In this document: positions 1 through 32,000 of the stretch, one piece after another
Layout of the letters: every line of letters begins with the position of its first letter
How positions within the stretch are numbered: position 1 is the first letter of the stretch
Source of the DNA: Candidatus Omnitrophota bacterium
GTDB taxonomy: Bacteria; Omnitrophota; Gorgyraeia; Zapsychrales; JANLHA01
Direction of reading: 5' to 3'
NCBI GenBank assembly: GCA_963662715.1
Contig: OY759724.1
Coordinates: 1,230,001-1,262,000, forward strand
Length of the DNA: 32,000 nucleotides
Notes under the pieces: model-generated
Databases searched by the model: none
The model's input: the letters and a program-made list of their open reading frames with translations, nothing else
Told to the model about the DNA's origin: nothing
Made by a program: the position numbers and the translations under genes

Positions 1-860
1 AGACGAAGTATTCATAACCGCGGACCTGGCTGAGCGTCTTGCCGTCGTTATAAGAATACTGCAGGACAGGCAAGACCTTATCGGCGTCTGTTCCGAACAC
101 TTCGGCGATGCTTGACTTGATATCCTCCGGATTGACAATCAGGCGGATCTCTGTTTCATCGGTATACGGCTCGGCCCAGCCTCTCGCCAGCAATTTCTCT
201 GAAATTTCTTCCCAGTCAAGGCCTTCTTCTCTCTCGACCTGCTGCTGTGTCAGGACCTGCGGATCGACGATCTTGACCGTCATCTGCTCACCTCTTCCGC
301 CGGTCAGGATGAACTTCCGGCCGTCATTGCCCAGGACATCTCTCCGGTAATAATCTTCCTCCTCGGTCGGAGAACGGAAAACCCGGACTTCTTTCAAGCC
401 GTTGCCGTCCTTGAACACGATCGTTCCCGGATTGATTCCGACTCTCAGATCAACTTCAATATCTTCCCCGTTATTGACCTTGAGCTTGTGTCCTTCCAGC
501 CACAGGACATTAATACCGAAATCTTTGTTGGCATAAAGCGTGGCGATATCGCGGCCGCGGCTGTCATTCGGAGTCAGGTAATGGTAAAGCTGCTTACCTG
601 TCTTGTCCGGATTATATCGCGGCCGGCCCAGCAGAGGCAGGAGCGTCTTGGCATCCGCACCGAACACTTCCGTCATCTCCGCTCTCACGTCATTCAGGTT
701 GACGATCAGGTGAATCTCCTCAAGGCCTGTGCGCTGAGCCCACCCGTTGTGGAGCAGTTTTTCGGAGACATCGCTCCAGTCAAGCTCGGCTCTCTCGATC
801 TGATTTTTGGTCAGATAACCGTTCTCAAGGATAACCGGTGTTTCCTCAACGATATCAAAC
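1..860 (-). repeat. Diverged tandem duplication of a ~188-aa module (period about 565 bp); the second copy runs off the window
   Basis: ELDWSDVSEKLLHNGWAQRTGLEEIHLIVNLNDVRAEMTEVFGADAKTLLPLL (about 795-640) matches GLDWEEISEKLLARGWAEPYTDETEIRLIVNPEDIKSSIAEVFGTDADKVLPVL (about 230-75). Confidence 0.7.
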
Positions 861-3800
861 AATGTCGCGCGGGAAATACCCATCTTGGCCAGATGCTGCC
901 AGAGATAAGCATTTTCAAGTCCGAAGCGGACGAGCGCTGTTCTGTTGTAGGATCTTTCCATTTCCTCATTAAACAACGCCTCTGCCTGTACCTTCAGGCC
1001 AAGCGCTTCAGCCTCTTCAATACTTAACGTTCTGAAGAATGTTTCTATCTGATATTCAACCCGCTCTTCCGCTTTCTCTCCCGCAGGCCCTTCAATTCTG
1101 GTAATCACGTCATCGAGCTTCACGGACCGTTTCACTTCACCCGTTCTCTCATCAAACTCAAGACCCACGATAATTTCCACCAGGTCTCTTTCAAGATTAT
1201 CCGGGTTCTGGGCCGGGACAGCTTCTTCCCTGACCGTAATGATCTTTCTCTTCACCGGATCATGCGGGATTCGGTATGTCGTGGTTCGGACATTGTCAAC
1301 CGTTGTCTCTGTCGAAACCTCAAAGATCAGATCCGACAAATCATCCACTTTACTGAACCGGGACATATCAAGGTTCAGCAAGGCTTCTCTGACCAAATCA
1401 TGCTGGATAAGAGCGGCGAAATCGATCTGCTGAATATCTCCGGCCCTGACACGGCCCCTATTTTCCGTATCCCAGACTTTGACCCAGCCTGAACCGTTCG
1501 CGCGGATCTCAACCTCGCTGGTCTCATGCTTGCCTGTCGGAGAATATTCTTTTCTTTCCTGGATTCTGAAGATGCTCTTTTCACCCGCCCGCTCACCAAG
1601 CTGTTCGTTTTTGTCAGAATCCTTAACCAAGGCGAAGAGCTGTTCCTGATTTTCAAAGTTCTCCGGAATCTGGATAGACCCGATCTGTTCTACCATAATC
1701 TTGCCCTTAACGATTTCTCTGCGTGTGACAAGAGCGCTTCCGCCGAGTTTCTCCTGGTCTCTCAGGTTAATGAATGTCTGGACGCGGTTCTCCCTGGTTC
1801 CGGTATAGCTGTAAACTCCCGTGACATTTTCGACTTCAACCTCTGTGCCGTCTGCCTGACGGACCGTTACGGTGAGACCTGTCTCTTTCTTGTAATCCGT
1901 GGAATAAAGCTCTTCGCCCGTTTCCGGATCAAAATAACGGATCTCTTCGCGCTCAGGATCTGTGCTCTGCAGCAGTTCGCCCTGGGCATTGTACACGTCA
2001 TATCTTTCCGTATCAGCCGCGAAATCTCTGACCGTGACATATCTGTTGCCTTCGGCGTCAACACGAGTTGTCAGAGATTCTCCGATGACCGGGCCTGTTA
2101 TGTCGACTGTTCCGTCAGCATTGACCTCATAGTCATCCAGCCAGTAAACCTTGCCGACGTTTTCGGAATCAAAGATTTCAATCTTCGACTCTTCCTGATC
2201 CACGGCCAGGTACAAGCGGGCGCCCCTGTTTCCTGGGAGGGTAACGTCAAGCACGCCGAACTTGTTCACGTATCTTGCGTTCCAGCGGGCCTTTTCATAA
2301 TTGGCGACATCCATCAATTCATCCATGGTCATGGACATGGCCGTGTTATCCTGATCCGTGAAGAAGAATTCCGTCTGCTGTCTCTCTGCCACCATGTCTT
2401 CGCCGGCAAAGCTGTAGTCCACAATACCTCTCGTCATGATGTCAGCATCTTTCATCGATTCGATTCTTTCGCTCAAACCGCTCAACCGCTCTTCGGAAGC
2501 CCCTCTCTGTGTTTCTGCGACACGCTTACGTTCTTCTAAGACTTTCTTCTGCAATTCAAGCGCCGTATCTCCTCGATCCTCTTCCGGCGAATTATACGGA
2601 TCAACAAAGAGGCTGATAATCCATTCAATGAAGTCCATGAAGCGGTCCAGCAGGGACGGATTCCTGTCTACGGCGGCTGCTTCTGCGGCAAGCCGTTCTT
2701 CCGTTTCTTTCGCGATCCGCTCTTCGATCTCGGCGATTTCGGCTTCCAGTTCGCGGATTCTTTCAGTATATTCCTCAATTTCTTTCTGGGCTTCTTCCGC
2801 CTGTGCCGTCAAGACCGGCAACATATCAATGACCACCGTTGACTTCAGAGCCCTGAGCTCTTCACTGATATATCCGTCTTCCTGTGAATAGTACTGGATG
2901 GTTTCTGATTCCAGACGGCCTTCATACTGACCGGTCAGATATTGCGGTGAATAATACGGATAACCTGCGCCTTCATACTCAAGGTGCTGATCTGTCGTTC
3001 TGTATCTGTCAGAGTGATCCAGCGTCATCAGTCTTTCATATCTCTCATTGCTGATGATCTGGTAATCGAACAAGGTGCCCTGCCGCAGGATTCTCACCCA
3101 GTTGCCGCTCAACCGGAACTGTTTGACTTCGTCTTTATAATCCTGGCTCAGTTCGATGACAATGCGTCGGTTGCCGGCGATATCGACAAACGTGTCGGCC
3201 TCGCGGGTATCCGGCGTTGCCAGACGTGACAGCATGCGCGGTCCGCCGAACCTGGACAAGGACCACTGCAAAGTCCACTTAGACCCGTATTTATCCATGA
3301 ACGATGTCAACCGCTCCTTGATTTCCCCGGCCGATAAGTCAACGGCTTTGTCTTCGCCGGCCTCACGGAGGAGTTCGCTCAAGAAGCTTATGGTCTCGGC
3401 ATTGAAGGACACCGTCTCGATATAGGAGGCGATGTTCTCGCGGTCAACCGCAAAGATATCTTTCAGCATCTCGACCTGGTCTTTTGCCGCGAAGAGCGTT
3501 CCGTGACCGTTGCCCATCGGAATACCGAATTTATCTGAAGAAATTTCTTCGAACAGATCTTTTCCGGAAACATCTTCGCTGCTCCTTGCCGCCCCGAACT
3601 CGATGATAGCGCCGTCATATTCTCCGCCGACAACCACAAGTTTGCGCAATTCTTTACCGTCTTCGTCATAACGTCCTAACGGAACGAAATCTATGGTTCC
3701 GTTAGCCAGGTTGGAATCCGTTAACTCAAGCAGCGTTGCCAACGTTAAGCTGAACGAACCTGTTCCTTTTAACCGTAATGCGCCAATGTTGCCTTCGATG

Positions 3801-6800
3801 ACGGCCCCGTCATAAATTCCGCCTCTCACGACCGTTCTGGTTACGCTTTCTCCGTTAACCGTAACGCTCTCGGTCTCAAGATAGCCGTTGCTCTTATCCC
3901 CATCCGCCAGGATTTCCAGGATGTCCTTCGTCAATCTCACCGGCTCGGCATTCTCCAGCATCAACATATGAGAACTGCTTAACAATTCGAGCTCTCTCCT
4001 CATCGTCATTAAGTTGTCGTCCACAAACACGGCCTGGTTGTATCCTTCCGGCATCTCATTTCTCGTGTCTTCGCTGAGATCTTCGAAGTCTTGCGGCAAT
4101 ATGACGCGGGCCTTGCCCTCTTTCAGGTCAACCTTATACTCTACTGTCTCGCCGGCTCCGTTGACGTAGGTCGCCTTCATGTAGAAGGTCACCTGCTCTG
4201 TCTCTTCATTGATCGTACGGAAAATACCCACAGCATTAAACTGTTCTCTATAGTCTTCATAAGTGTCTCTGATGGACAAGCCGTAAGAGAGATCTGCTTC
4301 TGGGATGGCAAACAGCGGCGTACCGTCCACTAATTTTGCAACGCCGCCGAGGGTTTCCGCCGTAAAGGCCTCGATACCGCGGTCGACCAGATCAGCGCTC
4401 GGGATCACCACATCGCCTTGCGGAGTAATGGAAAGGAGGATATTGCTGTACACCGACTTCCGGCTCTTGATCAATATCCCTTCGATTTCTTCGAATTGAT
4501 CCTCTTCCAGACCCGGGAACCATGCCTTGAATTCCGCATCCAGCTCTTCGAATTCCGGAGCCACCCGCATGGCTTCCGATACATAGCCTTTCTCGATGAG
4601 TCTCGGAATAATCGTTGCCGCATCAAGCCCGGCTCTTTCAAACGGCTGGGCTGTCAGGATGCCGCGGCCGGAGCTCAAGGTCATCTCACCCGTGCCGTTG
4701 AGGTAGCTGCCGAAGATCTCTTCATCATCCTCGTTGAATCCGGTGGCCACGCCCAGCAACCGTTTATTTTCTTTATCCTGATCTTCAATATCCTTGCCTT
4801 TGATGAGCCGTCTTAACTGCTCCCAGGCGACAGAAACAAAATCATATTTAAGGTTGGCAGACGGCTCACCGGTTGTGGAATATCGCGCTTCATATTCAAG
4901 TTCTTTCGTAATGTTTCTCCGGACACTGGCGGTCGCGCCGTAATCGCCGTACTGGTTCACGAAGGCTCCAAGGCTGATGCCCTTCTTGCTATACTGCACG
5001 CCATATGTTTCAAGATCATTTTCCCTCTGGTAGTAACCGGAGAACGGCCCGACGTTGCTTCTCAGGCTTAACCGGTCAGAATCGCCGAAGGCCTGATCCA
5101 CGGACATGCTGAAAGTCTTCCAGCTGTATGTGGCCCCTAAGAGCGCGTAATACCGAGTGTAATCCTCCCAGAGGTCATGGACGAAACCGTCGCTTTCTTC
5201 CCTGACCCCGGAAACGCGTACGCTGAACTGATGTGCGCTATTCTCATTTGTCAAAGCCTGCTCGATTGTGATCTTCTGGTAATTGACCTTGTCATCAACG
5301 CCGAACGTGAGATCTTGTTCATCGATCGCCGTTTGCCCGGTCAGCGGATCAACGATATAAACATCTCCCACCTCGGCTCTGTATCCATCTATGTACCCGG
5401 CTTCGGCGCTGATGGTCGTCTTGTTTATCTTGACTTCGACATACCCTTCGACACCTTTGGTTTCCATCTCTTCGCCTTCAACATTGAATTTCCAGAACGG
5501 AGCGAGACCGGCATAGACTTCCGCGTCGCCGACTTCCGTACGGTAAGCCAGGACGTCCACCAGGAGGATAGCGGATTCTTCCTGATCCTCACCGTCATCC
5601 GGGTCGGCGGCGTTCTGCAGGTAACGGTAAGATTCTGTATAACCGACGGAGAGGTTATGGCTAAACGTCGTATTGTCTGCGCCGGAGAGGTCAACGCTCG
5701 CCCGGACGTAGCGGTTTTCAGGAGCGTTTTCGTTCTGAGCCTGGAAGGTTCCGGCTTCCAAATCTACGCCCGGAACGGCATTATGAACCGAGAACTGCTG
5801 GAAGGTGACGGTGGCTTCACCGTTGAGGTTGACCACGTCAATCGTGCCGGACTGAATCACCGGCTGGCCGTTGACCATGGCCACGCGGCCGTAAAGTTTC
5901 TTGTTCACGAACACTTCATCGCCAATCTTGATCACCGGCGGCGGTGAACGCGTCATGCGGGCGATGAAGTTGTTGATGGCTCTAACATGTATTTCTTTGT
6001 CTTCAACGCTCTCTGAACTCTCTTCAACAGCTTTGATTAGGTACTGTCTCAAGGCGACCAATTGATCGTTATAGTCATTCGCCGCATCGGCAACGGCATT
6101 AACCTGCCTCTTCGCGTCGAGTTTAAGCTGTTCATAATCCTCCTCAGCCTCCGCCAGCTTGTTGGCTTCTCTGAGATTGGTGATCTCAGCCTGAATCATC
6201 GGCAGCAAGCCGGCCGTCATCATATCAAAGGCAGGATCGCGTCCTTCTCCTGTTCTCTCATCAACAGCTTTTAACGAAGCCAGGGCGTTCTCGGCTTCTC
6301 TGTCCAGGACATCGCCGATTTCCTCACCGGCGCCTTCCTTGAAGTACTGGCCATTAGCGATTAACGTGTTGATCTCTTCTACGATCCTCAACCGCTCCGT
6401 CAAGATAGCCTGGTTCGCTTCAAAGAAGGCGATCTTGCGCTCAATAATCTGATCCACCGTCTCACTGGACCGACCTTCCTGCAGGGCCAGATCTCTTTCG
6501 ACCTGTCTGTGAACACCGTAGTCCGGATTGTCATGGAAAGCTCTTTCCTGGGACAAGGTCGGGATAAACTCGTTCACGAATTGTGTGGTGGCTTCGCTGA
6601 GAGGCCCGGGTCCGCGGTCGCCGTTGTAAGCCACGACTGTTGACAAGTATGTCTCTGCTTCCGCCGTACGGCTGTATCGGCCCATGGTCTCTTTGGCCCG
6701 CGGCTGGTCATCATCAATATGCCAGTATGTCTTAACTTCCTCAATCGTCTTGACCTTTTCAGGATCTTGTCCTGCCTTGCGCTTAATCGGGATAATGAAG

Positions 6801-9800
6801 AATTCATCGGTGAAATCAACGACATTCAGTTCGATCGACCTCCGGAGCAGGGATTGTTTTTCTCTGAGGAGGCCAGCTTCTGTTTCCGCTAATTCACGGC
6901 GGCGGTCTAACATGCTGGTGACTGTTTCGGCGGCAATATTTCCTCCCTGATCGCTGATCTCATAAAGTCTCTGATAGTAGCGCAGTTCTTGCAGGTTCCG
7001 GTTGGCTAAGACCAGCTCTCTGCGGGTGGCGGACAACCAATCATTGATCAGCGCATTATAATCGCTTTGGCCTCTCGTATCCCGCTCTAAGCTTTCCAGC
7101 TGCTCGATACCTTCTTCCAGGCGCTGGATATACCCCATTCTCTCAATGTCATCCTTGCCATGAGCTCTATCATATAAGCCGTCATCGCCGGTAATGCCTT
7201 TGGATCTGTCTCCGTAATACTGGATGCCTTCCCAAATTTCTTCGCGTTTCGGCAAGAGGTTCTCGAAATCTCTTTCATCCCACAAGGCCTCTATGGCAAC
7301 CAGACGGCCGGGTTTCGGATTGCCTTCGTCGTCATATTCGATTTCTCCCGTGATAGGATCTAACTCATACGGCCCTTCAATGGACTGAATCTGATAGCCC
7401 GCTCGTGTAATGGACAGGTTAACAGCCGCTTTCCAGCCTTCTGTGTCACCTTCCTCCGGCAGGTTGCCTTCGGAATCTCTTTCTCCCAACCCTAAGCCCT
7501 GGGCGGCCAAGACCATGTTCTCGGAAACGCCGTTCTGCAAGTTGCGCAAAGTCGTCAAAGCATCGGCGATATCAGCCAAATCTGTTCTTAAATCTTCAGC
7601 CGTTTCTACGCCGAACAGCGAGCCTGTGCCTCGCTCACGGTATTCGTTGATCACATCCGTCAAGACCTTAACCACATCACCGTCTTCTTCCTCGATCTTT
7701 TCTCTTAATTCGGCAAAGTATTTCTCACCGCTGACGTCGTTAGGATCTTCGGAAAGGGCGATCATTCTCAAATATTTCTCCAAGGCTGTCCCTTCAATCA
7801 GCTTGAAGTCTTGTTCCGCTCCGCTCTGCAGGAAGCTCTTCCAGGCGGCTAACCGCTGCTGGACAACGTCATCGTCTCTTTCAACCATTTGTTTCTCAAG
7901 CTCCTGCAGTTCATTGTCCAGCGTCCCCAACATGGCATTCAGTTCATCGACCAGGCCTTCCTGGCTGTCTCTGGCCTCGGTGAGCTTCGCTATGATCTCA
8001 TTCAGAGCCGTATCCTCGCTATCGAGTTTTAACAGGGTCGCCAGTCTCTGGATGTTCTGAATATCGGCCTGAGAATACTTCACCTGGTCAAAAGCGGATA
8101 ACTCTGTATTCACTTCCGGTTCGGAAACCGGCAGTTCAACGCCGTCTTCGACATCCATGATCGGAGTGCGGTCTGTATACTGATATGTTCCATCGGCATT
8201 CTGGACAGCGACCAGGTTGCCTCTGTCAGCCAGTTCATTGTAAACCTTGGTGAATCCTGGACCGTATTCGAATACGCTGACGTTTCCTGTACGGCGGTTG
8301 ATCAGCAGGGTGTTCGGCAGCACGTCGTCCGCCTGGTACTCGATAATCTTTCTGGCCACTTCTGTCTGGCCGTCCTGCTTGGTCCACTGCATCAGCAGAG
8401 ACATATATTCATCCTGCTCGCGGCTGATATAGTCGTTGACGATTTCCTGTTCGTTGAAGATATAGCGTGAACCTTCTCTCGGGTTGGATACCGAATGAAC
8501 CATGCCCACCGGAACGCCTCTTTCCGGTCTCAAGAAGAGGACGCCGACCTCACCCTTGATGGTTCTCTTATCCTGTAATGTCCAGTATTGTGTGCTGACT
8601 CTGTCTTCCTCTTCCCTCAAGGAGACGACCTCGTTGTCAAGCTGGGCACCGCCGATAACCAGTTTTCTGTACGGCGGCAGGCGGGTCTTCTTCACAACCT
8701 CGTCCGCCGCATACTTAATGGCGCCCTTCTCTAAGTTCGTTAATATCGACTCGTTGGTGACTGTGCTTTCCGGAATAGCGATCAACATTTCCGAGAACTC
8801 TTTATCACGCACAATCAGAATGGTCTGATTCTCTGAGGCCTCAACGATCTCGGAAGAGTTTTCAATTCTTAACGGATCGGTTACGCGGACGTTAACGATA
8901 CGGGCCGGTTCCGTCATTTGGTCCGTCGGATCAAAGACCACCATATCGATGCGTTCGCCGATTTCGGCCGGGATACGACCTAAGATGGCATCGACTTCCC
9001 TGCGGCTTAAGTCGGCGGCATTGTACTGGATTCTTTCACCCCGGTTGTTCAGATATCCGCTTTCTTCGATCTCGTTCAAAATGGTGTTGTAGATGATCTT
9101 GGTCTGTCCGTTCACATCGGCTGTGAGCGTTCCTTCTTCAATATCCAGGAGTTGATCCTGCGTCAGCTGGTCTGTCCTCAGATAATTTCCTTCGGTGTCA
9201 TAAACAGCCATCAAGGCCGCAATATCATCTGCCGGATTCGTATGCATCCAGAGGTTCAGTTCAGCCGGCTCGGCTCCGAAGATCACGATCGGATGGACAT
9301 AGCGGACTTCTTTTTCTCCATTATCTCCGCCTTCACCGCCGTCCGAACCGCCGATTTCGTTGATGATAAAGTGCGGATCAATTGCGACTTCAACCGGGTT
9401 GCGGCCTAAGTAGTAGGTCATGCCGTCACGCTCAAACAGTTTGTTCGGCAGCACGGCCGGCAGGTTCTCTTCGAAATAATGCTCGGCAATGATTTCCAGT
9501 GTCACCGGGTTGATGCTGACAGCCACCGGACGGGTCTCTTTGTTCTTGCCGAACATCGCCTCAAAGAGTCTCTGGTTAAAGACCTCGGACGGCAAGACAT
9601 ACATTTCGCCTTGCTCTCTGTACGGGAAGCGGTTGACCGGATCTTCCATGAAGGCTTTCGTGACCGGGGTCTTCGCTTCCTTCAGAGCCGCGGATGTCTC
9701 TTGCAGGGTTTCTTCCAGCTCTGCCCTTTCAGTCTCATCTGTTGTCTGGCTCAACTGGGCCTGTATCTGGACAATCTCTTCCTGCAATTCTTCAACGGCT

Positions 9801-12800
9801 TCGATGTTATACCAGTAGCGGAGCGTGATGAATACCGTTTCTTTTCTGTCTTCCGGATCCTCGGCTCTCAAATTGTATCGATACCCGAAATCAAACCAGT
9901 CTGCCGGATAAACATTGTCCTCTATTTCAATTGTTTCTCCTTCTTTTCCTCTCTGAACAGCATAGATAATGCTCGGGTCTGTGTTCTTTTTAGCCTCTAA
10001 GGTATAATCGACTTCCCGTCGGCCGATGAACGGTACGGCCGGATATTTATGGCCTTCGTAAACTGAATCCTTATCAGGATCACCAAAGATGCTCCATACG
10101 CGGCCGAAAACTTCCTGGACAAAGTCGCCGATCAAGTGCGACAACGGGATGTCAGCTTTGCGGCCCGTGCGGATATCAGAGAACTTGGCTTCCGTGCCTT
10201 CATCGTTAAGCGGAATAATTTCCGGACTGGCCTTAAGCTCTGTTGTCAGATCCACGAACGGCCGCAAGACGTCCAGGGCTCCGCGGGTCTTATCCAGTCT
10301 CCAGAAAGGATGTTCTCTCTGAACCGCGATACCGCCCACGCCTTCCATGTTGAGGTAAACCTTCTCCATGCCTTCGTTATAAATTTCTGATGCGGCCTGA
10401 GCCCAAGCGACATAAGTGAAGGCTTGGGTAGCGATGGAAGCATCTGCAATGCTTTCCGCCCCGGTGGCCATATTGATAATCTGGGCATATTTATTGAGCG
10501 GTGTATCGAGCCCGATCATGAAATCAAGCGTGCCGTCTTCCCAAAGCTGGATGGAATGCCCGAAAAGCTTGTTGCCCGGATTCCAGTTGATACCGATTCC
10601 GGCGAAGAGGCTGGCCACCTTCTGCTGATCCTGCTGGGTCAATCCATTGGCGAAGTTTTGCGGCGTGGAGGTGAGAACCTGGTTATAAACGTCAAAGACC
10701 TGATATAAGGCTTCCTGCCGTCTGCGTTCATCGTTACGGGCATCGCCTTCTGTCTTCATCTGGATCTGTCTCAGCAGTTGTCTGGCCTTAAGGATATCTT
10801 CTTCTAATTCCTGAATACCTTCGCGGACATCTTCTAATCTGTCTTCCGGTGTCACTTCTTCCGGAGCGTATCTGCCGGCTTCAACGTTAAAGAGTCTTCT
10901 CTGTTCACGATCTATCTGCTGGCGGATCTTCTCTGTCTGGACTTTCGTCGTTTCGCCCCGTTCGCTTAAGACCTGAAGTTCATCTTCTTCCAGGTACGGA
11001 TTCATGAGCGACAAGGTCTCATCATTAATCTTCAGCTTAAAGACATATTCGGACTGGGCTGTTGTCTCGGTTCTAAACGTGCCCGCCAAGCCCAGGATCG
11101 TGCCGGCCTTGATCTCCTGGCCGACCAAGTTAACGTTGGTGCCTGTGAGATGACCGAAGATCTGCTGGACTTTGACTGTCTTGCCTGACCCTTCTTCCAC
11201 TGTTTCGGATTCAATGATAATTTCTTCACCGAACGGACCAGGCTCAACGCTAATCACCGTACCATCCATATAGCTCCGGACTGTGCTCTGTTCCGGCACA
11301 ATATGCTTCACAAACAGGCCTTGTGCTCTGATCTGATATTCAGTATTCACAATCAAGCCTTCCGTCGCCGCTGTTGTTTCCGGAGTTTCTGACGGCACAA
11401 CGCGGCCGGCAAGTTCTGAGGCTACAAATCTCGGAGTATCAATATTATCGAATTCATCAACCAAGGCGTAAATTGGGTTCTTGCTGGCAAACCACAGCAT
11501 CGTTTGCATACGGTCGACCTCGGCAACTTCAACCGCCTGTCTGAACAATCGGTAGACAATCTGGTTCAGCTCTTCTCTCGTCTTGAACTTGTCTTCCTGC
11601 GAAACAATGAAGACCATACCTTGTTTCGGTCCGACCGGCTCATCGGTAAAGGATTCCTCGTCCAAGATAGCGTTAATGTCTGTTATATCTGATTCAGTTA
11701 AGTTTGTTAACGGCTCAACGCCATCTGTTGTGATCTTCATCAAGCCGGCGCCGGTTCGGTAAATCAGGTACGGATCCTGCTGATCCGGAGTGGCGACGCC
11801 GGCGCCTTCTGTTCTGAACTGTGCGTGATCATCGATTCTCAGGATCGACATGACCGGCAAGGCTTCCTTCAGCTCAAAGTTCTGCTTAGCAATCTCCATT
11901 CTCTCTCTCAAGCTCAAGTTCGCAATAACGTCATGCTGTTCGACTTTGGCATCCGCCTCCGTTTCGCTCATAAACCAGATGCCTTCTTCTCTATAAGATT
12001 CGTCAATCGCTTTGAATTCACCGTCAAGTCTGCCTAACCGGGTCGGGACCGTTACCTCTTGTCCGCTGGTCAACCGTGTTCTTAACCGGCCAAGATTATC
12101 CACATCAAGATTTTCGAAATAGTTCATAATTGTTCTGACATACTTCGGTGTTTCCTGGTTCTTGGAGACATCACCCTTAATAACTCTCGGGTAATACCCG
12201 GCAGAATACCCCGGTCCGGCGTTGTATCCGGCCAAGGTGTACTGCAGAAGCTCTCTTAACGTAAGGTCTTTGTTCTCATACTTGCTGTTCAACATGGTAT
12301 CCATAACCTTGGCCACATAAGCGACGCCAACGGTGATATTCTTCTCGCGGTCGAACGCTTCACCATAGGACCATCTGCTGTCGATAAGGCCTCGGCTGTA
12401 AAGCGTGTTAACCATGGAAGACCAGGTGCCCGGCATGATCTGCATAATGCCTGTTGCGCCGGCCCGGCTGACAGCTCTCGGTTTGAAGCGGCTTTCCTGA
12501 TACATCATGGAAATAATGAATTTCTCCAATTCGTCCTTTGTAAATAACGGCTGGCCGTTGTTGTCTTCAAATTCTTCGGCGACCTGTTTAAAGATCGGGT
12601 AGTTCTTCCAGGCATCTTCGAGGATATCATCGAGTTCACGGATATCATGGCTAACCGGTGTTCTGGTCCGGCGGGCTTTTAAGTCTTCCGCATCCGTCAT
12701 TTCTTCGACATCGGATACCGTCATCTGACTTATAGCTTCCACGGTCAACGCTGTTCCTGTGAGGTCTTCATCTGCTTTGGCTTTAAGATATCCGCGGTAG

Positions 12801-15800
12801 AATGCTTCTGTCGGATCAATGCGATATTTATCTCTTGTCATTAAGGAAATCACTTTCTGGCGATCGGAAGACGGCGCAATACAGATTTCCATATGGACAT
12901 GGGCGACCGTTGTTTCGGCATTACCTGTTTTACCCGAGAGGGCAAAGACTTCACCCGCTTCAACTTTATCTCCTTCTTCGACCTCGTAATCATTCAAGTG
13001 GAAGAAGATAAAGAAGACTTTATCGCCGCCCGCCACTGTTTCATCGGATTCGATGAAGACGGTCTTTCCTGCTTTCTCAGACGCAGGATTGGTATGGATA
13101 ACCCGTCCGGAAACCGGCGACTTCAATTCCACGTCTTCCGGCAGTAATATATCGATTCCGCCGTGACCATTGACGGACCCGATTCTATAAGTTCCGAATC
13201 TTCCGTCTCCCTTGGAATCCCGTCCGCGGAGGACCCCGGCAGCGATCATTTCATCTTCAATAGCCGCGTTGTTCTCGAGTCTCTCTGTTGTTTCCGGAAC
13301 GTCCCTGCCTTCCACTCCCGGTTCTTCGGCCACTTTTCTTCTCAGGTCTTCTGTAATCTCACCCTCAGCAATCTTATTGCTGATGTGGACTAACGATTGC
13401 GGTGTCAACTCAAAGTCATCCCGGTCGTCACCGCTGAGCTGGAATGCTTCCTGGAAGAAGGCGATATCCTGTTCATCTAAGTCATCCCATTTGGCCTTAT
13501 CTTCAACAACGGCATCAATAAGAGCTTTGGACAGATATTGTTCTAAGGATTCTCTGTTAGCTTCCACCAGCAACAATGCCAGTTGACGATCGCGTTTTTC
13601 TTTCATATCGGCCAGGAGCTGAAGCTGCAACTGTTCTGCGCTGAGATTGATCAATTCTTTTTCTGAAACATTTTCATCCTTCAGTTTTTCTCTCGTGGCT
13701 GTTATGGCTTCTTCCGCTTGGGCCACGGCATCTTCATCCGAAAGCTCTGCGTCAAAAGTCTTGGCTCTGGCCGCTAATTCGTATACGGCAATATCTTTTT
13801 CTCCACCCATAATGTTCTGATAGACCCAGTTGCTGGCGCGTATTCCAGCTGCATCTTCGACACTATCCAGACCATGCTGAGCCCAGTTAATCGCACCATA
13901 CTGACCTTCAAGAGCTTCGGCCAAATTGTAGATCGGTTTACCCACAACGCCTAAGATCGGGTGTTCAGCCAAGGCCTTGCTGCCGCCCATAACCGCGTCA
14001 ATTTCAATTCCGATCAAGGACATATGCCACAAGCTGCTTAAGAACTTGCCGCCTTCTAAGAGCCATTGAGCGAAATAGGATGTCTTGGCTTTTTCAGTTA
14101 AATCTTTATTAGCTTCCTGCATCAGGTTAACGAAGAAATCAAAATCAAATTTTCTCGTATTATTCATCAGGAAGACCGGGAGATATCCGAGATAGAAGAC
14201 CGTCGCCAGCGGCACACCTAACCAGAAGCCGGTTAAGGCCTTGCCTAATGCTAAGGCCCGGTTCATGATGCTTCGTCCCTGCGGCGCGGCAACCTTGGTT
14301 TCGGCCTCTAACATTTTCTTCAGGGCCGGCCGGCCTTCAGCCGTTACAGTTCCGTCGGCGATCAATTCCTTGATAAGAATTTCTGTCTTCTCATTAGCTT
14401 TCTTGCCCTCTGCCGGATGCATCAAGCCGTACAAGTAGCGGGCAGATGTCGAGGCGATATTAACACCTTGTTTCTTCCTGGCCCGGATATACATAAGATG
14501 TTTGGCTGTATCAAGAACACTCATGAATCTCAAGCCAAGCACCGTAATCATTAATTTGACAAGTTCGGGCACGGATAACGGCAAGCCTAAAGCGTTGGAT
14601 GCGACAACATCCATACCGAATATCGAGATAACGAGAGCGTGGCCGATAACGCCGGAAATGAGAAGCATGGTGCCTCGGCTGACCGCAAAGCGTACGATAC
14701 CAAACGGAACCGGGAAGGCGGAGACCAGCCAAGCCAATAACTTCTGTCGACCATATGTCCAGGTCTTGCGGATACTGCCTATTTTTTCAGTCGCTAATTC
14801 TTCTCTGAGGATCTCGGTCTCTGCTTCAACACTCTTCCTCTTCTGCGCATCCATGGTTCCGTCTTTGTATTCCTTGACGAATTCAGCAAAATCAATAGAT
14901 TTCATGATGTATTCCCAGAAGAAGTTCCAGACCACTTTGACCAGGTAAGGTGCCAGGTATCCGAAGATGGCGCCTTTAGCCACGGAAATCCAGAAAGCTG
15001 TTGTTGCTACTGCTGTTAAAGTAAGCGGCATGAACAGGGCGCCGACAACCGCCCCTGCTGCCAGTGAAACGAGGGCAATCTTTGTCTTATTCTTGTCGAA
15101 GATCCTTAACATGCTGCCGATTAATGAGGACGGCTTCGGAGCATATGTCTGGGAATGTATGATTCTCAACGCCTGGCGTTCGAGCAAGCTGACGCCGCCC
15201 AGGACACCGTAAGTTAAGGAGGCATCTTTTCCAGCCTTAAGATTACTGACGTCCTTCACAAACAGGGCCAAACCGGCCATAATTAGCGATGATACGCCGA
15301 AAATGGCTATAAGCGACCCAGCCATCGTTGGAACGAGGGCAATACCGGCAGCGGCTATTCCAGCGTGAATTAATAATTTGAAGACATTGTAGACATCGCG
15401 CTTTTGCAGCGGTCTGGTGAACAAATCTCTTAAGTTACTCCAAATACCAGGTTTGACTGGACTGGAGACATTGCCGGTCTCATGACTTGAAATCTCTGTT
15501 TCTTCTCCCTTAACCGGACTGGAGACCGAGGTGTCCTCTACAGAAGCCCGTACGGGCGAACTGGCCACAGGAAGCTCGGCCGCCGTGATATTGGCTTGCG
15601 GGCTTAAGTATGTAATTCCGCGGTAAATACCTTGCGGATACCCTGTCGGTAACATCTGATCCGTGAATCTGATGACCATAGATCCACGTTTTACGGCCTG
15701 CTGCCCAGCTGTCGCTATACTGCCTGTTCCGATCTTGCTGATCATGTGTTCAGCAAAGAATCTAGTATTGTTTTCTTCTGCGTCGCCGCTTCCCTCTCCG

Positions 15801-18800
15801 CCGGCCGAAATTTCGAAGACGATCTTTGTTCTCATGCTTTCCAGCAGTCTGCCTAAGTCCACTATCGGATTCAGGAGAGCGCTAAGAAGTCTTTCTGTCT
15901 GTCTCTTATTGTCTTGATATGTCTTTGTTAAGAGATAATAGTAGAACCCTGTCTGCTCTTTATAGGTTTCTGAGATACGGCTTAATTGCTTAATAAACTC
16001 ATCTTGTTTCTCAAAGCCTCTATTGACACCGGAATCAAAGACGGCCTTCAAGCCATACAAGGCCGTTGTGCTTTCCTCTCCGGCATTTCTGTCGATGGAC
16101 GTGATCAGGTCAGCCAATTGTTCTCTGCTTGTGCTTCTGTACAACTTCGAAGCAAACATTCTTCTGAAGAGGTAATCTCTTGCTCCCCTTGCTGCTCTTC
16201 TGTAATTTTCAGCCGTGCTGAGCGCTGTCCAGGCCGCCGTCAGGTGCTCAACCGTCTTCCTGTAATCTCTGGCCATGAACTCTTTGACCTTGCCAGGTAC
16301 ACTTCTGAGCGCTGTCCAGGCCGCCGTCAGGTGCTCAACCGTCTTCCTGTAATCTCTGGCCATGAACTCTTTGACCTTGCCAGGTACACTTCTGAGCGCT
16401 GTCCAGGCCGCCGTCAGGTGCTCAACCGTCTTCCTGTAATCTCTGGCCATGAACTCTTTGACCTTGCCAGGTACGCTTCTGAGCGCTGTCCAGGCTGCCG
16501 TCAGGTGCTCAACCGTCTTCCTGTAATCTCTGGCCATGAACTCTTTGACCTTGCCAGGTACACTTCTGAGCGCTGTCCAGGCTGCCGTCAGGTGCTCAAC
16601 CGTCTTCCTGTAATCTCTGGCCATGAACTCTTTGACCTTGCCAGGTACACTTCTGAGCGCTGTCCAGGCTGCCGTCAGGTGCTCAACTGTCTTCTTGTAA
16701 TCTCTGGCCATGAACTCTTTGACCTTGCCAGGTACGCTTCTGAGCGCTGTCCAGGCTGCCGTCAGGTGCTCAACCGTCTTCCTGTAATCTCTGGCCATGA
16801 ACTCTTTGACCTTGCCAGGTACGCTTCTGAGCGCTGTCCAGGCCGCCGTCAGGTGCTCAACCGTCTTCCTGTAATCTCTGGCCATGAACTCTTTGACCTT
16901 GCCAGGTACGCTTCTGAGCGCTGTCCAGGCTGCCGTCAGGTGCTCAACCGTCTTCCTGTAATCTCTGGCCATGAACTCTTTGACCTTGCCAGGTACACTT
17001 CTGAGCGCTGTCCAGGCTGCCGTCAGGTGCTCAACCGTCTTCCTGTAATCTCTGGCCATGAACTCTTTGACCTTGCCAGGTACACTTCTGAGCGCTGTCC
17101 AGGTCGCCGTCAGGTGCTCAACCGTCTTCCTGTAATCTCTGGCCATGAACTCTTTGACCTTGCCAGGTACACTTCTGAGCGCTGTCCAGGCTGCCGTCAG
17201 GTGCTCAACCGTCTTCCTGTAATCTCTGGCCATGAACTCTTTGACCTTGCCAGGTACACTTCTGAGCGCTGTCCAGGCTGCCGTCAGGTGCTCAACCGTC
17301 TTCCTGTAATCTCTGGCCATGAACTCTTTGACCTTGCCAGGTACACTTCTGAGCGCTGTCCAGGCTGCCGTCAGGTGCTCAACCGTCTTCCTGTAATCTC
17401 TGGCCATGAACTCTTTGACCTTGCCAGGTACGCTTCTGAGCGCTGTCCAGGCCGCCGTCAGGTGCTCAACCGTCTTCCTGTAATCTCTGGCCATGAACTC
17501 TTTGACCTTGCCAGGTACGCTTCTGAGCGCTGTCCAGGCCGCCGTCAGGTGCTCAACCGTCTTCCTGTAATCTCTGGCCATGAACTCTTTGACCTTGCCA
17601 GGTACACTTCTGAGCGCTGTCCAGGCTGCCGTCAGGTGCTCAACCGTCTTCCTGTAATCTCTGGCCATGAACTCTTTGACCTTGCCAGGTACGCTTCTGA
17701 GCGCTGTCCAGGCTGCCGTCAGGTGCTCAACCGTCTTCCTGTAATCTCTGGCCATGAACTCTTTGACCTTGCCAAGTACGCTTCTGAGCGCTGTCCAGGC
17801 TGCCGTCAGGTGCTCAACCGTCTTCCTGTAATCTCTGGCCATGAACTCTTTGACCTTGCCAGGTACGTTTCTGAGCGCTGTCCAGGCCGCCGTCAGGTGC
17901 TCAACCGTCTTCCTGTAATCTCTGGCCATGAACTCTTTGACCTTGCCAGGTACGCTTCTGAGCGCTGTCCAGGCCGCCGTCAGGTGTTCAACCGTCTTCC
18001 TGTAATCTCTGGCCATGAACTCTTTGACCTTGCCAGCTTTAATGCTTACAGCCTCAACAGTGCTGTCAACCATCTCTTTCACGCCACCTCGTTTGATGAA
18101 GTTATAAACCCTTGCGCCCAACATCAAGCCAGGAATAATGAGAAGGACTGGCCAAACGGCACCAACCGTTGTCGCAACAACTGGTACGGTCTTTGCCACA
18201 ACCGGCAAGCCGACTGTCAGACCTTTACCTAATCCATAGGAAACAATGAGGTAGAGTATCGCAGATTTGATGGTTCCTGTTGCTGCAGCTCTGAACATAT
18301 TTCTATAGGTTACAGCACTAAAGACCGAACGGAAGAACCTCGCCGTACTCGCTCCGAATGTCTTTACGGCTTCGCCCATCTGTCTTGCTTTCTTTGCCGC
18401 TCTCTGATATCTCTTGTAGGACTTGGAAAGCAGGATATCTTCAATAACTTCTTTATCTTTACCCGCTAATAATTGGGCTAATTCATCGTTATTATCGAGT
18501 TTCAAGCGTCTCAATAATTTTTCTGTTTCACCGAGATTTCTTTCTATCGGTGAAGAGGAGGCAGAAGCTGTAACGGATTCGCGGCCAGAGGCGGAAAGAA
18601 CAACCTTCTCTCCCACCTCTGGTGTTTGAGATAATGCATATCTGCCTCCCTTAGTTGAGATTTCTGCGTGATCCTGTTCTGTAAATCGGAACTGTTCTAT
18701 TCTGGATCGCACTGGAGAGGATGCCTCGAACATGGTTGTACTCGGCTGCGCTGGTAAGCTCAACCCAAGTTGCTTTAAGGCCGTTACGGCGGTAAATCCG

Positions 18801-21800
18801 GCCTTTATGGTTGAAGATGAGGTATAAATGAGTTCTTCCTGTCTTCTCTCTGGCAGTGCCGAAGATACAGTCGCAACGCTGGATCTCAACGAGATGTTTG
18901 AATTCGATGTCTGGTAATTGATTGGTTTGCGTGTTGATAAGGACCATAATGTACCTCCTGTGGTTAATTGAATTGCTTGTGTATTTGTTCTATCAAATGA
19001 AGAACCCTGACCGGTAATATCTGCACGAATGGCAGCCATACCAGACAGGGTTCGTTTTGTATGGGATATAAGTGAAGCAACAGATCCTATATTTGCAGCT
19101 CTTGGTGCAACTTCATATCTGAGCTTCAATAAGGTAAGATTTGTCCTTATAGAGACATATGTGTCATATATGCCTTTAGTAATGACACAAATAGCTTTGG
19201 CGAGATTTTCTCGCTTAAAGACTTGAGTTAAGAGTTTTACTCTCTTGAGGGACTTTGATACAACTAACGATACGAGTGGCGTGCTAACTGGAATAGCAGC
19301 AGCCAATAGTTTCTCAACACCTAATGAACCTTCCCAAGCCATTCTAGACAGCCCAGAAATAGTTCTTGTAGTGTTTCTCTTTTCGCCTGTACCAGTTGCC
19401 TCGTTCTGATCCGCAGCTCTATCTGTTACAACCGCTACATCCTGAGTAAACTCTGCCTTGTCAGAACCTCTACCCGTTGTTACAGCAATAACCGCCTGAG
19501 CGATTCTCAGATCAAATTCATCCGCTAAAGCTTTATCCTCAGCAGCGCTTACCTTTATACCTACAGGCAACACTCTGAGAACTCTTCTTAACACATCTTC
19601 AGAACCACTTATCACCTCGATCGCTTTCGCAATCCAAGCTCTCAGCAATTCTGCGATACTGCTAAGCACACCTTCAGCAGATTCTTCGTACGCTTCTACA
19701 GTACTTACAGCCTGACCAGTCACCTGACCAAACCGTATACCTAAGGCTTTATTCTCAGTCACATCCATTACTGGCTGTACTCTGAGAATTCCACTGGAAA
19801 CAGCTTTTACTGATCCAGGCACAACTTCAGTTCCTGTTATCAGTACACCATCACCAGCAACCCTAGCTTCTGCTCGTACTGCATTCGCATAGCTAATCAC
19901 TTGACCGATTACTCGACCAAGCTTCACAAAGGCTTTTGCCTCAGCAAGACTTACTGTTTCTTCAACAGCTTGTTCACTGAGAACCTTATCAGATACAATA
20001 TTCGAACTGCTTACACCTTCGATTACTTGCGCAACCTTAGACTTCAGCAATCCTTCTACTATACCTTCACTTCTTACAGAGCGGTTTACTACAGTTACAA
20101 CGCGGTTAGCCTGAGCGATTCTCAGATCAAGTTCATCCGCTAAGGCTCTATCCTCAGCAGCGCTTACCTTTATACCTACAGGCAACACCCTGAGAACTCT
20201 TCTTAACACATCTTCAGAACCACTTATCACCTCGATCGCTTTCGCAATCCAGGCTCTCAGCAATTCTGCGATACTGCTAAGCACACCTTCAGCAGATTCT
20301 TCGTACGCTTCTACAGTACTTACAGCCTGACCAGTCACCTGACCAAACCGTATACCTAAGGCTTTATTCTCAGTCACATCCATTACTGGCTGTACTCTGA
20401 GAATTCCACTGGAAACAGCTTTTACTGATCCAGGCACAACTTCAGTTCCTGTTATCAGTACACCATCACCAGCAACCCTAGCTTCTGCTCGTACTGCATT
20501 CGCATAGCTAATCACTTGACCGATTACTCGACCAAGCTTCACAAAGGCTTTTGCCTCAGCAAGACTTACTGTTTCTTCAACAGCTTGTTCACTGAGAACC
20601 TTATCAGATACAATATTCGAACTGCTTACACCTTCGATTACTTGCGCAACCTTAGACTTCAGCAATCCTTCTACTATACCTTCACTTCTTACAGAGCGGT
20701 TTACTACAGTTACAACGCGGTTAGCCTGAGCGATTCTCAGATCAAGTTCATCCGCTAAAGCTTTATCCTCAGCAGCGCTTACCTTTATACCTACAGGCAA
20801 CACCCTGAGAACTCTTCTTAACACATCTTCAGAACCACTTATCACCTCGATCGCTTTCGCAATCCAGGCTCTCAGCAATTCTGCGATACTGCTAAGCACA
20901 CCTTCAGCAGATTCTTCGTACGCTTCTACAGTACTTACAGCCTGACCAATTTCACTACCTAAGACCGTATCCCTGACAGCTTCACTTATACCACTTGAAG
21001 CCACTTCAGGAACATCTTCTAATATAGTCAAGGCATTTACAGCTCTTTCAGTTGTTTTCACAACATCAGAACCTTCATAAACCTCAACCACACTAGCATC
21101 TTCGACAGTTACTGCACCTACTGTCTTAGCATACACGGCTTGAGCATCATCTCGTTCAAGCTTTTGTTCAAAGGCATTATCCTCAGCAGCACCTACTTCT
21201 ATATAAGCAGATACCTTGAGAACATGACCATACAGAATCTTTGCACCGCTTATTGCTTCAACATCGCGCAACTGCTTCACAGCAACTAACGATACCTGAT
21301 CTCTTCCAGCCATACCATTGATACTTCCAACATACGCAACATCAGCAGCCTTGCTTACAGCAGACATATAGTCTACATCAAAGGCTTTACCCTCAGCACA
21401 TAAGCCACTACTGGCCAACACACTCAGGATACGATTTGTGAATACGTTATTCAGCACATTCTCATTACTGAGGACGGCTACAACATATCCATCAAACCTT
21501 ACACCCCTGACAAAGCTTACTTCAGTAACAATGTCAGCATGATCAATTACTTGACCAAGTATACCAAAGGCATCTAACTCAGCCTCACCGGATACATCAT
21601 CAGCGAATACTCTGAGTTTTCCACTGTACAGAGAATCAGCACCGCTTATTGCTTCAGCCACACTTACAGCATCCACATTAAGCCATACACTGAATCCGCT
21701 AGTACTACCTTTAACAGAACGTGATACAACTCTTCCAACACCAACAACGGAAACAGTTTGATCGCTTACACGACCATACTCATTGCTGATTGCACTAGAC

Positions 21801-24800
21801 ACACCAAATACATCACTTGATTGTGTACTAGCCTTCTCATCATTAGACACAGCATTCGATTCGCTTCCAAGCGTTGATACACCTTCATCATCACTTGTAG
21901 TCGTATCTTCAACAACGCTAACGATAAGTACAGAGCGATTAGTCCATTTGCTGCCGTACGTTCTAAGGATCGTTACAACACGATTCGTATACTGCTTCAA
22001 CCAAGCACTAACTTTCATCAGGGCCGATCTAACAGCCACGAATATTCCTTCAGCTACCTTGAATGGCTCTTCAAGGTTGTAGCTGGCTGTAGGCACAGCT
22101 TCCGGTAATGTACTTCTTCTAGACCCGTTACCAGACTCAGATCTAGCAATTCCCTGAATCAATCCGGACAATAGAGCCATAACTGCCTTGGCTATGCCTC
22201 CGAAGAGTATAGACCAATCAATTGCAGCTATACCACTAATACCAGATGTTCTCAAAGAACCGGCATTGGCGTATGTTCCACCTACACCTCTCGTGTTAAC
22301 GCCTCCACGATTGGCGCTCACCCATCGAGTCTCTAACTCATCCTCGGCTTTTTGTGTTGCTGCCGAGAGAACTGTACTACTCGTCTCAACATTGACGATT
22401 GCACTGCTTACACCGTTCGCGTTATCGTCACCGCGACTGGCGTTTCTCACCCAATTAGTTTTTAACTCTGGTGTCACCGCTGTCGAAGCAGCCGTGATCA
22501 CACGAGCCGATTCAGCGATTGTACTGCTCACACCAGCAGCTACGCTAGTTCTGGTGGCGTGTTTCTCCCTTACTTCTGTCTTCGCCTCTGATGTGGCCGA
22601 TGCGACAACCACACGAGCCGATTCAGCGATTGTACTGCTCACACCAGCAGCTACGCTAGTTCTGGTGGCGTGTTTCTCCCTTACTTCTGTCTTCGCCTCT
22701 GATGTGGCCGATGCGACAACCACACGAGCCGATTCAGCGATTGTACTGCTCACACCAGCAGCTACGCTAGTTCTGGTGGCGTGTTTCTCCCTTACTTCTG
22801 TCTTCGCCTCTGATGTGGCCGATGCGACAACCACACGAGCCGATTCAGCGATTGTACTGCTCACACCAGCAGCTACGCTAGTTCTGGTGGCGTGTTTCTC
22901 CCTTACTTCTGTCTTCGCCTCTGATGTGGCCGATGCGACAACCACACGAGCCGATTCAGCGATTGTACTGCTCACACCAGCAGCTACGCTAGTTCTGGTG
23001 GCGTGTTTCTCCCTTACTTCTGTCTTCGCCTCTGATGTGGCCGATGCGACAACCACACGAGCCGATTCAGCGATTGTACTGCTCACACCAGCAGCTACGC
23101 TAGTTCTGGTGGCGTGTTTCTCCCTTACTTCTGTCTTCGCCTCTGATGTGGCCGATGCGACAACCACACGAGCCGATTCAGCGATTGTACTGCTCACACC
23201 AGCAGCTACGCTAGTTCTGGTGGCGTGTTTCTCCCTTACTTCTGTCTTCGCCTCTGATGTGGCCGATGCGACAACCACACGAGCCGATTCAGCGATTGTA
23301 CTGCTCACACCAGCAGCTACGCTAGTTCTGGTGGCGTGTTTCTCCCTTACTTCTGTCTTCGCCTCTGATGTGGCCGATGCGACAACCACACGAGCCGATT
23401 CAGCGATTGTACTGCTCACACCAGCAGTTACGCTAGTTCTGGTGGCGTGTTTCTCCCTTACTTCTGTCTTCGTCTCTGCTGTGGCTGATGCGACAACCAC
23501 ACGAGTCGATTCAACGATTGCACTGCTTACACCGTTCGCGTTATCGTCACCGCGATTGGCGTTTCTCACCCAATTAGTTTTTAACTCTGGTGTTACTGCT
23601 GTCGAAGCAGCCGTATTCACACCAACCTTTGCTATCGTTACAACATATTCAAGTCCTGTCCTCTCTTGAGCAGCTTTTCCTGCCTGAATGCCTGAGGAGG
23701 CATTGGCAGCGGCCCACGGCGTGGGACTAGAGCCAGAACTTCTAAAATTCTTTTTGGCTCCTTTGTCTATACTTAAATCTATGTGTTGCCGTTCTGCTTG
23801 CGGATCAACAATTGGTGCGCTGGCAACAGAAGCTTTATTAGCATTCATATTTCTGGCATAGGCGATAACCAAAGCTGTCTTGGCTTTTGCCGTTCCTGTA
23901 GCTCCGGCAGTTCCTCCGCCAGGAGCCGGCTCTTCAACAGGAGCAGGAGAACTAAACGGTGAACTTGTAATAGGAACACCTTTGGTTCCGCTATCCTTTC
24001 GGCCTTCTATAGGATTATGTTGATTGGACGGAAGAGACAACTTCCCAAGACTGAACGCTGCTATAGGCAATGCAGGGATAAATATTGGAGAAGACGGCAC
24101 AGCTTGCACAGGTAATTGCGGCGGTGCAACAGGCTCTGTAACAACAACTGGCGGTGCTAGCGGCTGTTCTTCCGGAGGCGCACGAGAAGCTTCCGTTAAT
24201 ACGGTTTCTTCCGGTTTAGAAAGGTCTTCCTGTTTAGCCACTTGCCCTGATACCTTATCCTGAATTGTTATCCCTGAAGCATCGGCAGGTTTCTCTGCTT
24301 GGGCCTTGTCCACTTTTGCCACTTCAATAACTTCTTCCTGGGCTCCTTCTTTAATTTCACTGCCGAACAAGAAGGCAAAGGCATCTTTAAGTTGTCCCCA
24401 CAAGCTCTCTGAGGACTCTTCGCCAACGAGAGCAACCAAATCTTCCTTAGTTTTAATTTTACGCAACTGATTAAGCGATTTTTCTAATATTGGATAGCCG
24501 TCTTCTGAAATTGTACGCTGTCCTTCCTGCTGTGCGGCATTGATAACAGCGTCCATCTCTTTGGCAAGCAACTGTCTTTCTGCCTGATCCTGAATTGACT
24601 GAGACATGACGGCCTTTATAACATCAAATGCTTTTCTGTTATCGACTGACAACTTCTCAATTTGCTGAATAACTGGTGAAGCCTGCGCAAGGCGCGGAAC
24701 CTCTGTAACCGTACCTGGTTGGTCTTTGGCTGTGGTAGAAGCTTTTGCAATTTCAACATATTTGGTTTGACTCTTTAACTTCTGACCATACGGAGTTCTT

Positions 24801-27800
24801 AATTCAGGCAAATTCATAGGGCTGGATAAAGCAACTATGATCGTTTCTGGAGTCTTTGATGGCGACTCGGACGGGAGATCTCCCGCGGATTCCTGAGTCG
24901 CTGATTCTGCCGGATTCATGATAATCATTGAAGACATCATCAGCAGACCACCAGATTTCACCTTTTGCTTTTGGGCTGCAATTCTTTTTGTTCTTGACGC
25001 CGTCCATTTCTGCTCCATAGCATTGGAAGGCAGATTCTGCGCCGGGGTCCTGGCTGGCTGAATCCTCACATAAGGTTTGGCAACTTGTGCAGGGGCAGAA
25101 GGACGAGTGATCTCTTGCTGTGTTGACTGAATAACCCGTGCATTCTTACTGGTCATCAACTCATCAACCGTAAATGACTTCACATTACCGTCTCTCATCT
25201 CCAGGCTGGCAAGTCTAACCTCCTGATCACTGCCAGGTGCCTTAAACTTAACCTGAGAAACGATCTTTCCAACCTCACTTATATTGTTTTGCCCGGACAA
25301 CTCTACCGTCTTACCCACCTGAGAAGGCTGCCCTTTAAATTCTTCTGTTATTATCGGACTGGCAACTGCAGCTAAAGCCATTTCTTCGCCAGCCGTGGCC
25401 GTCGTAGTAGTAGGACTAGGAAGAATGGCAGGAGGCATAGCAGCGGCTACGGATATTTCTTCTCTAGACGAAGCCGCCGACTCAACTTTTCCTCTGGAAG
25501 CAGCTGACGGCGTTTGAGCTAATAAGCCCATTGACGGCATAGTGGTCGCATCCATTCCAGGCAGCAATGGCAAGACTGTAGCCGGTGCGGCCGGAACAGC
25601 GGCTGGCGTTGATGCCGGCTGTTCAATAACAGTCGTTTCAGCCACCTGCTCTTTACGTGTTGTTATGCCTCGATCAATCGCAATATCAAACTGATACTGT
25701 TCAATATCCGACTTGCGGGTCGAAGCGACAACAATTTGCTCACCCGTCAAAGTTGTATACAGAATAGGGATGTCTTTCAGCTTGAATTGATCTTTTTCTA
25801 TTGACTTAAGGTCTCTGGCGAGGATCTTTCCAACCTTATTCGTCACGGCGACAACAAAGACGCCAAAAGCATCTTTAACCTCTAATTCCCTGGCTTGAGA
25901 TTCTTCAATAAATGCCCTGTACATACCCAAAGGATCGGAAATGCTCAAGTTATGCTTCCTGGCTTCGGCTATTCTCTGGTTCTGTGTCGCGACGTACTCC
26001 GGACCTATAATCAAGTAGGTCTGGCCTTTATTGTTCTTAATGATCCTGATTCCCTTAGGTTCAACGAAATAATTAAAATCATCGATCTTCACAAAGTCAA
26101 TTTGAATGTTCTCTTCCATCGCCAACTGTCTTGTCAAGGCTTCTAAATAATCTCCCATACTAAAGTCGGCGCCAGGAATGATATTGTCAAAGTCAACACG
26201 TTTATCAAATCTTACTGGTTTAAATACCGGTTTCTCGTTATCCACACTAACCATGACCATCTTTTCAGAATAGATCAATTGATTTCCGTTTACCGGCACG
26301 GCCAATTCCATTTCCTCGTCAAATTTAGCCCAAGCCAAATATCGAGTATTTCCTAAATGAACGGAAACCGGCAGCCATTTCTCTCCAGATGTTTTATCAA
26401 GGTATATATCCGCTGTTTTATCTGCCTCTATCAAGTATAAATTCCTGCGCTGGATATCACTCAATCCGGCAATAATCCGGCCTACTTCTATAATATTCAC
26501 GCCCTTGAATTCCATCTGCTGACGTCTCACCCGCCCTGTAGCATCGACGAACCGGACAAAATTCTTTTCGATATAGGCCCTGTCCCCGTCAGGCAAGCGA
26601 ACGACTGTAACCGCTTCCGGATCAATTCGATTTCGAGCAATAGTCTCAGCCCGCGTCTTCTCCATGGCTATAACAATATTTTCACGGCTGTCAACGATAA
26701 GGGACGTCGTTTCTATTTCTTTAGGATTATTTACCAAAGCTTGCGTCAACAATATTGTCTTTGGCTCCCCTCGCTTATTAATATCTGTTAACAAAATTTT
26801 TGCCGGAAGATTCATGTCTGAAGGAACAATCTGAATCCGGCTAATCTGTGATAAATCAGAAATATCAACCGATTTCGCCAAAGACACCAAAACACTCTCA
26901 ACCTGTTCTTGGGCGGAGAAATCACGTTTATCATAAGCAATCAATGTCGGGCTATCTGATTTGATCTGGCCTTCGGAGATTAAATCATGTTCTTTTAATA
27001 CCGCCCCAACGTCAACCGTACGATATTCTGAGCGTAAGGAATGGGAATACTTGCCTGTTTTCATGGCAATGGCGATACGATCTGTCTTTTCGATCTCCGG
27101 AATTTCTTTCTGTTCTCCCAAAATCGGATTAGAAACCACCCTGCGGAACGTCTCTTCCGGAATCAAAACAGTTCTGGTGTTCTCTGTTTCATCCGTAAGA
27201 TACAGTCTTGACTCCAAACCTTTACCCCGGATAATCTTAACGTGAGTTGTTCCTTCCTTGAACTCCGGATAGCTTCCCATAAGATCTAGGAGGCCCATCT
27301 TCTCAGAAACCGACAAATTGGCAGAATAGATAACCGAGGCATCTGATGCCTTTTCTTGGGTCAATGGGCTGGATAATGATGCTATCTCGAGGATTTCTCC
27401 CTGAACAAGCTGAAGTTTCTCGGTTGTCGGGAAAAGATGCTCGACCAGATCATTGTCCAAATAAGGCTTACGACCGACAATGTATTTTCTTAAATCTTCT
27501 GCTGACGGCTTCAAAGTCTGAGCATTCCCCAAGAGAACAACAGGGAAGTTACGCGGTAACTGATCAAACGGCAGTCTTTCTGATATAATTTCTCCATCCA
27601 AGCTCTTGTGATAAGCCACAAACGGTGTTTTTCTTGCCGCTTGAAGGGTTTGCATCAAATTTCTTACCAAAACGATATCATAATCGTCCAATTGAGGAAC
27701 CGCTTTTAAGAGCTTGTCCAGCCTGTTAATCGTTGCGGGTTTCTCCATCATAAGCATGGATATCTGCTGAATCGAATCCTGGGATAAGCTCATTCCTAAT

Positions 27801-30800
27801 TGGGTGGTAATGCGTTCCACTTCCAGGGCTTCCAGCGTCGGGACATAGACATAAACCGGTCTTGAAGTGTCAGTGACTGTTTTACGCGCCGAGGCTAACA
27901 ATTCAGGAAGAGTCTTATCTTCTTCAAAAAGAACAACCGATTTATTGGCATCATGAGCTAATCTCACTTTTTCTTCTAACGAAGCAGCCTTCTGGTGAAT
28001 TGTACCGCTTGTAATATCCCAGAAAGATAAATTCTCCGATTCTATTTCTCTCTCCAAATCTTTCTCAGTCGGCTCATAATAACCGTCTATCGGGGATGAA
28101 CTTGCCTGTGCCAAATCTGTAGCCGCAGAAGTTGAAACTTCTCTATTCGCCATAGGGCCGCCGCTAAAGGCAGGCAAAAGAATCGGTGCAGACAAAACAG
28201 GTAACGGCGCCGTAAGAGGAGCACTCACCGGTAATTCCACGGCCTGTTCCGGAGCCTTCGGAGACGGAAGGACATCCTCTCCTTCCGCGGAAGCGGCCTT
28301 TTTCATCTGTCCGCCGTGATCAACGACAGTGGCGGAAACCATCAACAATCCACCTTTTTTCTCCGGTTTTGGCATAGAAGCAAATTGAATCTCCGGTTTC
28401 GTAAGATTCAAATTACGCACAGGAGAAGGTGTCGGACGAATGCTGCTGCCGTCAATGGCATTAGAAGCAAGTTGTGTTAATCCCTGCTTTATTGTTTCCC
28501 CGGCAGACTTCTTCAACATTTCAGCTCTTATAGCTCCTGTCTTCTCTGCTGATTCAACGACAGGAGAGGACAATGTTGGGAATGTCGGGGCCGTGATCGT
28601 CGGAGCCACAGGGGCTGTTACAGACGGAGCTGCGACCATTTGCACCGGCTTTTCTGCAGACAGGGCTTGTGTCTGTGTTTCTTTAACAAGCGATGAAGAG
28701 ACAGACACCATGCCACCCGGCTGAGTCTGTGCAGCTTCAGGCTGCTTCAAAACAGATGAAGAGACAGTCATCATGCCGCCGGCTTGCGTTTCTGTCATGG
28801 TCATAGGCGACGGTTTAATCACCGACGAAGATACCTGCATCATGCCGCCCCGTTTTTCCGGTTTTGTCACCTGCTGACTTGTTTTAAGCGAAATGTCTCT
28901 GTTCCGGCTTGTTGTGTCGACCTTGGCAAGTTCCACCGGTTTGCTGCCCGGTAAAGCCGTTTCAAATGCTGGCAAGACCGCCGGGCTTGATATAGACGGA
29001 ACAGACGGAGCAACGGTTACAGGAGAAGCGGCAACAGCTGTTACCGGCTTCATTTCCGGTTTCTCAACAACAGATGAAGAAACTGTCATCATGCCGCCGG
29101 CTTGCGTTTCTGTCATAGTCATAGGCGACGGCTGAATAACCGACGAAGACACCTGCATCATGCCGCCGGCTTGCGTTTCTGTCATGGTCATAGGCGACGG
29201 CTGAATAACCGATGAAGACACCTGCATCATGCCGCCCGGCTGTGCTTGGGCCATAGCCACCGGCGACGGCTGAATAACCGACGAAGACACCTGCAGCATG
29301 CCACCACGTTTAGCCGGTTTCTTTGTGAATTGTATTTCTTCTCTAGATAAAGATCTCTGGCGTGAAGTTGTGTCAACTTTTGCCAGTTCCACAGTCTTTC
29401 TTCCTGGCTGAATATCTTTGCTTAACGGAGATGACGTCATAAGAGGCATCGGCATCGTCGTCGGAAGAGTAACAGCCGGGGCTTGCGGCGTCGCCACAAC
29501 AGGAGAAGCAGAAACCTCTACGGTTCTAGGTGCTTCAAGGGACGGAGCCTTAATGACAGCCGTCGAATCCTTCTTCACAACCGTTGAAGAAACGGTCATC
29601 AATCCGCCGGCCTGAGTTTCTGTCTTGGCCATAGGTGACGGCTTGATAACAGCAGACGATACCTGCATCATGCCGCCCGGCTGAGCTTGGGCCATAGCCA
29701 CCGGCGACGGCTTAATCACTGATGAAGACACCTGCATCATACCGCCTCGTCTGGAAATATTCTTAGGAGATAGAGCATAGCCCCGTTCCTGAGCTGTCAG
29801 CGGCATGGACCACCGTAACGGGCTGCTGGAACTGCTGCTGCCCTTCGGTTGAGACAAGGAGGCCAGCAAAGCTTCCTTAGCTTGTTTAGGAACATAGGCT
29901 TTTAACGGCGCGTTCATCTTCTGCGCCCAAATAATTCTATTATTGCCGTCGTACGCCGTTCCGTCACCGTTTAACGCCACGGGATCCTGCACCATAACGG
30001 CCATGATCGCCCTTTCTGTGCGATAAGGACTAAGGTTTGACATCTTCGGAGAAAGGTTCTGCACCTGCTCTGGAGTCAAGGTGACCAATTCGTCATATTT
30101 TGCCGGCGGCTGCACATCGAAAATAACTTCTCCCTGTGCCTGCGTCCTGATTTCAGAAGCAATCTGCGGATTCTCCTTCATTATTTCGGAAATCTTGGAA
30201 ACCAAGACAGCTTCTTGCGGCTGGGAAGCGGCGTTCATGGACCCCGTCAAAGCCCTGAGATCGGAATAATTGATATCTTTCGCATCTTTAGCAACAACAG
30301 AGGAAACTCTCTCCGGCAGTTCAATCGGAGAAGAAGAAGGCTTTTCTGTTAAGTCATAGGATTTCGCCATGAATTCACTGTTCGGCATTTCAACAAACTT
30401 CTTTAAAGCTTTTTCATAATCATGATCCAGGTCCCCCCGGTTTTCCACAACCATAACACCGAGGACCTTCTCCTCTTCAAGCACTCTGAAGACAACCCTT
30501 TGATTCCCCAGCCTGAGTTTATTAAGACCTTTTAAGGCCTGGTTGTATTCAAATTTAGACGGTTCCGGGCTCTCGAGGAAAGTTGTAAAGGAATCTGATA
30601 ATCTGCTTTGGACTTGATTGAGCTTGGCCTTCCTGACGTCCTTCAACACGCGGACAGTATAGCCTTTAACATTTACCGGCTGAGCGGCTGCGGCCACTTC
30701 GGCCGATGAAGAACCTTCAGTTCCTTCCCGTTTAGCGGCAAATTCTTTCTTTGACAGGCCCCAGCGCTGCAGATTATTCATAACCCGATGACGTGTCGAA

Positions 30801-32000
30801 CCTGTCATGCTCTGTGTGAGGTCAATCAAATCTTCATACAGCTTAACTTCACCCTGGTCTACAGAATCTTGAATTAAATCTTTGATATCATCAAAAGCCG
30901 CGCTTTCCTTGGCGTCCACAACAGCGCTGTCCGGAATCGGCATAATCTCCTGCTCCGGAGCGAGACTCTGTTCGGCAACCCGTAAAACCGGTTTAATTTC
31001 AGCATCAAATATTTCCTGTGCTTCTGACTTGGTGATCTTGGCAACGTCCGCCATGCGGGGCAGGGTAATATTAACATTATCGTCCTGCAATTTCACATAG
31101 GCGGCAGCCAAAGCCTGTCCTTTGGGAGAAATCCTTAAGGCATCGCCATACTGAACGACATCCTGAGGTGCTGATATGTAATTCTCTTGAATATAGGTCT
31201 TGGCCCTGGCCATTTCAGATCTGGCTTCAATGGATTTCTTCGGGCTGTTCTGGGTTTCACGGCTGTATGACAAGAGTAGATCAATAAACTTCTTAGGCTC
31301 AGTTCTTAAATCTGTCCGATCCAGTTCCTCCAGGATATCCGCTGCCTTAACGCTGACTCTTCCTCTGCCTTTGGTTAACTGAGCTTTAAACGGTTCGGCC
31401 TTCTTGACCGGACTGGACGTCGTGGCATTAACCACCGCGGATTGTGTCCCGTAATTCTCCGTGAGAATCTGCTGGAATTTAACCCGGTCGCTTGCGCGTA
31501 AAGAAATGATCTCATTACCGAATTTTTCAATCGTCTCAGCATCATCACTGTAAACCTTGACCCTGTTGCCGCGGGAAGTGACGGTAGGCGGAATACTCTG
31601 TTCCACTTTGGCTAATTTATCAACCGTAGGAATGAGTTCTCCGGCTGTCTGACCATCCAAATCAGAATCAACAACATTTGCCGTTAACCGGACCTTAGCA
31701 TCAACATCTATATTCTGATTAATTTCCTGCTCAACGGCATCAACGAAAGCCACAAAATCTTCTTCTTTTAAGTCGCGGTTAATGCCCTTGGGGATAACCA
31801 AATAGAAATTGTCCGGCGGGCCGCGAACCAAGCGCACGCCTCTGAGGTTTTGAGACTTTAATACTTTATTATAGGCTTCTGCCGAGGTCAGGATGACATT
31901 ATTCGCCAGTTCATGATCAGAGAATTCATTAATTACCTTAAATCCGAATTCCCCGTTATCATTTCCGCGCAAAGCATCGACAGTAAACTTGCCGGTGGCT
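1..32000 (-). CDS. Internal fragment of one giant ORF (10,666 complete codons, neither start nor stop in window). It encodes a multidomain membrane-associated protein with a peptidoglycan-hydrolase module and several in-frame tandem repeat arrays.
   Basis: The frame has codons at + coordinates 3n+2..3n+4, read from 31999 down to 2. I scanned the 60-nt lines by hand and found no tta/cta/tca (reverse complements of TAA/TAG/TGA) at a position equal to 2 mod 3. Interior copies of the three arrays were covered by the argument that their periods of 87, 111 and 615 bp are multiples of 3. The same frame gives canonical M23 and SLT motifs, hydrophobic helices and all the repeat peptides. None of the 12 minus-strand ORFs in the track is in this frame. 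The frame is missing from the track because it never closes. It reads ATGKFTVDALRGNDNGEFGFKVINEF at the 32000 end and NDGKTLSQVRGYEYFV at the 1 end. Confidence 0.92.
2440..2850 (-). other. Coiled-coil-like helical segment
   Basis: Translation gives AQAEEAQKEIEEYTERIRELEAEIAEIEERIAKETEERLAAEAAAV ... ALELQKKVLEERKRVAETQRGASEERLSGLSERIESM. Confidence 0.5.
4850..5950 (-). other. Beta-rich, aromatic-rich region with alternating polar/apolar strands (OMP-barrel-like character)
   Basis: Explicit translation of 5160->4862 gives TRYYALLGATYSWKTFSMSVDQAFGDSDRLSLRSNVGPFSGYYQRENDLETYGVQYSKKGISLGAFVNQYGDYGATASVRRNITKELEYEARYSTTGEP. Sequence of the same style continues upstream to about 5950. Confidence 0.35.
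5990..8060 (-). other. Alpha-helical / coiled-coil-rich region
   Basis: Long E/K/R/L/Q-rich stretches are present. Examples are QELEKQMVERDDDVVQQRLAAWKSFLQ, RRRELAETEAGLLREKQSLLRRSIELN and NLREANKLAEAEEDYEQLKLDAKRQVNAVADAANDYNDQLVALRQYL. No heptad analysis was run. Confidence 0.5.
11030..11290 (-). other. Domain: degenerate M23-like / barrel-sandwich domain lacking the metal-binding histidines
   Basis: Explicit translation gives RSYMDGTVISVEPGPFGEEIIIESETVEEGSGKTVKVQQIFGHLTGTNVNLVGQEIKAGTILGLAGTFRTETTAQSEYV. The M23 scaffold pattern is kept (G.V..V, Y/F.HL, V..G..V..G..IG..G). The HLHFE position reads SEYVFKL, and no HxxxD motif is seen upstream. Confidence 0.45.
12150..12560 (-). other. Domain: soluble lytic transglycosylase (SLT / GH23-like) within the giant ORF
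   Basis: Explicit translation of 12496->12422 gives ESRFKPRAVSRAGATGIMQIMPGTW, which contains the catalytic Glu-Ser and the GxxQ.MP.TW signature. Translation of 12240->12182 gives YTLAGYNAGPGYSAGYYPRV, which contains the AYNAGPG-type motif. Confidence 0.88.
12870..13200 (-). other. Domain: M23 (LytM/lysostaphin-type) zinc metallopeptidase, with catalytic motifs present
   Basis: Translation gives RIGSVNGHGGIDILLPEDVELKSPVSGRVIH...FFIFFHLNDYEVEEGDKVEAGEVFALSGKTGNAETTVAHVHMEI. The HxxxD motif (HGGID) has His at 13163-13165 and Asp at 13151-13153. The HxH motif (HVH) lies at 12893-12901. Confidence 0.82.
14160..15380 (-). other. Cluster of hydrophobic, predicted transmembrane helices (roughly 6-9 by eye)
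   Basis: Translated segments include LLIHAGIAAAGIALVPTMAGSLIAIFGVSSLIMAGLALFV, IALVSLAAGAVVGALFMPLTLTAVATTAFWI, AIFGYLAPYLVKVVWNFFW and LLAWLVSAFPVPFGIVRFAV. Further segments are MLLISGVIGHALVISIFGM and ALTGFWLGVPLATVFYLGYLPVFLM. The helices are separated by charged loops. Confidence 0.7.
16215..18036 (-). repeat. In-frame tandem repeat, 87 bp (29 aa) x about 21 copies; peptide unit GKVKEFMARDYRKTVEHLTAAWTALRSVP
   Basis: The period of 87 bp was counted directly. The antisense + ORF 15986..18232 shows 21 ERCPG..ARY(T/A)S units. Copies differ at only a few positions. Confidence 0.97.
18090..18290 (-). other. Hydrophobic helix pair (predicted TM hairpin) immediately N-terminal to the 29-aa repeat array
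   Basis: Translation gives FRAAATGTIKSAILYLIVSYGLGKGLTVGLPVVAKTVPVVATTVGAVWPVLLIIPGLMLGARVY. Confidence 0.6.
19475..20948 (-). repeat. In-frame tandem repeat, 615 bp (205 aa) x about 2.4 near-identical copies
   Basis: The identical 80-aa antisense ORFs at 19901..20143 and 20516..20758 are 615 bp apart. Copy junctions fall near 19475, 20090 and 20705, and the third copy diverges at about 20948. The unit peptide includes ...IGQAVSTVEAYEESAEGVLSSIAELLRAWIAKAIEVISGSEDVLRRVLRVLPVGIKVSAAEDKALADELDLRIAQANRVV.... Confidence 0.93.
20949..21700 (-). repeat. Diverged relatives of the 615-bp unit (degenerate repeats)
   Basis: The stretch 21175-21270 (ttatcctcagcagcacctacttctatataagcag...gcaccgcttattgcttcaac) is recognisably similar to ttatcctcagcagcgcttacctttatacctacagg...gaaccacttatcacctcgatcgc in the 615-bp unit. 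This was aligned by eye only. Confidence 0.45.
22386..23617 (-). repeat. In-frame tandem repeat, 111 bp (37 aa). Nine core copies lie at 22500-23498, eight of them apparently identical, bracketed by two diverged units of the same family.
   Basis: The string acacgagccg recurs at 22500, 22611 and so on, giving a period of 111. The core peptide is VVVASATSEAKTEVREKHATRTSVAAGVSSTIAESAR by explicit translation. The flanking units (22386-22495 and 23511-23617) are about 95 percent identical to each other. Both encode ...NWVRNANRGDDNANGVSSAIVES.... Confidence 0.95.
23870..24310 (-). other. P/A/S/T/G-rich low-complexity linker
   Basis: Translation includes SRAPPEEQPLAPPVVVTEPVAPPQLPVQAVPSSPIFIPALP and ITSSPFSSPAPVEEPAPGGGTAGATGTAKAKT. 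Confidence 0.7.
25370..25650 (-). other. P/A/T/S-rich low-complexity linker
   Basis: Translation includes IEQPASTPAAVPAAPATVLPLLPGMDATTMPSMGLLAQTPSAAS and AAAMPPAILPSPTTTTATAGEE. Confidence 0.7.
28690..29760 (-). repeat. Three clusters of 69-bp (23-aa) modules; unit peptide GGMMQVSSSVIQPSPMTMTETQA, separated by P/S/T/V-rich spacers
   Basis: The string ggcgacgg recurs at 29124 and 29193, giving a period of 69. Explicit translation of 29220->29102 gives SSSVIQPSPMTMTETQAGGMMQVSSSVIQPSPMTMTETQ. The clusters lie at about 29590-29760, 29060-29310 and 28690-28850. Confidence 0.85.

Follow-up and report, generated by a model that had tools for sequence, protein, structure and literature searches.

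A 32-kb window inside one open reading frame: an internal piece of a giant Omnitrophota-type gene with a conserved membrane module and peptidoglycan hydrolase domains

The window, that is, the whole stretch of 32,000 nucleotides analysed here, is filled by a single open reading frame on the minus strand (Table 1). In a recomputed six-frame stop map, no TAA, TAG or TGA was found in the frame at reverse-complement offset 1, whose codons run from position 31999 down to 2; the remaining five frames contained 272, 322, 611, 633 and 764 stops, and the longest open stretch among them was 2,247 nt. Since all three stop codons are absent, the frame is open whichever genetic code applies. With a per-codon stop probability of 0.053, taken from the base composition, the probability of such a run without a stop is about 1e-252, and the longest open run in 200 shuffles was 279 codons. 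The frequency of G at codon position 1 was 0.33-0.50 in 16 of 16 blocks of 667 codons, which matches the coding expectation over the full window. Neither the start nor the stop of the gene lies within the window, and both ends are open. Searches of the window returned no tRNA and no Rfam family, and its promoter-like and terminator-like matches did not exceed the shuffle expectation. The listing of closed ORFs contains only eight antisense ORFs of at least 150 aa, and the real frame is missing from it. What the window shows is an inner portion of a single giant protein-coding gene, which is longer than 32 kb and encodes more than 10,666 aa. A sequence-only reading had described a stop-free minus-strand frame, open beyond any reasonable chance, with no recognisable terminus, promoter or terminator and hidden by the ORF track, and the recomputation bore this out. 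Its appeal to enzyme domains and transmembrane helices as support for the frame was also justified, as Pfam M23 and SLT domains and hydrophobic helices were found. Pipelines limited to closed ORFs overlook such genes and output antisense junk instead.

Table 1. Features of the window, listed from the N-terminal to the C-terminal side of the encoded protein.
Feature	Amino acids	Window position	Strand	Basis
Single open reading frame, 10,666 codons		2..31999	(-)	0 stops; codon-position bias in each block
Thirteen [S/V]-S-S-P-[I/V/L] motifs		15455..31417	(-)	Motif count vs shuffles
Weak RelE/ParE-like domain	~448-535	30395..30658	(-)	PHROG RelE-like toxin, E 4e-4, weak
Degenerate 23-aa repeats, motif GG[ML][ML]xVSSxV[IV]	~746-1112	28664..29764	(-)	Repeat analysis
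69-nt array, within the degenerate 23-aa repeat region		29087-29302	(-)	
111-nt (37-aa) tandem array, 9.3 copies		22499..23533	(-)	8 copies DNA-identical
Hydrophobic segment, candidate single transmembrane helix	3259-3281	22157..22225	(-)	Kyte-Doolittle window 19, peak 1.91
615-nt (205-aa) tandem repeat, ~2.5 copies, 80-99% identical		19493..21022	(-)	In low-GC3 island (0.28-0.33)
Pair of hydrophobic helices, candidate membrane hairpin	4570-4627	18119..18292	(-)	Hydrophobicity
87-nt (29-aa) tandem array, 20.9 copies, 98% identical, unit GKVKEFMARDYRKTVEHLTAAWTALRSVP		16218..18036	(-)	
Conserved multi-helix membrane module, ~560 aa, ~8-9 hydrophobic helices	~5540-6100	13700..15382	(-)	phmmer, alignment, AF2
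Peptidase M23 (LytM) domain	6278-6373	12881..13168	(-)	Pfam 9e-20; PDB 5kqb 2.9e-10
SLT lytic transglycosylase domain	6492-6597	12209..12526	(-)	Pfam 2.5e-16; PDB MltC, Slt70
Second M23-like domain, degenerate LytM	~6892-6991	11027..11326	(-)	Second matched stretch of Pfam M23
Conserved region of unknown fold	7049-7616	9152..10855	(-)	Common to P0001, P0029, P0038 and P0006, right after the hydrolases
Acidic region (D+E 18-21%)	7617-10666	2..9151	(-)	Charge; family searches

About 97% of the protein has no Pfam match. Close to the N-terminal edge of the fragment, the top four PDB sequence matches of the weak RelE/ParE-like stretch are all E. coli RelE, nearly full length and weak (E 0.06-0.12), and no Pfam match was obtained there at E<=0.1. 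The fragment carries in-frame tandem arrays, of which four were found (units of 87, 111, 69 and 615 nt, with 20.9, 9.3, 3.1 and ~2.5 copies as assembled) in place of the three noted previously. The degenerate 23-aa repeat has nine copies in its main region and two further copies at aa 1216 and 2350. The 111-nt array is flanked on both sides by the direct repeat AVTPELKTNWVRNA..GDDNANGVSSAIV, and its first copy differs at one synonymous and three nonsynonymous sites. Polymorphism in the 87-nt array comprises four synonymous sites, two of them recurrent, and four singleton amino-acid changes (S27N, P29L, A21T and R12K). The repeat polymorphism is thus mostly synonymous, yet not synonymous only, as had been claimed, and the synonymous to nonsynonymous ratio, when counted by distinct sites, gives no significant evidence of selection. 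The scores of the Pfam HAAS and PHROG matches on the 87-nt array were summed over repeats, and no single stretch passed. Along the frame, GC3 rises from 0.28-0.33 (aa 3300-4400) to 0.63-0.70 within the 87-nt array, and is 0.55-0.65 beyond it.

A short peptide motif, [S/V]-S-S-P-[I/V/L], punctuates the region N-terminal of the membrane module, where all 13 of its occurrences in the window protein lie (aa 195, 556, 725, 856, 1144, 1301, 1543, 2636, 4427, 4482, 5480, 5493 and 5512). Only 0.5 would be expected, and none of 300 shuffles reached 13. The codons of the motif vary freely, so the signal lies at the peptide level. It is also enriched in P0013, P0023, P0018, P0024, P0005 and L006, and the enrichment amounts to 20-50 fold in several giants unrelated in sequence, nearly always N-terminal of the module. 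The motif seems to be new and may mark processing or modification sites, and as such it offers an experiment-ready candidate for points of cleavage or modification, which are missing by the field's own account. A bolder reading, considered unlikely, is that the giants share a new-fold module core and SSP punctuation every ~150-300 residues, the motifs being cut or modification sites of a precursor and the genes encoding polyproteins. If this were true, the products would be domain-sized pieces cut in one cellular compartment, and not megadalton single chains.

The membrane module is conserved in other giants, with more than 25 partial giant ORFs recovered by phmmer at E values of 1e-20 to 1e-65. 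It is characterized by the motifs APYLxxVxWNFFW, FPxxxGxxxFxxxR, WHMxxIGxEIxxV and LEGxxGAIxWG, and the residues R5775, E5999 and E6031 are invariant in the alignment of homologues. The AF2 model is all-helical (pLDDT 71, pTM 0.68). Comparison of this fold with the PDB gave no match (best E 0.69, TM <=0.15), nor did comparison with the viral folds of BFVD or a sequence search of the PDB; none of 16 module members matched Pfam, none had a meaningful NCBIfam match, and no copy of the module was found among 2.9 million IMG/VR contigs. The ~560-aa module is undescribed and seems to be new. Fragmented giant ORFs of Omnitrophota could be searched for by means of it, and it could be a structural target for understanding how megadalton proteins are inserted. 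The whole fragment has ~10-12 hydrophobic helices, and their topology was assigned by hand from hydrophobicity and charge. Long K/R-rich loops alternate with loops of 3-5 residues. The number of membrane-spanning helices in the module is uncertain, two doubtful segments being those at 5803-5823 and 5986-6006; if the count were wrong by one, the hydrolases would come to lie in the cytoplasm. Charge is asymmetric about the module: K+R make up 17-19% of the basic stretch that precedes it, as they do of the 29-aa array within that stretch, and D+E make up 18-21% of the 4,600 acidic residues that follow.

The first domain beyond the module is the M23 peptidase, which begins ~180-270 residues after it and is followed by SLT, the degenerate LytM domain and the further conserved region. 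The M23 domain scored 71-74 bits with PF01551 (gathering cut-off 28.7), matched LytM and lysostaphin in the PDB, and retains its zinc and catalytic motifs H6279-x3-D6283 (H6279-GGI-D6283) and H6367-x-H6369 (H6367-V-H6369). The SLT domain, a family 1 lytic transglycosylase, scored 60-61.5 bits with PF01464 (gathering cut-off 21.3) and carries the catalytic E6502 in YQES (E-S), together with GIMQI and AGYNAGPG. In the second M23-like domain, a motif search found neither HxxxD nor HxH, and this domain is presumably non-catalytic. For aa 7049-7616 the AF2 model was unusable (pLDDT 45) and no PDB sequence match was obtained, and family searches recognised no domain in aa 7617-10666, where a stretch rich in beta structure and aromatic residues lies at aa ~8740-9060.

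An exhaustive homologue search over 1.84 billion representative proteins yielded no close relative, the best match having 34% identity. Beyond the two enzyme domains, the sole homologues are partial giant ORFs that fill their contigs, the best being P0001 (1.3e-64), P0002, P0004, P0006-P0008, P0010, P0011 and P0013, among others. Fifteen of the 17 homologues that carry a name, all of them partial, derive from Candidatus Omnitrophota MAGs; of the other two, one is from a MAG labelled Pacearchaeota and one from a hydrothermal-vent metagenome. Among eight genome loci with the membrane module, six are labelled Omnitrophota and one Planctomycetia, all eight are open end to end, and one lies inside a 646.8-kb contig. 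The window contains no marker gene, and an exact 45-mer had no occurrence in the genome, viral and metagenome collections, so the phylum call from sequence rests on homologues at 24-34% identity only. Judged by these matches, relatives of the module and hydrolase core are found almost only among giant-ORF fragments of Omnitrophota. The suggestion of a giant, multi-TM gene of Omnitrophota type with wall-degrading domains is thereby upheld by the Pfam matches, the helices and the named homologues. Colinearity with the window protein was observed for P0001 (aa 5558-8157), P0006 (aa 4290-7231) and P0005 (aa 4283-6631). The gap between module and hydrolase is short in the homologues: in P0001 it runs from the module end at 1655 to the M23 start at 1774, in P0005 from 1398 to the SLT start at 1527, and in P0019 from 407 to the start of an M23-like match at 472.

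These features suggest an account that is considered probable, though by no means secure, in which the gene is a giant of Omnitrophota type whose product uses its own hydrolases to pass through the producer's envelope. The membrane module would serve as the anchor in the cytoplasmic membrane of the producer; the basic residues ahead of it, with the 29-aa array among them, would remain cytoplasmic, and the acidic 4,600 residues past it would be exported, hydrolases first. With their predicted activities, M23 would cleave the peptide cross-links and SLT the glycan strands of peptidoglycan. Their joint effect would be a local opening or remodelling of the sacculus of the producer itself, which would let the very large exported part pass and become anchored in the envelope; the exported remainder would form a surface coat or a contact structure for an episymbiotic or predatory lifestyle. 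Local opening of the sacculus is performed by dedicated SLT and M23 enzymes in secretion systems, flagella and phage tape-measure proteins. The producer's own sacculus is the most likely target because the hydrolases lie 65-270 residues from the last membrane helix in every colinear homologue; it is tether length alone that decides here between the own sacculus and a prey wall. Such a tight tether suggests a role in self-passage, unlike the prey digestion that is usually assumed.

That assumption, in which the same gene and architecture would act as an offensive weapon, with M23 and SLT on or beyond the cell surface digesting the peptidoglycan of bacterial prey or hosts, is possible but doubtful. 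Attachment and cell-wall digestion have been proposed for the Omnitrophota giants, with SLT in some Archaeovorins (West-Roberts et al. 2023, bioRxiv 10.1101/2023.11.21.568195), and peptides of the V. archaeovorus giant protein are increased 3-fold in attached cells, although this sole cultivated relative attacks a murein-free archaeon (PMC10066038). The catalytic motifs of both enzymes are intact, and the ~260 mostly helical, acidic residues between module and M23 in the window protein could act as a spacer; in the homologues, however, the hydrolase lies just 65-130 residues past the last helix, which is too short to span periplasm and outer membrane. Moreover, Pfam scans found no adhesion domain in this fragment.

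The combination of M23, SLT and membrane helices is also seen in phage proteins, and an over-sized tape-measure-like or internal virion protein of a phage or mobile element might be envisaged, the more so as PHROG and phage matches point to tape measure, lytic tail and internal virion proteins and homologue P0018 was annotated by its depositor as 'phage tail tape measure protein'. These matches are nevertheless confined to M23 or SLT, with none on the membrane module or elsewhere: the tape-measure PHROGs match the M23 stretch only, and a tblastn search of 50,697 phages gave matches to M23/SLT alone. The lack of the module in IMG/VR and of its fold in BFVD, together with the placement of homologues in Omnitrophota MAG contigs, among them that of 646.8 kb, renders a phage origin extremely improbable; phage genes are absent from the 32 kb because the window contains no other gene at all. 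Arrays with 98-100% identical units are, in turn, classic assembly traps, and the strong GC3 shifts along the frame might be taken as joins between unrelated giant-gene pieces or as a sign of collapsed or expanded copy numbers, which would make the 32-kb continuity artefactual. A chimeric join at the 87-nt array is made less likely by several homologues that run colinear through it: its flanks, where the GC3 step is largest, also adjoin in the independent assemblies P0006 and P0005. As the same unique sequence also brackets the 111-nt array on either side, the reading frame is preserved and stop-free through all four arrays, and P0001 is colinear for 2,600 aa downstream, an artefact of this kind is regarded as very unlikely.

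Among envelope machines, VirB1 and PrgK (conjugation/T4SS), FlgJ (flagellum) and phage tape measure proteins likewise bring lytic transglycosylase and M23 activities in membrane-tethered form, and the proposed logic would be shared, in that the sacculus is breached locally to let a large structure through. Homology to them is limited to the enzyme domains; the module resembles them neither in sequence nor in predicted fold, and the window protein is 5-50 times larger. In E. coli cell division, EnvC and NlpD are degenerate LytM regulators without the metal-binding HxxxD and HxH. The second M23-like domain resembles them in this loss but is fused in cis to an active-site-intact M23 and SLT, and a regulatory role for it is only an analogy.

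The tiny, predatory or episymbiotic Omnitrophota typically carry giant multi-TM ORFs (Seymour et al. 2023, PMC10066038; West-Roberts et al. 2023, bioRxiv 10.1101/2023.11.21.568195; Nielsen & Lui 2026, bioRxiv 10.64898/2026.06.07.730766), and Velamenicoccus archaeovorus LiM, with a protein of 39,678 aa, provides the type example. The earlier claim that proteins of this size are rare fails inside this phylum, where 93.8% of complete genomes have at least one protein of at least 10,000 aa and 3,650 are listed (Nielsen & Lui 2026, bioRxiv 10.64898/2026.06.07.730766). The class is delimited as single uninterrupted ORFs of at least 30 kb or 10,000 aa (the bound being 10,000 aa for the 'large' class of West-Roberts and more than 20 kb for Seymour) with numerous TM helices, and the window protein falls within it in size (10,666 codons) and in helices (~10-12). 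Of the domains that define the published Archaeovorin class, glycosyl transferases, methyltransferases, glycosyl hydrolases, NUDIX and HEAT are absent from these 10,666 aa, and SecA_DEAD/SecA preprotein-binding and N-terminal C39 or S8 peptidase domains gave no Pfam or NCBIfam match, the N-terminus lying outside the window. M23 is unmentioned in the West-Roberts and Nielsen & Lui preprints on these giants. The Dockerin-type or tandem-repeat-scaffold giants share giant size and internal tandem repeats with the window protein, which has no Pfam match to dockerin/EF-hand or thrombospondin type 3 repeats and is without discoidin or lectin repeats; its own are novel 23-, 29-, 37- and 205-aa units, with three arrays near DNA-identical. 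Exact back-to-back tandem repeats are rare in such genes, 17% carrying any and none covering 10% of the CDS (Nielsen & Lui, bioRxiv 10.64898/2026.06.07.730766). The Pfam scans for these comparisons covered the whole fragment and 10 sub-segments at E<=0.1; the gene being incomplete, domains could lie outside it. As the class already counts thousands, the fact that one ORF fills 32 kb is of modest discovery value. What the window protein has in common with the Omnitrophota giants is an ORF of more than 30 kb, multiple TM helices, few domains, poor conservation and in-frame repeats; SLT is among their reported domains, and the proteins homologous to the core of the window protein come from Omnitrophota, although the best relative is just 34% identical over the core. 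The fragment is a further, very divergent example of the giant ORFs already well documented in Omnitrophota.

The entire window is occupied by one minus-strand frame (reverse-complement offset 1, window 31999 to 2), in which the six-frame stop map found no TAA, TAG or TGA in 10,666 codons, just as the sequence-only reading had claimed, while the remaining five frames hold 272-764 stops each. With a stop expected every ~19 codons by base composition, the probability of finding none is ~1e-252, and the longest open run in 200 shuffles was 279 codons. Since all three stop codons are missing, the frame is open independently of the genetic code, and recoded stops were discarded as irrelevant. Codon-position statistics were coding-like in 16 of 16 blocks of 667 codons (G at position 1, 0.33-0.50), and apart from Cys, at 0.03%, amino acids occur in ordinary proportions in the translation. 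No tRNA and no Rfam family was found in the window, and promoter-like and terminator-like matches were no more frequent than in shuffles (6 terminator-like sites in 1-16000, vs 16.6 +/- 4.5 expected), in agreement with the earlier statement that these 32 kb hold neither promoter nor terminator. It had also been claimed that closed-ORF pipelines hide the gene, and such a listing indeed omits open-ended frames and gives only eight antisense ORFs of at least 150 aa, the two largest being located in repeat arrays. These two, of 748 aa (15986-18232, plus strand) and 493 aa (22188-23669, plus strand), span the arrays and are there only because the repeat units carry no stop in the frame concerned; both would be misannotated as genes by callers that require closed ORFs. 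Residues are numbered along the 10,666-codon fragment, the first base of codon i lying at 31999 - 3(i - 1).

Omnitrophota are known to be characterised by giant ORFs exceeding 20-30 kb, rich in transmembrane helices and poor in domains, and at least one was found in 77 of 116 Velamenicoccia species genomes (PMC10066038). Other surveys described 46 genes longer than 90 kb, with a largest product of 85,804 aa (West-Roberts et al., bioRxiv 10.1101/2023.11.21.568195), and 3,650 proteins of at least 10 kAA in one corpus, with at least one in 93.8% of complete genomes (Nielsen & Lui, bioRxiv 10.64898/2026.06.07.730766). The window has both the size and the transmembrane helices of these ORFs. Its size, earlier described as extremely rare in prokaryotes, is extreme by general standards, yet such a gene is expected by specialists in Omnitrophota, and it is the membrane module and the peptide motif described below that go beyond routine. 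The proposal of an Omnitrophota-type giant, multi-helix gene with cell-wall-degrading domains gained support from the LytM-type peptidase (M23) and lytic transglycosylase (SLT) domains, the helices and the homologues. Domains defining the Archaeovorin or Dockerin-type classes were not seen by Pfam in the fragment and may lie outside it, so that the window is assigned to neither class. The tie to Omnitrophota is suggested by homology, not by a marker gene, and the gene appears to be a very divergent addition to the giant ORFs described so far.

By using aa 5521-6720 as the query of an exhaustive phmmer search against 1.84 billion representative proteins, 34 matches below 1e-10 were obtained, and those extending past M23 and SLT all cover the helix cluster at aa ~5540-6100, a conserved membrane module of ~560 aa (window 13700-15382, minus strand). 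Such relatives are long, contig-filling partial proteins of 900-7,848 aa. Candidatus Omnitrophota MAGs are the source of 15 of the 17 that carry a source name; of the remaining two, one is from a MAG labelled Pacearchaeota and one, named 'tape measure', is a metagenome entry from a hydrothermal vent. As identity to the relatives is only 24-34%, none of them is close, and a protein-based metagenome scan returned nothing close, only an unrelated SLT match. An exact 45-mer taken from the M23 region had no match in the genome, viral or metagenome collections, so that the source is not among them. Colinearity extends further in some homologues, with matches to aa 5558-8157 in P0001, aa 4290-7231 in P0006, aa 4283-6631 in P0005 and aa ~6230-7616 in P0029 and P0038. 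When 185,579 species genomes were scanned for a pattern taken from a subfamily alignment of the module, eight loci (L001-L008) emerged, six of them labelled Omnitrophota; in all eight the module's frame is uninterrupted from one end to the other, one of these stretches being 20.5 kb within a 646.8-kb contig, and the module is all that they have in common with the window. A phage or tape-measure origin was rejected, as all phage and PHROG matches cover M23 or SLT only, and the module is absent from IMG/VR and has no fold match in BFVD. Near the module, CPBP/Rce1-like, site-2 or archaemetzincin proteases are annotated in P0002, P0008, P0010, P0014 and P0022.

In the alignment of 16 module copies (A1), invariant residues include R5775, E5999 and E6031, and the motifs APYLxxVxWNFFW, FPxxxGxxxFxxxR, WHMxxIGxEIxxV and LEGxxGAIxWG are found. 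Conservation of the module extends to more than 25 fragments of giant ORFs, two homologues having two copies each. The AlphaFold2 model built from this alignment is all-helical (pLDDT 71, pTM 0.68), and with it Foldseek returned nothing below E 0.1 in either the PDB (best E 0.69, TM <=0.15) or BFVD (best E 0.16). A profile search of PDB sequences gave no match, none of the 16 members matched any Pfam model, and one of the 16 had a marginal NCBIfam match. The module and M23 are mentioned in neither giant-gene preprint (West-Roberts et al.; Nielsen & Lui); given this and the lack of Pfam, PDB and BFVD matches, we regard the module as an undescribed conserved marker of Omnitrophota giant ORFs.

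Charge is distributed unevenly around the helix cluster, since the 1,000 aa before it, among them the 29-aa repeats of the 87-nt array (window 16200-18300), are basic, with 17-19% K+R, and the 4,600 aa after it (window 2-13700) are uniformly acidic, with 18-21% D+E. Short loops of 3-5 residues take turns with long ones rich in K/R (7, 11 and 18 K+R). By the positive-inside rule, this alternation and the charge asymmetry predict that the N-proximal flank is probably cytoplasmic, and that the hydrolases and everything downstream are probably exported; because the true number of membrane spans is uncertain, topology is the weakest step of the mechanism proposed here.

Pfam recognised only three domains, both with the protein cut into four large pieces and with ten sub-segments scanned at E<=0.1, and ~97% of the fragment is without any family. 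Whole-protein searches of PDB sequences, covering all three thirds, returned only LytM, lysostaphin, MltC and Slt70, that is, M23 and SLT. The conserved membrane module is followed by an endopeptidase and a lytic transglycosylase, both intact, and the degenerate LytM domain, in analogy to EnvC and NlpD, may have a regulatory or peptidoglycan-binding role. For the conserved post-hydrolase region (5 sequences), AlphaFold2 reached a pLDDT of 45. Elsewhere, the giant protein seems to include a RelE/ParE-like domain, and its stretch ...KLRLGNQRVVFRVLEEEKVLGVMVVENRGDLDHDY aligns to full-length E. coli RelE, Arg and Tyr positions included, with weak E-values. The beta-rich, aromatic-rich stretch recalls an outer-membrane beta-barrel or beta-sandwich, and no homologue of it was found.

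Features of the giant open frame, with residue and window positions
Feature	Residues (aa)	Window	Strand	Basis or remark
RelE/ParE-like domain candidate	~448-535	30395-30658	-	weak E: 0.06 PDB, 4e-4 PHROG
Hydrophobic helix	3259-3281		-	hydrophobicity
Possible hydrophobic helix	4228-4248		-	hydrophobicity
Hydrophobic helix pair	4572-4627		-	hydrophobicity
Cluster of eight or nine hydrophobic helices	5536-6006		-	hydrophobicity
Peptidase_M23	6278-6373		-	Pfam; HGGID and HVH intact
SLT	6492-6597		-	Pfam; catalytic E6502-S, GIMQI and AGYNAGPG present
Second M23-like stretch	~6892-6991		-	Pfam; without both metal motifs
Beta-rich, aromatic-rich stretch	~8740-9060	4820-5782	-	alternating hydrophobic pattern, ends ...NLKYDF
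69-nt array x 3.1			-	part of a longer region of degenerate 23-aa repeats
111-nt array x 9.3		22499-23533	-	eight units DNA-identical
615-nt array x ~2.5			-	in frame
87-nt array x 20.9 (~21 units)		16218-18036	-	98% identity

The tetrapeptide S-S-P-[I/V/L], usually after S or V, occurs 13 times in the window (aa 195-5512, window 15455-31417) vs 0.5 expected, a count reached by none of 300 shuffles. All 13 copies are N-terminal of the module (P = 4e-4), three of them no more than 60 residues from it. It is the most over-represented tetrapeptide in several other giants too, with 20 copies in P0013, 8 in P0023, 7 in P0018, 6 in P0024, 6 in L006 and 4 in P0005, and the density of 10-25 per 10,000 aa in motif-bearing giants, vs 0.5 per 10,000 aa in 117 ordinary proteins, represents a 20-50 fold enrichment in the window and in several otherwise unrelated Omnitrophota giant fragments. 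Every copy precedes the module in six of seven motif-bearing giants (20/20 in P0013, P = 1e-6), the exception being P0023; copies are typically spaced 150-300 residues apart, and the motif is lacking in P0001, P0002, P0022 and P0028. P0002-type modules are preceded by 'RAPP' where the window protein has 'SSPV'. As the motif codons vary freely, the signal is read at the peptide level, and a nucleotide-level explanation was rejected. West-Roberts et al. state that it is not known where giant proteins are cleaved, and proteases of the CPBP, site-2 or archaemetzincin type lie within several homologues according to their annotation; taken with the peptide-level enrichment, this makes the motif a candidate site of processing or modification. 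The narrower proposal that these are the processing sites of a giant polyprotein is speculative and rather improbable.

Four tandem arrays were found instead of the three first reported, all of them frame-keeping, and self-BLAST found no divergent internal repeats besides these. The repeat polymorphism, previously taken as synonymous-only, is mostly so, the 87-nt array showing four synonymous sites, two of them recurrent and two seen once, besides four amino-acid changes seen once each. Matches of its 29-aa units to Pfam HAAS, two PHROG families, NCBIfam SmsB and a chlamydial scaffold were rejected as repeat-summed artefacts, with no individually significant stretch. Nielsen & Lui report few exact, back-to-back identical tandem repeats from the long genes of Omnitrophota: 17% carry any, and in none do they reach 10% of the CDS. 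The near-identity of the 111-nt and 87-nt arrays suggests recent expansion or copy-number assembly uncertainty, and such arrays probably act as variable-length spacers. A further motif combines a basic patch with Gly-Gly and a hydrophobic strand (KRGGMMQVSSSVI is one example) and is present in eleven copies (window 28664-29764, plus aa 1216 and 2350); its double glycine recalls C39-peptidase cleavage sites, and the upstream leader consensus of such sites is absent at these copies.

Along the frame, GC3 passes from ~0.49 at the N-end to 0.28-0.33 at aa 2500-2800 and 3300-4400, then jumps to 0.63-0.70 across the 87-nt array and is 0.55-0.65 after it, a strong mosaicism that could reflect recombination or acquired cassettes inside one gene. 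The low-GC3 stretch (window 18800-24500) is rich in Val/Ala/Ser/Glu, with 50% G at codon position 1. An assembly chimera, in which pieces of the window were joined wrongly at the arrays, was down-weighted, given that both flanks of the 87-nt array have matches in P0006 and in P0005, neither of which has the array itself; the join there, also the site of the GC3 jump, is thus genuine. At the 111-nt array, identical bracketing sequence on both sides makes a chimera unlikely. This evidence covers the joins at the 87-nt and 111-nt arrays.

The module is separated from the first hydrolase by 65-130 residues in homologues and ~180-270 in the window. So short a tether would reach the producer's own sacculus and hardly a neighbouring cell, which favours, if tentatively, a role of the hydrolases on the former. 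The M23/SLT pair would locally open or remodel the producer's own peptidoglycan, and the huge exported part would then pass through and be anchored. The main rival is the published idea that M23 and SLT digest the wall of prey, for which the tether seems too short, and we consider it the less probable of the two. Secretion systems, flagella and phage tape measures have dedicated SLT/M23 enzymes, and for the hydrolases of the giant protein, acting on the producer's own sacculus, an analogous local-opening role is proposed here.

Follow-up and report, generated by a model that had tools for sequence, protein, structure and literature searches.

Gene content of the window

The window, the whole 32,000-nucleotide stretch analysed here, is spanned by one minus-strand reading frame of 10,666 codons, which a frame scan found without a stop (Table 1). 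The window frame is colinear with a homologous locus (L001) up to its last residue, at 59-65% amino acid identity, and belongs to a giant protein of more than 12,000 residues. Since the frame is open throughout, the beta-rich segment with which this report is concerned lies inside a giant ORF. The window holds no second gene.

Table 1. Features of the window and of the protein encoded on its minus strand
Feature	Residues (aa)	Position in window	Strand	Basis or remark
Continuous open frame		2..31999	-	No stop codon; runs off both window ends
Earlier pair of hydrophobic helices	~4577-4627	18119..18271	-	Kyte-Doolittle peak 2.04 and sequence
Cluster of ~7-8 hydrophobic helices	5539-5945	14165..15385	-	Kyte-Doolittle, 19-residue windows, 1.64-2.51
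Peptidase M23 domain, HGGID and HVH motifs intact	6278-6373	12881..13168	-	Pfam PF01551, E 4.2e-19
SLT lytic transglycosylase, QES...GIMQIMP...AGYNAG	6492-6597	12209..12526	-	Pfam PF01464, E 4.5e-16
Probable second, degenerate M23-like domain	~6901-6994	11018..11299	-	Aligns with P0005 380-461
Conserved region between cell-wall hydrolases and predicted barrel (~1,550 aa)	~7129-8683	5951..10615	-	BLASTP blocks
N-terminal extension, opens with RSPPPVIKIGD motif	8684-8730	5810..5950	-	Alignments A1 and A4
Beta-rich core, 18 predicted antiparallel strands, porin-like	8731-9041	4877..5809	-	AF2 and Foldseek
SANLKYDF, possible 19th or closing strand, beta-signal-like end (Y-x-F)	9047-9054	4838..4861	-	First AF2 model
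Part after the predicted barrel, acidic	9055-10666	2..4837	-	Probably the same extracytoplasmic segment

Upstream of the beta-rich segment, the larger cluster of hydrophobic helices appears to be an inner-membrane anchor that precedes an extracytoplasmic segment; basic residues, as read from the sequence, are commoner before its last helix than after it. The M23 and SLT regions that follow also have endopeptidase and murein transglycosylase matches in NCBIfam, respectively. Pfam reports two M23 stretches in the window frame, the second without a position, and assigns to M23 the part of P0005 with which the degenerate copy aligns.

The long region between the cell-wall hydrolases and the beta-rich domain is shared, as BLASTP blocks, by P0002, P0003, P0005 and P0006, and Pfam found no family for it. 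Its last part looks helical from the sequence, and AF2 predicts a helix at residues 8665-8682. In the acidic part after the domain, hydropathy and Pfam showed no transmembrane (TM) helix and no family match. SecA-DEAD, C39, dockerin, TSP3, methyltransferase and NUDIX domains were not found by Pfam within the 10,666 aa seen.

Continuation of the protein in a homologue

The downstream TM helices and the glucan synthase described here were seen in L001, beyond the end of the window itself. Its next TM helix lies 157 aa past the point where the window ends, about 1,770 aa after the beta-rich domain, and is followed by the sequence RQRRAAKD. Then come about six TM helices, a Glucan_synthase domain (PF02364, FKS1-like, GT48; E 4.2e-67) and at least eight more TM helices. 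The synthase domain is located about 2,700 aa past the beta-rich domain in the same ORF, by which an inner-membrane polysaccharide synthase is genetically linked to the beta-rich domain. L001 has two breaks in this ORF, in order a scaffold gap (a run of N) and a 14-nt difference, the latter not treated as a real gene end. The return of the chain to the inner membrane in the homologue had escaped the sequence-only reading.

With the TM helix and GT48 downstream in L001, the beta-rich domain is bracketed by helical anchors. The upstream TM cluster, the M23 and SLT domains and the downstream TM helix and GT48 would place it in an extracytoplasmic segment of about 4,900 aa (residues ~5946-10,820) that would be anchored at both ends. 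Judged from the TM helices around it, the distribution of charge and the two wall hydrolase domains, it may be delivered to the periplasm. In P0002, too, a TM helix precedes the SLT, M23 and barrel module.

A phage tape-measure protein, a helical type of protein with TM, M23 and SLT segments, was set aside in view of the size of the protein (>12,000 aa), the absence of phage matches and the occurrence of relatives in Omnitrophota MAGs; megablast of 12 kb against a phage collection gave no match.

A conserved beta-rich domain in very large proteins, probably of Omnitrophota

The beta-rich domain occupies residues ~8684-9054 of the window frame. A beta-strand-rich segment had been marked at 4850-5950 by the sequence-only reading, and these limits agree well with the domain: the RSPPPVIKIGD motif starts at 5950 and SANLKYDF ends at 4838. 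The three peptides quoted there as examples are all encoded in the one minus-strand frame (4910-5005, 5618-5710 and 5426-5521).

Aromatic residues (Y+F+W) make up 12.7% of residues 8731-9054, the highest content in the protein and one reached by none of 192 overlapping 324-aa segments along it (segment mean 6.6%, sd 2.9%). The Lys+Arg content of the same residues is near the minimum of the protein and their net charge is -29. Period-2 hydrophobic periodicity has a local peak at the domain, at about +1.1 sd and thus no extreme outlier.

An exhaustive HMMER search recovered eight relatives in total, all of them fragments of very large proteins. The closest, P0001, is 65% identical over the domain (E 1e-178), and the seven others are similar at 27-33% identity (E 2.5e-28 to 3.5e-4). 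Omnitrophota MAGs are the source of the relatives found on the longest contigs, and P0002 and P0005 are named Candidatus Omnitrophota. Judged from sequence conservation, the segment is a conserved domain and not a chance pattern.

We found no significant Pfam, NCBIfam or PDB sequence match for the segment or for the family profile. In PDB, the window segment returned only two chance-level sequence matches, an Affimer and titin (E 0.31 and 0.6), and the A2 profile returned none. Across the nine family members, the outer-membrane protein (OMP) HMMs of Pfam gave no match apart from one sub-threshold match to IAT_beta. Profile scans of genome, viral and metagenome contigs found no related loci; the word-indexed profile search regained only two of the eight known relatives.

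Both ends of the domain carry short motifs. In the N-terminal extension, R21, S22, P23-25, K28 and G30 are invariant in the window, P0006 and P0007, and AF2 confidence there is below 50. SANLKYDF, at the other end, is a strand in the first AF2 model (E384-389) and has low confidence in the second. The short and degenerate beta-signal consensus is polar-x-G-x-x-aromatic-x-aromatic/hydrophobic. The P0001 counterpart, SGGFQYDF, fits it, and SANLKYDF departs from it only in having N where the consensus has G; in more distant relatives the picture is ambiguous and the motif is not clearly conserved.

Predicted fold

The structure was predicted with AF2 from the alignment of nine sequences, of which only five cover the last strands. 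The trimmed model (me94d3eb6daf7; pLDDT 76.5, pTM 0.69) is an up-and-down antiparallel sheet of 18 consecutive, neighbouring strands, joined mostly by turns of 2-9 residues. It is almost all-beta, with 76.5% of residues 7-317 in strands, as the sequence-only reading had anticipated from the pattern of residues. Of its 338 residues, 245 have a pLDDT of at least 70 (75 at 90 or above and 170 between 70 and 90).

It could be that the domain has no defined barrel fold and that AF2, given so shallow an alignment, read too much into a hydrophobic pattern of period 2. Consistent with this, only nine sequences were available, the first model has a mean pLDDT of 59.5, the five models range from 59.8 to 76.5, and the terminal strands fall below 50. 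The strand layout is nevertheless identical in the first and the trimmed models, the best residues are predicted with high confidence, and the domain, so similar to that of P0001, is still detectable in distant relatives. We consider this explanation improbable.

Foldseek against PDB gave 86 matches to the trimmed model at E<=1e-3, and all 50 listed are outer-membrane (OM) beta-barrels, among them TonB-dependent transporters, FadL, LptD, autotransporter barrels, OmpG and PorV; the first model behaved likewise. The TM-scores to these 50 barrels are only 0.25-0.50, with rmsd of 10-19 A. In the viral library, most of the best Foldseek matches are annotated as OM barrel proteins. A membrane barrel or a beta-solenoid had both been proposed from the sequence; the first is partly supported by the model and its listed fold neighbours, and the second is unsupported because the strands form antiparallel hairpins and no solenoid or beta-helix match was listed. 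An adhesion or carbohydrate-binding role, also raised at that stage, found no such family or fold match. A beta-groove lipid-transfer fold of the TamB/AsmA type was rejected, as none is among the listed matches and the domain is without periodic crossover elements.

One face of the strands is rich in V/A/L/Y/F/W and the opposite face in E/G/S/R/T, and this alternating pattern, noticed already in the sequence, is kept in aligned relatives at 23-30% identity. Strands S1, S9, S12, S14 and S15 have only three uncharged alternate positions in a row, and S5 is hydrophobic on both faces. Most of the large insertions in the relatives sit in loops that share one side of the sheet; P0004 and P0007, for instance, have 20-25 aa more in the S6-S7 loop. 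With strand 1 starting on the periplasmic side, the tight turns would lie where the extracellular loops are expected; the remedy needs one extra strand at each end. Closure of the barrel and its insertion in the cell's own outer membrane are both putative.

The main competing explanation is a soluble beta-sheet in the periplasm or at the surface, with a scaffolding or binding role. It might, for example, be a curved antiparallel sheet or a small shell resembling the tubes of RHS/YD or "antiparallel beta-helix" type that have been reported in giant proteins of Omnitrophota. The low TM-scores to barrels, the two hydrophobic faces of S5 and the short apolar runs of several strands would suit it, as would the strongly acidic character common to the domain and the remaining extracytoplasmic part. 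Hollow antiparallel beta structures of a novel kind have been described in such proteins (West-Roberts et al.), and a 2026 preprint made no beta-barrel call in more than 900 giant proteins. On the other side, the 50 listed PDB matches are all OM barrels and include no RHS, Tc-toxin, teneurin, sandwich or solenoid fold; the domain has no match to the Pfam RHS and YD models, and membership of the RHS/YD-repeat shells found no support in either search. It would also be hard to keep 18 adjacent hairpins soluble when one of their faces is hydrophobic, aromatic and conserved. We regard a soluble sheet as possible but rather unlikely. A soluble domain would amount to no more than a new beta-rich module.

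Comparison with known systems

Among the synthase-dependent secretion porins, AlgE has 18 strands, BcsC and PgaA have 16, and PelB belongs to the same group. The predicted domain resembles them in strand number, in the position of the barrel after a long periplasmic region and in the link to an inner-membrane processive glycosyltransferase. It differs in that none of the nine members matches the Pfam models BCSC_C, Alginate_exp or PgaA, no such porin is among the 50 listed Foldseek matches, and a TPR repeat was not detected. GT48 is the synthase type of the giant protein and GT2 that of the porin systems; porin and synthase would here be one polypeptide, and the chain goes on past the barrel.

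OmpM and SlpA are OM tethers of deep-branching diderms, consisting of an SLH domain, a coiled coil and a beta-barrel. They share with the giant protein the order of parts (wall-interacting domain, long stalk, OM barrel) and the principle of one chain that links envelope layers. The wall part of the giant protein is hydrolytic (M23/SLT) where theirs is SLH, the protein is additionally anchored in the inner membrane, and its barrel would be internal where theirs is C-terminal; there is no sequence match and no listed fold match.

The inverse autotransporters (intimin/invasin, IAT_beta PF11924) also have a non-C-terminal barrel after a periplasmic domain related to the cell wall. P0006, one of the nine members, has the weak match to this family (E 0.048; 13.6 bits against a cut-off of 22.3; 55 residues, not colinear). 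The number of strands is 18 here, as predicted, and 12 there, and where a surface passenger would be expected the chain of the homologue goes back into the inner membrane (a TM helix and cytoplasmic-type GT48). An inverse autotransporter with a surface passenger was rejected because of this downstream TM helix and GT48; the IAT_beta match is also below threshold.

Ushers (PapC/FimD) have a barrel of 24 strands with a plug, flanked on either side by periplasmic domains, and lack an anchor in the inner membrane. VirB10 is a known single chain that reaches both membranes and crosses the outer one with helices, not with a barrel. The giant protein would be like the ushers in its flanking periplasmic domains and like VirB10 in reaching both membranes with one chain; neither is among the listed Foldseek matches. 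To our knowledge, no protein combines polytopic alpha-helical inner-membrane anchors and an OM beta-barrel in one chain.

The giant proteins of Omnitrophota ("Archaeovorins"; West-Roberts et al. 2023; Seymour et al. 2023) are similar in the giant ORF, the many TM helices, the peptidase, the SLT domain and the glycosyltransferase, the last seen here in the homologue. That type also has methylase and NUDIX content and usually SecA-DEAD, and none of these is in the 10,666 aa seen of the present gene, which is incomplete at both ends. No OM-type barrel is reported in these two papers, and the 2026 preprint explicitly reports none. The term GT48 is absent from the text of the preprint, and the glucan passages returned from both papers do not describe a glucan synthase.

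A predicted outer-membrane barrel in an inner-membrane giant protein

On our best reading, for which the evidence is computational throughout, the domain represents a new family of putative barrels of about 18 strands, built into a giant envelope protein, probably of Omnitrophota. With moderate confidence, we propose that this new OM-type barrel ties the giant protein, itself seated in the inner membrane, to the outer membrane of the same cell and perhaps serves as an exit pore for glucan. Since a stretch of about 320 residues in the middle of the giant protein has the predicted fold of an outer-membrane pore, both membranes of the bacterium may contain parts of a single polypeptide.

In the proposed arrangement, alpha-helical TM clusters would hold the protein in the inner membrane on either side of the ~4,900-aa non-cytoplasmic stretch. 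The active-looking M23 and SLT domains at the start of this stretch could open the peptidoglycan locally; next would come the conserved region of ~1,550 aa, then RSPPP as a hinge rich in Pro, and the BAM machinery would place the barrel in the cell's own outer membrane, fixing the giant protein there. The helical TM cluster is about 2,740 aa upstream, in agreement with the earlier remark that the segment is far downstream of a helical anchor. With an even number of strands both barrel ends would be in the periplasm, and the chain could go back to the inner membrane, where the FKS1-like (GT48) glucan synthase is next. Given short loops and a polar lining, the barrel could double as the OM exit pore for glucan made by the same polypeptide; synthase-dependent polysaccharide secretion would then exist in a fused form. 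The loop topology and any pore function are both putative. In its fullest form, a trans-envelope machine for glucan synthesis and export made of one giant protein, with helical inner-membrane anchors and GT48, an 18-strand OM barrel and a periplasmic loop with its own peptidoglycan hydrolases, the proposal is doubtful.

The porin-like fold could instead belong to a module that forms pores or inserts into membranes and is directed against the envelope of prey or host cells. Known beta pore-formers assemble their barrels from hairpins of many subunits, which a monomeric 18-strand domain does not resemble. On either side of the domain the chain is moreover anchored in the inner membrane of the producer, so another cell's membrane would be hard to reach unless the protein is cleaved, and there is no match to a toxin family or fold. 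Attack on the prey cell wall by giant proteins has been proposed in the literature, and M23 and SLT could digest prey peptidoglycan; we nonetheless think a prey-directed module quite improbable.

The giant Omnitrophota proteins are almost wholly unannotated. If it is real, a barrel between two inner-membrane anchors would give a concrete topology for one of them. It would also pose a new problem of OM protein assembly, that of a BAM substrate attached to the inner membrane by both its ends. In combination with GT48 and the wall hydrolases, it suggests that at least some giants may build or export a surface glucan across their own envelope and not only attack prey. The presence of pilZ genes near giant genes has been noted previously (West-Roberts et al.), and Omnitrophota encode the outer-membrane secretin RcpA (PMC10066038).

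A conserved beta domain within a giant open reading frame

Whole-window translation gave one minus-strand frame without a stop codon (2..31999, 10,666 codons), so the whole window lies within one giant gene. The three peptides that the sequence-only reading had quoted from a strand-rich segment all lie in this frame (4910-5005, 5618-5710 and 5426-5521), confirming that the segment, here termed the beta domain, exists. Aromatic residues make up 12.7% of aa 8731-9054 against a mean of 6.6%, a content equaled by none of 192 sampled 324-aa windows. Lys plus Arg in the same stretch is close to the protein minimum (net charge -29), and period-2 hydrophobic periodicity has a local peak at the domain (+1.1 sd, no extreme outlier).

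Features of the giant protein and of its homologue on contig L001 (aa numbered in the translated minus-strand frame)
Feature	Amino acids	Nucleotides	Strand	Basis or remark
Hydrophobic helix clusters	4577-4627 and 5539-5945		minus	
Peptidase_M23	6278-6373			Pfam E 4e-19; HGGID and HVH catalytic motifs intact
SLT	6492-6597			Pfam E 4.5e-16; QES, GIMQIMP and AGYNAG motifs intact
Second M23-like domain (probable)	~6901-6994	11018-11299		Second Pfam stretch, placed by P0005 alignment
Beta domain	~8684-9054	~5950-4838	minus	Frame holding the quoted peptides
L001 downstream 1: single TM helix				157 aa past window end, then RQRRAAKD
L001 downstream 2: ~6 further TM helices				
L001 downstream 3: Glucan_synthase PF02364 (FKS1/GT48)		L001:10627-11602		E 4.2e-67; ~1,260 codons past the window's low-coordinate end
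L001 downstream 4: at least 8 more TM helices				

A word-indexed search returned a single relative (P0001, 64% identity across 99% of the query), and an exhaustive HMMER search of 1.84 billion cluster representatives detected eight (P0001-P0008, E 1e-178 to 3.5e-4), the distant ones at 27-33% identity. Each, at 171 to 3,444 aa, is a fragment of a large protein, and no additional relatives turned up when species-representative genomes, viral contigs and metagenome contigs were scanned. Two (P0002, on a 32.8-kb contig, and P0005) carry the source name Candidatus Omnitrophota bacterium; the contigs of three others, binned as Acidobacteriota, Aenigmatarchaeota and Deltaproteobacteria, measure 2-7 kb, a size at which we hold binning to be unreliable. 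By sequence comparison, the beta domain is a conserved domain of a very rare family. A Pro-rich motif, R-S-P-P-P-V-I-K-I-G-D, marks its entry, with core residues invariant in the window, P0006 and P0007. The window segment, individual members and the family profile had no significant match in Pfam, NCBIfam or PDB sequences; the sole family-level trace, a lead only, is a sub-threshold match of P0006 to IAT_beta (E 0.048, 13.6 bits, 55 residues).

Predicted fold

The first AF2 model, built on the nine-sequence alignment A1 (447 aa), had a mean pLDDT of 59.5, with an all-beta core at 75-85 and disordered flanks. Trimming to aa 8725-9062 (A2) gave a pLDDT of 76.5 and a pTM of 0.69, with 75 residues at or above 90. 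The A2 model contains 18 strands (S1-S18), each 7-26 residues in length. With only 2-3 residues in half of the connections, these strands have to form hairpins between neighbours. Beta structure, which the earlier reading had proposed to look for by structure prediction, occupies 76.5% of residues 7-317.

Foldseek against PDB returned 86 matches at E<=1e-3 for the A2 model, and all 50 matches listed are outer-membrane barrels: TonB-dependent transporters (BtuB, PiuA/PiuD, FrpB and others), FadL/TodX, LptD, autotransporter barrels (EstA, Hbp, EspP), OmpG, the Vibrio OmpT porin and PorV. In a viral library, the annotations of most top matches were porin, autotransporter beta-domain or SusC. Solenoids, sandwiches, RHS shells and lipid-transfer grooves were all absent from the PDB matches listed; with the hairpin arrangement, this leaves the solenoid offered as an alternative in the sequence-only reading without support, and that reading's suggestion of adhesion found none either. 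The membrane barrel that it also proposed is favoured by the predicted fold and falls short of proof, with TM-scores of only 0.25-0.50 and rmsd of 10-19 A. The A1 model gave the same Foldseek picture, and over-interpretation of a shallow alignment by AF2 is an improbable origin of the fold.

Membrane character of the strands

We defined the outer face of each strand as the longest run of alternate positions without charged or amide residues. Pooled over strands, this face holds V16, A13, L9, Y9, T8, S7, G6 and F4, and the opposite face E9, G8, S8, R5 and Y4. The alternating hydrophobic columns are preserved across relatives at 23-30% identity. Loops accommodate the large insertions in relatives, and most of these insertions lie to one side of the sheet (in P0004 and P0007, 20-25 aa in the S6-S7 loop), a pattern in the alignment that is expected of extracellular loops.

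Four features count against a membrane barrel: apolar runs span just three positions in five strands, both faces of S5 are apolar, the domain is very acidic, and the tight turns fall on odd-numbered connections, the wrong side unless there is an extra strand at each end. A candidate 19th strand, SANLKYDF, with a Y-x-F ending, is short and of low confidence in the better model; its P0001 counterpart, SGGFQYDF, matches the published beta-signal pattern, with ambiguous conservation in distant relatives. One alternative, less likely, is a soluble domain shaped as a curved sheet or small shell, resembling the hollow structures of antiparallel beta strands that have been reported in giant Omnitrophota proteins (10.1101/2023.11.21.568195). 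With moderate confidence, the model is best read as a barrel of the outer-membrane type that sits in the outer membrane of the producing cell.

Neighbouring domains and topology

Peptidase_M23 and SLT were the only Pfam families found on the 10,666 aa, and NCBIfam matches were to murein endopeptidases and transglycosylases. The probable second M23-like domain appears to be without the HxxxD and HxH metal ligands, and may have a regulatory, non-catalytic role, as EnvC and NlpD do. P0002, P0005, P0003 and P0006 share the block that runs from SLT/M23 to the barrel (aa ~6450-9060). This block is an autonomous module, because P0002 carries it as a separate gene that has a Met and TM helices of its own, another TM helix lying directly before the SLT domains. 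From these sequences, the module seems to have been joined to various giant partners or separated from them. On the P0002 contig (L003:1-20331, Omnitrophota MAG GCA_041650215.1), the gene directly upstream of P0002 encodes at least 7,357 aa and shows no similarity to the first 6,000 aa encoded in the window.

Contig L001, which carries P0001, has the same gene at 59-65% identity, colinear up to the window's final residue, and its ORF extends ~1,930 codons past the window end. Its downstream part has the layout of fungal FKS1, with TM helices flanking the glucan synthase; the FKS1 catalytic domain is cytoplasmic, and the PF02364/GT48 family is mainly eukaryotic. Basic residues are more numerous before than after the last upstream helix, no hydrophobic helices follow aa 5945 in the window, and the M23/SLT peptidoglycan hydrolases can only work outside the cytoplasm. 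From the FKS1-like layout, the helix charge asymmetry and the hydrolases, we infer that aa ~5946 to ~10,820 form one extracytoplasmic stretch of ~4,900 aa with inner-membrane anchors on both sides, the beta domain lying about two-thirds along it. These bracketing anchors rule out an inverse-autotransporter-like barrel exporting a C-terminal passenger.

At L001:2560-2700 (window aa 9111-9117, ~4650-4670), 57 codons after the barrel, L001 has 14 nt fewer than the window, so its frame is broken and the called protein P0001 ends ...FGTSGF*. The difference may stem from misassembly, from a lesion in a pseudogene or from a true division of the gene immediately past the barrel. The other break in the L001 ORF is only a run of N.

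Proposed role of the barrel

Beyond the strand topology, we infer every step. An even strand number would leave both barrel ends in the periplasm, which would suit a chain returning to the inner membrane. The M23/SLT hydrolases would open a way through the peptidoglycan, a task that flagella and secretion systems leave to dedicated lytic enzymes, and the barrel would hold the giant protein in place at the outer membrane. Insertion of the module into a prey membrane instead has only a slim chance. The barrel could also, judged from architecture, be an exit pore for a glucan polymer, because a processive glucan synthase is on the same polypeptide, the loops are short and the lining is polar. Synthase-dependent secretion through AlgE, BcsC, PgaA and PelB offers an architectural parallel; these proteins have no sequence match to the domain and are absent among the fold matches listed. 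An outer-membrane secretin has been reported to be encoded by Omnitrophota (PMC10066038), which fits a diderm envelope.

Published descriptions of Omnitrophota giant proteins list numerous TM helices, peptidases and glycosyltransferases, and SLT domains in some cases; they mention no outer-membrane-type barrel (West-Roberts et al., 10.1101/2023.11.21.568195; Seymour et al., PMC10066038). A 2026 preprint reported zero DeepTMHMM beta-barrel calls for its own giant-protein collection and dismissed two corpus-scale calls as artefacts (10.64898/2026.06.07.730766). The term GT48 is absent from that preprint, and the passages retrieved on glucan from it and from 10.1101/2023.11.21.568195 describe no glucan synthase. 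Set against these papers, the beta domain represents a new family whose fold class is known and whose position is unusual. Specialists would not expect a barrel with inner-membrane tethers on its two sides.

Composition, repeats and motifs of the ORF

Only three cysteines occur in 10,666 residues (aa 3534, 4271 and 6373), and strong acidity sets in from aa ~6000 on (Asp+Glu 14-24%). Near-perfect in-frame tandem repeats lie at window 16218-18036, 22499-23533 and 29087-29302; the first has 20.9 copies of 87 nt (98% identical), encoding the 29-aa basic unit KVKEFMARDYRKTVEHLTAAWTALRSVPG, the second 9.3 copies of 111 nt (99%) and the third 3.1 copies of 69 nt. The long ORFs seen on the plus strand, at 15986-18232 and 22188-23669, are shadows cast by these repeats. 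A ~200-aa unit is present three times at aa ~3690-4170. We also found two recurrent short motifs, at window ~24950-29746 (aa 752-2350) and aa 195-5515: GG[ML][ML]x[VM]SS.V[IV], nine times (e.g. GGMMQVSSSVI), and SSP[VI], ten times, each N-terminal of the main TM cluster. Both could be processing or modification sites.

Follow-up and report, generated by a model that had tools for sequence, protein, structure and literature searches.

The 32-kb window, that is, the whole stretch of 32,000 nucleotides that was analyzed, is one stop-free minus-strand open reading frame (ORF; 10,666 codons, nt 31999 to 2 by six-frame translation) that carries all of the other parts described here and runs off the window at both ends; no flanking genes lie within the window, and the ORFs on the plus strand are all shadow ORFs. 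In our numbering, residue k of the ORF corresponds to nt 32000−3k to 32002−3k, and all features are on the minus strand. With at least 31,998 nt without a stop and at least 10 hydrophobic helices detected by hydropathy, the ORF has the properties used to recognize Omnitrophota giant proteins (an ORF >20 kb with multiple TM helices), and the protein probably belongs to this known class, which occurs in Omnitrophota nanobacteria. Passages of Seymour et al. 2023 (PMC10066038), West-Roberts et al. 2023 (bioRxiv 10.1101/2023.11.21.568195), and Nielsen & Lui 2026 (bioRxiv 10.64898/2026.06.07.730766) describe such proteins, with ORFs >20 kb, many TM helices, and few annotated domains as found here; they already place on record SLT domains and a proposed cell-wall-degrading role for them. 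The window differs from the Archaeovorin- and dockerin-type giant proteins in that its 10,666 aa contain neither the Archaeovorin enzyme set (glycosyl transferases, methyltransferases, NUDIX) nor SecA_DEAD, C39, dockerin, or TSP3 domains; this is a statement for the window only, and both ends of the protein lie outside it. The best genome match is labeled Planctomycetales, which shares the PVC superphylum with Omnitrophota.

The part of the ORF discussed here begins with a basic N-domain (aa 4186–4450, nt 18650–19444, pI 10.1) that is 54.9% identical to aa 39–303 of L086g1 (phmmer, 1e−68), a standalone Omnitrophota relative of 5,342 aa that starts at this domain; relatives P0007 and P0005 also match it. 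A TM helix (aa 4604–4622) then precedes a basic, Trp-containing repeat of 29 aa (WTALRSVPGKVKEFMARDYRKTVEHLTAA; aa 4648–5260, nt 16220–18058) in about 21 tandem copies, which TRF describes as an 87-bp unit repeated 20.9 times at 98% identity; the repeat was not found in the alignment with L086g1, the closest relative. Three SSPV motifs (aa 5480, 5493, and 5512; nt 15455–15562) follow directly before the membrane helices. They are the last of 13 SSP[IVL] 'punctuation' motifs (about 0.5 expected), and none occurs after aa 5512 in the ORF within the window, so the stretch from the membrane helices through the hydrolases to the C-terminal part appears to form a single unit.

The membrane helices are not a generic set but part of a specific module, conserved and about 580 aa long (aa 5530–6110, nt 13670–15412), that has about eight hydrophobic helices. 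In alignment A5, G, F, F, P, R, E, and E positions of the module are invariant; an amphipathic domain that is also conserved (WHMSLIGIEIDAV ... AEALEGQYGAINW) forms its end, and AlphaFold2 (AF2) models the module with a pLDDT of 77.6 and a pTM of 0.75. It has no match in Pfam, NCBIfam, PDB sequences, PDB folds, or BFVD folds; the module is large and previously undescribed. All of its carriers that are named to phylum are Candidatus Omnitrophota metagenome-assembled genomes (MAGs). An acidic linker (aa 6111–6261, nt 13217–13669, pI 4.3), the end of which has an AF2 pLDDT <50, separates the module from the first hydrolase. At the last TM helix the protein changes from basic to acidic: the net charge per 250 aa is +8 to +27 before and within the module and −15 to −32 after it, and the pI falls from 9–10 to 4.3–5.3. 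By the positive-inside rule, this flip suggests that the hydrolases are outside the cytoplasm and that the C-terminal part is extracytoplasmic; this topology derives from hydropathy and charge only, and the TM parity is ambiguous because of two weak helices (aa 5803–5821 and aa 5986–6004).

When the full 10,666 aa were scanned against Pfam with hmmscan, only Peptidase_M23 and SLT exceeded their gathering scores. The M23 (LytM-type) metallopeptidase domain, defined by profile, alignment, and AF2 model, spans aa 6262–6380 (nt 12860–13216); its Pfam match (PF01551; 52.5–68.9 bits, with E 4e−19 at 68.9 bits, cut-off 28.7) covers aa 6278–6373 (nt 12881–13168). HGGID (aa 6279–6283, nt 13151–13165), the central His within FFHLND (aa 6332–6337), and HVH (aa 6367–6369) each occur once, and the Zn/catalytic residues H6279, D6283, H6334, H6367, and H6369 are all intact. 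In phmmer alignments with PDB sequences, HGGID corresponds to HYGID/HYGVD and HVH to HLH/HVH of LytU and LytM; the metal and catalytic residues also line up with lysostaphin and with four relatives (alignment A6 for the relatives). The AF2 model (pLDDT 80–94) recovers the LytM β-sheet fold, with lysostaphin, LytU, and LytM as Foldseek matches (E about 1e−7, target TM-score 0.64–0.71).

The SLT domain, which has the family-1 lytic transglycosylase fold by the same three lines of evidence, spans aa 6455–6640 (nt 12080–12637), with a Pfam match (PF01464; 58.9–62.6 bits, E about 1e−16, cut-off 21.3) over aa 6492–6597 (nt 12209–12526). YQESRF (aa 6500–6505, catalytic Glu 6502), GATGIMQIMPGTW (aa 6514–6526), and AGYNAGPG (aa 6590–6597) are single occurrences that supply the signature of the family, that is, E6502-S6503, GATGIMQ (GIMQ), and AGYNAGP (GYNAG); a family-specific C-terminal extension (ETPKYVRTIMNYFEN) is also present. 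QES aligns with IES of MltC (phmmer against PDB sequences), the catalytic residues align with MltC and Slt70, and the E-S motif is kept in all eight aligned relatives that cover the site. The model is a lysozyme-like α fold (AF2 pLDDT 75–94) matched by MltC, MltE, and Slt70 (Foldseek E 4e−6 to 3e−5). A short β-hairpin motif that is conserved in relatives (PYLIYRTGAGLMKITTDGVEP; aa 6743–6763, nt 11711–11773; alignment A4, columns about 690–720) follows the SLT domain and forms strands in the AF2 model.

The preliminary description had recognized an M23 domain with intact HxxxD and HxH motifs and, about 100 aa later, an SLT domain with the ES, GATGIMQIMPGTW, and AGYNAGPG motifs. Both assignments are confirmed by significant HMM matches; the Pfam envelopes are 118 aa apart, and the register of the catalytic residues holds in the alignments and in the structure model, which places the domains with LytM/lysostaphin and Slt70/MltE, respectively. 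The interval proposed for the pair (nt 12150–13200) brackets both domains, but the folded SLT lobe extends to about nt 12080. Judged from sequence and models, M23 and SLT are genuine peptidoglycan hydrolase domains and appear capable of catalysis.

A second, degenerate LytM (M23-like) domain lies 300 aa downstream of the SLT domain (aa 6901–6992, nt 11024–11299). Its Pfam match (24.4 bits, E 3e−5) is under the cut-off of 28.7; the central His is retained, but the Asp of HxxxD is replaced by Arg and HxH by EYV (alignment A6). AF2 models the domain with a pLDDT of 67–89, and it is kept in L003p, P0007, P0009, and L086g1; the Foldseek matches of the AF2 model include the DipM and EnvC LytM structures. 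It resembles DipM, EnvC, and NlpD in that a LytM fold without Zn ligands adjoins a lytic transglycosylase; it differs from them in being fused in cis to its putative partner and in scoring under the Pfam gathering threshold. DipM offers a precedent: its degenerate LytM binds to soluble lytic transglycosylases and increases their activity (PMC10336132). From the conserved adjacency of the two domains, we infer that the degenerate LytM domain may regulate the SLT domain here. Beyond it, a long acidic region without TM helices (aa 6993–9728, nt 2816–11023, pI 4.5) is 29.5% identical to L003p over 2,818 columns.

These parts form a cassette with the order basic N-domain, (repeats), ~8-TM module of about 580 aa, acidic linker, variable hydrolase slot (here M23), SLT, degenerate LytM, and >3,600 aa of acidic, TM-free sequence. 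The window is collinear with L086g1 over aa 4186–9728 and partly collinear with separate operon genes of relative L085, in which genes of 672 aa and 260 aa match aa 8245–8886. The succession of membrane module and peptidoglycan hydrolases recurs in relatives, in which a Pfam scan identified M15, M23, SLT, and GH24 domains after the module in the combinations M15+M23+SLT, M23+GH24, and GH24+SLT; one relative (P0108) is named by NCBI as a LysM peptidoglycan-binding-domain protein. That wall-directed domains fill this position is consistent with the post-module side being periplasmic. The closest relatives, L086g1 and L003p, have no active M23; hence, as the sequences stand, the conserved core is SLT plus degenerate LytM, the active M23 is an optional occupant of the variable slot, and export of the C-terminal part cannot depend on it. 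A term search of the main texts of the three papers on Omnitrophota giant proteins (PMC10066038; bioRxiv 10.1101/2023.11.21.568195; bioRxiv 10.64898/2026.06.07.730766) gave no 'M23', and passages of them showed neither the cassette nor its conserved membrane module and degenerate LytM. Passed over in the preliminary description were the degenerate LytM domain, the dispensability of the active M23, the specificity of the membrane module, and the giant-protein class.

What is the substrate of the M23/SLT pair? The preliminary description had placed the pair C-terminal to a multi-helix membrane segment, with which hydropathy agrees, and had suggested a membrane-tethered wall-breaching module, an idea that gains support from the recurrence of the layout in related sequences. 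Our preferred reading, although we hold it at slightly less than an even chance, is that the pair, tethered to the membrane, opens a hole in the sacculus of the producer itself, in a role analogous to that of PrgK, VirB1, or FlgJ; the hydrolases begin about 330 aa past the last TM helix and lie near the anchor rather than at the far end of the chain (HGGID is 333 aa beyond the end of the last strongly hydrophobic helix, aa 5927–5945). Canonical peptidoglycan synthesis is complete in Omnitrophota genomes, according to passages of bioRxiv 10.64898/2026.06.07.730766, so the producer has a sacculus to cross.

A close functional likeness is PrgK of Enterococcus pCF10, in which LytM and SLT also share one polypeptide and one LytM is degenerate and regulatory. 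The anchor of PrgK is one N-terminal TM helix; that of the window protein is the 580-aa multi-helix module, with >3,600 aa following in the chain. PrgK, the cell-wall hydrolase of the pCF10 T4SS, is described as carrying LytM, SLT, and CHAP domains outside the cell, and its presumed task is to make way through the producer's wall for an envelope-spanning machine; the SLT domain, which the degenerate LytM down-regulates, turned out to be a muramidase, and no hydrolytic activity was seen for the predicted LytM and CHAP domains (PMC11323569). The chemistry of the SLT domain in the window (1,6-anhydro-MurNAc formation vs muramidase) is therefore not to be assumed. PrgK is of ordinary size, is encoded by a Gram-positive plasmid, and has the order LytM–SLT–CHAP with its LytM degenerate, whereas the order in the window is active-looking M23, SLT, degenerate LytM, and Pfam hmmscan detected no CHAP domain in the 10,666 aa. 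We rejected membership in the PrgK-type T4SS hydrolase family on the basis of the missing CHAP and the different order; the likeness would be in how the proteins work. Several points count against an action on the producer's own wall: the topology derives from hydropathy and charge, with an ambiguous TM parity; the closest relatives lack the active M23; the window contains neither end of the protein and no flanking genes; in PrgK, experiment did not bear out what had been predicted for LytM and SLT; and the shuffling of the hydrolase slot resembles that of arms-race enzymes directed against foreign walls.

The same modular, variable slot, like that of phage lysins, is one reason to consider that M23, SLT, and the extracellular part digest the peptidoglycan of a host or prey bacterium to which the producing nanobacterium attaches, and lytic enzymes typically combine an endopeptidase with a glycan cutter. 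We regard this as the main rival, though less probable than an action on the producer's own wall: the hydrolases adjoin the membrane anchor, and >4,000 residues lie beyond them; the module is not followed by any punctuation or cleavage motif that could free them; and the conserved core is SLT plus degenerate LytM, not the lytic M23. Methanosaeta is not known to have murein, which counts against attack on a prey wall. The V. archaeovorus that has been studied preys on a methanogenic archaeon (passages of bioRxiv 10.64898/2026.06.07.730766). Prey attack is the role proposed generally for Omnitrophota giant proteins in passages of West-Roberts et al. (bioRxiv 10.1101/2023.11.21.568195), and a 3-fold increase of giant-ORF peptides in attached V. 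archaeovorus cells is reported in passages of PMC10066038.

Much less probable is a tape-measure-like injection module from a phage tail or tailocin that is extruded into the target envelope on contact, its helices inserting in the target membrane and the target wall being digested, as tape-measure proteins do. Such proteins are also long, repeat-rich, and helical, contain TM helices, and have M23 and/or SLT domains embedded in them; T5 Pb2 is one with an embedded lysin. Tape-measure proteins set about 1.5 Å of tail per residue; at this rate, >10,666 aa would correspond to a tail about 1.6 µm long, which counts against a phage tail; the giant protein is about 5–10 times larger than known examples. 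The M23 and SLT domains match SPbeta YomI and other tape-measure proteins, and the Trp repeat matches 74 phage records by tblastn, with tape-measure proteins at 17–20% identity (nearly all among the 12 matches listed are so annotated) and, in Bacillus phage B13, TM helices directly before an 11-aa Trp repeat. However, the similarity is limited to the hydrolase domains and this periodic repeat, which the closest relative does not have; the PHROG tape-measure matches are confined to the hydrolase domains (phrog_4070 to the M23 stretch), so that no tape-measure family profile matches outside the embedded lysin domains. One relative carries the annotation 'phage tail tape measure protein', and short, translationally coupled genes lie downstream in L085, but these neighbors have no PHROG or Pfam match, the named carriers are Omnitrophota MAGs, the membrane module has no counterpart among viral structure predictions (BFVD), the window was not found in IMG/VR, and 50,697 phage records contain no DNA or close protein match. 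Lytic transglycosylase lysins within tape-measure proteins, including enterococcal ones, are on record (PMC10194240).

Least credible is that ordinary growth or division autolysins were fused by chance, or that peptidoglycan binders staple the protein to the wall: NCBIfam similarity to MepM, ShyA, DipM, Slt70, and MltC is at the domain level only, non-catalytic use of the LytM fold occurs in the same protein, and PrgK is a precedent for inactive LytM and CHAP domains (PMC11323569), but the NCBIfam scores are all far under the equivalog cut-offs, and the M23 and SLT catalytic residues are all retained here and in independent relatives at 25–37% identity, which argues for selection on catalysis.

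If the pair does act on the producer's own wall, the membrane module would be seated in the producer's inner membrane, and all of the sequence beyond its last helix would be in the periplasm or at the cell exterior. The tethered M23 domain would cut peptide cross-links and the SLT domain glycan strands, making a local hole in the producer's sacculus through which the very large acidic C-terminal part would then pass to be assembled across the wall; the degenerate LytM domain would regulate the SLT domain in cis.

Translation of the minus strand yields 10,666 stop-free codons in a single frame from nt 31999 to nt 2 of the window (residue k is encoded by nt 32000−3k to 32002−3k). The protein is open at both window edges, that is, both termini lie outside the window; the plus-strand ORFs are shadows of this giant frame, and Cys accounts for 3 of the 10,666 residues. 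The preliminary description placed an M23 endopeptidase next to an SLT lytic transglycosylase in this protein, and every motif it quoted is found where it was placed, once each: HGGID (aa 6279–6283) and HVH (aa 6367–6369) in the M23 domain, and YQESRF (aa 6500–6505), GATGIMQIMPGTW (aa 6514–6526), and AGYNAGPG (aa 6590–6597) in the SLT domain. When the full 10,666 aa are scanned with Pfam, Peptidase_M23 matches aa 6278–6373 with up to 68.9 bits (cut-off, 28.7) and SLT matches aa 6492–6597 with up to 62.6 bits (cut-off, 21.3); no other family exceeds its Pfam threshold across the 10,666 aa. The matches to PDB sequences (phmmer) are LytU (E = 3e-11), LytM, lysostaphin, an MltC homologue (1e-8), and Slt70; these alignments match the Zn-binding motifs with H6279/D6283 and H6367/H6369, and the catalytic Glu with E6502. 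The AlphaFold2 model of aa 6250–7010 has pLDDT values of 80–94 in the M23 domain and 75–94 in the SLT domain, and with this model Foldseek ranks lysostaphin, LytU, and LytM at the top (E ~1e-7, target TM-score 0.64–0.71), followed by MltC, MltE, and Slt70. Significant HMM matches to either family and properly aligned catalytic residues had been set as tests beforehand; because both domains have significant HMM scores and catalytic residues that stay aligned, with a LytM-type fold modeled for the first and MltC/MltE/Slt70 fold matches for the second, the original observation is confirmed. The M23 domain is an ordinary member of PF01551, as is the SLT domain of PF01464.

More specific assignments were tried and rejected. 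The named equivalogs MepM, ShyA, MltC, Slt70, DipM, and flagellar BB0259 give 20–37 bits vs NCBIfam cut-offs of 233–740 bits. An origin as a conjugative-plasmid or polyvalent protein was also rejected: tblastn against plasmids retrieves only generic SLT proteins (27–37% identity), and Pfam detects no methylase, helicase, or ArdC-type domains in the window protein. Using megablast, no near DNA match to the window is found in phages or plasmids, and an exact 43-mer of the window does not occur in the viral, genome, or metagenome contigs searched.

The pair was also said to follow a multi-helix membrane anchor. The helices are indeed upstream of the pair (a hydrophobic cluster at aa 5539–5945), but the idea of a generic anchor has to be given up: they are part of a conserved membrane module of ~580 aa with ~8 TM helices (aa 5530–6110; nt 13670–15412, minus strand) for which AlphaFold2 gives a confident, all-helical model (pLDDT 77.6, pTM 0.75). 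An exhaustive HMMER search ranks further very long proteins, of 1,700–7,800 aa, as the best relatives, and the block they have in common, ~550–580 aa, corresponds to window aa 5540–6110. An alignment of 16 sequences identifies invariant Gly, Phe, Pro, Arg, and Glu positions in the block, including a Glu within a hydrophobic helix (IGxEIxxV). Word-indexed protein searches missed these giants, which HMMER did retrieve: a 1,000-aa query and one profile (A5) returned nothing, and with another (A4) the matches were confined to generic SLT and M23 proteins. The module has no counterpart in Pfam, NCBIfam, or PDB sequences, and no fold neighbor in the PDB (best E 0.84) or among the BFVD viral folds (best E 0.74), with TM-scores of at most 0.15. 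Thirteen carriers with a named source are Candidatus Omnitrophota/Omnitrophica MAGs; the other labelled carriers are P0005 (‘Pacearchaeota’), P0014 (‘bacterium’), and P0015 (‘hydrothermal vent metagenome, phage tail tape measure protein’). Among named sources, the module is restricted almost wholly to Omnitrophota.

Of the GTDB species genomes, a MAG labelled Planctomycetales provides the best match, on a contig of 92.7 kb (L003). The 20.5 kb examined form a single uninterrupted ORF that is collinear with window aa 6421–9056 (29.5% identity, 2,818 columns). Because the relatives are giant, their named sources are mostly Omnitrophota, and the L003 ORF is collinear, the window protein belongs to the class of giant ORFs described for Omnitrophota. 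The L003 protein (L003p) has a weak Glyco_hydro_2_C (TIM barrel) match at ~aa 6354–6452, near its C-terminal part (23.9 bits; cut-off, 21), and PG_binding_1 also matches weakly just before the SLT domain; neither family was detected in the window protein. A second relative, L086g1, is a 5,342-aa protein from a JGI contig; clustering at 90% groups it with an NCBI Omnitrophota protein. It appears to have a genuine start, which lies just 3′ of TATAAT and 95 nt away from the end of the contig. L086g1 is collinear with window aa 4186–9728 through an N-domain (55% identity), the membrane module, SLT, a degenerate LytM, and a long C-terminal region; a 29-aa repeat array of the window protein (vide infra) and an active M23 are missing. 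Since L086g1 begins at the equivalent of window aa ~4150, the window protein carries ~4,150 residues upstream of this point that are extra N-terminal modules. On the same contig (nt 1–16124), the end of L086g1 shares 32 nt with another ORF, which is at least 1,774 aa long.

The degenerate LytM, an M23-like domain without Zn ligands, lies ~300 aa past the SLT domain in the window protein (aa 6901–6992; nt 11024–11299, minus strand) and scores 24.4 bits, below the cut-off. The central His is retained, HxxxD has Arg in place of its Asp, and HxH reads EYV; the Asp-to-Arg replacement occurs in three of four aligned degenerate copies (window, L003p, and the relative P0007), and the P0009 copy has Ile. 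The domain is kept after SLT in relatives. What precedes SLT differs: L003p has SLT followed by the degenerate M23, with no active M23 detected; an active M23 followed by SLT occurs also in P0003 and P0013, the latter with an added M15; P0015 has M23 and a GH24 lysozyme; and P0007 has GH24, SLT, and the degenerate LytM. Pfam scans thus place M15, M23, SLT, and GH24 domains at the post-module position in relatives; another relative, P0108, is named a LysM-domain protein by NCBI. Because SLT and the degenerate LytM are kept across relatives while M23 varies, these two domains behind the membrane module form the conserved core; from the domain orders, the stretch between the module and SLT is a variable hydrolase slot, filled in the window by an intact M23.

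Two contigs bear on gene boundaries. On L084 (nt 78–9917 and 10001–16843), an ORF of 3,279 aa upstream of the 2,280-aa ‘complete’ P0013 terminates in an X run; since the X run is a scaffold gap, P0013 probably owes its apparent start to an assembly artefact, and its gene would be at least 5,600 aa. The P0007 contig (L085, 38.6% GC) encodes at nt 10456–14938 genes of 226, 144, 672, and 260 aa with small overlaps or gaps. None of their products matches Pfam or PHROG. The window protein (aa 8245–8886), P0003, P0009, and L003p contain homologous stretches in fused form; thus, a portion of the giant ORF has an operon as its counterpart elsewhere.

The region N-terminal to the membrane module is marked by repeats, several of them near-perfect and in tandem. 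An 87-bp unit (nt 16218–18036; 20.9 copies, 98% identity) codes for a basic Trp repeat of 29 aa, and its copy number may be unreliable if the assembly is short-read; a 111-bp unit (nt 22499–23533, aa ~2839–3170; 9.3 copies, 99% identity) encodes 37 Ser/Thr/Ala-rich residues; and a block of ~209 aa is duplicated at aa 3602–4183 (79% identity between copies). More diverged repeats are seen at aa 680–1300. The tetrapeptide SSP[I/V/L] occurs 13 times at aa 195–5512 (nt 15464–31417), as compared with ~0.5 expected and a maximum of four copies in 2,000 shuffles. All copies are N-terminal to the module, three of them at nt 15455–15562, and the next 5,150 residues contain none. It is found also at domain junctions of Omnitrophota relatives (20 copies in P0020). 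The tetrapeptide looks like inter-module punctuation and is possibly a processing site.

Charge changes at the module. Segments before or within it have pI values of 9.1–10.4, and those after the last helix 4.3–5.3, an acidic stretch that includes the 3,674 residues past the degenerate LytM. In 250-aa intervals the protein carries a net charge of +8 to +27 over aa 4251–6000 (except +1 at aa 5251–5500) and of −15 to −32 in most intervals past aa 6000; the switch falls at aa ~5950–6000 (nt ~14000–14150), by the last helix.

From the domains, their position, the charge switch, and the wall domains of the relatives, we infer a topology, a substrate, and a role for the degenerate LytM. Since Omnitrophota are described as having complete peptidoglycan synthesis (bioRxiv 10.64898/2026.06.07.730766), a wall barrier exists in the producer. 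The membrane module would sit in the producer's inner membrane with the downstream part extracytoplasmic; the tethered M23 would cut peptide bridges and the SLT glycan strands, creating a local opening in the producer's own sacculus through which the huge acidic C-terminal part would cross; and the degenerate LytM would modulate SLT. We favor this reading tentatively, at a little less than an even chance. Its closest functional precedents, by analogy, are PrgK, with extracellular LytM, SLT, and CHAP domains and a degenerate LytM described as down-regulating SLT (PMC11323569), and DipM, whose degenerate LytM is described as activating soluble lytic transglycosylases (PMC10336132). Regulation of SLT in cis by the degenerate LytM is a possibility.

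The M23 and SLT domains could instead attack the wall of prey, the role generally proposed for Omnitrophota giants. A modular hydrolase slot would suit such a weapon; however, the hydrolases are proximal to the anchor, no release motif occurs past aa 5512, and the active M23 is dispensable, and we consider this main rival rather unlikely. A tape-measure-like origin of the region is suggested by the 29-aa repeat array, which matches 74 phage records by tblastn (nearly all of the best 12 of the 74 are annotated as tape-measure proteins; 17–20% identity), by phage B13, in which TM helices are followed by a Trp repeat, and by lytic transglycosylases reported inside tape-measure proteins (PMC10194240). 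The array is absent from the closest relative; because the PHROG and BFVD tests are negative and the genes that follow P0007 on L085 match neither PHROG nor Pfam, we regard this origin, a lead that was weighed seriously, as very improbable. A role in housekeeping or in binding alone is judged about as improbable.

A broader and more novel reading, which we offer as speculative and rather unlikely, is that the protein from aa 4186 onward (~5,500 aa collinear with relatives) may be a complete envelope-spanning machine in a single polypeptide. The new-fold, Omnitrophota-specific module would be the anchor or translocon for its own C-terminal part; M23, SLT, and the degenerate LytM would form a self-regulated wall-opening unit; the distal parts would correspond to separate, translationally coupled genes in L085; and the upstream SSP[I/V/L] sites, as processing or punctuation sites, would set the machine apart from the N-terminal modules.

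Omnitrophota giant proteins are among the largest predicted proteins, and published surveys describe their functions as poorly understood. SLT domains and wall degradation have already been mentioned for them (bioRxiv 10.1101/2023.11.21.568195); a search for the term ‘M23’ finds it absent from the main texts of three papers on these proteins (PMC10066038; bioRxiv 10.1101/2023.11.21.568195; bioRxiv 10.64898/2026.06.07.730766), and the passages of this literature that were covered do not describe the membrane module, the degenerate LytM, the slot, or the relation between operon and fusion. A ~400-aa segment with two textbook enzyme domains is now pinpointed in such a protein and is amenable to cloning and to activity assays on sacculi. 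Its placement behind the membrane module, in a cassette that is conserved and collinear in relatives, provides testable hypotheses about the crossing of the producer's wall, the membrane side of each part, and giant ORFs as fused operons that are later processed. If the broader reading is true, giant ORFs of the window type would be fused operons, in effect polyproteins.

Follow-up and report, generated by a model that had tools for sequence, protein, structure and literature searches.

A degenerate M23/LytM domain downstream of an SLT transglycosylase in a giant predicted membrane protein

The question raised by this locus is whether a segment that resembles an M23 peptidase and has lost its catalytic motifs is a true degenerate LytM (dLytM) domain, and whether it may act as a regulator of the cell wall hydrolases encoded beside it. 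An initial annotation had placed such a segment at 11030-11290 of the window (the whole 32,000-base stretch of DNA analysed here), about 600 aa downstream of an active M23 domain, and had proposed that it formed a built-in regulatory arrangement with the active M23/SLT pair. The reading frame that carries it, on the minus strand, comprises 10,666 codons, contains no stop across all 32,000 bases and is open at both ends; it is part of one giant protein of at least 10,666 aa. Residue i of this protein corresponds to window bases 32002-3i down to 32000-3i. The single giant frame spanning the window had been missed in the initial annotation. GC skew was below zero across the whole window. The best genome match of the protein was a giant ORF of an Omnitrophota MAG, with only 22-44% identity; given this match and a length above the 7,000 aa taken as the lower limit, the protein is a candidate member of the giant Omnitrophota proteins. 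Over all 10,666 residues, Pfam reported just three above-threshold stretches, namely a Peptidase_M23, an SLT and a second Peptidase_M23 (residues 6901-6993), and the same searches detected no amidase domain in the window. Coordinates are collected in Table 1.

Table 1. Window coordinates of the reading frame, its domains, the motifs first noticed and the positions equivalent to key LytM residues.
Feature	Window position	Strand	Residues	Basis or remark
Open reading frame	2..31999	-		
Hydrophobic helix cluster, putative transmembrane	14165..15385	-	5539-5945	Kyte-Doolittle, 19-aa window; topology deduced from hydropathy
Active-looking M23 peptidase	12881..13168	-	6278-6373	Pfam PF01551
SLT lytic transglycosylase	12209..12526	-	6492-6597	Pfam PF01464, 58.9 bits
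Cassette middle region	11345..12124	-	6626-6885	Collinearly homologous in P0005 and L001
Degenerate M23/LytM domain	10997..11326	-	6892-7001	Pfam, family HMM, PDB profile, Foldseek
Charged region after the degenerate M23	10700..10987	-	7005-7100	Helical/coiled-coil, read from sequence character
Motif DGTVISV	11246..11266	-	6912-6918	
Motif IFGHL	11147..11161	-	6947-6951	
Motif VNLVGQEIKAGTILGLAG	11081..11134	-	6956-6973	
Motif SEYVFKL	11033..11053	-	6983-6989	In place of HxH
LytM H210 (zinc ligand)			Q6889, A6892 or G6894 by alignment	No His
LytM D214 (zinc ligand, HxxxD)	11306..11308	-	K6898	Three alignments agree
LytM H260 (catalytic His)	11150..11152	-	H6950	Retained, in FGHL
LytM H291 and H293 (HxH)	11042..11050	-	E6984-Y-V6986	H291 catalytic, H293 zinc ligand

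The active M23 domain was found about 620 aa upstream of the segment, close to the spacing first reported, with all five of its catalytic or ligand residues intact (H6279-x3-D6283, H6334 and H6367-x-H6369). Pfam PF01551 gave 69 bits for the chunk containing both M23 stretches, the best stretch being this upstream one. The catalytic Glu-Ser motif of the SLT domain was likewise present (MYQES, E6502). As no further hydrophobic cluster was detected in the 4,700 aa downstream of residue 5945, the M23, the SLT and the degenerate M23 would all be expected to lie on one side of the membrane. This side is predicted to be outside the cytoplasm, in keeping with two signs of export: the putative transmembrane cluster upstream in the window, and the signal or anchor sequences with which two smaller relatives of the degenerate domain (P0005 and P0009, described below) begin.

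For the segment itself, Pfam, BLASTP, PDB profile searches and AF2 modelling combined with Foldseek all agreed on the M23-like fold that had been proposed from its motifs. The isolated segment of 151 aa matched PF01551 with 28.9 bits (E 1.3e-6), a margin of 0.2 bits over the gathering score of 28.7, and BLASTP aligned 85 aa of it with the upstream active M23 (36% identity, E 2e-6). A single-sequence phmmer search gave no match in the PDB, which was reached by the family profile only. With a profile of four family members, the best 26 places among PDB sequences were all occupied by M23/LytM proteins, headed by NMB0315 (8.7e-5) and including ShyA, lysostaphin, LytM, DipM (E 0.014) and EnvC. The AF2 model, for which the alignment consisted of the window domain and three clade relatives without any canonical M23, had a core pLDDT of 77-92 and a pTM of 0.66. 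When this model was searched against the PDB with Foldseek, the top 12 matches were all of the M23/LytM fold (probability 1.00, TM about 0.5; lysostaphin, LytM, EnpA, 2hsi and SpoIIQ among them), and the next matches jumped to E > 0.6. SpoIIQ is itself a degenerate member of the M23 fold. The M23 similarity of the segment is well beyond chance, and the segment is a second M23/LytM-type domain from which the zinc-binding residues have been lost. It does lie where it was first placed, although it extends slightly further on both sides (Table 1). No NCBIfam model covered the domain and no EnvC/NlpD match was returned in the region; an annotation pipeline would just give it the label Peptidase_M23.

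The motifs quoted in the initial annotation were all present in the minus-strand frame (Table 1). The fate of the catalytic positions was read from a residue alignment of the degenerate domain with the upstream active M23, E. coli EnvC and NlpD (NC_000913.3), LytM and lysostaphin, in which the LytM and lysostaphin rows were entered by hand; the mapping of HxH was independently seen against PDB sequences in the family profile search. All three zinc ligands and one catalytic His were gone, with only H6950 left, and the absence of both HxxxD and HxH was borne out by three independent alignments. As five key residues are kept in the upstream M23 and only H6950 here, the description of the domain as catalytically dead-looking was correct. 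The ligand positions were non-canonical in all five members of the family defined below and differed between members. The residue equivalent to H6950 is H, R, G and G in the other four members, and that equivalent to E6984 is K, R, G and S. Judged from these alignments, the domain lacks the residues that mark an active M23 metallopeptidase.

Relatives of the degenerate domain proved to be very few. A phmmer search of 1.84 billion cluster representatives (E <= 1e-3) yielded five matches, two of which were real. P0005 (606 aa) consists of a signal or anchor sequence, an SLT and then the degenerate M23, and P0009 (622 aa) of a signal peptide, an unannotated region, the degenerate M23 and then TPR repeats. 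The remaining matches (P0006, P0007 and P0008) were repeat proteins matched over multiple short stretches and were treated as spurious. A profile search added a single fragment, P0010; the genomic contigs of P0005, P0009 and P0010 are 0.6-3 kb long. When GTDB was scanned with one genome for each species, the best match was L001, which lies on a Candidatus Omnitrophota MAG contig; a 17-kb stretch there is open in one frame throughout, over 5,682 codons. Its translation (L001p) aligned with the window protein from the degenerate M23 onwards (window 6907-7585 against L001p 2594-3195, E 8e-19); the two also have in common the SLT, a small repeat at the C-terminus and a 1,100-aa block (E 1e-35). 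The charged region after the degenerate domain is shared with P0009, residues 298-509 of which were aligned by BLASTP with residues 6888-7100 of the giant protein (E 2.5e-11). No more family members were found in JGI metagenomes, no match was obtained in viral contigs, plasmids or phages, and a search with a profile of the cassette described below returned SLT-only proteins and nothing else. The family therefore stands at five members, with 26-34% identity.

An HMM of the four other members gave the degenerate domain of the window 75 bits and the active M23 of the window 13.5 bits, so that an origin by recent tandem duplication from the active M23 nearby was ruled out. This difference argues for a lineage of long standing that has been maintained, rather than a duplicate in decay. 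With the same HMM, LytM scored 19.8 and lysostaphin 17.4 bits, EnvC 12.0 and NlpD 6.5 bits. That EnvC and NlpD fall below the active LytM points to independent degeneration, and a specific kinship or orthology with them was ruled out. The comparison with EnvC and NlpD made in the initial annotation holds, then, for the degenerate LytM/M23 fold and not for any closer relationship. By sequence comparison, the domain belongs to an old, distinct, very small and uniformly degenerate clade, and it combines an M23 fold, an incomplete metal site and evolutionary maintenance, as expected of a degenerate LytM domain.

The conservation was found to extend well beyond the domain. Residues 141-592 of P0005 aligned with residues 6493-7029 of the giant protein in one BLASTP HSP (E 1.9e-20) and with residues 2222-2651 of L001p (E 7e-10), and the three-way alignment was collinear from the SLT across a middle region of some 250 aa into the degenerate M23, which in all three members lies about 210-280 aa downstream of the SLT. 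The SLT of L001 spans 2241-2326, and its M23 match, a weak one, covers 2589-2675. Across the three pairs, identity was 28-34% for the degenerate M23, 29-44% for the SLT and 22-25% for the middle region. The degenerate M23 has thus kept its sequence to much the same degree as the catalytic SLT, which argues for constraint. An AF2 model of the middle region together with the degenerate M23 (pLDDT 47.6), unreliable in the middle region (pLDDT mostly < 50), was too poor to reveal intramolecular contact and was left out of the fold search. An active M23 was undetected in P0005 (606 aa), and in L001 it was undetected both in the 2,240 residues upstream of the SLT and in the rest of the 5,682 aa. It is therefore the SLT that recurs as a partner, and the active M23 is specific to the window. 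As P0009 carries TPR repeats and no SLT, the SLT is not an obligatory partner either. Of the active M23/SLT pair initially named as the partner, it is accordingly the SLT that is conserved. The conserved unit in these alignments is the SLT, the middle region and the degenerate M23, a rare cassette within a giant putative membrane protein.

As to function, a tentative preference, falling a little short of even confidence, is given to the reading that the non-catalytic LytM domain is the C-terminal element of the cassette and that its groove docks or regulates a neighbouring hydrolase. The cassette would be placed just after the transmembrane cluster of the giant protein, presumably outside the cytoplasm, with an active M23 endopeptidase added upstream of it in the window. 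The zinc site would have been lost and the M23 groove kept as a docking surface. We infer an extracytoplasmic, groove-mediated binding, in which the groove may take up a peptide or helix of a neighbouring hydrolase (the SLT first, possibly the M23) or else a peptidoglycan stem; any regulatory effect would then lie in gating or positioning the cleavage of glycan strands. By analogy with characterised dLytM proteins, the role of built-in regulator initially proposed for the domain is plausible. A further-reaching version of this reading, which we regard as rather doubtful, is that SLT, middle region and dLytM constitute an undescribed self-gated wall-breaching unit, occurring as a standalone protein of about 600 aa or as a module of giant Omnitrophota surface proteins, and keeping the SLT (here together with the M23) switched off until it meets the wall of a prey or host. 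Were this true, the producer's own peptidoglycan would be protected.

It was also possible that the degenerate groove serves only for targeting, binding stem peptides or cross-bridges and anchoring the SLT and M23 on the producer's own wall or that of prey, with no regulation involved. The M23 fold has been kept and its core is predicted well, two wall-degrading domains adjoin it, presumably outside the membrane, and it has been proposed that giant Omnitrophota proteins attach to the walls of prey and break them down (10.1101/2023.11.21.568195), all of which would suit such a module. However, P0009 joins the domain to TPR protein-interaction repeats and no hydrolase, and the grooves of characterised dLytM domains dock proteins, their peptidoglycan binding coming from other domains such as LysM (PMC10336132). 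Pure targeting was for these reasons considered unlikely.

Giant modular proteins contain many unannotated and repeated segments, and the domain could be one more of them, an inert relic or structural spacer with no specific role. This would not readily explain why it is conserved at nearly the level of the catalytic SLT among proteins only 26-34% identical, nor the clade signature of 75 bits; furthermore, some of the proteins that carry it are only about 600 aa long, and a useless domain is unlikely to be kept in so compact a protein. A relic therefore appears distinctly improbable. Another arrangement is suggested by Csd1-Csd2, of which Csd2 is the degenerate partner: the dead copy might pair with, stabilise or gate the live M23 in the same chain. 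An M23-family heterodimer is documented for Csd1-Csd2 of Helicobacter pylori (PMC5053510), and the window does hold an active and a degenerate M23 with detectable identity to each other. Csd1 and Csd2 are separate proteins, however, whereas both M23 domains of the window share one chain, and the cassette relatives P0005 and L001 contain no detected active M23 with which the domain could pair. The score of only 13.5 bits for the active M23 of the window also speaks against a recent, co-evolving pair, and this explanation was judged quite improbable. Finally, a residual enzyme with a non-canonical metal site is hardly credible: H6950 is kept, H6899 adjoins the lost Asp position and E6984 stands at a catalytic-His position, but none of the three is conserved across the family and none of the three canonical ligands remains. 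The relic and catalytic readings both fit the conservation pattern poorly.

Returning to the docking and regulatory reading, it is well established that degenerate LytM domains act as hydrolase regulators, and a cis arrangement with an SLT has been published. A degenerate LytM beside cell wall hydrolases is by itself expected biology, a familiar accessory module. What is new is the very rare clade, the order of SLT, conserved intervening region and degenerate M23, and the giant Omnitrophota-like host protein. If the cassette were self-regulated, it would offer a small, tractable handle (the cassette, some 560 aa long, or its standalone homologue P0005 with 606 aa) on giant Omnitrophota proteins that are otherwise not expressible.

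Among known systems, EnvC and NlpD of E. coli are amidase activators in which the dLytM acts in trans. The window domain resembles them in its M23 fold and lost zinc ligands, with SLYFE of EnvC corresponding to EYVFK in the window. EnvC and NlpD differ from it in having amidase partners and a coiled-coil or LysM architecture, neither of which is present upstream of the window domain. As regards the host protein, a likeness to the 'Archaeovorins', giant Omnitrophota proteins (10.1101/2023.11.21.568195; 10.64898/2026.06.07.730766), is seen in the window ORF, which exceeds 10,666 codons and has putative transmembrane helices and long tandem repeats. SLT is an occasional domain in the first of these preprints, and neither M23 nor LytM is mentioned in the two, which mention SLT or peptidoglycan. 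The set of glycosyltransferase, methyltransferase and NUDIX domains that defines Archaeovorins was not seen by Pfam in the 32-kb window.

DipM of Caulobacter crescentus, with four LysM domains and a dLytM (PDB 7qrl), docks SdpA and SdpB in its groove and specifically stimulates SdpA (PMC10336132). The dLytM is there, too, partnered with an SLT-type transglycosylase, and DipM was among the PDB profile matches of the family; however, DipM acts in trans, in cell division, and binds the wall through LysM, whereas in the window the domain is fused in cis, and LysM is absent. In the type 4 secretion system of Enterococcus faecalis pCF10, the protein PrgK (LytM-SLT-CHAP) has a metal-free dLytM that, jointly with the CHAP domain, down-regulates the SLT in cis (PMC11323569). 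As in PrgK, a degenerate, metal-free LytM and an SLT-family domain were found in one polypeptide of the window, for which export is predicted. Plasmids gave no sequence match. The order differs: the dLytM of PrgK is N-terminal to the SLT, with CHAP after it, whereas that of the window lies about 280 aa C-terminal to the SLT, and the window adds an active M23 and a host protein of more than 10,000 aa. If the proposed regulation is true, the cassette would represent a third domain arrangement that combines a dead LytM with a lytic transglycosylase, in addition to those of DipM, which acts in trans, and PrgK, which acts in cis.

The single minus-strand reading frame that occupies the window is part of a giant gene. 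The ORF listing of the window has 13 plus-strand entries that reach 100 aa or more; all are antisense to this frame and are probably artefacts. The coordinates of the features recognised in the frame, and of those in a related locus (L001) from a Candidatus Omnitrophota MAG, are collected in the table.

Features of the window protein and of the translated giant ORF of L001 (L001p); residues of the window protein are counted from the high-coordinate end of the window
Feature	Window (nt)	Residues	L001p (aa)	Details
Single ORF	2-31999 (minus)			Spans the whole 32-kb window (10,666 codons) and is open on either side
Degenerate short repeats, type GGMMQVSSSVIKPSP(M/V)...	28700-29750			Separated by Pro/Ala/Val-rich linkers
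111-nt tandem repeat	22499-23533			9.3 copies, 99% identity
615-nt (205-aa) direct repeat	19494-21023			3 copies, 80-100% identity over 300-nt reference segment
87-nt tandem repeat	16218-18036			20.9 copies, 98% identity
Top-conserved block, window protein versus L001	5216-8572	7810-8928	3314-4363
Small module (about 55-70 aa), copy 1	608-820	10394-10464
Small module (about 55-70 aa), copy 2	59-223	10593-10647
SLT in L001			2241-2326
Dead M23 in L001			2589-2675
Glyco_hydro_2 TIM-barrel match in L001			near 5157-5273

Translation of the 87-nt repeat gives 29-aa units (GKVKEFMARDYRKTVEHLTAAWTALRSVP; residues about 4655-5260), which lie directly upstream of the putative transmembrane helices and to which the Pfam family HAAS gave a weak, sub-threshold match. 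The 111-nt repeat encodes 37-aa units (VREKHATRTSVAAGVSSTIAESARVVVASATSEAKTE), and because its copies are near-identical, a recent expansion or an assembly-sensitive sequence is suggested. Within the degenerate short-repeat region, TRF reported a 69-nt unit present in 3.1 copies (29087-29302).

One uninterrupted reading frame (5,682 codons) likewise takes up the whole of L001 (JACROV010000052.1, 17,048 nt), and an active M23 was not found in it. The top-conserved block aligned over 1,155 columns at 23% identity (E 1e-35) and, as no Pfam family was matched over it, is a part of these giant proteins that is conserved but uncharacterised. The small module, present twice near the window end with the pattern …EKLLxxGWAxxT..EIxLIVN…, was 40-48% identical to L001p 4528-4600.

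A domain from the window's dead-M23 clade was also seen in two exported proteins that stand alone and are about 600 aa long, P0005 (locus L082) and P0009 (locus L083), each encoded on a contig of 2-3 kb with an uninformative gene neighbourhood. In P0009 this domain is followed by TPR repeats. P0005 has all three parts of the cassette: SLT, the middle region and the degenerate M23 domain.

Follow-up and report, generated by a model that had tools for sequence, protein, structure and literature searches.

A tandem repeat array, a conserved membrane module and two wall-hydrolase domains within a giant protein resembling those of Candidatus Omnitrophota

The window analyzed here, a stretch of 32,000 nucleotides, was occupied in full by a single minus-strand open reading frame (ORF) without stop codons (nt 31999 to 2; six-frame scan) and held no other gene. 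Both ends of the 10,666-aa ORF were open and the frame ran past the window on either side. Only three cysteines were present in its whole length, and only two Pfam matches rose above threshold, Peptidase M23 and the SLT lytic transglycosylase. From the N- to the C-terminal side we found a pair of hydrophobic segments (block 1), a 21-unit repeat array, a unique stretch, a hydrophobic cluster (block 2), M23 and SLT (Table 1). A sequence-only reading had listed the parts in this order, which was correct; the coordinates were redetermined inside the one ORF. No close relative of the window was found in any collection searched.

Table 1. Positions of the features within the window
Feature	Residues (aa)	Nucleotides	Strand	Basis or remark
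Stop-free reading frame	10,666 in all	2..31999	(-)	Six-frame scan; internal piece of a giant gene
Hydrophobic block 1, putative two-helix membrane hairpin	4576-4632	18104..18274	(-)	Hydrophobicity; K/R-rich flanks on both sides
Repeat array, 21 copies of a 29-aa (87-nt) unit, PGKVKEFMARDYRKTVEHLTAAWTALRSV	4655-5263	16211..18037	(-)	TRF, register analysis
Unique stretch, 273 aa	5264-5536	15392..16210	(-)	Includes the domain common to P0004/P0032, then an S/T/P-rich linker
Domain common to P0004 and P0032	5277-5395	15815-16171	(-)	phmmer
Hydrophobic cluster (block 2)	5537-5945	14165-15391	(-)	8-9 hydrophobic helices
Predicted all-helical membrane module, ~600 aa	5537-6140	13580..15391	(-)	First two-thirds is the hydrophobic cluster
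Module hallmark PYLxxVxWNFFW		14915-14950	(-)	
Module hallmark FPxxxGxxxFxxxR		14675-14716	(-)	
Module hallmark WHMxxIGxEI		13991-14032	(-)	
Module hallmark LEGxxGAIxW		13883-13912	(-)	
Peptidase M23	6278-6373	12881..13168	(-)	Pfam PF01551, motifs
SLT lytic transglycosylase (GH23)	6492-6597	12209..12526	(-)	Pfam PF01464, motifs

TRF described the array as 20.9 copies of an 87-nt period with 98% identity, and the 21 units were spaced by exactly 29 aa, in agreement with the earlier count of 21 copies of a 29-aa amphipathic unit. The net charge was +3 per unit and +62 overall. An AF2 model of ten units, built from the single sequence, gave each unit a helix of 24-26 residues followed by a turn of 3-5 residues, with a pLDDT of 66 for the best model and 36-48 for the other four. 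When this model was used in a Foldseek search, it matched designed helical-repeat and alpha-solenoid proteins. We infer that each unit forms one cationic amphipathic helix; in the predicted assembly, the units stack into a rod resembling an alpha-solenoid. The HAAS domain (PF22564) was rejected as an identity for the unit: its 39 bits were summed over the 21 copies with no single stretch passing, and three units scored 16 bits against a cut-off of 27, alongside many equally weak unrelated matches, as expected of repeat-inflated noise.

The hydrophobic cluster had been described as about 6-9 helices at nt 15380-14160; we found eight or nine at nt 15391-14165. It was strong on the Hessa scale (sum down to -1.9) and conserved in relatives, and by homology it is part of a conserved, undescribed helical membrane module. 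We assigned sequences to this module by homology over ~600 aa together with the motifs PYLxxVxWNFF, FPxxxGxxxFxxxR, (W/Y)(H/Y)MxxIxxEI and LEGxxGAIxWG. The window aligned with relatives P0001 and P0002 at E = 5e-60 and 7e-60, respectively, and carried the invariant columns (P5763, F5771, R5775, E5999 and others). A HMMER search of 1.84 billion protein clusters with aa 5270-6250 returned 38 relatives (best E = 5e-60), and all nine of those looked up that had a source name were partial proteins from Omnitrophota MAGs, fragments of giants; it is these relatives that point to the phylum of the window. Ten genomic loci holding the module, nine from Omnitrophota and one labeled Planctomycetia, each consisted of one stop-free ORF across the whole fetched stretch. 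P0001 and the window were collinear over the module, M23, SLT and the sequence that follows, as far as about aa 8157. AF2 modeled the module from an 18-sequence alignment with a pLDDT of 79 and a pTM of 0.77; the fold had no match in the PDB (best E = 0.5), and the sequence had none in Pfam, PHROG or NCBIfam.

The hydrolase pair that had been noted after the helix cluster was borne out, since both domains exceeded their Pfam cut-offs (70.1 bits versus 28.7 for M23 and 59.1 versus 21.3 for SLT). M23 matched PDB 5kqb at E = 1e-10 and contained HxxxD (HGGID, aa 6279), the catalytic His (FFHL, aa 6332) and HxH (HVHME, aa 6367). SLT matched PDB 9vi7 and 1qsa and contained the catalytic E-S motif (YQESRF, aa 6500), GIMQIMP (aa 6517) and AGYNAGPG (aa 6590). 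Judged by these profile matches and catalytic motifs, both domains are intact.

In a protein of this length, single 19-aa hydrophobic windows were not above chance: 14 were observed in the 10,666-aa ORF at a KD value of at least 1.6 versus 15 in shuffles. Clustering of hydrophobic segments exceeded chance. When the 57-aa windows of the ORF were ranked by hydrophobicity, the top four (1.34-1.54) fell in block 2 (three) and block 1 (one, the second highest at 1.46), whereas the next-best window outside the blocks reached 0.74 and the shuffle maxima were 1.08 ± 0.15. The mean over the 410 aa of block 2 was 0.53 versus 0.10 ± 0.07 in shuffles, which never exceeded 0.40. The transmembrane hairpin claimed at nt 18290-18090 was thus partly upheld: a hydrophobic pair was found at nt 18274-18104 (KD maximum 2.04) within the above-chance clustering, but it was marginal on the Hessa scale and had no demonstrated homologue. 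We therefore treat block 1 as a marginal transmembrane candidate. If it were not embedded in the membrane, the array would be tethered at one end only. There is an appreciable, though minority, chance that block 1 is buried or interfacial, that the array ends a long soluble N-side region and that the module is its sole tether. In line with this, block 1 had Hessa sums of +2.4 to +3.1 where the best block 2 helices had -1.9 to +0.9, its residues were rich in P, G and T, its alignment with the hairpin of P0004 was not significant (z = 1.9), and single hydrophobic windows at such a level are expected by chance in so long a protein. Membrane insertion is favored by the 57-aa window value, which lay ~2.5 SD above the shuffle maxima, by the K/R flanks on either side, and by relatives, in which a hydrophobic segment shortly upstream of the module is usual. 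The description of the array as a very long loop between membrane anchors is plausible, with a strong anchor in block 2 and a marginal one in block 1.

Hydrophobicity, AF2 secondary structure and loop charges gave 7 or 9 spans for the module, aa 5742-5826 being ambiguous. Among 29 aligned modules, the long loops were positive (+4.8 in L2 and +5.4 in L7, with about 10 and 13.5 K+R, respectively), the short loops L1, L3 and L6 were almost uncharged, and the stretch after the module was negative (-3.7). Of 18 relatives, 15 had a short stretch of 28-112 aa ahead of TM1, which in 13 of them carried a net positive charge. Domains upstream of the module in relatives included GNAT, ACT and RelA_SpoT (L007), HATPase_c (P0007) and M24 (L010). 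Peptidoglycan-directed domains were found downstream only: M23, SLT or GH24 lay 50-420 aa past the module in P0001, P0014, P0021, P0023, P0025 and P0030, an M23-like stretch in L008 and a LysM domain in L010. In the window, the net charge of the ORF was +7.3 per 100 aa in the loop before the module versus -8.0 per 100 aa over the 4,606 aa after it. From the loop charges, the upstream cytoplasm-type domains, the downstream-only hydrolases and the charge switch, we infer that the module is N-in/C-out. This would most likely put the array in a cytoplasmic loop and M23 and SLT outside, which gives an answer to the question, raised with the original proposal, of the side on which these parts fall.

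The array could instead be an extracytoplasmic stalk on the same side as M23 and SLT, with the module as an even-span anchor and copy number as reach. We consider this unlikely. The ambiguous span count (eight hydrophobic helices and one amphipathic) leaves room for it, and an S8 subtilase lay on the N-side of the module in L010; subtilases are more often secreted. HEAT regions of Omnitrophota giants have also been reported as predicted extracellular (10.1101/2023.11.21.568195). However, the +62 charge of the array, the K/R-rich flanks on both sides of block 1, the family-wide positive loops, the pre-module stretch, both short and net positive in 13 of the 18 relatives,, the acetyl-CoA- and ATP-dependent domains preceding the module and the sharp charge switch across it all argue for N-in. 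Our preferred reading, to which we assign a probability of roughly 55%, is that this region comes from within a giant protein threaded through the membrane, as in Candidatus Omnitrophota, with the array in the cytoplasm and the hydrolases outside.

In the cytoplasmic-array reading, the module, with its N-terminus probably in the cytoplasm, its C-terminus outward and 7 or 9 spans, would anchor a long, very acidic C-terminal arm and set it outside the cytoplasmic membrane. The M23 endopeptidase and SLT lytic transglycosylase would lie at the start of this arm and could cut peptidoglycan, either in the cell's own wall, making a passage for the giant protein, or in the wall of a host or prey. A cytoplasmic loop of ~900 aa would hold the array, closed on one side by the module and on the other by the probable two-helix hairpin. 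The proposal that copy number sets the length of the loop is trivially true, because the array makes up 609 of its ~900 aa. The suggestion that this topology is unusual for a tandem-repeat domain was not borne out in the context of Omnitrophota giants, in which a transmembrane block recurs about every 370-500 residues and long soluble stretches fill the intervals (bioRxiv 10.64898/2026.06.07.730766; 10.1101/2023.11.21.568195). Because giants generally have long loops between their membrane blocks, the claim of an odd topology is by itself of modest interest. Less usual are the near-identity of the array copies at the nucleotide level and the fact that the hydrophobic cluster forms part of a conserved, undescribed module.

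The unique sequence after the repeats, put at about 270 aa before, measured 273 aa. It contains a domain shared with P0004 (phmmer E = 1e-17) and P0032 (E = 2e-13), and its linker contains three SSPV motifs. In P0004, a hydrophobic pair ends ~3 aa before the common domain with no array between them. Because the array is absent from P0004, which has the following domain, and because its copies are near-identical, it looks like a recent, lineage-specific in-frame tandem amplification. The amplification may have occurred by slippage or unequal recombination, with the array inserted between the hairpin and the conserved small domain. At most, such a recent amplification would serve as a basic spacer or scaffold of variable length, and not as a conserved functional domain. 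Nucleotide tandems made up 9.6% of the window versus almost none in ten homologous loci, an absence that is partly assembly bias because short-read MAGs tend to lose repeat arrays. Assembly might conversely have created the copy number, or the array itself, from a shorter repeat, given that 98% identity over 1.8 kb is beyond short-read resolution. We judge this very unlikely, since the copies differ (two synonymous variants are common to several copies in a mosaic distribution, and four copies carry singleton replacements), the repeat decays into unique sequence at its first and last copies, and the period is a multiple of three with the frame open through this array and two others. As a recent amplification, the array shows that giant genes are still growing by in-frame tandem duplication.

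Most of the sequence of Omnitrophota giants lacks annotation, and the published DeepTMHMM and TMHMM calls of their membrane topology disagree with each other (10.1101/2023.11.21.568195). The module is preceded by cytoplasm-type domains and followed by wall hydrolases, a landmark that could orient other giant proteins, and its AF2 model makes it a defined, foldable target for work on how giants cross the membrane. A bolder and distinctly unlikely proposal is that the module is a new self-contained membrane gate and anchor that passes a wall-degrading arm of thousands of residues out of the cell, with the array as a cytoplasmic element, variable in copy number, at the inner face of the module. 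If this were true, the binding partner of the array could be the inner leaflet, nucleic acid or, ahead of its export, the very acidic arm, and slippage in the array would tune the device between cells.

Phage tape-measure proteins (TMPs) likewise combine repeats, hydrophobic segments and M23/SLT domains. In TMPs with lytic domains, such as T5 pb2 and that of Geobacillus virus E3, helical repeats are followed by hydrophobic segments and M23 and/or SLT, and repeat number sets a length. That the window encodes a tape-measure or ejection-like device, in which the repeats are a ruler, the helices enter a target membrane and M23/SLT breach the wall, is highly improbable. In its favor, the M23 part is matched by phrog_4070 ('tail length tape measure protein') and the SLT part by the TMP of Geobacillus virus E3 (tblastn), and the annotation of P0014 reads 'Phage tail tape measure protein'. 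Against it, every phage match in PHROG and tblastn is confined to the hydrolase domains, the DNA of the window matched no phage or plasmid record, and a search of IMG/VR viral contigs did not recover the module. Relatives lie on Omnitrophota contigs of chromosomal size (815 kb and 107 kb), the ORF exceeds 10,666 aa with no phage genes or tail-gene context in the window, and the loop charges of the module are consistent with a polytopic protein that is stably inserted. Its scale and its chromosomal setting in a giant gene further separate the window from TMPs.

VirB1-like and CwlT/TcpG-type proteins are membrane-anchored bifunctional wall hydrolases of secretion and conjugation, a few hundred residues long with a single anchor helix, in which the anchor is followed by glycan-cutting and peptide-cutting domains, which make a local opening in the wall for a large machine. 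The window shares the membrane anchor followed by the two types of cutting domain, but its pair follows a 600-aa polytopic module in a protein of >10 kaa, and no homology was found beyond the catalytic domains. The array model resembles helical-repeat proteins of the alpha-solenoid type, both natural and designed (PDB 8g9j, 9mg8 and 8tl7; HEAT/ARM, 14-3-3) in its ~25-residue helices stacked via short turns in ten units, with Foldseek E values of 1e-5 to 4e-3 and a TM-score of 0.65 for 8g9j, normalized to the target. It differs in that its unit is one 29-aa helix rather than a helix pair, it has no sequence-family match and the model confidence is modest.

Most full-length Omnitrophota giants of the 'Archaeovorin' type contain a divergent SecA_DEAD helicase domain (West-Roberts et al. 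2023, bioRxiv 10.1101/2023.11.21.568195; 2026 catalogue, bioRxiv 10.64898/2026.06.07.730766). The 10,666 aa of the window, from an ORF that continues past both ends, had no Pfam match to SecA_DEAD at E <= 0.01, nor one to HEAT or dockerin. M23 was not mentioned in either preprint in a word search. Strict tandems were found in only 17% of long genes in the 2026 catalogue and never covered >10% of a CDS (bioRxiv 10.64898/2026.06.07.730766), and the near-identical nucleotide tandems, at 9.6% of the window, set it apart in this respect. The likeness to these giants lies in an ORF of >10 kaa, mostly unannotated, in which transmembrane blocks alternate with long soluble stretches, in the numerous transmembrane segments (two significant hydrophobic blocks and ~10 helices in the window), in the SLT domain, reported as a less common domain of giants, and in the internal repeats.

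The minus strand of the window carries a single stop-free frame from nt 31999 to nt 2 (10,666 aa, both ends open in a six-frame scan), and the features under study form an internal segment of this giant gene (aa ~4570-5946; residue n begins at nt 31999-3(n-1)). The only domains above threshold in Pfam, PHROGs and NCBIfam were the wall hydrolases M23 and SLT; matches to NCBIfam SmsB and PHROG RelE were weak, far under cut-off, and were rejected. The whole frame contains 3 cysteines. The window DNA matched nothing in phage and plasmid records, and exact-DNA and protein-pattern scans found no close relatives in phage/plasmid records, viral contigs or genome contigs; in JGI metagenome contigs the same scans gave one weak SLT match only (L001).

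When aa 5270-6250 was searched with phmmer against 1.84 billion cluster representatives, 38 proteins were recovered, 26 of them below 1e-10 (best 5e-60). The region common to these relatives is a module of ~600 aa with the motifs PYLxxVxWNFFW, FPxxxGxxxFxxxR, WHMxxIGxEI and LEGxxGAIxWG. Of the ten matches looked up, eight are named as Candidatus Omnitrophota MAG proteins, all of them partial, one (P0004) came from ENA, and one, from a hydrothermal-vent metagenome, was labelled 'phage tail tape measure protein'. A phage tape-measure protein would share repeats, hydrophobic segments and M23/SLT with this gene, but the likeness was confined to the hydrolase domains and did not hold up in the context tests. 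A scan for the module's sequence pattern across GTDB, with a single genome for each species, located it at ten loci, nine in Omnitrophota MAGs and one labelled Planctomycetia, and each locus was a stop-free ORF over all of the sequence fetched (up to 21 kb). IMG/VR viral contigs yielded no copy of the module. Because of these relatives, the stop-free loci and the absence from viral and phage sets, the window gene is most likely an Omnitrophota-type giant gene, one absent from the collections searched.

Features of the minus-strand giant ORF and of the opposite strand
Feature	Residues (aa)	Position (nt)	Strand	Remarks
N-terminal part	1-4570			net charge -0.5 per 100 aa
Internal duplication	746-1250	~28250-29760		
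Internal duplication		29087-29302		
37-aa repeat array	2821-3173	22499-23533		111 nt x 9.3 copies, 99% identity
Lone hydrophobic window	3259-3281			KD 1.91
Internal duplication	3643-4183	~19450-21070		
Hydrophobic block 1	4576-4632			K/R-rich flanks on both sides
Loop	4636-5536			net charge +7.3 per 100 aa; array alone +62
29-aa repeat array	4655-5263	16218-18036		87 nt x 20.9 copies (TRF), 98% identity
Domain shared with P0004 and P0032	5277-5395			
Hydrophobic block 2	5537-5945			
Membrane module	~5537-6140			
FPxxxGxxxFxxxR	5762-5775	14675-14716		invariant R5775
WHMxxIGxEI	5990-6003	13991-14032		invariant E5999
M23	6278-6373		minus	catalytic motifs intact
SLT	6492-6597		minus	catalytic motifs intact
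C-terminal part	4,606 aa after module			net charge -8.0 per 100 aa; total -370
Internal duplication	10413-10666	2-760		
Antisense ORF		15986-18232	plus	748 aa, TTG start

Single 19-aa windows with KD >= 1.6 occurred at chance level (14 observed versus 15 in shuffles), so in a protein of 10.7 kaa single-window hydropathy was dropped as evidence and cluster statistics were used instead. Ranked by hydrophobicity, the top four 57-aa windows of the ORF (1.34-1.54) comprise one in block 1 and three in block 2; the next best reached 0.74 and shuffle maxima 1.08 +/- 0.15. Over 410 aa, block 2 averaged 0.53 compared with 0.10 +/- 0.07 in shuffles. Block 2 has helices that are clearly of membrane grade (Hessa sum down to -1.9), and block 1 was marginal (+2.4 to +3.1). 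The order proposed by the sequence-only reading, an array between two hydrophobic blocks followed by hydrolases, was thus found in place, with hydrophobic clustering beyond that of shuffles, and its cluster of 6-9 helices is real, forming the first two-thirds of the module. Its description of the array as a loop between membrane anchors is plausible, with block 1 as the uncertain anchor given its marginal Hessa sum.

AlphaFold2 with an 18-sequence alignment predicted an all-helical module (pLDDT 79, pTM 0.77), for which Foldseek against the PDB returned only noise (best E = 0.5, TM-score <= 0.14). Two invariant charged residues, E5999 and R5775, lie in helices that are otherwise hydrophobic; such placement inside the membrane suggests that the module works in catalysis or gating, not as a passive anchor. 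Two relatives, the locus L003 and the protein P0002, carry two module copies per polypeptide, which points to the module as a reusable cassette of giant proteins; near these doubled copies are annotations of CPBP-type intramembrane proteases and a thioredoxin-like CPGC stretch. The closest relative, P0001, aligns collinearly with the window from the module onward, across M23 and SLT, as far as about aa 8157. M23, SLT or GH24 lysozyme follows 50-420 aa downstream of the module in six relatives, and an M23-like stretch (L008) or a LysM domain (L010) lies downstream at two loci.

To assign the sides of the membrane, we used the loop charges of the module family, the stretch preceding its first span (TM1), the domain content of relatives and the charge of the window's own parts. 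In an alignment of 29 modules, the long loops were positive (loop L2, about 10 K+R, net +4.8; loop L7, about 13.5 K+R, net +5.4), the short loops L1, L3 and L6 were nearly uncharged, and the post-module stretch had a net charge of -3.7. Together with the AlphaFold2 helices, these charges fit 7 or 9 spans, the ambiguous part being aa 5742-5826, and either number would put the N-terminus inside and the C-terminus outside. The distance from the preceding hydrophobic segment to TM1 was short (28-112 aa) in 15 of 18 relatives, and 13 of these 15 stretches were net positive. GNAT, ACT and RelA_SpoT (L007), HATPase_c (P0007) and M24 (L010) domains occur upstream of the module, and wall-directed domains in relatives occur downstream of it only. 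These four lines of evidence favour, with a probability of roughly 0.6, a cytoplasmic array and unique domain and hydrolases outside; the sequence-only reading had left the side of both to be checked, and charges and domain content gave this answer.

At the module the net charge shifts abruptly: the protein is neutral or basic up to that point and has -8 per 100 aa beyond it. Thirteen copies of the motif SSP[V/I/L] are present in the ORF (0.5 expected from shuffles), at aa 195, 556, 725, 856, 1144, 1301, 1543, 2636, 4427, 4482, 5480, 5493 and 5512. All 13 copies are N-terminal of the module, three of them clustered within 35 aa shortly ahead of it, and the 5,100 aa after it contain none. L007 (the protein P0010) has 17 copies, all upstream of its own module and often at domain boundaries. 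The motif may be a processing, modification or linker signal specific to one membrane side.

The array consists, as assembled, of 21 units at exact 29-aa spacing, with the repeat unit PGKVKEFMARDYRKTVEHLTAAWTALRSV. Synonymous variants at two positions (63, A/G; 84, C/T) are mosaic among the copies, four copies have private replacements, and the first and last copies merge gradually into unique sequence. The copies thus differ, which speaks against a trivial artefact of assembly. They are set apart by about 4 independent synonymous events and 4 non-synonymous ones, too few to judge selection. In a single-sequence AlphaFold2 model of ten units (pLDDT 66, pTM 0.58), each unit forms one helix of 24-26 residues followed by a turn of 3-5 residues, a fold which Foldseek matched to designed helical-repeat proteins and natural alpha-solenoids. 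The unit helix is amphipathic (hydrophobic moment 0.43 per residue), with a charge of +3 per unit. The array belongs to no known family; a Pfam HAAS match was rejected as noise inflated by repetition. The antisense ORF overlapping the array was noted as an artefact; one plus-strand frame across nt 16218-16478, the single frame translated, has a stop in each unit.

The domain following the array is also present in P0004, where a hydrophobic pair ends ~3 residues ahead of it and the array is absent. Homology between the P0004 pair and block 1 was rejected since their alignment was not significant (z = 1.9), and only their positions correspond. P0001 has a hairpin, a ~190-aa basic helical stretch and then the module, without repeats. 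Nucleotide tandems were almost absent from ten homologous loci (137 kb), compared with 9.6% of the window in TRF arrays, although MAGs assembled from short reads tend to under-represent arrays of this kind. The repeat-free relatives and tandem-poor loci suggest that the array is a recent, lineage-specific, in-frame amplification within a pre-existing loop, whose role would be that of a spacer or scaffold at most.

Other repeats lie elsewhere in the ORF. A second near-identical in-frame array, of 37-aa units rich in S/T/A/V, is followed ~90 aa downstream by a lone hydrophobic window that could be a single membrane span. The listed internal duplications comprise ~205-aa units at aa 3643-4183 (66-93% identity), P/S/T-rich ~150-aa units at aa 746-1250 (36-80%), an array of 3.1 copies of 69 nt at nt 29087-29302 (89%) and, at the window's C-terminal edge, a pair with 46% identity. 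These duplications differ in age, and repeated rounds of tandem duplication have enlarged the gene.

Work from 2023 (10.1101/2023.11.21.568195) described giant Omnitrophota genes that encode many transmembrane regions and, occasionally, an SLT domain, and a catalogue from 2026, covering 916 long proteins, reported TM helices or a signal peptide in 94% (10.64898/2026.06.07.730766). Given this architecture, it is ordinary in the class for membrane blocks to be separated by a long soluble stretch, and the topology does not deserve to be called unusual. Term searches of both papers found no description of the conserved module, of its recurrent pairing with wall hydrolases or of near-identical arrays this large. 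The module could serve as an orientation landmark for giant proteins. In the 2026 catalogue repeats are the rule in long proteins, and strict nucleotide tandems are confined to 17% of long genes, where they make up no more than 10% of the CDS (10.64898/2026.06.07.730766); the array described here is evidence of continuing growth of these genes by tandem amplification.

Follow-up and report, generated by a model that had tools for sequence, protein, structure and literature searches.

The giant proteins of Omnitrophota exceed 10,000 codons, carry membrane helices scattered along the chain, and have HEAT, TPR, SecA-DEAD, glycosyltransferase, dockerin and TSP3 as hallmark domains, with SLT listed among the less common ones (West-Roberts et al., 2023; bioRxiv 10.1101/2023.11.21.568195). 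According to a 2026 preprint (10.64898/2026.06.07.730766), strict nucleotide tandems occur in 17% of long genes and fuzzy tandems in 86%. A conserved locus resembling type II secretion, situated upstream of the gene, also belongs to the description of these giant proteins. Coding minisatellites of microbial surface and envelope proteins consist of head-to-tail units with a length divisible by 3, are nearly identical at the DNA level with a mosaic spread of a few variants, and grow and are homogenised through unequal exchange or slippage (Gemayel et al., 2012, PMC3899988). Polyvalent proteins of phages and conjugative elements are likewise very long and combine cell-wall-cleaving domains with other modules, among them a zincin-like peptidase, a methylase-helicase pair and ArdC (Iyer et al., 2017, PMC5512222). 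Finally, a cassette of M23 and SLT beside membrane helices is found in phage tape measure proteins and conjugation-linked cell-wall hydrolases. The locus described here shares features with each of these systems.

The window, by which is meant the whole stretch of 32,000 nucleotides that was analysed, is one reading frame on the minus strand, part of a giant gene that exceeds 10,666 codons; it lies wholly inside that gene, whose ends and neighbourhood are beyond it (Table 1). The frame is missing from the mechanical list of open reading frames because it extends past the window on both sides. That this minus frame is the coding frame is settled by its openness together with the M23 and SLT domains, a membrane module with homologues, and tandem periods that are multiples of three (all four periods in the window, 87, 111, 615 and 69, are divisible by 3). 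Rfam and tRNA scans of the window gave no matches. The frame resembles the Omnitrophota giant proteins in its size (10,666 codons, where at least 10,000 residues mark the class), in the multiple membrane helices that a crude hydropathy prediction places along the chain, and in its SLT domain. It differs from them in that none of the hallmark domains named above was found in the window's 10,666 residues, in that identity to any relative is at most 35%, and in its GC content, which is about 50% compared with 39–47% in related loci.

Table 1. Features of the window, in window coordinates; k is the unit number, counted along the minus strand.
Feature	Position	Strand	Residues or unit	Description and basis
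Giant open frame	2..31999	-		Single ORF of 10,666 codons, stop-free, cut at both window ends; six-frame scan and translation
SLT lytic transglycosylase domain	12209..12526	-	6492-6597	Pfam PF01464, E=3e-16
Peptidase M23 domain	12881..13168	-	6278-6373	Pfam PF01551, E=1.4e-18
Polytopic membrane module	13670..15385	-	~5539-6110	Conserved; common to Omnitrophota giant-protein fragments
Antisense ORF, 748 aa	15986..18232	+		By-product of the repeat, no gene; codons are exact reverse complements of sense codons
87-bp array, 21 copies	16208..18034	-	4656-5264	In-frame, 29-aa units GKVKEFMARDYRKTVEHLTAAWTALRSVP; TRF and translation
Common silent site 1	17975-87(k-1), k=1..21 (16235..17975)	-	column 60	GCG/GCA, Ala
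Common silent site 2	17954-87(k-1), k=1..20 (16301..17954)	-	column 81	AGC/AGT, Ser
Silent singleton	16688		unit 16	ACG>ACA; absent from the sequence-only reading
Replacement singleton	16695		unit 16	R>K
Replacement singleton	17104		unit 11	A>T
Replacement singleton	17775		unit 3	P>L
Replacement singleton	17868		unit 2	S>N
Silent singleton	17987		unit 1	GAG>GAA; absent from the sequence-only reading
Hydrophobic hairpin	18134..18292	-	~4570-4622	Two predicted membrane helices; hydropathy scan
615-bp array, ~2.4 copies	19490..21023	-		Sister array, 205-aa units
111-bp array, 10 copies in register	22421..23530	-		Sister array, 37-aa units

When 1.84 billion representatives were searched with HMMER, long partial proteins ranked highest. 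Seven of the ten relatives looked up are named Candidatus Omnitrophota or Omnitrophica, and most fill a whole contig; the nearest come from Omnitrophota MAGs, where they are partial sequences of giant proteins, and show 25–35% identity. The relative P0001 aligns collinearly with residues 5558-8157 of the window protein and likewise carries M23 followed by SLT. When GTDB genomes were scanned with an alignment of the module, five loci were obtained, each one open frame, and four of them are titled Omnitrophota. The window itself contains no taxonomic marker gene, and the Omnitrophota affiliation is drawn from these distant homologues. One archaeal label and one label reading 'phage tail tape measure protein' also occur among the relatives. 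Neither residues 5265-6700, nor residues 6701-10666, nor the module of a relative had any match in a word-indexed protein search, and scans with an M23-SLT protein pattern found nothing in genome or viral contigs and one weak SLT match in metagenome contigs.

Pfam applied to all 10,666 residues identified M23, SLT and one additive pseudo-hit, and nothing else. Both domains are matched by PHROG tape-measure and endolysin families and, in tblastn, by SPbeta YomI-type proteins. This similarity does not extend beyond the M23 and SLT stretches: in phages and plasmids, tblastn matched the hydrolase domains only, at 26–39% identity, and the array unit compared with tape-measure sequences gave no significant match (best E=0.72). 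A tape-measure identity, which would call for a length matched to a tail and for neighbouring tail genes, was rejected, since no tape measure comes near a length of more than 10,666 residues and the genes downstream of the relative in locus L007 have no match among PHROG or Pfam families. With the polyvalent proteins the window protein shares its length, its cell-wall-cleaving domains and a weak RelE/ParE-like stretch below the Pfam cut-off; however, the zincin-like peptidase, the methylase-helicase pair, ArdC and others were not detected. PDB sequence searches with the N-terminal and C-terminal parts returned nothing, and an AF2 model of the membrane module (pLDDT 62.7) had no PDB fold match below E=0.6.

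The sequence-only reading had described 21 copies of an 87-bp unit, and this was borne out. TRF reports a single array at 16218-18036 with a period of 87, 20.9 copies, 98% matches and 0% indels, and 21 units are read in the minus register, the last of which departs from the repeat after column 77. As in the coding minisatellites of surface proteins, the copies stand head-to-tail, the period is 3 x 29, the sense frame is stop-free, and the copies are nearly identical in DNA, with a mean pairwise difference of 1.6 nt (1.9%). Similarity of the array flanks to the unit is not significant, and decayed edge copies cannot be claimed. The 29-residue unit has no copy in 150 relatives or in the rest of the window protein, the unit alone has no significant match in Pfam or PDB, an exact DNA search of viral contigs did not recover it, and none of the collections searched yielded a second copy of the array locus. 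By these sequence comparisons the array consists of 21 copies of an orphan 29-residue unit and appears lineage-specific. Matches of the array to Pfam 'HAAS' and to phrog_16578 were rejected: they are sums of 21 weak partial matches, none passing singly, and they disappear when two units are used as the query.

The same gene carries two further near-perfect in-frame arrays. In the 111-bp array, eight of the ten in-register units are identical at every base, and copies 1 and 2 of the 615-bp array differ at 2 nt; the units of the three arrays are unrelated to one another. Long repeats identical at the nucleotide level are known from the alpha C and Rib proteins of group B Streptococcus. A relative of the window protein, P0006 (locus L007), has near-perfect arrays of 357 bp x 4.2 and 438 bp x 6.8 upstream of the same membrane module, and one site pair in these arrays also shows four haplotypes. 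The arrays of P0006 count in favour of array expansion being recurrent in the giant-protein family.

The units of the 87-bp array differ by eight variants, all of them transitions, and three of the four silent ones lie in CpG. At the two common sites, column 60 carries 9 G (units 1, 2, 6, 7, 11, 14, 19, 20 and 21) and 12 A, and column 81 carries 10 T (units 5, 8, 9, 10, 11, 12, 16, 17, 19 and 20) and 10 C. In the minus frame both columns fall at third codon positions; read in the plus ORF they become R/C and A/T changes, respectively, as had been claimed; the four amino-acid changes named earlier were likewise found at their places. Among the 20 full units all four haplotypes at columns (60,81) occur (GC 5, AC 5, AT 7, GT 3), so that neither of the two outcomes named beforehand as contradicting the sequence-only reading, variants away from third codon positions or fewer than four haplotypes, was observed. 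The two columns are unassociated in the 20 full units (Fisher P=0.65), and the order of haplotypes along the array, with 7 identical neighbours where 4.4 are expected, is compatible with random placement (P=0.12).

The further claim that these variants independently identify the selected frame holds in direction and not in strength, as it depends on eight events that do not reach significance. Counted as events, silent and replacement changes number 4 and 4 in the minus frame and 1 and 7 in the plus ORF. The proposed comparison of dN/dS in both orientations, made by events, gives an omega of 0.29 in the sense frame and 2.3 in the antisense ORF, again supporting the direction without significance. 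Of the possible transitions in the unit, 32% are silent in the minus frame, and the probability that both common variants are silent is about 0.10; at least four silent events of eight are expected with P=0.24 when only transitions are considered or P=0.08 when all changes are, and common versus rare against silent versus replacement gives a Fisher P of 0.43. On its own, the 87-bp array yields no significant result in any variant test. Pooling the 87-bp and 615-bp arrays gives 14 events, 8 of them silent (P=0.046, with 0.32 expected from transitions). A tandem array that offers two informative sites leaves both the four-gamete test and counts of silent versus replacement changes with little power. 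Both of the variants that have spread are silent, and all of the replacement variants are singletons.

The longest complete ORF on the mechanical list is the 748-aa ORF on the plus strand, which might be taken for a gene, alone or overlapping the minus frame. It is almost certainly neither, and is discarded here as a false gene: it lies inside the 10,666-codon open frame of the opposite strand, starts with TTG, has its extent dictated by the repeat, and has amino acids altered by seven of the eight variants. Between residues 4590 and 5339 the sense frame has no TTA, CTA or TCA codon, a gap of 749 codons; this ORF has the length of that gap and is open only because the unit is without these codons, whose reverse complements are stop codons.

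The array is probably a coding minisatellite of recent origin that sits in frame within a giant membrane-protein gene of Omnitrophota type. Its growth and its 98% uniformity would result from slippage during replication or from unequal homologous exchange among units; each of the two common silent third-position transitions would have been born in a single unit and then copied, and the two may have been re-assorted by exchanges breaking between columns 60 and 81, which are 21 nt apart. The earlier proposal that the four haplotypes imply recombination or gene conversion rather than stepwise duplication survives in part. Breakpoints within units are favoured, but separate gene conversion is unnecessary because unequal exchange or slippage itself yields such breakpoints; and since neither process need break at unit borders, the contrast between stepwise growth and recombination is a false one, four haplotypes being the expected outcome of ordinary unequal exchange. 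PHI or GARD, applied to a single pair of informative sites, would not be meaningful here. The phase in which units are delimited is arbitrary, and a unit that is 'recombinant' in one phase is a plain adjacency in another.

Four haplotypes require either a breakpoint within a unit or repeated mutation, and the latter is the basis of an alternative in which only whole units are copied in register and the fourth haplotype is a second independent mutation at one site. Both common sites are transitions in CpG context, and in a toy simulation strictly in-register duplication and deletion of whole units did produce four haplotypes in 7–13% of arrays, compared with ~60% when breakpoints were random. 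In the observed array, however, every haplotype is present in at least three copies and the haplotypes are interspersed; at least three copies of each were obtained in 24% of simulated arrays with random breakpoints and in only 1.6–3.3% of in-register arrays. No known mechanism limits slippage or unequal exchange to unit borders, and we regard the in-register alternative as very improbable. Alternatively, the variants could be technical, with assembly, polishing or a metagenome strain mixture setting the copy number and the placement of the common variants. Mixed or ambiguous repeat reads would land on copies nearly at random, and the sites do behave independently (5/3/5/7 observed against 4/4/6/6 from the margins) in an order indistinguishable from random; the variants are moreover all transitions, mostly in CpG where silent, and the relatives derive from metagenome assemblies. 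Nevertheless, a contig assembled purely from short reads would be unlikely to hold 21 copies and long reads would cover the 1.8 kb, the six singletons fall in unique units (two in unit 16) as expected of real mutations, and the column-81 hexamer AGCGTA, present in nine of the ten in-register 111-bp units including the eight identical copies, is invariant there, which argues against context-driven flicker in base-calling. A technical origin is considered unlikely. Neither alternative is helped by the CpG content of the window, which is not depleted (observed/expected 0.99), and CpG hypermutability as the source of the common variants was rejected on the same value.

The window would add a divergent Omnitrophota giant protein with a membrane module, then M23 and SLT, plus three very young in-frame arrays, which could serve as natural markers of strain-level copy-number variation if reads are examined. 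Whether peptide and copy number are under selection is a separate matter. A loosely constrained giant gene may tolerate any in-frame, stop-free expansion, leaving the array as neutral filler, and this is a real possibility that we nonetheless hold to be on the doubtful side. The silent excess on the 87-bp array is not significant, the relatives have no counterpart of the orphan unit, the gene contains three independent arrays whose units are unrelated, and purifying selection on new repeat copies is reported to be strongly relaxed (Persi et al., 2016, PMC5120217). In the 438-bp array of P0006 most inter-copy variants change an amino acid, so a silent excess is no general property of these arrays. 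Against neutrality stand the silent excess seen when the 615-bp array is included, the regular amphipathic helix of the unit, which is not low-complexity sequence, and the confinement of replacement changes to singletons while the two spread variants are silent; this last pattern is consistent with, but no proof of, mild purifying selection on the peptide. At the other extreme, the three arrays could be length modules whose copy number shifts fast between cells by unequal exchange. In an Omnitrophota-like bacterium living as an episymbiont or predator, they would tune how far a giant machine that spans the envelope and cuts cell walls can reach, or how it is spaced. The arrays would then be a built-in adjustable ruler and not passive filler; we think this quite improbable.

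An arrangement of the protein relative to the membrane can be proposed with low confidence from charge and hydropathy. The hairpin just upstream of the array has basic flanks, as judged from segment charges. Each 29-aa unit may form one amphipathic basic helix of net charge +3 closed by a Val-Pro-Gly break (hydrophobic moment of the unit 0.43 at 100 degrees). An AF2 single-sequence model of the hairpin and seven units has roughly one helix per unit at a pLDDT of 38.7, too low as evidence, and the helix picture is therefore drawn from the sequence pattern. By the positive-inside rule the 609-residue array, with a net charge of +61, would lie on the cytoplasmic face between the membrane hairpin and the membrane module, possibly as a non-catalytic spacer or scaffold of variable length, and the acidic M23/SLT part may be outside the membrane. 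One mark of a coding minisatellite is a copy number that varies between strains or reads; the present array is known from one sequence, and because, unlike the surface-protein minisatellites, it is predicted to be cytoplasmic, immune or phage evasion is no obvious driver. In the crude hydropathy prediction for the whole chain, peaks lie at residues 3263, 4230, 4604 and 5539-5945, and a further hydrophobic stretch at residues ~4570-4590 can be read from the translation.

The 87-bp array is a coding minisatellite in a giant Omnitrophota-type gene, an already known kind to which it adds another case. The minus-strand frame that contains it is open across the window and carries Peptidase_M23 (E=1.4e-18) and SLT (E=3e-16) domains identified with Pfam, and the tandem periods in the window (87, 111, 615, and 69) are all divisible by 3. 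A mechanical ORF list omits this frame because it runs off the window. Codon for codon, the plus-strand ORF opposite the array is the exact reverse complement of the sense frame, so it stays open wherever TTA, CTA, and TCA are missing from the sense strand. The largest interval between such codons (749 codons, residues 4590-5339) coincides exactly with the ORF. It is rejected as a gene and is a by-product of the repeat. The plus-strand ORF over the 111-bp array is apparently another antisense by-product.

Coordinates of features in the window, with array variants given in the minus frame
Feature	Window position	Strand	Details
Giant open frame	2-31999	minus	stop-free over 10,666 codons, read from 31999 down to 2; truncated at both window edges
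RelE/ParE-like toxin stretch, weak	30437-30661	minus	residues ~447-521; PHROG 1213 E=6e-4; Pfam ParE_toxin E=0.0065, under cut-off
69-bp (23-aa) decayed repeat	28751-29750	minus	GGMMQVSSSVI(K/Q)PSP, 61-89% identity
ORF over 111-bp array	22188-23669	plus	493 aa
111-bp (37-aa) array	22421-23530	minus	8 copies identical base for base, 888 bp
615-bp (205-aa) array	19490-21023	minus	~2.4 copies; copies 1 and 2 are 2 nt apart
ORF over 87-bp array	15986-18232	plus	748 aa
87-bp array, sense register	16208-18034	minus	21 units x 29 codons, GKVKEFMARDYRKTVEHLTAAWTALRSVP, residues 4656-5264
Common variant, column 60		minus	GCG/GCA Ala, 9:12; codon position 3; plus ORF R/C
Common variant, column 81		minus	AGC/AGT Ser, 10:10; codon position 3; plus ORF A/T
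Replacement singletons	16695; 17104; 17775; 17868	minus	R>K; A>T; P>L; S>N
Silent singletons	17987; 16688	minus	GAG>GAA; ACG>ACA
Membrane module	13670-15385	minus	~550 residues
Second M23 stretch (Pfam)	~11045-11302	minus	residues ~6900-6985; approximate placement by eye
Alternating hydrophobic stretch	~4820-5782	minus	residues ~8740-9060; beta-barrel-like by eye only
S-S-P-[V/I] motifs	31999-3(i-1), first codon base	minus	start residues i: 195, 556, 1144, 1301, 2636, 4427, 4482, 5480, 5493, 5512

The sole array that Tandem Repeats Finder reports, at 16218-18036, has a period of 87 and 20.9 copies that match at 98% and contain no indels; unit 21 diverges from the repeat past column 77 (columns are numbered on the minus strand, with unit 1 at the high-coordinate end). 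The two main variable sites, described in the sequence-only reading as silent in the minus frame and replacement (R/C, T/A) in the antisense ORF, are columns 60 and 81, and the column-by-column table agrees on both counts. The four replacement variants it listed were likewise found, and two silent singletons had been overlooked. All eight inter-copy variants are transitions, and three of the four silent ones lie in CpG context; CpG hypermutability as their source is unsupported (CpG observed/expected 0.99). The P>L variant changes CCTGG to CTTGG, hitting the inner C of a Dcm-type CCWGG motif.

The same reading had held that the variants alone identify the selected frame. Its direction stands, with omega by events of 0.29 in the minus frame versus 2.3 in the plus frame; its strength does not, as P is 0.08-0.24 on eight events. 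Among the 87 transitions possible per unit, 32% are silent in the minus frame versus 33% in the antisense frame, the probability that both common variants are silent by chance is about 0.10, and that of at least four silent variants among eight is 0.24 (transitions) or 0.08 (all changes). The contrast between common and rare, silent and replacement variants in this array is not significant (P=0.43). The 75 codons common to three copies of the 615-bp array record six events, four silent and two replacement, and pooling the two arrays brings the total to 14 events, 8 of them silent (P=0.046 against an expectation of 0.32). The silent-variant case for the minus frame thus has the right direction but is feeble standing alone.

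All four combinations of columns 60 and 81 occur, as had been claimed, among the 20 full units (GC 5, AC 5, AT 7, GT 3, in column order). The two columns are unassociated across units (Fisher P=0.65), and haplotype order along the array does not depart significantly from random (P=0.12). Four haplotypes require either a breakpoint between the sites, within 21 of the 87 nt, or repeated mutation. Column 81 paired with column 60 of the following unit, across the border, likewise shows all four combinations, which is trivial given mere adjacency and the arbitrary phase of the unit. The array offers a single informative site pair, too little for PHI or GARD. In a toy simulation restricted to arrays with two common sites and 5-11 variable columns, copying and losing whole units strictly in register gave four haplotypes in 7-13% of arrays, and each in at least three copies in 1.6-3.3%; the same process with random breakpoints gave ~60% and ~24%. 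Under this model exchange within units is favoured ~10:1 over in-register copying. The earlier proposal of recombination or gene conversion rather than stepwise duplication is thus partly supported: intra-unit exchange is favoured, but gene conversion as a separate process is unneeded, because ordinary unequal crossing-over or slippage yields such exchange. Random assignment of variants to copies by polishing, consensus building, or strain mixtures would likewise produce independent sites and near-random haplotype order. However, the six singletons lie in unique units (two of them in unit 16), and the hexamer AGCGTA around column 81 is also present, always unchanged, in 9 of the 10 units that the 111-bp array has in register, making a technical origin improbable.

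Neither the 150 best relatives nor the remainder of the window protein contains a counterpart of the 29-aa unit, which has no significant match in Pfam or PDB either; the array is a lineage-specific expansion. The 69-bp repeat is older and shows earlier expansion rounds in the same giant gene. In the relative P0006 (locus L007; ENA ERZ21869602 ctg75682l, GC 38.6%), two arrays of unrelated units (357 bp, 4.2 copies; 438 bp, 6.8 copies) lie upstream of the membrane module, within 1-4530 of the locus. Their inter-copy variants are mostly replacement, and one site pair has all four haplotypes. Young in-frame arrays thus recur among membrane-module giant proteins, but the silent excess does not. 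The L007 gene call loses frame within the first array near 422-441; the giant gene ends at 10438, and the next six genes have no family match.

No close relatives of the window protein were found by word-indexed protein search or DNA/protein pattern scans, and phage and plasmid records matched it only in the two hydrolase domains. A HMMER search with residues 5501-6700 against 1.84 billion representatives returned 1314 hits, headed by long partial proteins (one of 7848 aa among those looked up); 7 of 10 relatives looked up are Candidatus Omnitrophota or Omnitrophica by name, and most span their contig end to end. P0001 (MCD4781990.1) runs collinear to the window protein along residues 5558-6104, 6485-6618, 7049-7377, and 7810-8157 and shares its M23 to SLT domain order. 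The core common to relatives is a polytopic membrane module with motifs PYLxxVLWNFFWSY, FWxSFWHMWIIGAEIGAVI, and LEGxxGAIxWG, whose AF2 model (pTM 0.62) has no PDB fold match. It occurs in many giant Omnitrophota fragments, sometimes twice per protein (P0002). Module alignment against GTDB genomes yields five loci, four titled Omnitrophota, each one open frame across its contig. These similarities would place the window protein with the giant proteins described for Omnitrophota (West-Roberts et al., 2023, bioRxiv 10.1101/2023.11.21.568195). Their hallmark Archaeovorin or dockerin-type domains are absent from its 10,666 residues.

The 29-aa unit is amphipathic (hydrophobic moment 0.43 at 100 degrees) and carries a net charge of +3, and a low-confidence AF2 model of the array has about one helix per unit with a Val-Pro-Gly turn between. 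The array is basic (net +61), as are the flanks of the membrane hairpin preceding it; the 630 residues beyond the membrane module, M23 and SLT included, are acidic (net -44). By the positive-inside rule, these segment charges would put the array on the cytoplasmic side and the M23 and SLT hydrolases on the outer side. We tentatively read the array as a variable-length helical spacer or scaffold; tolerated filler is a possible but rather doubtful alternative.

The motif S-S-P-[V/I] occurs 10 times in the giant frame against 0.33 expected (maximum 3 over 2000 shuffles), always N-terminal of the membrane module. Relatives P0013 (18), P0018 (6), P0022 (3), and P0006 (2) are enriched in it as well, and it may mark sites of processing or modification. 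The alternating hydrophobic stretch has no family or structure match. The window protein contains just 3 cysteines among its 10,666 residues, and its last 3,600 residues are strongly acidic (D+E 19%).

Follow-up and report, generated by a model that had tools for sequence, protein, structure and literature searches.

Among the described systems closest to the locus presented here are CwlP/YomI of the Bacillus phage SPbeta, which contains SLT and M23 domains, and Pb2 of phage T5, both of which are phage tape-measure proteins with lytic domains. PrgK of pCF10 is a wall hydrolase of a conjugative type IV secretion system (T4SS) with the order TM-LytM-SLT-CHAP and with VirB6-like polytopic partners, and Ebh of Staphylococcus aureus and proteins with spectrin-type repeats are giant helical-repeat rods. 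Giant bacterial genes are in general poorly understood, and in the majority of published cases their repeats are old and decayed. Within the Omnitrophota, the giants referred to as Archaeovorins exceed 10,000 aa, have transmembrane (TM) helices and occasional SLT domains, and are mostly unannotated (bioRxiv 10.1101/2023.11.21.568195; 10.64898/2026.06.07.730766). According to a 2026 survey, no Omnitrophota long gene reaches 10% tandem arrays under a strict criterion (10.64898/2026.06.07.730766).

The DNA analysed here, a stretch of 32,000 nucleotides that we refer to as the window, is spanned by one giant open reading frame (ORF) on the minus strand. A six-frame scan revealed 10,666 stop-free codons (2-31999), open at both window ends, and none of the remaining frames of the 32-kb window contains an ORF of more than 748 aa. 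Residue i of the giant ORF corresponds to window positions 32002-3i to 32000-3i, and all features described below are on the minus strand unless stated otherwise. Long ORFs also occur on the plus strand (15986-18232 and 22188-23669), but only as artefacts antisense to the stop-free repeats. Codon differences between repeat copies in the minus frame are mostly synonymous (synonymous to nonsynonymous, 20:4 among the copies of a 29-aa array and 3:1 among those of a 205-aa unit), a bias that indicates purifying selection on this frame. The predicted chain of 10,666 residues contains only 3 cysteines, the motif SSP[VIAL] is over-represented in it, and Rfam and tRNA scans of the window found nothing. 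Like the Archaeovorins, the ORF exceeds 10,000 aa, has TM helices and an SLT domain, is largely unannotated, and belongs to the PVC-type uncultured world, one of its relatives (L002, see below) coming from a Planctomycetia bin. It differs from them in having no SecA_DEAD/preprotein-binding, HEAT, TPR or enzyme-cluster domains within the window, beyond which it continues, and in that TM-like helices, which are numerous along the chain of Archaeovorins, are confined to about 10 segments in the window.

We find in this frame a near-identical array of a 615-nt unit encoding 205 aa, which a codon-register lag scan places at 19484-20956 (aa 3682-4172; 1473 nt, 2.40 copies). The array consists of a partial copy (20783-20956), two full copies (20168-20782 and 19553-20167) and a further partial copy (19484-19552). 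The original prediction of a 615-bp unit present in 2.4 copies with few substitutions was thus accurate: between the full copies (aa 3740-3944 and 3945-4149) there are 4 substitutions in 615 nt, of which three are synonymous and one exchanges K and R, and the partial copies have private differences. The nucleotide strings quoted in that prediction are located at 19512 and 20127, and its peptides are minus-strand translation of aa ~3434-4175 of the giant frame. The edges of the array are sharp, with ~100% identity from aa ~3682 to ~4172 in the lag scan. A repeat search likewise detected direct copies at 615-nt spacing (19494-19793 and 20109-20408) with 98% identity and a third direct copy (20724-21023) with just 80%, because this last copy extends beyond the array edge. 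We note that the longest period of TRF is 500, so that the 615-nt array is outside its range, and that whole-protein self-BLAST gave the identity match alone; repeats were therefore mapped with lag scans and with BLAST of the protein in chunks. There is no doubt about the 205-aa unit. Its 615-nt length is a multiple of three, and the block has been copied very recently within one gene. By itself, a 615-nt tandem repeat is ordinary biology.

It had also been proposed that each unit contains three related segments of ~68 aa. Following that split, with boundaries set by eye ahead of profile building, the first full copy is divided into S1 (71 aa; 20570-20782, aa 3740-3810), S2 (64 aa; 20378-20569, aa 3811-3874) and S3 (70 aa; 20168-20377, aa 3875-3944). 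The possibility that the ~68-aa sub-period is an artefact of composition or of amphipathic helices, with a single duplicated 205-aa segment as the true unit, has to be weighed against this division. The region is of low complexity (V 17%, A 13%), and local alignments scored against shuffles gave z values of 1.2 (S1/S2), 4.2 (S1/S3) and 4.9 (S2/S3), the first of which favours an artefact. However, when hidden Markov models (HMMs) were built from two sub-units, the one left out was recovered at full length and in register (iE 1e-3, 2e-2 and 6e-5), the best match to the reversed protein having an iE of 0.3. With hhalign, a profile of S3-type units aligned with one of S1/S2-type units over 59 columns in register with an E of 2.3e-4, although the probability of 44% would suit an artefact; the former profile comprised S3, two older units described below (U1 and U3) and an element of the relative P0006, and the latter comprised S1, S2 and the older units U2 and U4. 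When aa 3400-3944 were scanned for lags without preset boundaries, the top lags were 205, which is trivial, then 138, 71 and 132; each of the last three lies above the 95th percentile of the maxima from shuffled sequences, and the top unbiased lags correspond to one and two times the proposed period. In an alignment of seven units, motifs are found at both ends (AExKA[LF]...GQ...E-x-[IV]-S-G-[SA]...[VI]L[RK]V), and the pattern, which was derived after the fact, is confined to the repeat zone, an argument against an origin in composition.

The adjacent sequence contains what are probably decayed copies of the same sub-units. Four units of ~61-78 aa precede the array (20963-21802, aa 3400-3679), namely U1 (aa 3400-3470, S3-like), U2 (aa 3471-3534, S2/S1-like), U3 (aa 3535-3601, S3-like) and U4 (aa 3602-3679, S1-like), the types being assigned by pairwise score. 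An HMM of the three sub-units matches four contiguous, in-phase units at aa 3403-3651 (iE 0.006-0.8) and nothing among the remaining ~9,900 aa of the ORF, again at odds with an artefact, and the repeat search found a diverged copy at 21156-21203 with 73% identity. The best pairs of decayed and intact units are U1 with S3 (z 6.0) and U4 with S1 (z 4.8); single pairs of this kind are not decisive because z values of up to 4.6 were also obtained with unrelated control windows from other parts of the protein, which is itself a point in favour of an artefact. Read from the N-terminus, the order of modules is S3'-S2'-S3''-S1'-[S3 S1 S2 S3 S1 S2 S3 S1], and both edges of the array grade into weakly similar, in-phase older units. 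Identity among sub-units and decayed copies is ~20-30%.

Taken together, these comparisons make it probable that both the ~68-aa sub-period and the decayed copies exist, in a highly diverged form, and we consider an artefactual sub-period unlikely. The sub-units resemble one another at a spacing that fits a whole number of times into the super-unit, which gives moderate support to a hierarchical tandem repeat. The part of the original prediction in which a three-sub-unit block was re-amplified recently beside older copies therefore stands, with the relatedness of the three segments probable, moderately supported and of modest degree. Its more specific order of events, a triplication followed by amplification, is not established, and the data agree with an array of seven or more sub-units that existed earlier and in which three adjacent units were later duplicated as a block. 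The diverged copies that it placed downstream at 20949-21700 appear as the four weak in-phase units, which extend to ~21802; they are N-terminal of the array in the protein, as follows from the minus-strand orientation of the gene. That the ~68-aa sub-unit represents a fold is not established. AlphaFold2 gave a pLDDT of 34 for aa 3634-4150 from a single sequence and of 54 for S3 with a 7-row sub-unit alignment, and it predicted helices only, three of them in S3. A Foldseek search of PDB returned nothing below an E of 7.8. The hydrophobicity spectrum of the 205-aa unit peaks at 3.7 residues (z 4.2), and so the unit is probably helical, with a model confidence that supports no particular fold.

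The 615-nt array is one of several near-perfect arrays within the single >32-kb ORF, a context that goes beyond the original prediction. Two independent arrays are formed by a 111-nt, 37-aa unit (22499-23533; 9.3 copies, 99% identical) and by an 87-nt, 29-aa unit (16218-18036; 20.9 copies, 98% identical). Self-comparison also revealed a 23-aa repeat family around 28683-29750 and a diverged pair of ~189 aa near the left window end. Matches of the 29-aa array to Pfam HAAS, to NCBIfam ZbmA and SmsB and to phrog_16578 were rejected, since their scores are inflated by the summing of 21 identical repeats. Arrays with at least 98% identity account for ~13.5% of the 32-kb window; next to the Omnitrophota giants this large share of young, near-identical repeats is unusual, the figure of the survey having been obtained under a strict criterion of its own.

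Among billions of proteins we were able to find just three distant relatives of the ORF (P0006 with its contig L001, P0007 and L002); the giant gene that contains the repeat is unusual and almost without relatives. With aa 3234-4333 as the query, phmmer matched no more than two of 1.84 billion cluster representatives, P0006 (1376 aa, E 9e-11) and P0007 (393 aa, E 3e-4), each a singleton cluster. P0006 is encoded by a 13.3-kb ENA metagenome contig of 58% GC (L001), whose genes encode, in order, proteins of >189, 1376, 470, 682, 677 (SLT), 209, 299 and >292 aa. On this contig the homologues of successive parts of our ORF are separate genes in different frames, and they are collinear with it: the first gene corresponds to aa 98-190, P0006 aa 108-299 to aa 3161-3357, P0006 aa 493-556 to the S3 elements, P0006 aa 780-965 to aa 4254-4442, the 682-aa protein to aa 5276-5781, and the SLT protein to aa 5974-6036 and 6494-6608. 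The third relative, L002, comes from the bin of an uncultured Planctomycetia genome and is 2.4 kb long; the single open frame of this contig matches aa 5542-6014 of our ORF across a position that is a gene boundary in L001, so fusion is not exclusive to the ORF in the window.

Two conserved blocks anchor the repeat region. The N-terminal block (21929-22519, aa 3161-3357) is common to P0006 and P0007 and contains a hydrophobic helix (aa 3263-3281) and a WLKQ...YGSK element, and the C-terminal block (18674-19240, aa 4254-4442) is shared with P0006. Between these anchors P0006 has one S3-like element, S3 being the sole sub-unit type recognisable there; what has been amplified in P0006, three times, is an 87-89-aa WLKQ...YGSK element. 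In P0007 the repeat measures ~108 aa, and L001 contains a 225-nt array of three copies with 98% identity. Across the family the spacer is thus prone to repeats, and it expands independently, by another unit in each lineage.

Other searches for homologues gave little. In word-indexed searches the repeat region and a 3-sequence TM alignment returned nothing, and the M23/SLT region returned remote SLT proteins alone. No relatives were found in IMG/VR, JGI metagenome contigs, phage records or plasmids except for generic SLT and M23 matches, and those to plasmids cover the SLT or M23 domains only. The N-terminal, spacer and C-terminal 3,000-aa pieces found no relatives among the 50,697 phage records of INPHARED by tblastn, megablast of the window against phages and plasmids gave no match, and the neighbouring genes on L001 have no matches to phage families, tail families included.

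C-terminal to the repeat, the chain runs through hydrophobic segments into two wall-hydrolase domains. TM-like helices, ~10 segments in all in the window, include those at aa 3263 and aa 4604 and a cluster at aa 5539-5945 (14165-15385) that is homologous to the 682-aa protein of L001 and to L002. A Peptidase_M23 domain follows (12881-13168, aa 6278-6373; PF01551, 70.6 bits against a cut-off of 28.7), with the zinc ligands HxxxD (H6279-GGID) and HxH (H6367-V-H) present and a match in PDB to 5kqb (E 3e-10), and then an SLT lytic transglycosylase domain (12209-12526, aa 6492-6597; PF01464, 59.2 bits against a cut-off of 21.3), with the catalytic ES (E6502-S), GIMQI and AGYNAG motifs. The two domains match solved structures of LytM, lysostaphin and Slt70/MltC, and on the basis of these family matches and motifs both are catalytically intact members of their families. 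The lytic domains are followed by ~4,000 acidic residues. Against Pfam, NCBIfam, PHROGs and PDB sequences the remainder of the 10,666 aa gave nothing beyond the repeat-inflated matches and one weak RelE-like match, and PADLOC found nothing on aa 1-7500. The RelE-like PHROG match lies at aa 461-523 (E 6.5e-4). The order of TM segments, M23 and SLT is that of PrgK, and, as in a T4SS module, the gene for a polytopic membrane protein adjoins the SLT protein gene on L001. The further parts of a T4SS module, VirB4 or VirD4 ATPases, a relaxase and a CHAP domain, were found neither in the 32-kb window, which lies wholly inside the ORF, nor in the 13-kb L001.

We favour, with slightly better than even confidence, an explanation in which the repeat is a recent in-frame amplification in a repeat-prone helical spacer of a giant, membrane-associated, wall-lytic envelope protein. 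The spacer lies between the anchors at aa 3161-3357 and 4254-4442, and its starting state would have been an old array of ~68-aa modules, rich in V, A, E and S and probably alpha-helical, which belonged to two related types (S1/S2-like and S3-like). Unequal homologous recombination, replication slippage (or gene conversion) between in-phase modules would then have duplicated the three-module 615-nt block, and duplication to 2.4 copies would have added about 290 residues. Recombination within the array would fit, since its edges pass into in-phase older units. Because the chain runs on into the TM cluster and then the M23 and SLT domains, the repeat may serve as a length-adjustable linker or rod, perhaps as a spacer or ruler, of an envelope protein that is membrane-associated and penetrates the wall, a role that would be neither catalytic nor ligand-specific. 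Of this explanation the repeat, the coding frame with its purifying selection, the anchors, the hydrolase domains and the lineage-specific repeats of the relatives are observed and the hierarchy is moderately supported, whereas the helical rod, the role as spacer or ruler and the recombination are inferred. It is also possible that the very recent 615-nt duplication is simply neutral.

A helical rod at the cell envelope could also be the stalk of a giant surface adhesin (similar to Ebh, LapA or MpIBP), in which copy number would serve surface variation or reach. Giant bacterial proteins have often been interpreted as adhesion or wall-degradation factors (bioRxiv 10.1101/2023.11.21.568195), and near-identical in-frame arrays over the fraction of the window given above, the near absence of cysteine and plausible helical repeat modules would all suit a stalk. 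As in Ebh and spectrin-type rods, a hierarchical repeat in which small helical bundles are grouped into a tandem larger unit occurs in a giant envelope protein, with helices that are predicted here at low confidence. However, adhesin, Ig-like, cadherin, FIVAR and GA families have no matches in the ORF, and neither FIVAR and GA nor spectrin was matched in Pfam searches of aa 1-4000 and aa 3501-7500. Only about 2.4 recent and ~4 old copies are present here, unlike in those rods. Moreover, hydrophobic helices flank the spacer on both sides, a multi-TM cluster occupies the middle of the protein, and the corresponding parts on L001 are separate genes of an operon as opposed to a single secreted fibre. 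We therefore regard an adhesin stalk as quite unlikely.

We think it distinctly improbable that the ORF encodes an extreme tail tape-measure protein of a phage or prophage, with the 205-aa repeat setting tail length (~1.5 angstrom per residue). The resemblance lies in a long, probably helical, repeat-rich chain that has almost no cysteine, contains hydrophobic segments and has M23 and SLT domains embedded in it; tandem duplications change the length of such chains. The PHROG tape-measure families 4070 and 167 match the ORF, and tblastn found annotated tape-measure/SLT genes of Geobacillus E3 and SPbeta-like phages. These family and phage-gene matches nevertheless cover the M23 or SLT domains alone, the PHROGs matching via aa ~6264-6374, and no tape-measure family of Pfam, NCBIfam or PHROG matches outside the lytic domains in all 10,666 aa. 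Nor was any viral relative or viral context found, whether in IMG/VR, in the 50,697 phage records or among the neighbours on L001, and on these sequence comparisons a tape-measure identity is not demonstrable. In addition, the ORF in the window is 5-10 times longer than the lytic tape measures, a chain of >10,666 aa would imply a tail of >1.6 micrometres, and M23 is followed by SLT and then by the ~4,000 acidic residues, which also argue against a tape measure.

An assembly artefact, in which one 615-nt segment was traversed repeatedly by the assembler, is very improbable, even though no exact 50-mer was found in the collections searched (viral, genome and metagenome). The copies are distinguishable (4 distinct substitutions between them, with private ones in the partial copies), the frame stays open, the assembly resolves the harder 87-nt x21 and 111-nt x9 arrays, whose copies have substitutions of their own, and the related locus L001 also contains a 98% array.

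An amplified spacer within a giant wall-lytic envelope protein, the explanation we favour, could form part of a broader picture. In L001 the operon counterpart of the fused ORF consists of at least 5 separate genes, and one could imagine that all genes of an operon for a wall-lytic apparatus that penetrates the envelope have merged into a single >32-kb gene, in which independently expanding tandem arrays would lengthen the product and act as tunable rods and the product might be cut back into parts at SSP[VIAL]. Such a gene would represent an undescribed family, apparently of PVC/Planctomycetia-type uncultured bacteria; we regard this extended version as improbable at present.

Lastly, two new families are defined by the findings, one of repeats, whose function would be that of a spacer, and one of proteins, at the centre of which are the wall hydrolases M23 and SLT. 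With several arrays at 98-99% identity, the ORF in the window captures the growth of a giant gene under way, and in the related locus the same parts occur as separate genes, with another module expanded at the corresponding position. Together these observations provide a testable model for the origin of giant genes, in which operon fusion would be combined with local tandem amplification of helical spacers.

The minus strand of the window (2-31999) is a single frame without stop codons, comprising 10,666 codons and open at both window ends, and it encodes only three cysteines. Family searches with this giant ORF returned nothing beyond two peptidoglycan hydrolase domains, repeat-inflated matches and one weak RelE-like match. 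The hydrolase domains, M23 followed by SLT (12209-13168, minus strand), both look catalytically competent from their sequence motifs (HxxxD and HxH in M23; ES, GIMQI and AGYNAG in SLT). N-terminal of them lies a cluster of multiple transmembrane segments (14165-15385, minus strand).

Besides the 205-aa unit, the ORF carries two further near-identical arrays. The first is an 87-nt unit (29 aa, TVEHLTAAWTALRSVPGKVKEFMARDYRK) present in 20.9 copies at 98% identity (16218-18036); codon differences among its copies are 20 synonymous versus 4 nonsynonymous. Because this array inflates scores, we regard the matches to Pfam HAAS, NCBIfam ZbmA/SmsB and phrog_16578 as spurious. The second is a 111-nt unit (37 aa, ASATSEAKTEVREKHATRTSVAAGVSSTIAESARVVV) present in 9.3 copies at 99% identity (22499-23533), bordered on either side by a duplicated 'TAVTPELKTNWVRNA.RGDDNANGVSSAIV' segment. 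Plus-strand ORFs of 748 aa (15986-18232) and 493 aa (22188-23669) overlap exactly with the 29-aa and 37-aa arrays, respectively; we reject both as genes, since the repeats are free of stops there and the ORFs are antisense artefacts, which could mislead gene callers.

More diverged repeats occur elsewhere. Units of a 69-nt family (23 aa, QVSSSVIQPSPMTMTETQAGGMM-like; 61-85% identity) are dispersed through approximately 1 kb of P/S/T-rich sequence (28683-29750), and a pair of approximately 189-aa repeats (LDWSDVSEKLLHNGWAQ... and LDWEEISEKLLARGWAE...) is found at the C-terminal end of the ORF as seen in the window (~60-800, aa ~10400-10650). This pair belongs to an extended acidic stretch spanning aa 6600-10666, for which we found no homologues.

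In L001, a metagenome contig encoding distant relatives of the giant ORF, the homologous parts are separate genes; L002 (from a Planctomycetia bin), by comparison, is fused across one of these L001 gene boundaries. L001 also has an array of its own (L001 6058-6734), three copies of a 225-nt unit at 98% identity within a polytopic membrane protein gene. The motif SSP[VIAL] occurs 15 times in the giant ORF (0.7 expected; window ~15460-31420, aa 195-5512) and 12 times in the distantly related proteins of the L001 operon (0.36 expected), 7 of these 12 in the 1376-aa protein P0006. SSP[VIAL] is a family feature, conserved between the giant ORF and the L001 proteins, and is possibly a site of processing or modification.

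Follow-up and report, generated by a model that had tools for sequence, protein, structure and literature searches.

How does a bacterial gene come to hold eight copies of a 111-bp sequence without one difference among them, and what might such an array mean for the protein that it encodes? The question is raised by a 32,000-nt stretch of a Candidatus Omnitrophota genome (contig OY759724.1, positions 1,230,001 to 1,262,000), to which we refer as the window. TRF delimits a tandem array of 111-bp period, 22499-23533, in which it counts 9.3 copies that match at 99% and are free of indels. Cut in register from position 22500, this array resolves into eight copies (22500-23387) that are 111/111 identical to one another and a ninth (23388-23498) that agrees with the unit, which we call B, at 107 of 111 positions, the substitutions falling at offsets 41, 86, 92, and 99. 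The periodicity is just as strict, with s[i] equal to s[i+111] for every i from 22499 to 23316, which makes 929 bp (22499-23427) flawlessly periodic. The in-register cut agrees with the original prediction of nine 37-aa units in tandem, eight of them identical and the ninth with four substitutions. That prediction had also stated that substantial divergence between copies in a computed alignment would overturn it; the alignment, once computed, returned the values of 111/111 and 107/111 just given, which is the identity at the DNA level that characterizes a coding minisatellite. Chance cannot account for eight identical 111-mers.

Read on the minus strand, unit B encodes the 37-aa peptide VVVASATSEAKTEVREKHATRTSVAAGVSSTIAESAR. 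In codon register, the eight identical copies occupy 22502..23389 (aa 2871-3166), as supported by TRF, in-register comparison, and periodicity, and the variant copy, B', occupies 23390..23500 (aa 2834-2870), also on the minus strand. B' is therefore the N-terminal member at the edge of the array, and its four substitutions relative to B translate into S8A, A10T, and A25T plus one synonymous change. The array region is rich in A/S/T/V/E. We found neither an inverted repeat within the 111-bp unit nor a compositional anomaly at the array, and 21500-24500 shows no noteworthy promoter- or terminator-like signals.

The array is embedded in a single minus-strand frame, open over 10,666 codons (1..31999), which runs off both ends of the window, holds all the features described here, and represents a fragment of a giant gene. 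Since the period of 111 bp corresponds to 37 codons of this frame, the array is a coding tandem repeat, and the expansion is indeed in frame, as had been proposed. No other long stop-free frame exists in the window, the next longest (748 and 503 aa) being plus-strand shadows of two big repeat arrays. At a stop frequency of ~0.053 per codon, estimated from base composition, 10,666 open codons would occur by chance with a probability of ~e^-580. The translation contains only three cysteines, and its recurrent SSP[VI] motif offers candidate sites of cleavage. The original prediction had seen neither this minus-strand ORF of more than 32 kb nor its four tandem arrays.

In the 9,678 aa scanned, Pfam identifies nothing but a Peptidase_M23 domain (12881..13168, minus strand, aa about 6278-6373), with an E-value of 1.1e-19 and a PHROG metallo-endopeptidase match at 2.8e-23, and an SLT lytic transglycosylase domain (12209..12526, minus strand, aa about 6492-6597), with a Pfam E-value of 2.4e-16. 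PHROGs likewise return only variants of the M23 and SLT domains, and the array region, which lies more than 3,100 residues N-terminal of these hydrolase domains, has no match in either collection. Within the ORF as limited by the window, SecA DEAD, HEAT, TPR, glycosyltransferase, dockerin, and TSP3 are all absent from the Pfam matches in the 9,678 aa scanned, as are RTX- or LPXTG-type matches in the windowed part of an ORF whose ends lie outside it. About 95 aa after the array comes a hydrophobic segment, AIDWSILFGGIAKAVMALLSGLI... (22145..22225, minus strand, aa 3259-3285), with a Kyte-Doolittle peak of 1.9, which is a candidate membrane helix. It is one of about 12 hydrophobic peaks in a Kyte-Doolittle scan of the ORF, most of which cluster in aa 5539-5945, with others near aa 4230 and 4604.

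On both sides, the array is bordered by units of another kind. Flank unit A1, TAASTAVTPELKTNWVRNANRGDDNANGVSSAIVESTR, is found at 23501..23614 on the minus strand (aa 2796-2833), and over its final 12 aa it is similar to the tail of unit B. Flank unit A2 (22382..22495, minus strand, aa 3169-3206) ends with NVET instead of ESTR. When 22395-22495 is aligned with 23514-23614, the two are identical at 98 of 101 nt (97%), with two of the three differences being synonymous and one N/S. A near-identical pair of flanks had been predicted, and this stands, although at 97% rather than the ~95% originally given. Past the 101-nt stretch, the C-terminal tails of A1 (ESTRV) and A2 (NVETS) diverge completely. 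The offset between A1 and A2 is 1119 bp, i.e., 120 + 9x111, and the two are consequently in frame with each other. A2 is followed by a diverged unit, C, which contains ...ELETRWVSANRGGVNTRGVGG... (22250..22381, minus strand, about aa 3207-3250). The score of A2 against C (z=7.5) was reached by only one of 2000 shuffles, and A is clearly related to the downstream unit C.

The relationship between the flanks and unit B is much less straightforward. Against shuffles, A1 scores z=5.4 with B, but the signal stems from the C-terminal 12 aa, GVSSxIxESxR, over which 31 of 35 nt are identical; the 25-27-aa cores of A1 and B are not significantly similar (z=0.5), and A2 reaches z=2.3 with B. It is because of this shared tail that TRF runs on for 0.3 copy into A1. 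A unit HMM finds A1, B', the eight B copies, and A2, together with a weak unit at aa 3220-3245 and two marginal matches elsewhere. These scores hint, weakly, that A and B may belong to one repeat family, and the earlier assignment of flanks and array unit to a single family thus applies to the 12-aa tail and does not extend to the cores.

The same caution applies to the relative ages of flanks and array. The A-[B]x9-A layout originally described is correct insofar as the array sits between a near-identical A pair, but a division into old flanks and a young core is too simple, since B' differs from B at 4/111 positions (3.6%) and A1 from A2 at 3/101 (3.0%). These divergences are of similar size and give no evidence that the flanks predate the origin of the B lineage; of the array and its flanks, only the eight identical copies are clearly younger. 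Plain tandem duplication of an A-B block would not yield the A-B9-A order.

Relatives of the gene provide an independent view of the region. As query for a scan of GTDB species genomes, we used the M23-SLT region rather than the array. Most matches were ordinary SLT proteins, and the best (22-37% identity) was a locus, L001, of 'Candidatus Omnitrophota bacterium NC_groundwater_1970', in which all 17,048 bp form one open frame of 5,682 codons. Residues 2220-3195 of L001 align with aa 6474-7585 of the window (24% identity over 1,174 aa, E 2e-32) and residues 3314-4610 with aa 7810-9194 (22% identity over 1,442 aa, E 5e-36). Moreover, an N-terminal module (7-131 in L001) matches window residues 47-164, and a small C-terminal domain is common to both, with 40-48% identity. 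Judging from these alignments, the window ORF is distantly collinear with the giant ORF of L001. The span from the N-terminal module to SLT amounts to about 2,090 aa in L001 vs. about 6,310 aa in the window.

For the array itself, we searched 1.84 billion representative proteins with HMMER, using aa 2440-3560 as query, and obtained four matches (P0001-P0004). Two of these, P0001 (E 3e-18) and P0003 (8e-5), were rejected as homologues, as they are unrelated proteins that have repeats of 37-aa period, in which a match of 25-27% is multiplied per copy. The other two, P0002 and P0004, show genuine homology, but it is limited to the flank (window aa 3171-3368 and 4261-4442); both conserve the hydrophobic segment. 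P0002 is encoded on L161 (ENA ERZ21869602 ctg58358l, 13.3 kb, 58% GC), which is collinear with window aa 3264-6608. On L161, this sequence is divided among at least eight genes of one strand, which adjoin each other or share a few bases. The SLT domain anchors the homology of the window to both L001 and L161. At the site corresponding to A1-B'-B8-A2-C, P0002/L161 has about three diverged single units (counted by eye). Elsewhere, two shared anchors that are 910 aa apart in the window are separated by 492 aa in L161; the shortfall, 418 aa, is roughly the length of two additional copies of a 205-aa unit of the window, described below. Across these comparisons, the N-terminal third of the giant gene is barely conserved between relatives and is, on this sequence evidence, fast-evolving.

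No credible homologue of the 37-aa unit was present among the 1.84 billion representative proteins. An exact 56-mer of the unit had no match in IMG/VR, and the array region had no relative in a scan of JGI metagenomes; a second JGI scan, with an alignment of the SLT region, found ordinary SLT proteins only, and no giant ORF encoded any of these. In a word search of 5.8e9 clusters, neither the array region (aa 2700-3330) nor the M23-SLT region (aa 6230-7600) had a homologue among the 8000 word-sharing candidates listed, and since ordinary M23/SLT proteins were expected for the latter, this search is weak evidence. A phage or plasmid origin was unsupported, as tblastn against phages and plasmids, blastn against phages, and PHROGs yielded generic M23/SLT matches only, such as tape-measure or endolysin types.

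With the 111-bp array, the ORF contains four tandem arrays (111, 87, 615, and 69 bp), all on the minus strand. The 87-bp array comprises 21 in-frame copies of a 29-aa unit, KVKEFMARDYRKTVEHLTAAWTALRSVPG, at 16218..18036, which are 98% identical; two synonymous third-position variants make up a mosaic across the copies, a few singletons occur besides, and both edges are diverged. As these variants fall mostly at third codon positions, the pattern suggests that the peptides of this array are under constraint. The 615-bp (205-aa) unit is repeated about 2.4 times at 19494..20948, in frame, with about 99% identity. Finally, 28683..29691 contains nine copies of older, diverged 69-bp (23-aa) units, GGMMQVSSSVI[KQ]PSP..., which are 63-73% identical, with a tighter three-copy core at 29087-29302. 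A single ORF thus displays graded array identity, from 100% (111 bp) through about 99% (615 bp) and 98% (87 bp) to 63-73% (69 bp), and arrays of near-identical copies take up 4,600 bp (14%) of the window. No arrays of note were found in L001. L161 has one of its own, a 225-bp unit present three times with 98% identity, at a different place, which implies that such arrays recur in the family.

Taken together, the array is a coding minisatellite, amplified head to tail and in frame within a giant gene; its copies are probably gained and lost by slippage or unequal exchange, and it most likely acts as a length-variable spacer. Because P0002/L161, the one relative that extends over this region, shows about three diverged single units there, the B expansion appears to be lineage-specific, and because divergence among the eight copies is zero, it would be either recent or continually homogenized. 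The original prediction of a very recent expansion inside an older repeat is thus borne out in part: zero divergence and absence of the array from P0002/L161 both speak for it, but homogenization by exchange or gene conversion fits equally well. Comparison with relatives, also proposed at that stage, comes down to this one homologue of the region, which has its diverged single units and no array; searches with array sequence in viral, JGI metagenome, and protein collections yielded no close relative.

The expansion could proceed as follows. Copies may be added or removed when 111-bp units, which are long enough for both processes, mispair by strand slippage or undergo unequal homologous exchange. 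With 111 divisible by three, each copy gained or lost amounts to 37 residues and causes no frameshift. The protein would consequently become longer or shorter just upstream of a hydrophobic, probably membrane-spanning helix. Interior copies may stay identical through continued exchange, and an edge copy, having fewer partners, would drift. A drifting-edge pattern matches both B' and the two ends of the 87-bp array.

An edge copy more diverged than the interior, as found in both arrays, is also the classic signature of homogenization, and the array might be an old one that concerted evolution has kept uniform, with a copy number that may be stable and under selection. The similarity of the two divergences reported above (3.6% for B'-B and 3.0% for A1-A2) would be in keeping with this idea, as the scaffold is perhaps not much older than the origin of the array. 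However, the lone relative covering the region is without the array and unit B occurs in no other database protein, and we regard an old, homogenized array as rather doubtful.

Structure prediction yielded two contradictory models of the repeat. An AF2 model of aa 2760-3300, computed without an alignment and containing nine copies, consists of regular β-hairpins with strands of 16 and 13 residues per unit (pLDDT 70-90, pTM 0.70). In contrast, the model of aa 3056-3330, likewise from a single sequence and with three B copies, is one continuous α-helix, with pLDDT of 81-92 in the first 60 residues, falling to ~60 by residue 100. The hydrophobic segment at aa 3259-3285 is helical in both. Foldseek found no significant match in the PDB, the best E-value being 0.8. 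The β-hairpin and α-helix models are incompatible with each other.

Contradictory models are one of several observations that would suit a functionally neutral expansion of DNA that has no role of its own and is accommodated by a disordered linker in the giant protein; the others are the lack of Pfam or PHROG matches, the A/S/T/V/E-rich composition, and the poor conservation of the N-terminal third between relatives. Against this, the mostly third-position variants of the 87-bp array suggest constraint on the peptide, although the 111-bp array is itself too invariant to judge, and we think it unlikely that the repeat is mere tolerated DNA. Our preferred interpretation remains a length-variable spacer or exposed segment, which is most likely what the repeat represents, rather than a catalytic part of the protein. 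It is the most economical reading, because the array lies in the fast-evolving N-terminal third, a short way before a conserved hydrophobic helix and far ahead of the hydrolase domains.

An array of this kind also invites the suspicion that the assembly made it, i.e., that the array exists but that its copy number, and perhaps its perfect identity, were produced by an assembler or polisher through cycle traversal, collapse or expansion, or a homogenizing consensus. Its 929 bp of perfect periodicity are longer than short reads and k-mers, arrays of this type are documented to be collapsed or miscounted (PMC6868369), and as any copy number preserves the frame, an intact ORF is no check on the count. 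Nevertheless, the 21-copy 87-bp array retains a mosaic of individual variants and the ninth copy of the 111-bp array has kept its four, which argues against blanket homogenization and suggests reads long enough to order the copies; in addition, the frame continues for 32 kb without a frameshift. We consider an artefact improbable. As a practical warning, the length of gene and protein at the array is uncertain in any assembly. As for the plus-strand ORF at 22188-23669 (493 aa), the notion that it is the true coding frame can be dismissed, since it exists only via one stop-free unit and ends right outside the array, whereas the minus frame is open for 32 kb, with Pfam domains and homologues.

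In-frame identical tandem repeats in very large bacterial proteins are of a well-known kind; it is the sequence of the unit that is without relatives. For example, Alpha C and other Alp-family streptococcal surface proteins have long identical tandem coding repeats of variable number. In this they resemble the window array, but their units measure 82 aa instead of 37 and have a known fold, and the Gram-positive LPXTG proteins to which they belong are known to be linked to immune escape. The B repeats of SasG from Staphylococcus aureus are tandem, in frame, and identical at the DNA level, with eight identical copies in NCTC 8325; their number is hypervariable even within one culture and sets the reach of the protein (PMC6868369). 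SasG, and the related Aap, share with the window array the identical in-frame coding repeats, but SasG units are 128-aa domains with a known fold, and the Gram-positive protein that contains them is LPXTG-anchored and ordinary in size, whereas the window unit has 37 aa, matches no known domain, and belongs to an ORF of more than 10,666 aa. A giant bacterial protein with identical tandem repeats is offered by the 1.5-MDa MpIBP/MpAFP of Marinomonas primoryensis, in which region II, an extender, consists of about 120 identical tandem repeats that account for most of the size of the protein (PMC4083281), the number of which is unreadable by sequencing (PMC4083281; PMC6868369). The MpIBP repeats, however, are 104-aa Ca2+-dependent Ig-like domains of an RTX/T1SS adhesin, and no such domains or signals were detected in the window ORF. 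More generally, the window repeat does not behave as an autonomous known domain of the Ig-like, G5-E, or Rib type, as it has 37 aa, has no Pfam or PHROG match, and yields AF2 models that disagree.

The most pertinent comparison is with the giant genes of Omnitrophota, largely unannotated single ORFs of tens of kb that have transmembrane segments and an occasional SLT domain and are proposed to attack cell walls (10.1101/2023.11.21.568195; 10.64898/2026.06.07.730766). The closest homologue of the window ORF is itself a giant ORF in an Omnitrophota MAG; no marker gene is present in the window. West-Roberts et al. 2023, who do not mention M23, define a giant class of at least 30,000 aa (bioRxiv 10.1101/2023.11.21.568195), and the window ORF, cut at both ends, has at least 10,666 aa. 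Archaeovorin or Dockerin-type hallmark domains are absent from the Pfam matches in the windowed ORF and could lie outside the window. According to a 2026 preprint, strict identical nucleotide tandems occur in 17% of Omnitrophota long genes, and always make up <10% of the CDS; the preprint concludes that repeat architecture is for the most part ancient (10.64898/2026.06.07.730766). The window gene belongs to this minority of long genes with strict identical tandems.

By itself, the array is a textbook coding minisatellite, and its interest comes mainly from the giant-gene context. Among the several tandem expansions of this giant gene, which is little understood and encodes peptidoglycan hydrolase domains, it is the freshest, and it offers a concrete and datable case of the lengthening of such genes. 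Should the number of copies differ between cells, the array would provide a simple marker for strain-level dynamics in an uncultured lineage, as well as a handle on exposed or length-sensitive parts of the giant protein. Tentatively, and with less confidence than we place in the minisatellite itself, we propose that the window may capture a giant gene in the process of growing. If both of the observations that follow hold, this growth would proceed through operon fusion and repeated minisatellite bursts; the 111-bp array would represent the latest burst, and its copy number would probably vary within the population. The basis for this proposal is the presence of four independent in-frame arrays of graded age in 32 kb, amounting to 14% of it. 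The arrays form part of an excess of roughly 4,200 aa over the Omnitrophota relative L001 between shared anchors. On L161, which belongs to another lineage, the common gene order takes the form of eight or more separate same-strand genes.

A single ORF of 10,666 codons spans the complete 32-kb window on the minus strand (1-31999) and is truncated at both window ends. The only recognizable domains in this giant ORF are a Peptidase_M23 domain and a lytic transglycosylase (SLT) domain, and just three of its 10,666 residues are cysteines. In addition to the 111-bp array, it contains three further families of tandem repeats, all on the minus strand. One is an in-frame array of 21 87-bp units (16218-18036, aa 4657-5265), encoding 29-aa units (KVKEFMARDYRKTVEHLTAAWTALRSVPG), in which two synonymous third-position variants (A/G at unit position 57 and C/T at position 78) are distributed in a mosaic, together with a few singletons, while the copies at the edges are diverged. 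A longer unit of 615 bp, that is, 205 aa, is present in 2.4 copies of about 99% identity (19494-20948, aa about 3685-4180), and was not reported by TRF because its period exceeds 500. Units of 23 aa (GGMMQVSSSVI[KQ]PSP...) make up an older family, which comprises nine copies with 63-73% DNA identity (28683-29691, aa about 750-1100), including a tighter core of three 69-bp units at 29087-29302.

Repetition also affected homology searches. Two HMMER matches to the 111-bp array, P0001 (E 3e-18) and P0003 (E 8e-5), were rejected as relatives since they are unrelated proteins with 37-residue-period repeats of their own, whose scores result from period-matched repetition alone. This is a warning for homology searches using repeats as queries.

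The 13.3-kb contig L161 (ENA ERZ21869602 ctg58358l), which encodes P0002, a homologue of the flank of the 111-bp array, is collinear with the giant ORF but split. Its gene order (1-13297) matches aa 3264-6608 of the window, and its first ORF resembles, by eye, the N-terminal module of the window. This contig (58% GC) is divided into at least eight same-strand genes, abutting or overlapping, of 189+, 1376, 470, 682, 677 (SLT), 209, 299, and 292+ aa. Either the window ORF is a fused operon, or L161 contains frameshift errors. P0002 appears to carry one copy of the 205-aa unit, because the distance between its anchors falls 418 aa short of that in the window. L161 also has a lineage-specific array of 3.0 225-bp units (6058-6734, 98% matches) within the 470-aa gene, at a position unlike that of any array in the window.

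L001, a distantly collinear giant ORF of 5,682 codons from another Omnitrophota bacterium (NC_groundwater_1970), displays a Glyco_hydro_2_C-like TIM-barrel segment (aa about 5100-5330, nt about 15300-16000; E 2.7e-7) after the collinear stretch, with no counterpart seen within the window. The best-conserved piece common to both ORFs, with 40-48% identity, is a C-terminal domain of ~70 aa without Pfam match (…LDWxxxSEKLLxxGWAxxxxxxxEIxLIVNxxDxxxxxxEVFGxDAxxxLPxL…), of which the window has two minus-strand copies, at 608-820 (aa 10394-10464) and 59-223 (aa 10593-10647).

The motif S-S-P-[VILMF], which might serve for processing or modification, occurs 15 times in the window ORF, compared with 0.6 times on average and at most 4-5 times in shuffled sequences. 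All copies (aa 195-5512, about 15465-31417) lie inside the cluster of hydrophobic, putatively membrane segments or N-terminal of it, and the C-terminal 5,150 aa have none. The motif is also found in L001 (five copies, aa 238-1600) and, repeatedly, in P0002 (e.g., SSPVGALVMSLSSPVTEKDY).

Follow-up and report, generated by a model that had tools for sequence, protein, structure and literature searches.

The closest described counterparts of the protein analysed here are the giant proteins of the Omnitrophota, which are among the longest predicted polypeptides and in which both cutting and the membrane arrangement of the domains are open questions. The class has been presented by West-Roberts et al. 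2023 (bioRxiv 10.1101/2023.11.21.568195) and Seymour et al. 2023 (PMC10066038). According to West-Roberts et al., these proteins carry C39 and S8 peptidase domains as well as glycosyltransferases, and cleavage is suspected, the cleavage points being unknown. C39 recognition requires hydrophobic residues at positions -4, -7 and -12 of a helical leader, with any sequence tolerated on the P' side (PMC6363468). A text search of two giant-protein preprints returned no description of the GG-MMQVSSSVI module or of SSP[VIL], the two short peptide motifs considered here.

The minus-strand frame on which the original prediction was based proved to be real, but it is not a bounded gene: the whole window, a stretch of 32,000 nucleotides, is one ORF with the following main features.

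2..31999, minus strand: stop-free ORF of 10,666 codons, open at both window ends (six-frame stop-to-stop scan and full translation)
14165..15388, minus strand: main cluster of transmembrane-like hydrophobic segments, aa ~5538-5945 (Kyte-Doolittle 19-residue scan)
12881..13168, minus strand: Peptidase M23 domain, aa 6278-6373 (Pfam PF01551, E = 1e-18)
12209..12526, minus strand: lytic transglycosylase SLT domain, aa 6492-6597 (Pfam PF01464, E = 3.5e-16; NCBIfam lytic-transglycosylase models agree)

Like the Archaeovorin-type giant proteins of Omnitrophota, this locus combines a stop-free ORF of more than 32 kb with several transmembrane-like segments, mostly unannotated sequence and the peptidoglycan-degrading domains M23 and SLT; its relatives carry methyltransferase and other enzyme domains, and of the two closest genomes, one bears the label Candidatus Omnitrophota. 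It differs in that no C39, S8 or SecA-like domain was found in the 10,666 aa visible in the window, nor any C39 or S8 domain in the 2 x 2,666 aa of the relatives. Multiple transmembrane helices, as judged by hydropathy, and cell-wall-degrading and other enzyme domains are shared with the giant proteins of the Omnitrophota type, and the ORF, which runs to at least 10,666 codons, is probably a piece of such a multi-domain membrane protein. In a simple hydropathy scan, as opposed to a topology predictor, some ten 19-residue stretches reached a Kyte-Doolittle mean of 1.6 or more (aa 3262, 4230, 4603 and 5538-5945), and the segments at aa ~5538-5945 stand between the N-terminal, motif-bearing part and the cell-wall hydrolases. 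For the flanking domains (aa 1-735, 1300-2110 and others), neither sequence searches of the PDB nor Pfam searches at low stringency gave a credible match; the stretch YDGNNRIIWAQ, which we took to resemble ParB/Srx motifs, received no support from Pfam. A phage or plasmid origin was rejected, as the motif region had no match in the phage and plasmid collections, the matches outside it being to generic M23/SLT domains; a scan of viral contigs with the motif pattern gave 0 matches.

Within the N-terminal part there are 12 copies of the pattern GG[ML][MLV]x[VM]S[SA]x[VIL], ten of them in clusters of three, four and three and two standing singly, and all but one of the 12 lie in a single linker.

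28100..29842, minus strand: low-complexity, aromatic-poor linker, aa ~720-1300, with 11 of the 12 motif copies
29576..29746, minus strand: cluster 1, three modules starting at aa 752, 775 and 798, RRGGMMQVSSSVI / PGGMMQVSSAVI / AGGLMTVSSTVV
29306..29398, minus strand: lead-in to cluster 2, aa 868-898, TVELAKVDTTSRQRSLSREEIQFTKKPAKR
29066..29305, minus strand: cluster 2, four modules 23 aa apart, starting at aa 899, 922, 945 and 968
28850..28945, minus strand: lead-in to cluster 3, aa 1019-1050, KPVELAKVDTTSRNRDISLKTSQQVTKPEKR
28685..28849, minus strand: cluster 3, three modules starting at aa 1051, 1074 and 1095
28568..28579, minus strand: companion junction motif SSP[VIL], example TLSSPVVES, aa 1144
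28322..28354, minus strand: single copy KKGGLLMVSATVV, aa 1216, preceded by PEIQFASMPKPEK
24920..24952, minus strand: isolated copy KSGGLLMMSSMII, aa 2350, within another low-complexity linker (aa ~2100-2450)

Minus-strand translation yields every motif peptide originally quoted. The ten clustered copies occupy window positions 29746-28685 in three clusters, as had been claimed, with spacings of 23 and 23, of 23, 23 and 23, and of 23 and 21 aa; the isolated copies placed at about 28330-28365 and 24925-24960 were recovered at 28354-28322 and 24952-24920. The conserved lead-in said to precede each cluster, VELAKVDTTSR..K(P)xKRGG, stands before clusters 2 and 3 only, whereas cluster 1 comes after MPLTAQERGYALSPKNISRRGG. 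A table of 30 copies shows how sharply the core of the modules is defined: both glycines and S7 are invariant (30/30 each), S8 and V6 are each present in 29/30, and positions 3, 4, 10 and 11 are hydrophobic with one exception, while the flanks vary. The sequence K[RK]GG marks the copies that open a cluster and those that stand alone.

Two MAGs were found to have a giant ORF that is collinear with this one and bears the same arrays, a Candidatus Omnitrophota MAG (JAKQKX010000073.1, hereafter L021) and one labelled Planctomycetales (CAZAXH010000003.1, L001), the sole homologous loci detected in genome contigs. Cluster sizes of 3, 4, 3 and 1 are common to the window and L001, which has 11 copies, and spacing across copies ranges from 21 to 26 aa. 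The L021 lineage has eight copies, seven in L021 and a single one in the protein fragment P0001, with one whole cluster missing: cluster 3 is present in L001 and absent from P0001, which is of the L021 type. Orthologous cluster 1 modules occur in both MAGs, including the distinctive third, GGLMTVSSTVVK; the lead-in of cluster 2 is partly kept in both as [KR]xVE[LMI]A[KS]...KPEKR; and the single copy at aa 1216 has an ortholog, PEMNFAAIPKPEKRGGMLTVSSTVI, in L001 and P0001. The companion motif SSP[VIL] is strongly enriched, with 13 sites at aa 195-5512 against 0.5 expected, and its positions are conserved in L001 and L021. Two GGDEF domains were identified in each of L001 and L021 and a methyltransferase domain in L021 only, as was an EcKL kinase-like match upstream of the motif that scores below Pfam's own cut-off.

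P0001, a fragment of the same gene, was the single further carrier returned when, as originally suggested, a profile of the module was run against 1.84 billion proteins. The other candidates from this search (P0002-P0007) were rejected as unrelated repeat proteins, for example eukaryotic zinc-finger proteins. Pfam, NCBIfam and a PDB profile search were blank over the region, in line with the earlier statement that the motif belongs to no known family; with no more than one further fragment of this gene among 1.84 billion proteins, the motif is neither compositional noise nor a known family. No protein homologue of aa 700-1240 or aa 200-760 was found at E <= 0.001 among the 8000 word-sharing candidates listed for each, a weak negative because P0001, which is present in the collection, was also missed. 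An alignment-based search for related loci in metagenome contigs found no relative, and the eight hits there to a two-module DNA pattern all belonged to one unrelated repeat element with a stop-filled frame. In genome contigs, 28 of the 30 pattern matches were isolated coincidences lying in short or unrelated frames, against an estimated ~17 expected by chance (18 specified bases, ~1.2e12 positions). Within the collections searched, the motif is thus restricted to one narrow lineage; comparative evidence from its carriers, three genomes plus a single fragment, is thin.

A recurring peptide in such a region might be compositional noise, a possibility that the original prediction itself had raised, or may simply be the translation of an element at the nucleotide level, for instance repeat DNA or a structured RNA. 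The region is indeed of low complexity, and part of cluster 2 is a 69-bp tandem repeat in the DNA (29087-29302, 3.1 copies, 89% matches; Tandem Repeats Finder). However, the motif was absent from 300 shuffles of the whole protein and from 5000 shuffles confined to the local 581-aa region, whose G/M/S/V-rich composition the latter retain. The peptide is moreover fixed while the third codon positions vary synonymously, differing at every core position both within and between genomes. Between the window and L001, the 120 codons of the motif cores comprise 52 identical, 43 synonymous and 25 non-synonymous ones (79% aa identity), compared with 73, 80 and 179, respectively, of the 332 codons between cores (46%); the adjoining globular domain is 74% identical. 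Serine codons in the cores of the window are all TCN (AGY 0/32 versus 39% AGY gene-wide), and no AGY serine codon occurs in any of the 30 copies. Higher identity in the cores than between them, together with many synonymous core changes, indicates at the level of codons that selection acts on the motif peptide. With its absence from shuffles, this synonymous variation and the absence of the pattern, P0001 apart, from 1.84 billion representative proteins, an origin as noise or as a DNA element is refuted, and we give it next to no weight.

The linker that surrounds the cores has a PASTQG fraction of 0.46-0.64 per 50-aa block, and aa 720-1300 contain five F, one W and one Y. No 19-mer of transmembrane-level hydrophobicity occurs before aa ~3260, and in the relatives the motif lies downstream of the GGDEF and methyltransferase domains; the motif region is therefore probably cytoplasmic. 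Like short linear motifs, which are conserved islands of at most 12 aa, the 11-residue motif stands conserved in compositionally biased, poorly conserved sequence of low pLDDT. Structure prediction of a cluster, proposed together with the motif, gave a divided answer. Both AlphaFold2 models were built from window sequence only and are of low confidence, with a mean pLDDT over the motif region of 42.6 and 51.2. In the first, a single-sequence model, the cores are β-strands (pLDDT 50-62) separated by disordered spacers, and the top Foldseek matches are β-solenoids (Ag43, bactofilin, pectate lyases), all non-significant at E >= 0.8. The second run, of cluster 2 with five window paralogues, contained no secondary structure whatever, which makes the β-strand assignment of the cores weak. 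Both faces of the predicted strand have hydrophobic ends and a small Ser or Ala centre, and in our reading would resemble strands buried on both sides.

The account that we tentatively prefer, at a probability of roughly 35%, is that the motif serves as a multivalent β-strand 'sticker' for pairing or docking, whose 8-12 copies would tether or organise the giant protein at the membrane. Each core would head a 'sticker and spacer' module of 21-26 aa: an invariant Gly-Gly break, then nine strand-forming residues (hydrophobic, hydrophobic, x, V, S, S, small, V, hydrophobic), then a poorly conserved Pro/Ser/Met/Thr/Gln spacer. Located in disordered linkers between domains, within the probably cytoplasmic N-terminal part of a giant membrane protein, each core may pair as a β-strand with other cores, in the same or different chains, or with another domain, so that the copies would add up to a multivalent attachment. 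Single copies, spacing of 21-26 aa, varying copy number and a dispensable cluster point to elements that act additively and independently. Among the functions floated in the original prediction, a binding motif fits the data best; it is inferred, as are placement in the cytoplasm, pairing as β-strands, and docking or self-association by multivalent contacts. A passive hinge is unlikely, since an entropic spacer would not hold 11 residues near-invariant across paralogues and genomes.

Short hydrophobic or β-prone motifs set in polar spacers are familiar from sticker-and-spacer FG-repeat nucleoporins and from the strand-loop-strand repeats of CsgA. The modules described here are like these in their roughly regular motifs, Pro/Ser/Thr/Gln-rich spacers, glycine beside the sticky part, aromatic-poor or low-complexity surroundings and varying copy number; they differ in having no sequence similarity to them, a Met/Val/Ser sticker in place of Phe-Gly or Gln/Asn, and only 3-4 copies per cluster. 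Titin PEVK modules are Pro-rich repeats of ~23-28 aa that lie in an unstructured part of a giant protein, and conservation among them is chiefly one of composition. Short Pro-rich modules within a giant protein are common to both, but the near-invariant 11-residue core sets the present motif apart and suggests specific recognition rather than an entropic spring.

Two properties of the arrays also suit other explanations. The near-regular spacing of 23-24 aa and the shared cluster sizes of 3, 4, 3 and 1 could also reflect a small folded β-repeat domain in which the motif forms rungs or hairpins (a β-meander, or a short β-solenoid of the curli type built on a Met/Val core with ladders of Ser/Gln); the motif would then play a structural part and signal neither docking nor cleavage. 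Conserved Gly-Gly and Pro-Ser-Pro fall at the expected turns, the second half-module alternates (MTMTETQ / MAMAQAQ), and the first AlphaFold2 model has all cores as strands, with β-solenoids as best matches; those matches, however, come from the model with a pLDDT of 42.6, and the second model is devoid of secondary structure. Isolated copies, of which that at aa 1216 is conserved and that at aa 2350 present in the window, and the loss of a whole cluster from the L021 lineage also speak against a folded domain, and three to four rungs per cluster would make a marginal solenoid: the arrays have 3, 4 and 3 units plus isolated single ones, none reaching an uninterrupted five. We regard this reading as unlikely, if worth keeping in view, and hold much the same opinion of cleavage, to which the second property, the invariance of both glycines, would be suited. 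There, a Gly-Gly-specific peptidase would cut after GG and split a polyprotein or free 23-aa peptides; candidate enzymes would be a C39 domain encoded in some other part of the giant gene, a different cysteine peptidase of clan CA/CE, or a Gly-Gly endopeptidase of the M23 type. The sites fall within inter-domain linkers, M23 domains are encoded in the same ORF, and the K[RK]GG of first-of-cluster and single copies resembles the RGG-type sites known from ubiquitin-like processing. As in C39/PCAT double-glycine substrates, which have Gly-Gly or else GA or GS at -2/-1, the motif has an invariant Gly-Gly (30/30); C39 domains are reported in this class of proteins, and the motif is probably on the cytoplasmic side. 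The earlier guess of a processing site nevertheless fails on the other features of C39, the only GG-specific peptidase reported for the class: position -4 is Q, K or R in 30/30 copies (Q19/K10/R1), -7 is A/E/K/T/N/Q, and -12 is S16/P5 and others, where hydrophobic residues would be expected; the Pro-rich sequence before GG disfavours a helical leader; and the sites are internal and tandem in place of a single N-terminal leader. What is conserved is the nine residues after GG, that is, the P' side, the opposite of C39 cargo. Separating domains requires no tandem sites every 23 aa, no C39 or S8 match was found in the 10,666 aa of the window or the 2 x 2,666 aa of its relatives, and the M23 domains lie beyond the transmembrane-like block, probably across the membrane from the motif.

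The remaining rival turns on serine. Outside the glycines, S7 and S8 vary least of all positions, and the Ser-Ser pair could be phosphorylated or O-glycosylated, with GG and the hydrophobic flanks as recognition elements and SSP[VIL] and GVSS[AT]I motifs as proposed further sites. The broader pattern SS[SATP][VIL] has 38 sites in aa 1-5530, where 3.6 would be expected, and none in the C-terminal half; the EcKL-like match (below cut-off) and methyltransferase domains lie upstream in L021, and glycosyltransferases are reported in this protein class. Yet the motif corresponds to none of the known sequons, it has been linked to no modifying enzyme, and five conserved hydrophobic positions plus GG exceed typical kinase or glycosyltransferase sequons; modification seems improbable. 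Scarcely less doubtful is the idea that GG-MMQVSSSV[IV] and SSP[VIL] together form the 'punctuation' of a giant polyprotein cut by a non-canonical, P'-reading Gly-Gly peptidase. Several known signals were dropped: type IV prepilin or class III signals (only nine semi-hydrophobic residues, then K/Q/E-P-S-P, where a hydrophobic helix of ~20 residues should follow the [KR]-G site, and no Glu at +5, as is usual in bacteria), Tat signals and the lipobox (on sequence grounds), GlyGly-CTERM/rhombosortase sites (no transmembrane helix afterwards), internal translation starts at ATG-ATG (repeats every 23 aa, with Leu or Val substitutions) and Met-based Cu(I) binding (5-7 of the 30 copies have Leu for Met, and His and Asp are lacking).

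The motif is a useful lead rather than a discovered mechanism. If the punctuation reading were true, it would supply the first concrete cleavage points for this class of giant proteins. Together with SSP[VIL], the motif is a short, defined element under purifying selection in a fast-evolving linker, and because the selected element is so sharply defined, it offers concrete experimental targets in the form of synthetic peptides such as …TETQAGGMMQVSSSVIQ…, semi-tryptic search strings and sites for mutagenesis.

Translation of the window reproduced all of the quoted peptides carrying the GG motif, GG[ML][MLV]x[VM]S[SA]x[VIL], an 11-residue core that forms a module together with its spacer. The analysis confirmed it as a real, lineage-restricted and selected peptide module of a giant Omnitrophota-type protein. 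The clustered copies, numbered along the window's minus-strand open reading frame (ORF), are as follows:

Cluster 1: aa 752, 775 and 798, minus strand; spacings of 23 and 23 aa
Cluster 2: aa 899, 922, 945 and 968, minus strand; spacings of 23, 23 and 23 aa
Cluster 3: aa 1051, 1074 and 1095, minus strand; spacings of 23 and 21 aa

The predicted arrangement of 23-aa modules in three clusters held save for one 21-aa step in cluster 3, and two single copies were recovered at their predicted places (aa 1216 and aa 2350). An 'ELAKVDTTSR' lead-in, claimed for every cluster, precedes clusters 2 and 3 but not cluster 1. The motif appeared in 0 of 300 whole-protein shuffles and 0 of 5000 composition-keeping shuffles of the local 581-aa region. 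Cluster 2 was partly detectable in the DNA as a 69-bp tandem repeat.

A six-frame scan found a 10,666-codon stop-free frame filling the entire window (2..31999, minus strand); it is open at both window ends, so the gene is longer than the window. Only 3 of its 10,666 residues are Cys. Apart from a weak HAAS-like match within a 29-aa repeat array, Pfam identified two domains and no others in this ORF, and an NCBIfam search added nothing:

aa 6278-6373 (window 12881-13168), minus strand: Peptidase_M23 domain, E = 1e-18, in two stretches
aa 6492-6597 (window 12209-12526), minus strand: SLT lytic transglycosylase domain, E = 3.5e-16

Hydropathy scanning placed transmembrane-like segments at aa ~3262, 4230 and 4603 and a dense block at aa 5538-5945. 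M23 and SLT, downstream of this block, make up a peptidoglycan-degrading module like that described for predatory Omnitrophota giant proteins. Given the stop-free ORF, its domains and its transmembrane-like segments, the GG motif sits in a linker within a giant membrane protein made up of multiple domains. The literature places such giant genes in Omnitrophota and describes giant ORFs with numerous transmembrane helices, sparse domain annotation and enzymes that degrade cell walls; C39 (double-glycine leader peptidase) and S8 peptidase domains are also reported in them, from which the authors of that work suspect cleavage, at points unknown to them (10.1101/2023.11.21.568195; PMC10066038; 10.64898/2026.06.07.730766).

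Three near-perfect tandem arrays also lie within the ORF, and the long plus-strand ORFs in a mechanical list are all antisense to it:

window 16218-18036: tandem array, 87 bp x 20.9, 98% identity, 29-aa unit GKVKEFMARDYRKTVEHLTAAWTALRSVP
window 22499-23533: tandem array, 111 bp x 9.3, 99% identity, 37-aa unit
window 19494-21023: tandem array, 615 bp x 3
window 15986-18232, plus strand: 748-aa ORF, exactly antisense to a tandem array
window 22188-23669, plus strand: 493-aa ORF, exactly antisense to a tandem array

Array identity is far above that of the GG modules, pointing to recent expansions. The 748-aa and 493-aa ORFs most likely reflect repeats that lack stop codons rather than real genes.

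Two protein-word searches and the phage and plasmid collections, IMG/VR and JGI metagenomes yielded no relative. Scanning GTDB species genomes with a degenerate DNA pattern for GGxxxVSSSV gave 30 loci, 28 of which were chance, being single matches in short or unrelated frames. The related loci L001 (CAZAXH010000003.1, labelled Planctomycetales) and L021 (JAKQKX010000073.1, labelled Candidatus Omnitrophota) each have several matches within an ORF open over the whole 8-kb locus, and their proteins are collinear with, and 58-63% identical to, window aa 546-1320. L001 shares the window's layout of 3 + 4 + 3 modules plus a single copy, L021 has clusters 1 and 2 before the locus ends, and a distinctive third module, 'GGLMTVSSTVVK', occupies the equivalent place in all three. 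Upstream, both relatives have two GGDEF domains; L021 has in addition a methyltransferase domain and an EcKL (kinase-like) match that falls short of the Pfam cut-off. L001 and L021 are ~95% identical across their shared globular domain, which casts doubt on one or both of their taxonomic labels.

The proposed module-profile scan, run with HMMER and three consecutive modules over 1.84 billion representative proteins, gave one true match, P0001 (L039), a 226-aa fragment (ENA ERZ795059, 713-bp contig) that extends the L021-type sequence. Another six matches were unrelated repetitive proteins. In P0001, cluster 2 leads directly into an Ala/Pro-rich segment and a single copy, with cluster 3 missing, which indicates that whole clusters are gained or lost among close relatives. 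A PDB profile search with the modules found nothing. One true profile match and the null PDB search argue against a general low-complexity feature, and compositional noise, the alternative raised originally, was borne out neither by the shuffles nor by the profile search. Within its known range of three genomes and one fragment, the motif is restricted to a single group of orthologous giant genes and is not common among low-complexity proteins.

Aligned codons of the window and L001 were sorted into three classes:

Codon comparison, window versus L001
Motif cores: 120 codons; 52 identical, 43 synonymous, 25 non-synonymous; 79% aa identity
Sequence between cores: 332 codons; 73 identical, 80 synonymous, 179 non-synonymous; 46% aa identity
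Adjacent globular domain: 171 codons; 66 identical, 60 synonymous, 45 non-synonymous; 74% aa identity

Non-synonymous core changes, among those inspected, were mostly conservative (for example, I/V and S/A), and third bases varied at every core position in the 30 copies pooled from the window and its relatives. The codon classes and third-base variation show that selection targets the peptide rather than a DNA or RNA element. Core Ser codons in the window are TCN only (AGY 0/32, versus 39% over the whole gene and 28% in the linker around the cores), and AGY is absent from the cores of all 30 copies. G1, G2 and S7 are invariant (30/30), V6 and S8 occur in 29/30, and positions 3, 4, 10 and 11 are hydrophobic. 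In the two positions immediately before GG, internal modules have Q[PA], whereas copies that are single or first in a cluster have K[RK]; residues farther upstream vary. Cores are common to both genomes, whereas spacers ('PSPMTMTETQA' in the window versus 'RPSTQMETTQP' in L001) look homogenised within each.

Every copy falls in one of two stretches poor in aromatic residues, aa ~720-1300 and aa ~2100-2450, where PASTQG residues make up a fraction of 0.46-0.68 in each 50-aa block. AlphaFold2 modelling of aa 735-1130 from a single sequence gave a mean pLDDT of 42.6, with the cores as short β-strands (pLDDT 50-62) and all else below 50; Foldseek returned only non-significant matches (E >= 0.8), every one a β-solenoid. 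A second AlphaFold2 model, of cluster 2 with its window paralogues, had a mean pLDDT of 51 and no secondary structure. No transmembrane-grade hydrophobic segment was found between the relatives' GGDEF/methyltransferase domains and the motif region, or by hydropathy scan in the window ORF before aa ~3260, suggesting a cytoplasmic location for the motif region. M23 and SLT are found past the transmembrane block.

Two further features were noted:

window ~28560-28680, ~28960-29060 and ~29420-29570 (in protein order, aa ~810-860, 980-1012 and 1110-1147), minus strand: Ala/Pro/Val-rich hydrophobic stretch after each GG cluster, for example AAPSVTAPVAPTITAPTFPTLSSPVV
window 15463-31418 (aa 195-5512), minus strand: SSP[VIL] sites, in forms such as …VSSSPVE… and …LSSPLS…; examples at aa 195, 556, 725, 856, 1144, 1301, 1543, 2392, 2636, 4427, 4482, 5480, 5493 and 5512

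The Ala/Pro/Val-rich stretches, partly kept in L001 and L021 (ATPEAPAVTLP…SSPLS), resemble a polyproline-II-type spacer. SSP[VIL] occurs 13 times in the window versus 0.5 expected and 8 times in each of L001 and L021 versus ~0.2, at positions kept across all three. It tends to fall between conserved blocks, with one site ~40-50 aa after each GG cluster, and the window and L001 differ upstream of the aa 195 junction. For the broader SS[SATP][VIL] pattern the counts are 38 in aa 1-5530 and 0 in the C-terminal half. SSP[VIL] may mark the junctions between modules in these giant proteins. A further 'G-VSS-[AT]-I' motif (AGVSSTIAE, NGVSSAIVE, FGVSSAISN) lies in the 37-aa repeat and its flanks (window ~21800-23530, minus strand, aa 2824-3400) and has a V-S-S-x-[VI] core in common with the GG motif and the VSSPV sites, a kinship that could be real or coincidental.

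Among four readings of the GG motif we ranked first, at a probability of roughly 0.35, that the cores would act as multivalent β-strand 'stickers', pairing with one another or docking onto a partner. This reading fits the islands of conservation within disordered sequence, the variation in copy number and spacing, and a strand-like core pattern with hydrophobic residues at both ends. The processing site of the original prediction, sharpened to C39 double-glycine cleavage, draws on the invariant GG and on the C39 domains of Omnitrophota giants (10.1101/2023.11.21.568195). However, C39 acts on a helical leader that must carry hydrophobic residues at -4, -7 and -12, and it places no demands on the P' side (PMC6363468). 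In the GG motif, Q, K or R occupies -4 in every copy, polar residues or Pro occupy -7 and -12, and conservation falls on the block after GG. This version therefore fails the recognition rules tested, and tandem sites 23 aa apart would be odd for domain separation; an unconventional GG-specific protease may instead cut at the motif.

A passive hinge, also proposed originally, leaves the near-invariant 11-residue core unexplained. Module periodicity would fit a small folded β-repeat; conserved single copies that stand alone, the loss of an entire cluster in the L021 lineage and the lack of a confident AlphaFold2 model weaken this reading. The invariant Ser-Ser may also be a site of modification.

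The GG motif belongs to a known kind of feature, short conserved motifs or repeats within the disordered linkers of giant proteins. The SSP[VIL] junction motif may have the wider importance of the two; the GG motif gives precise handles on how Omnitrophota giants are organised or processed.
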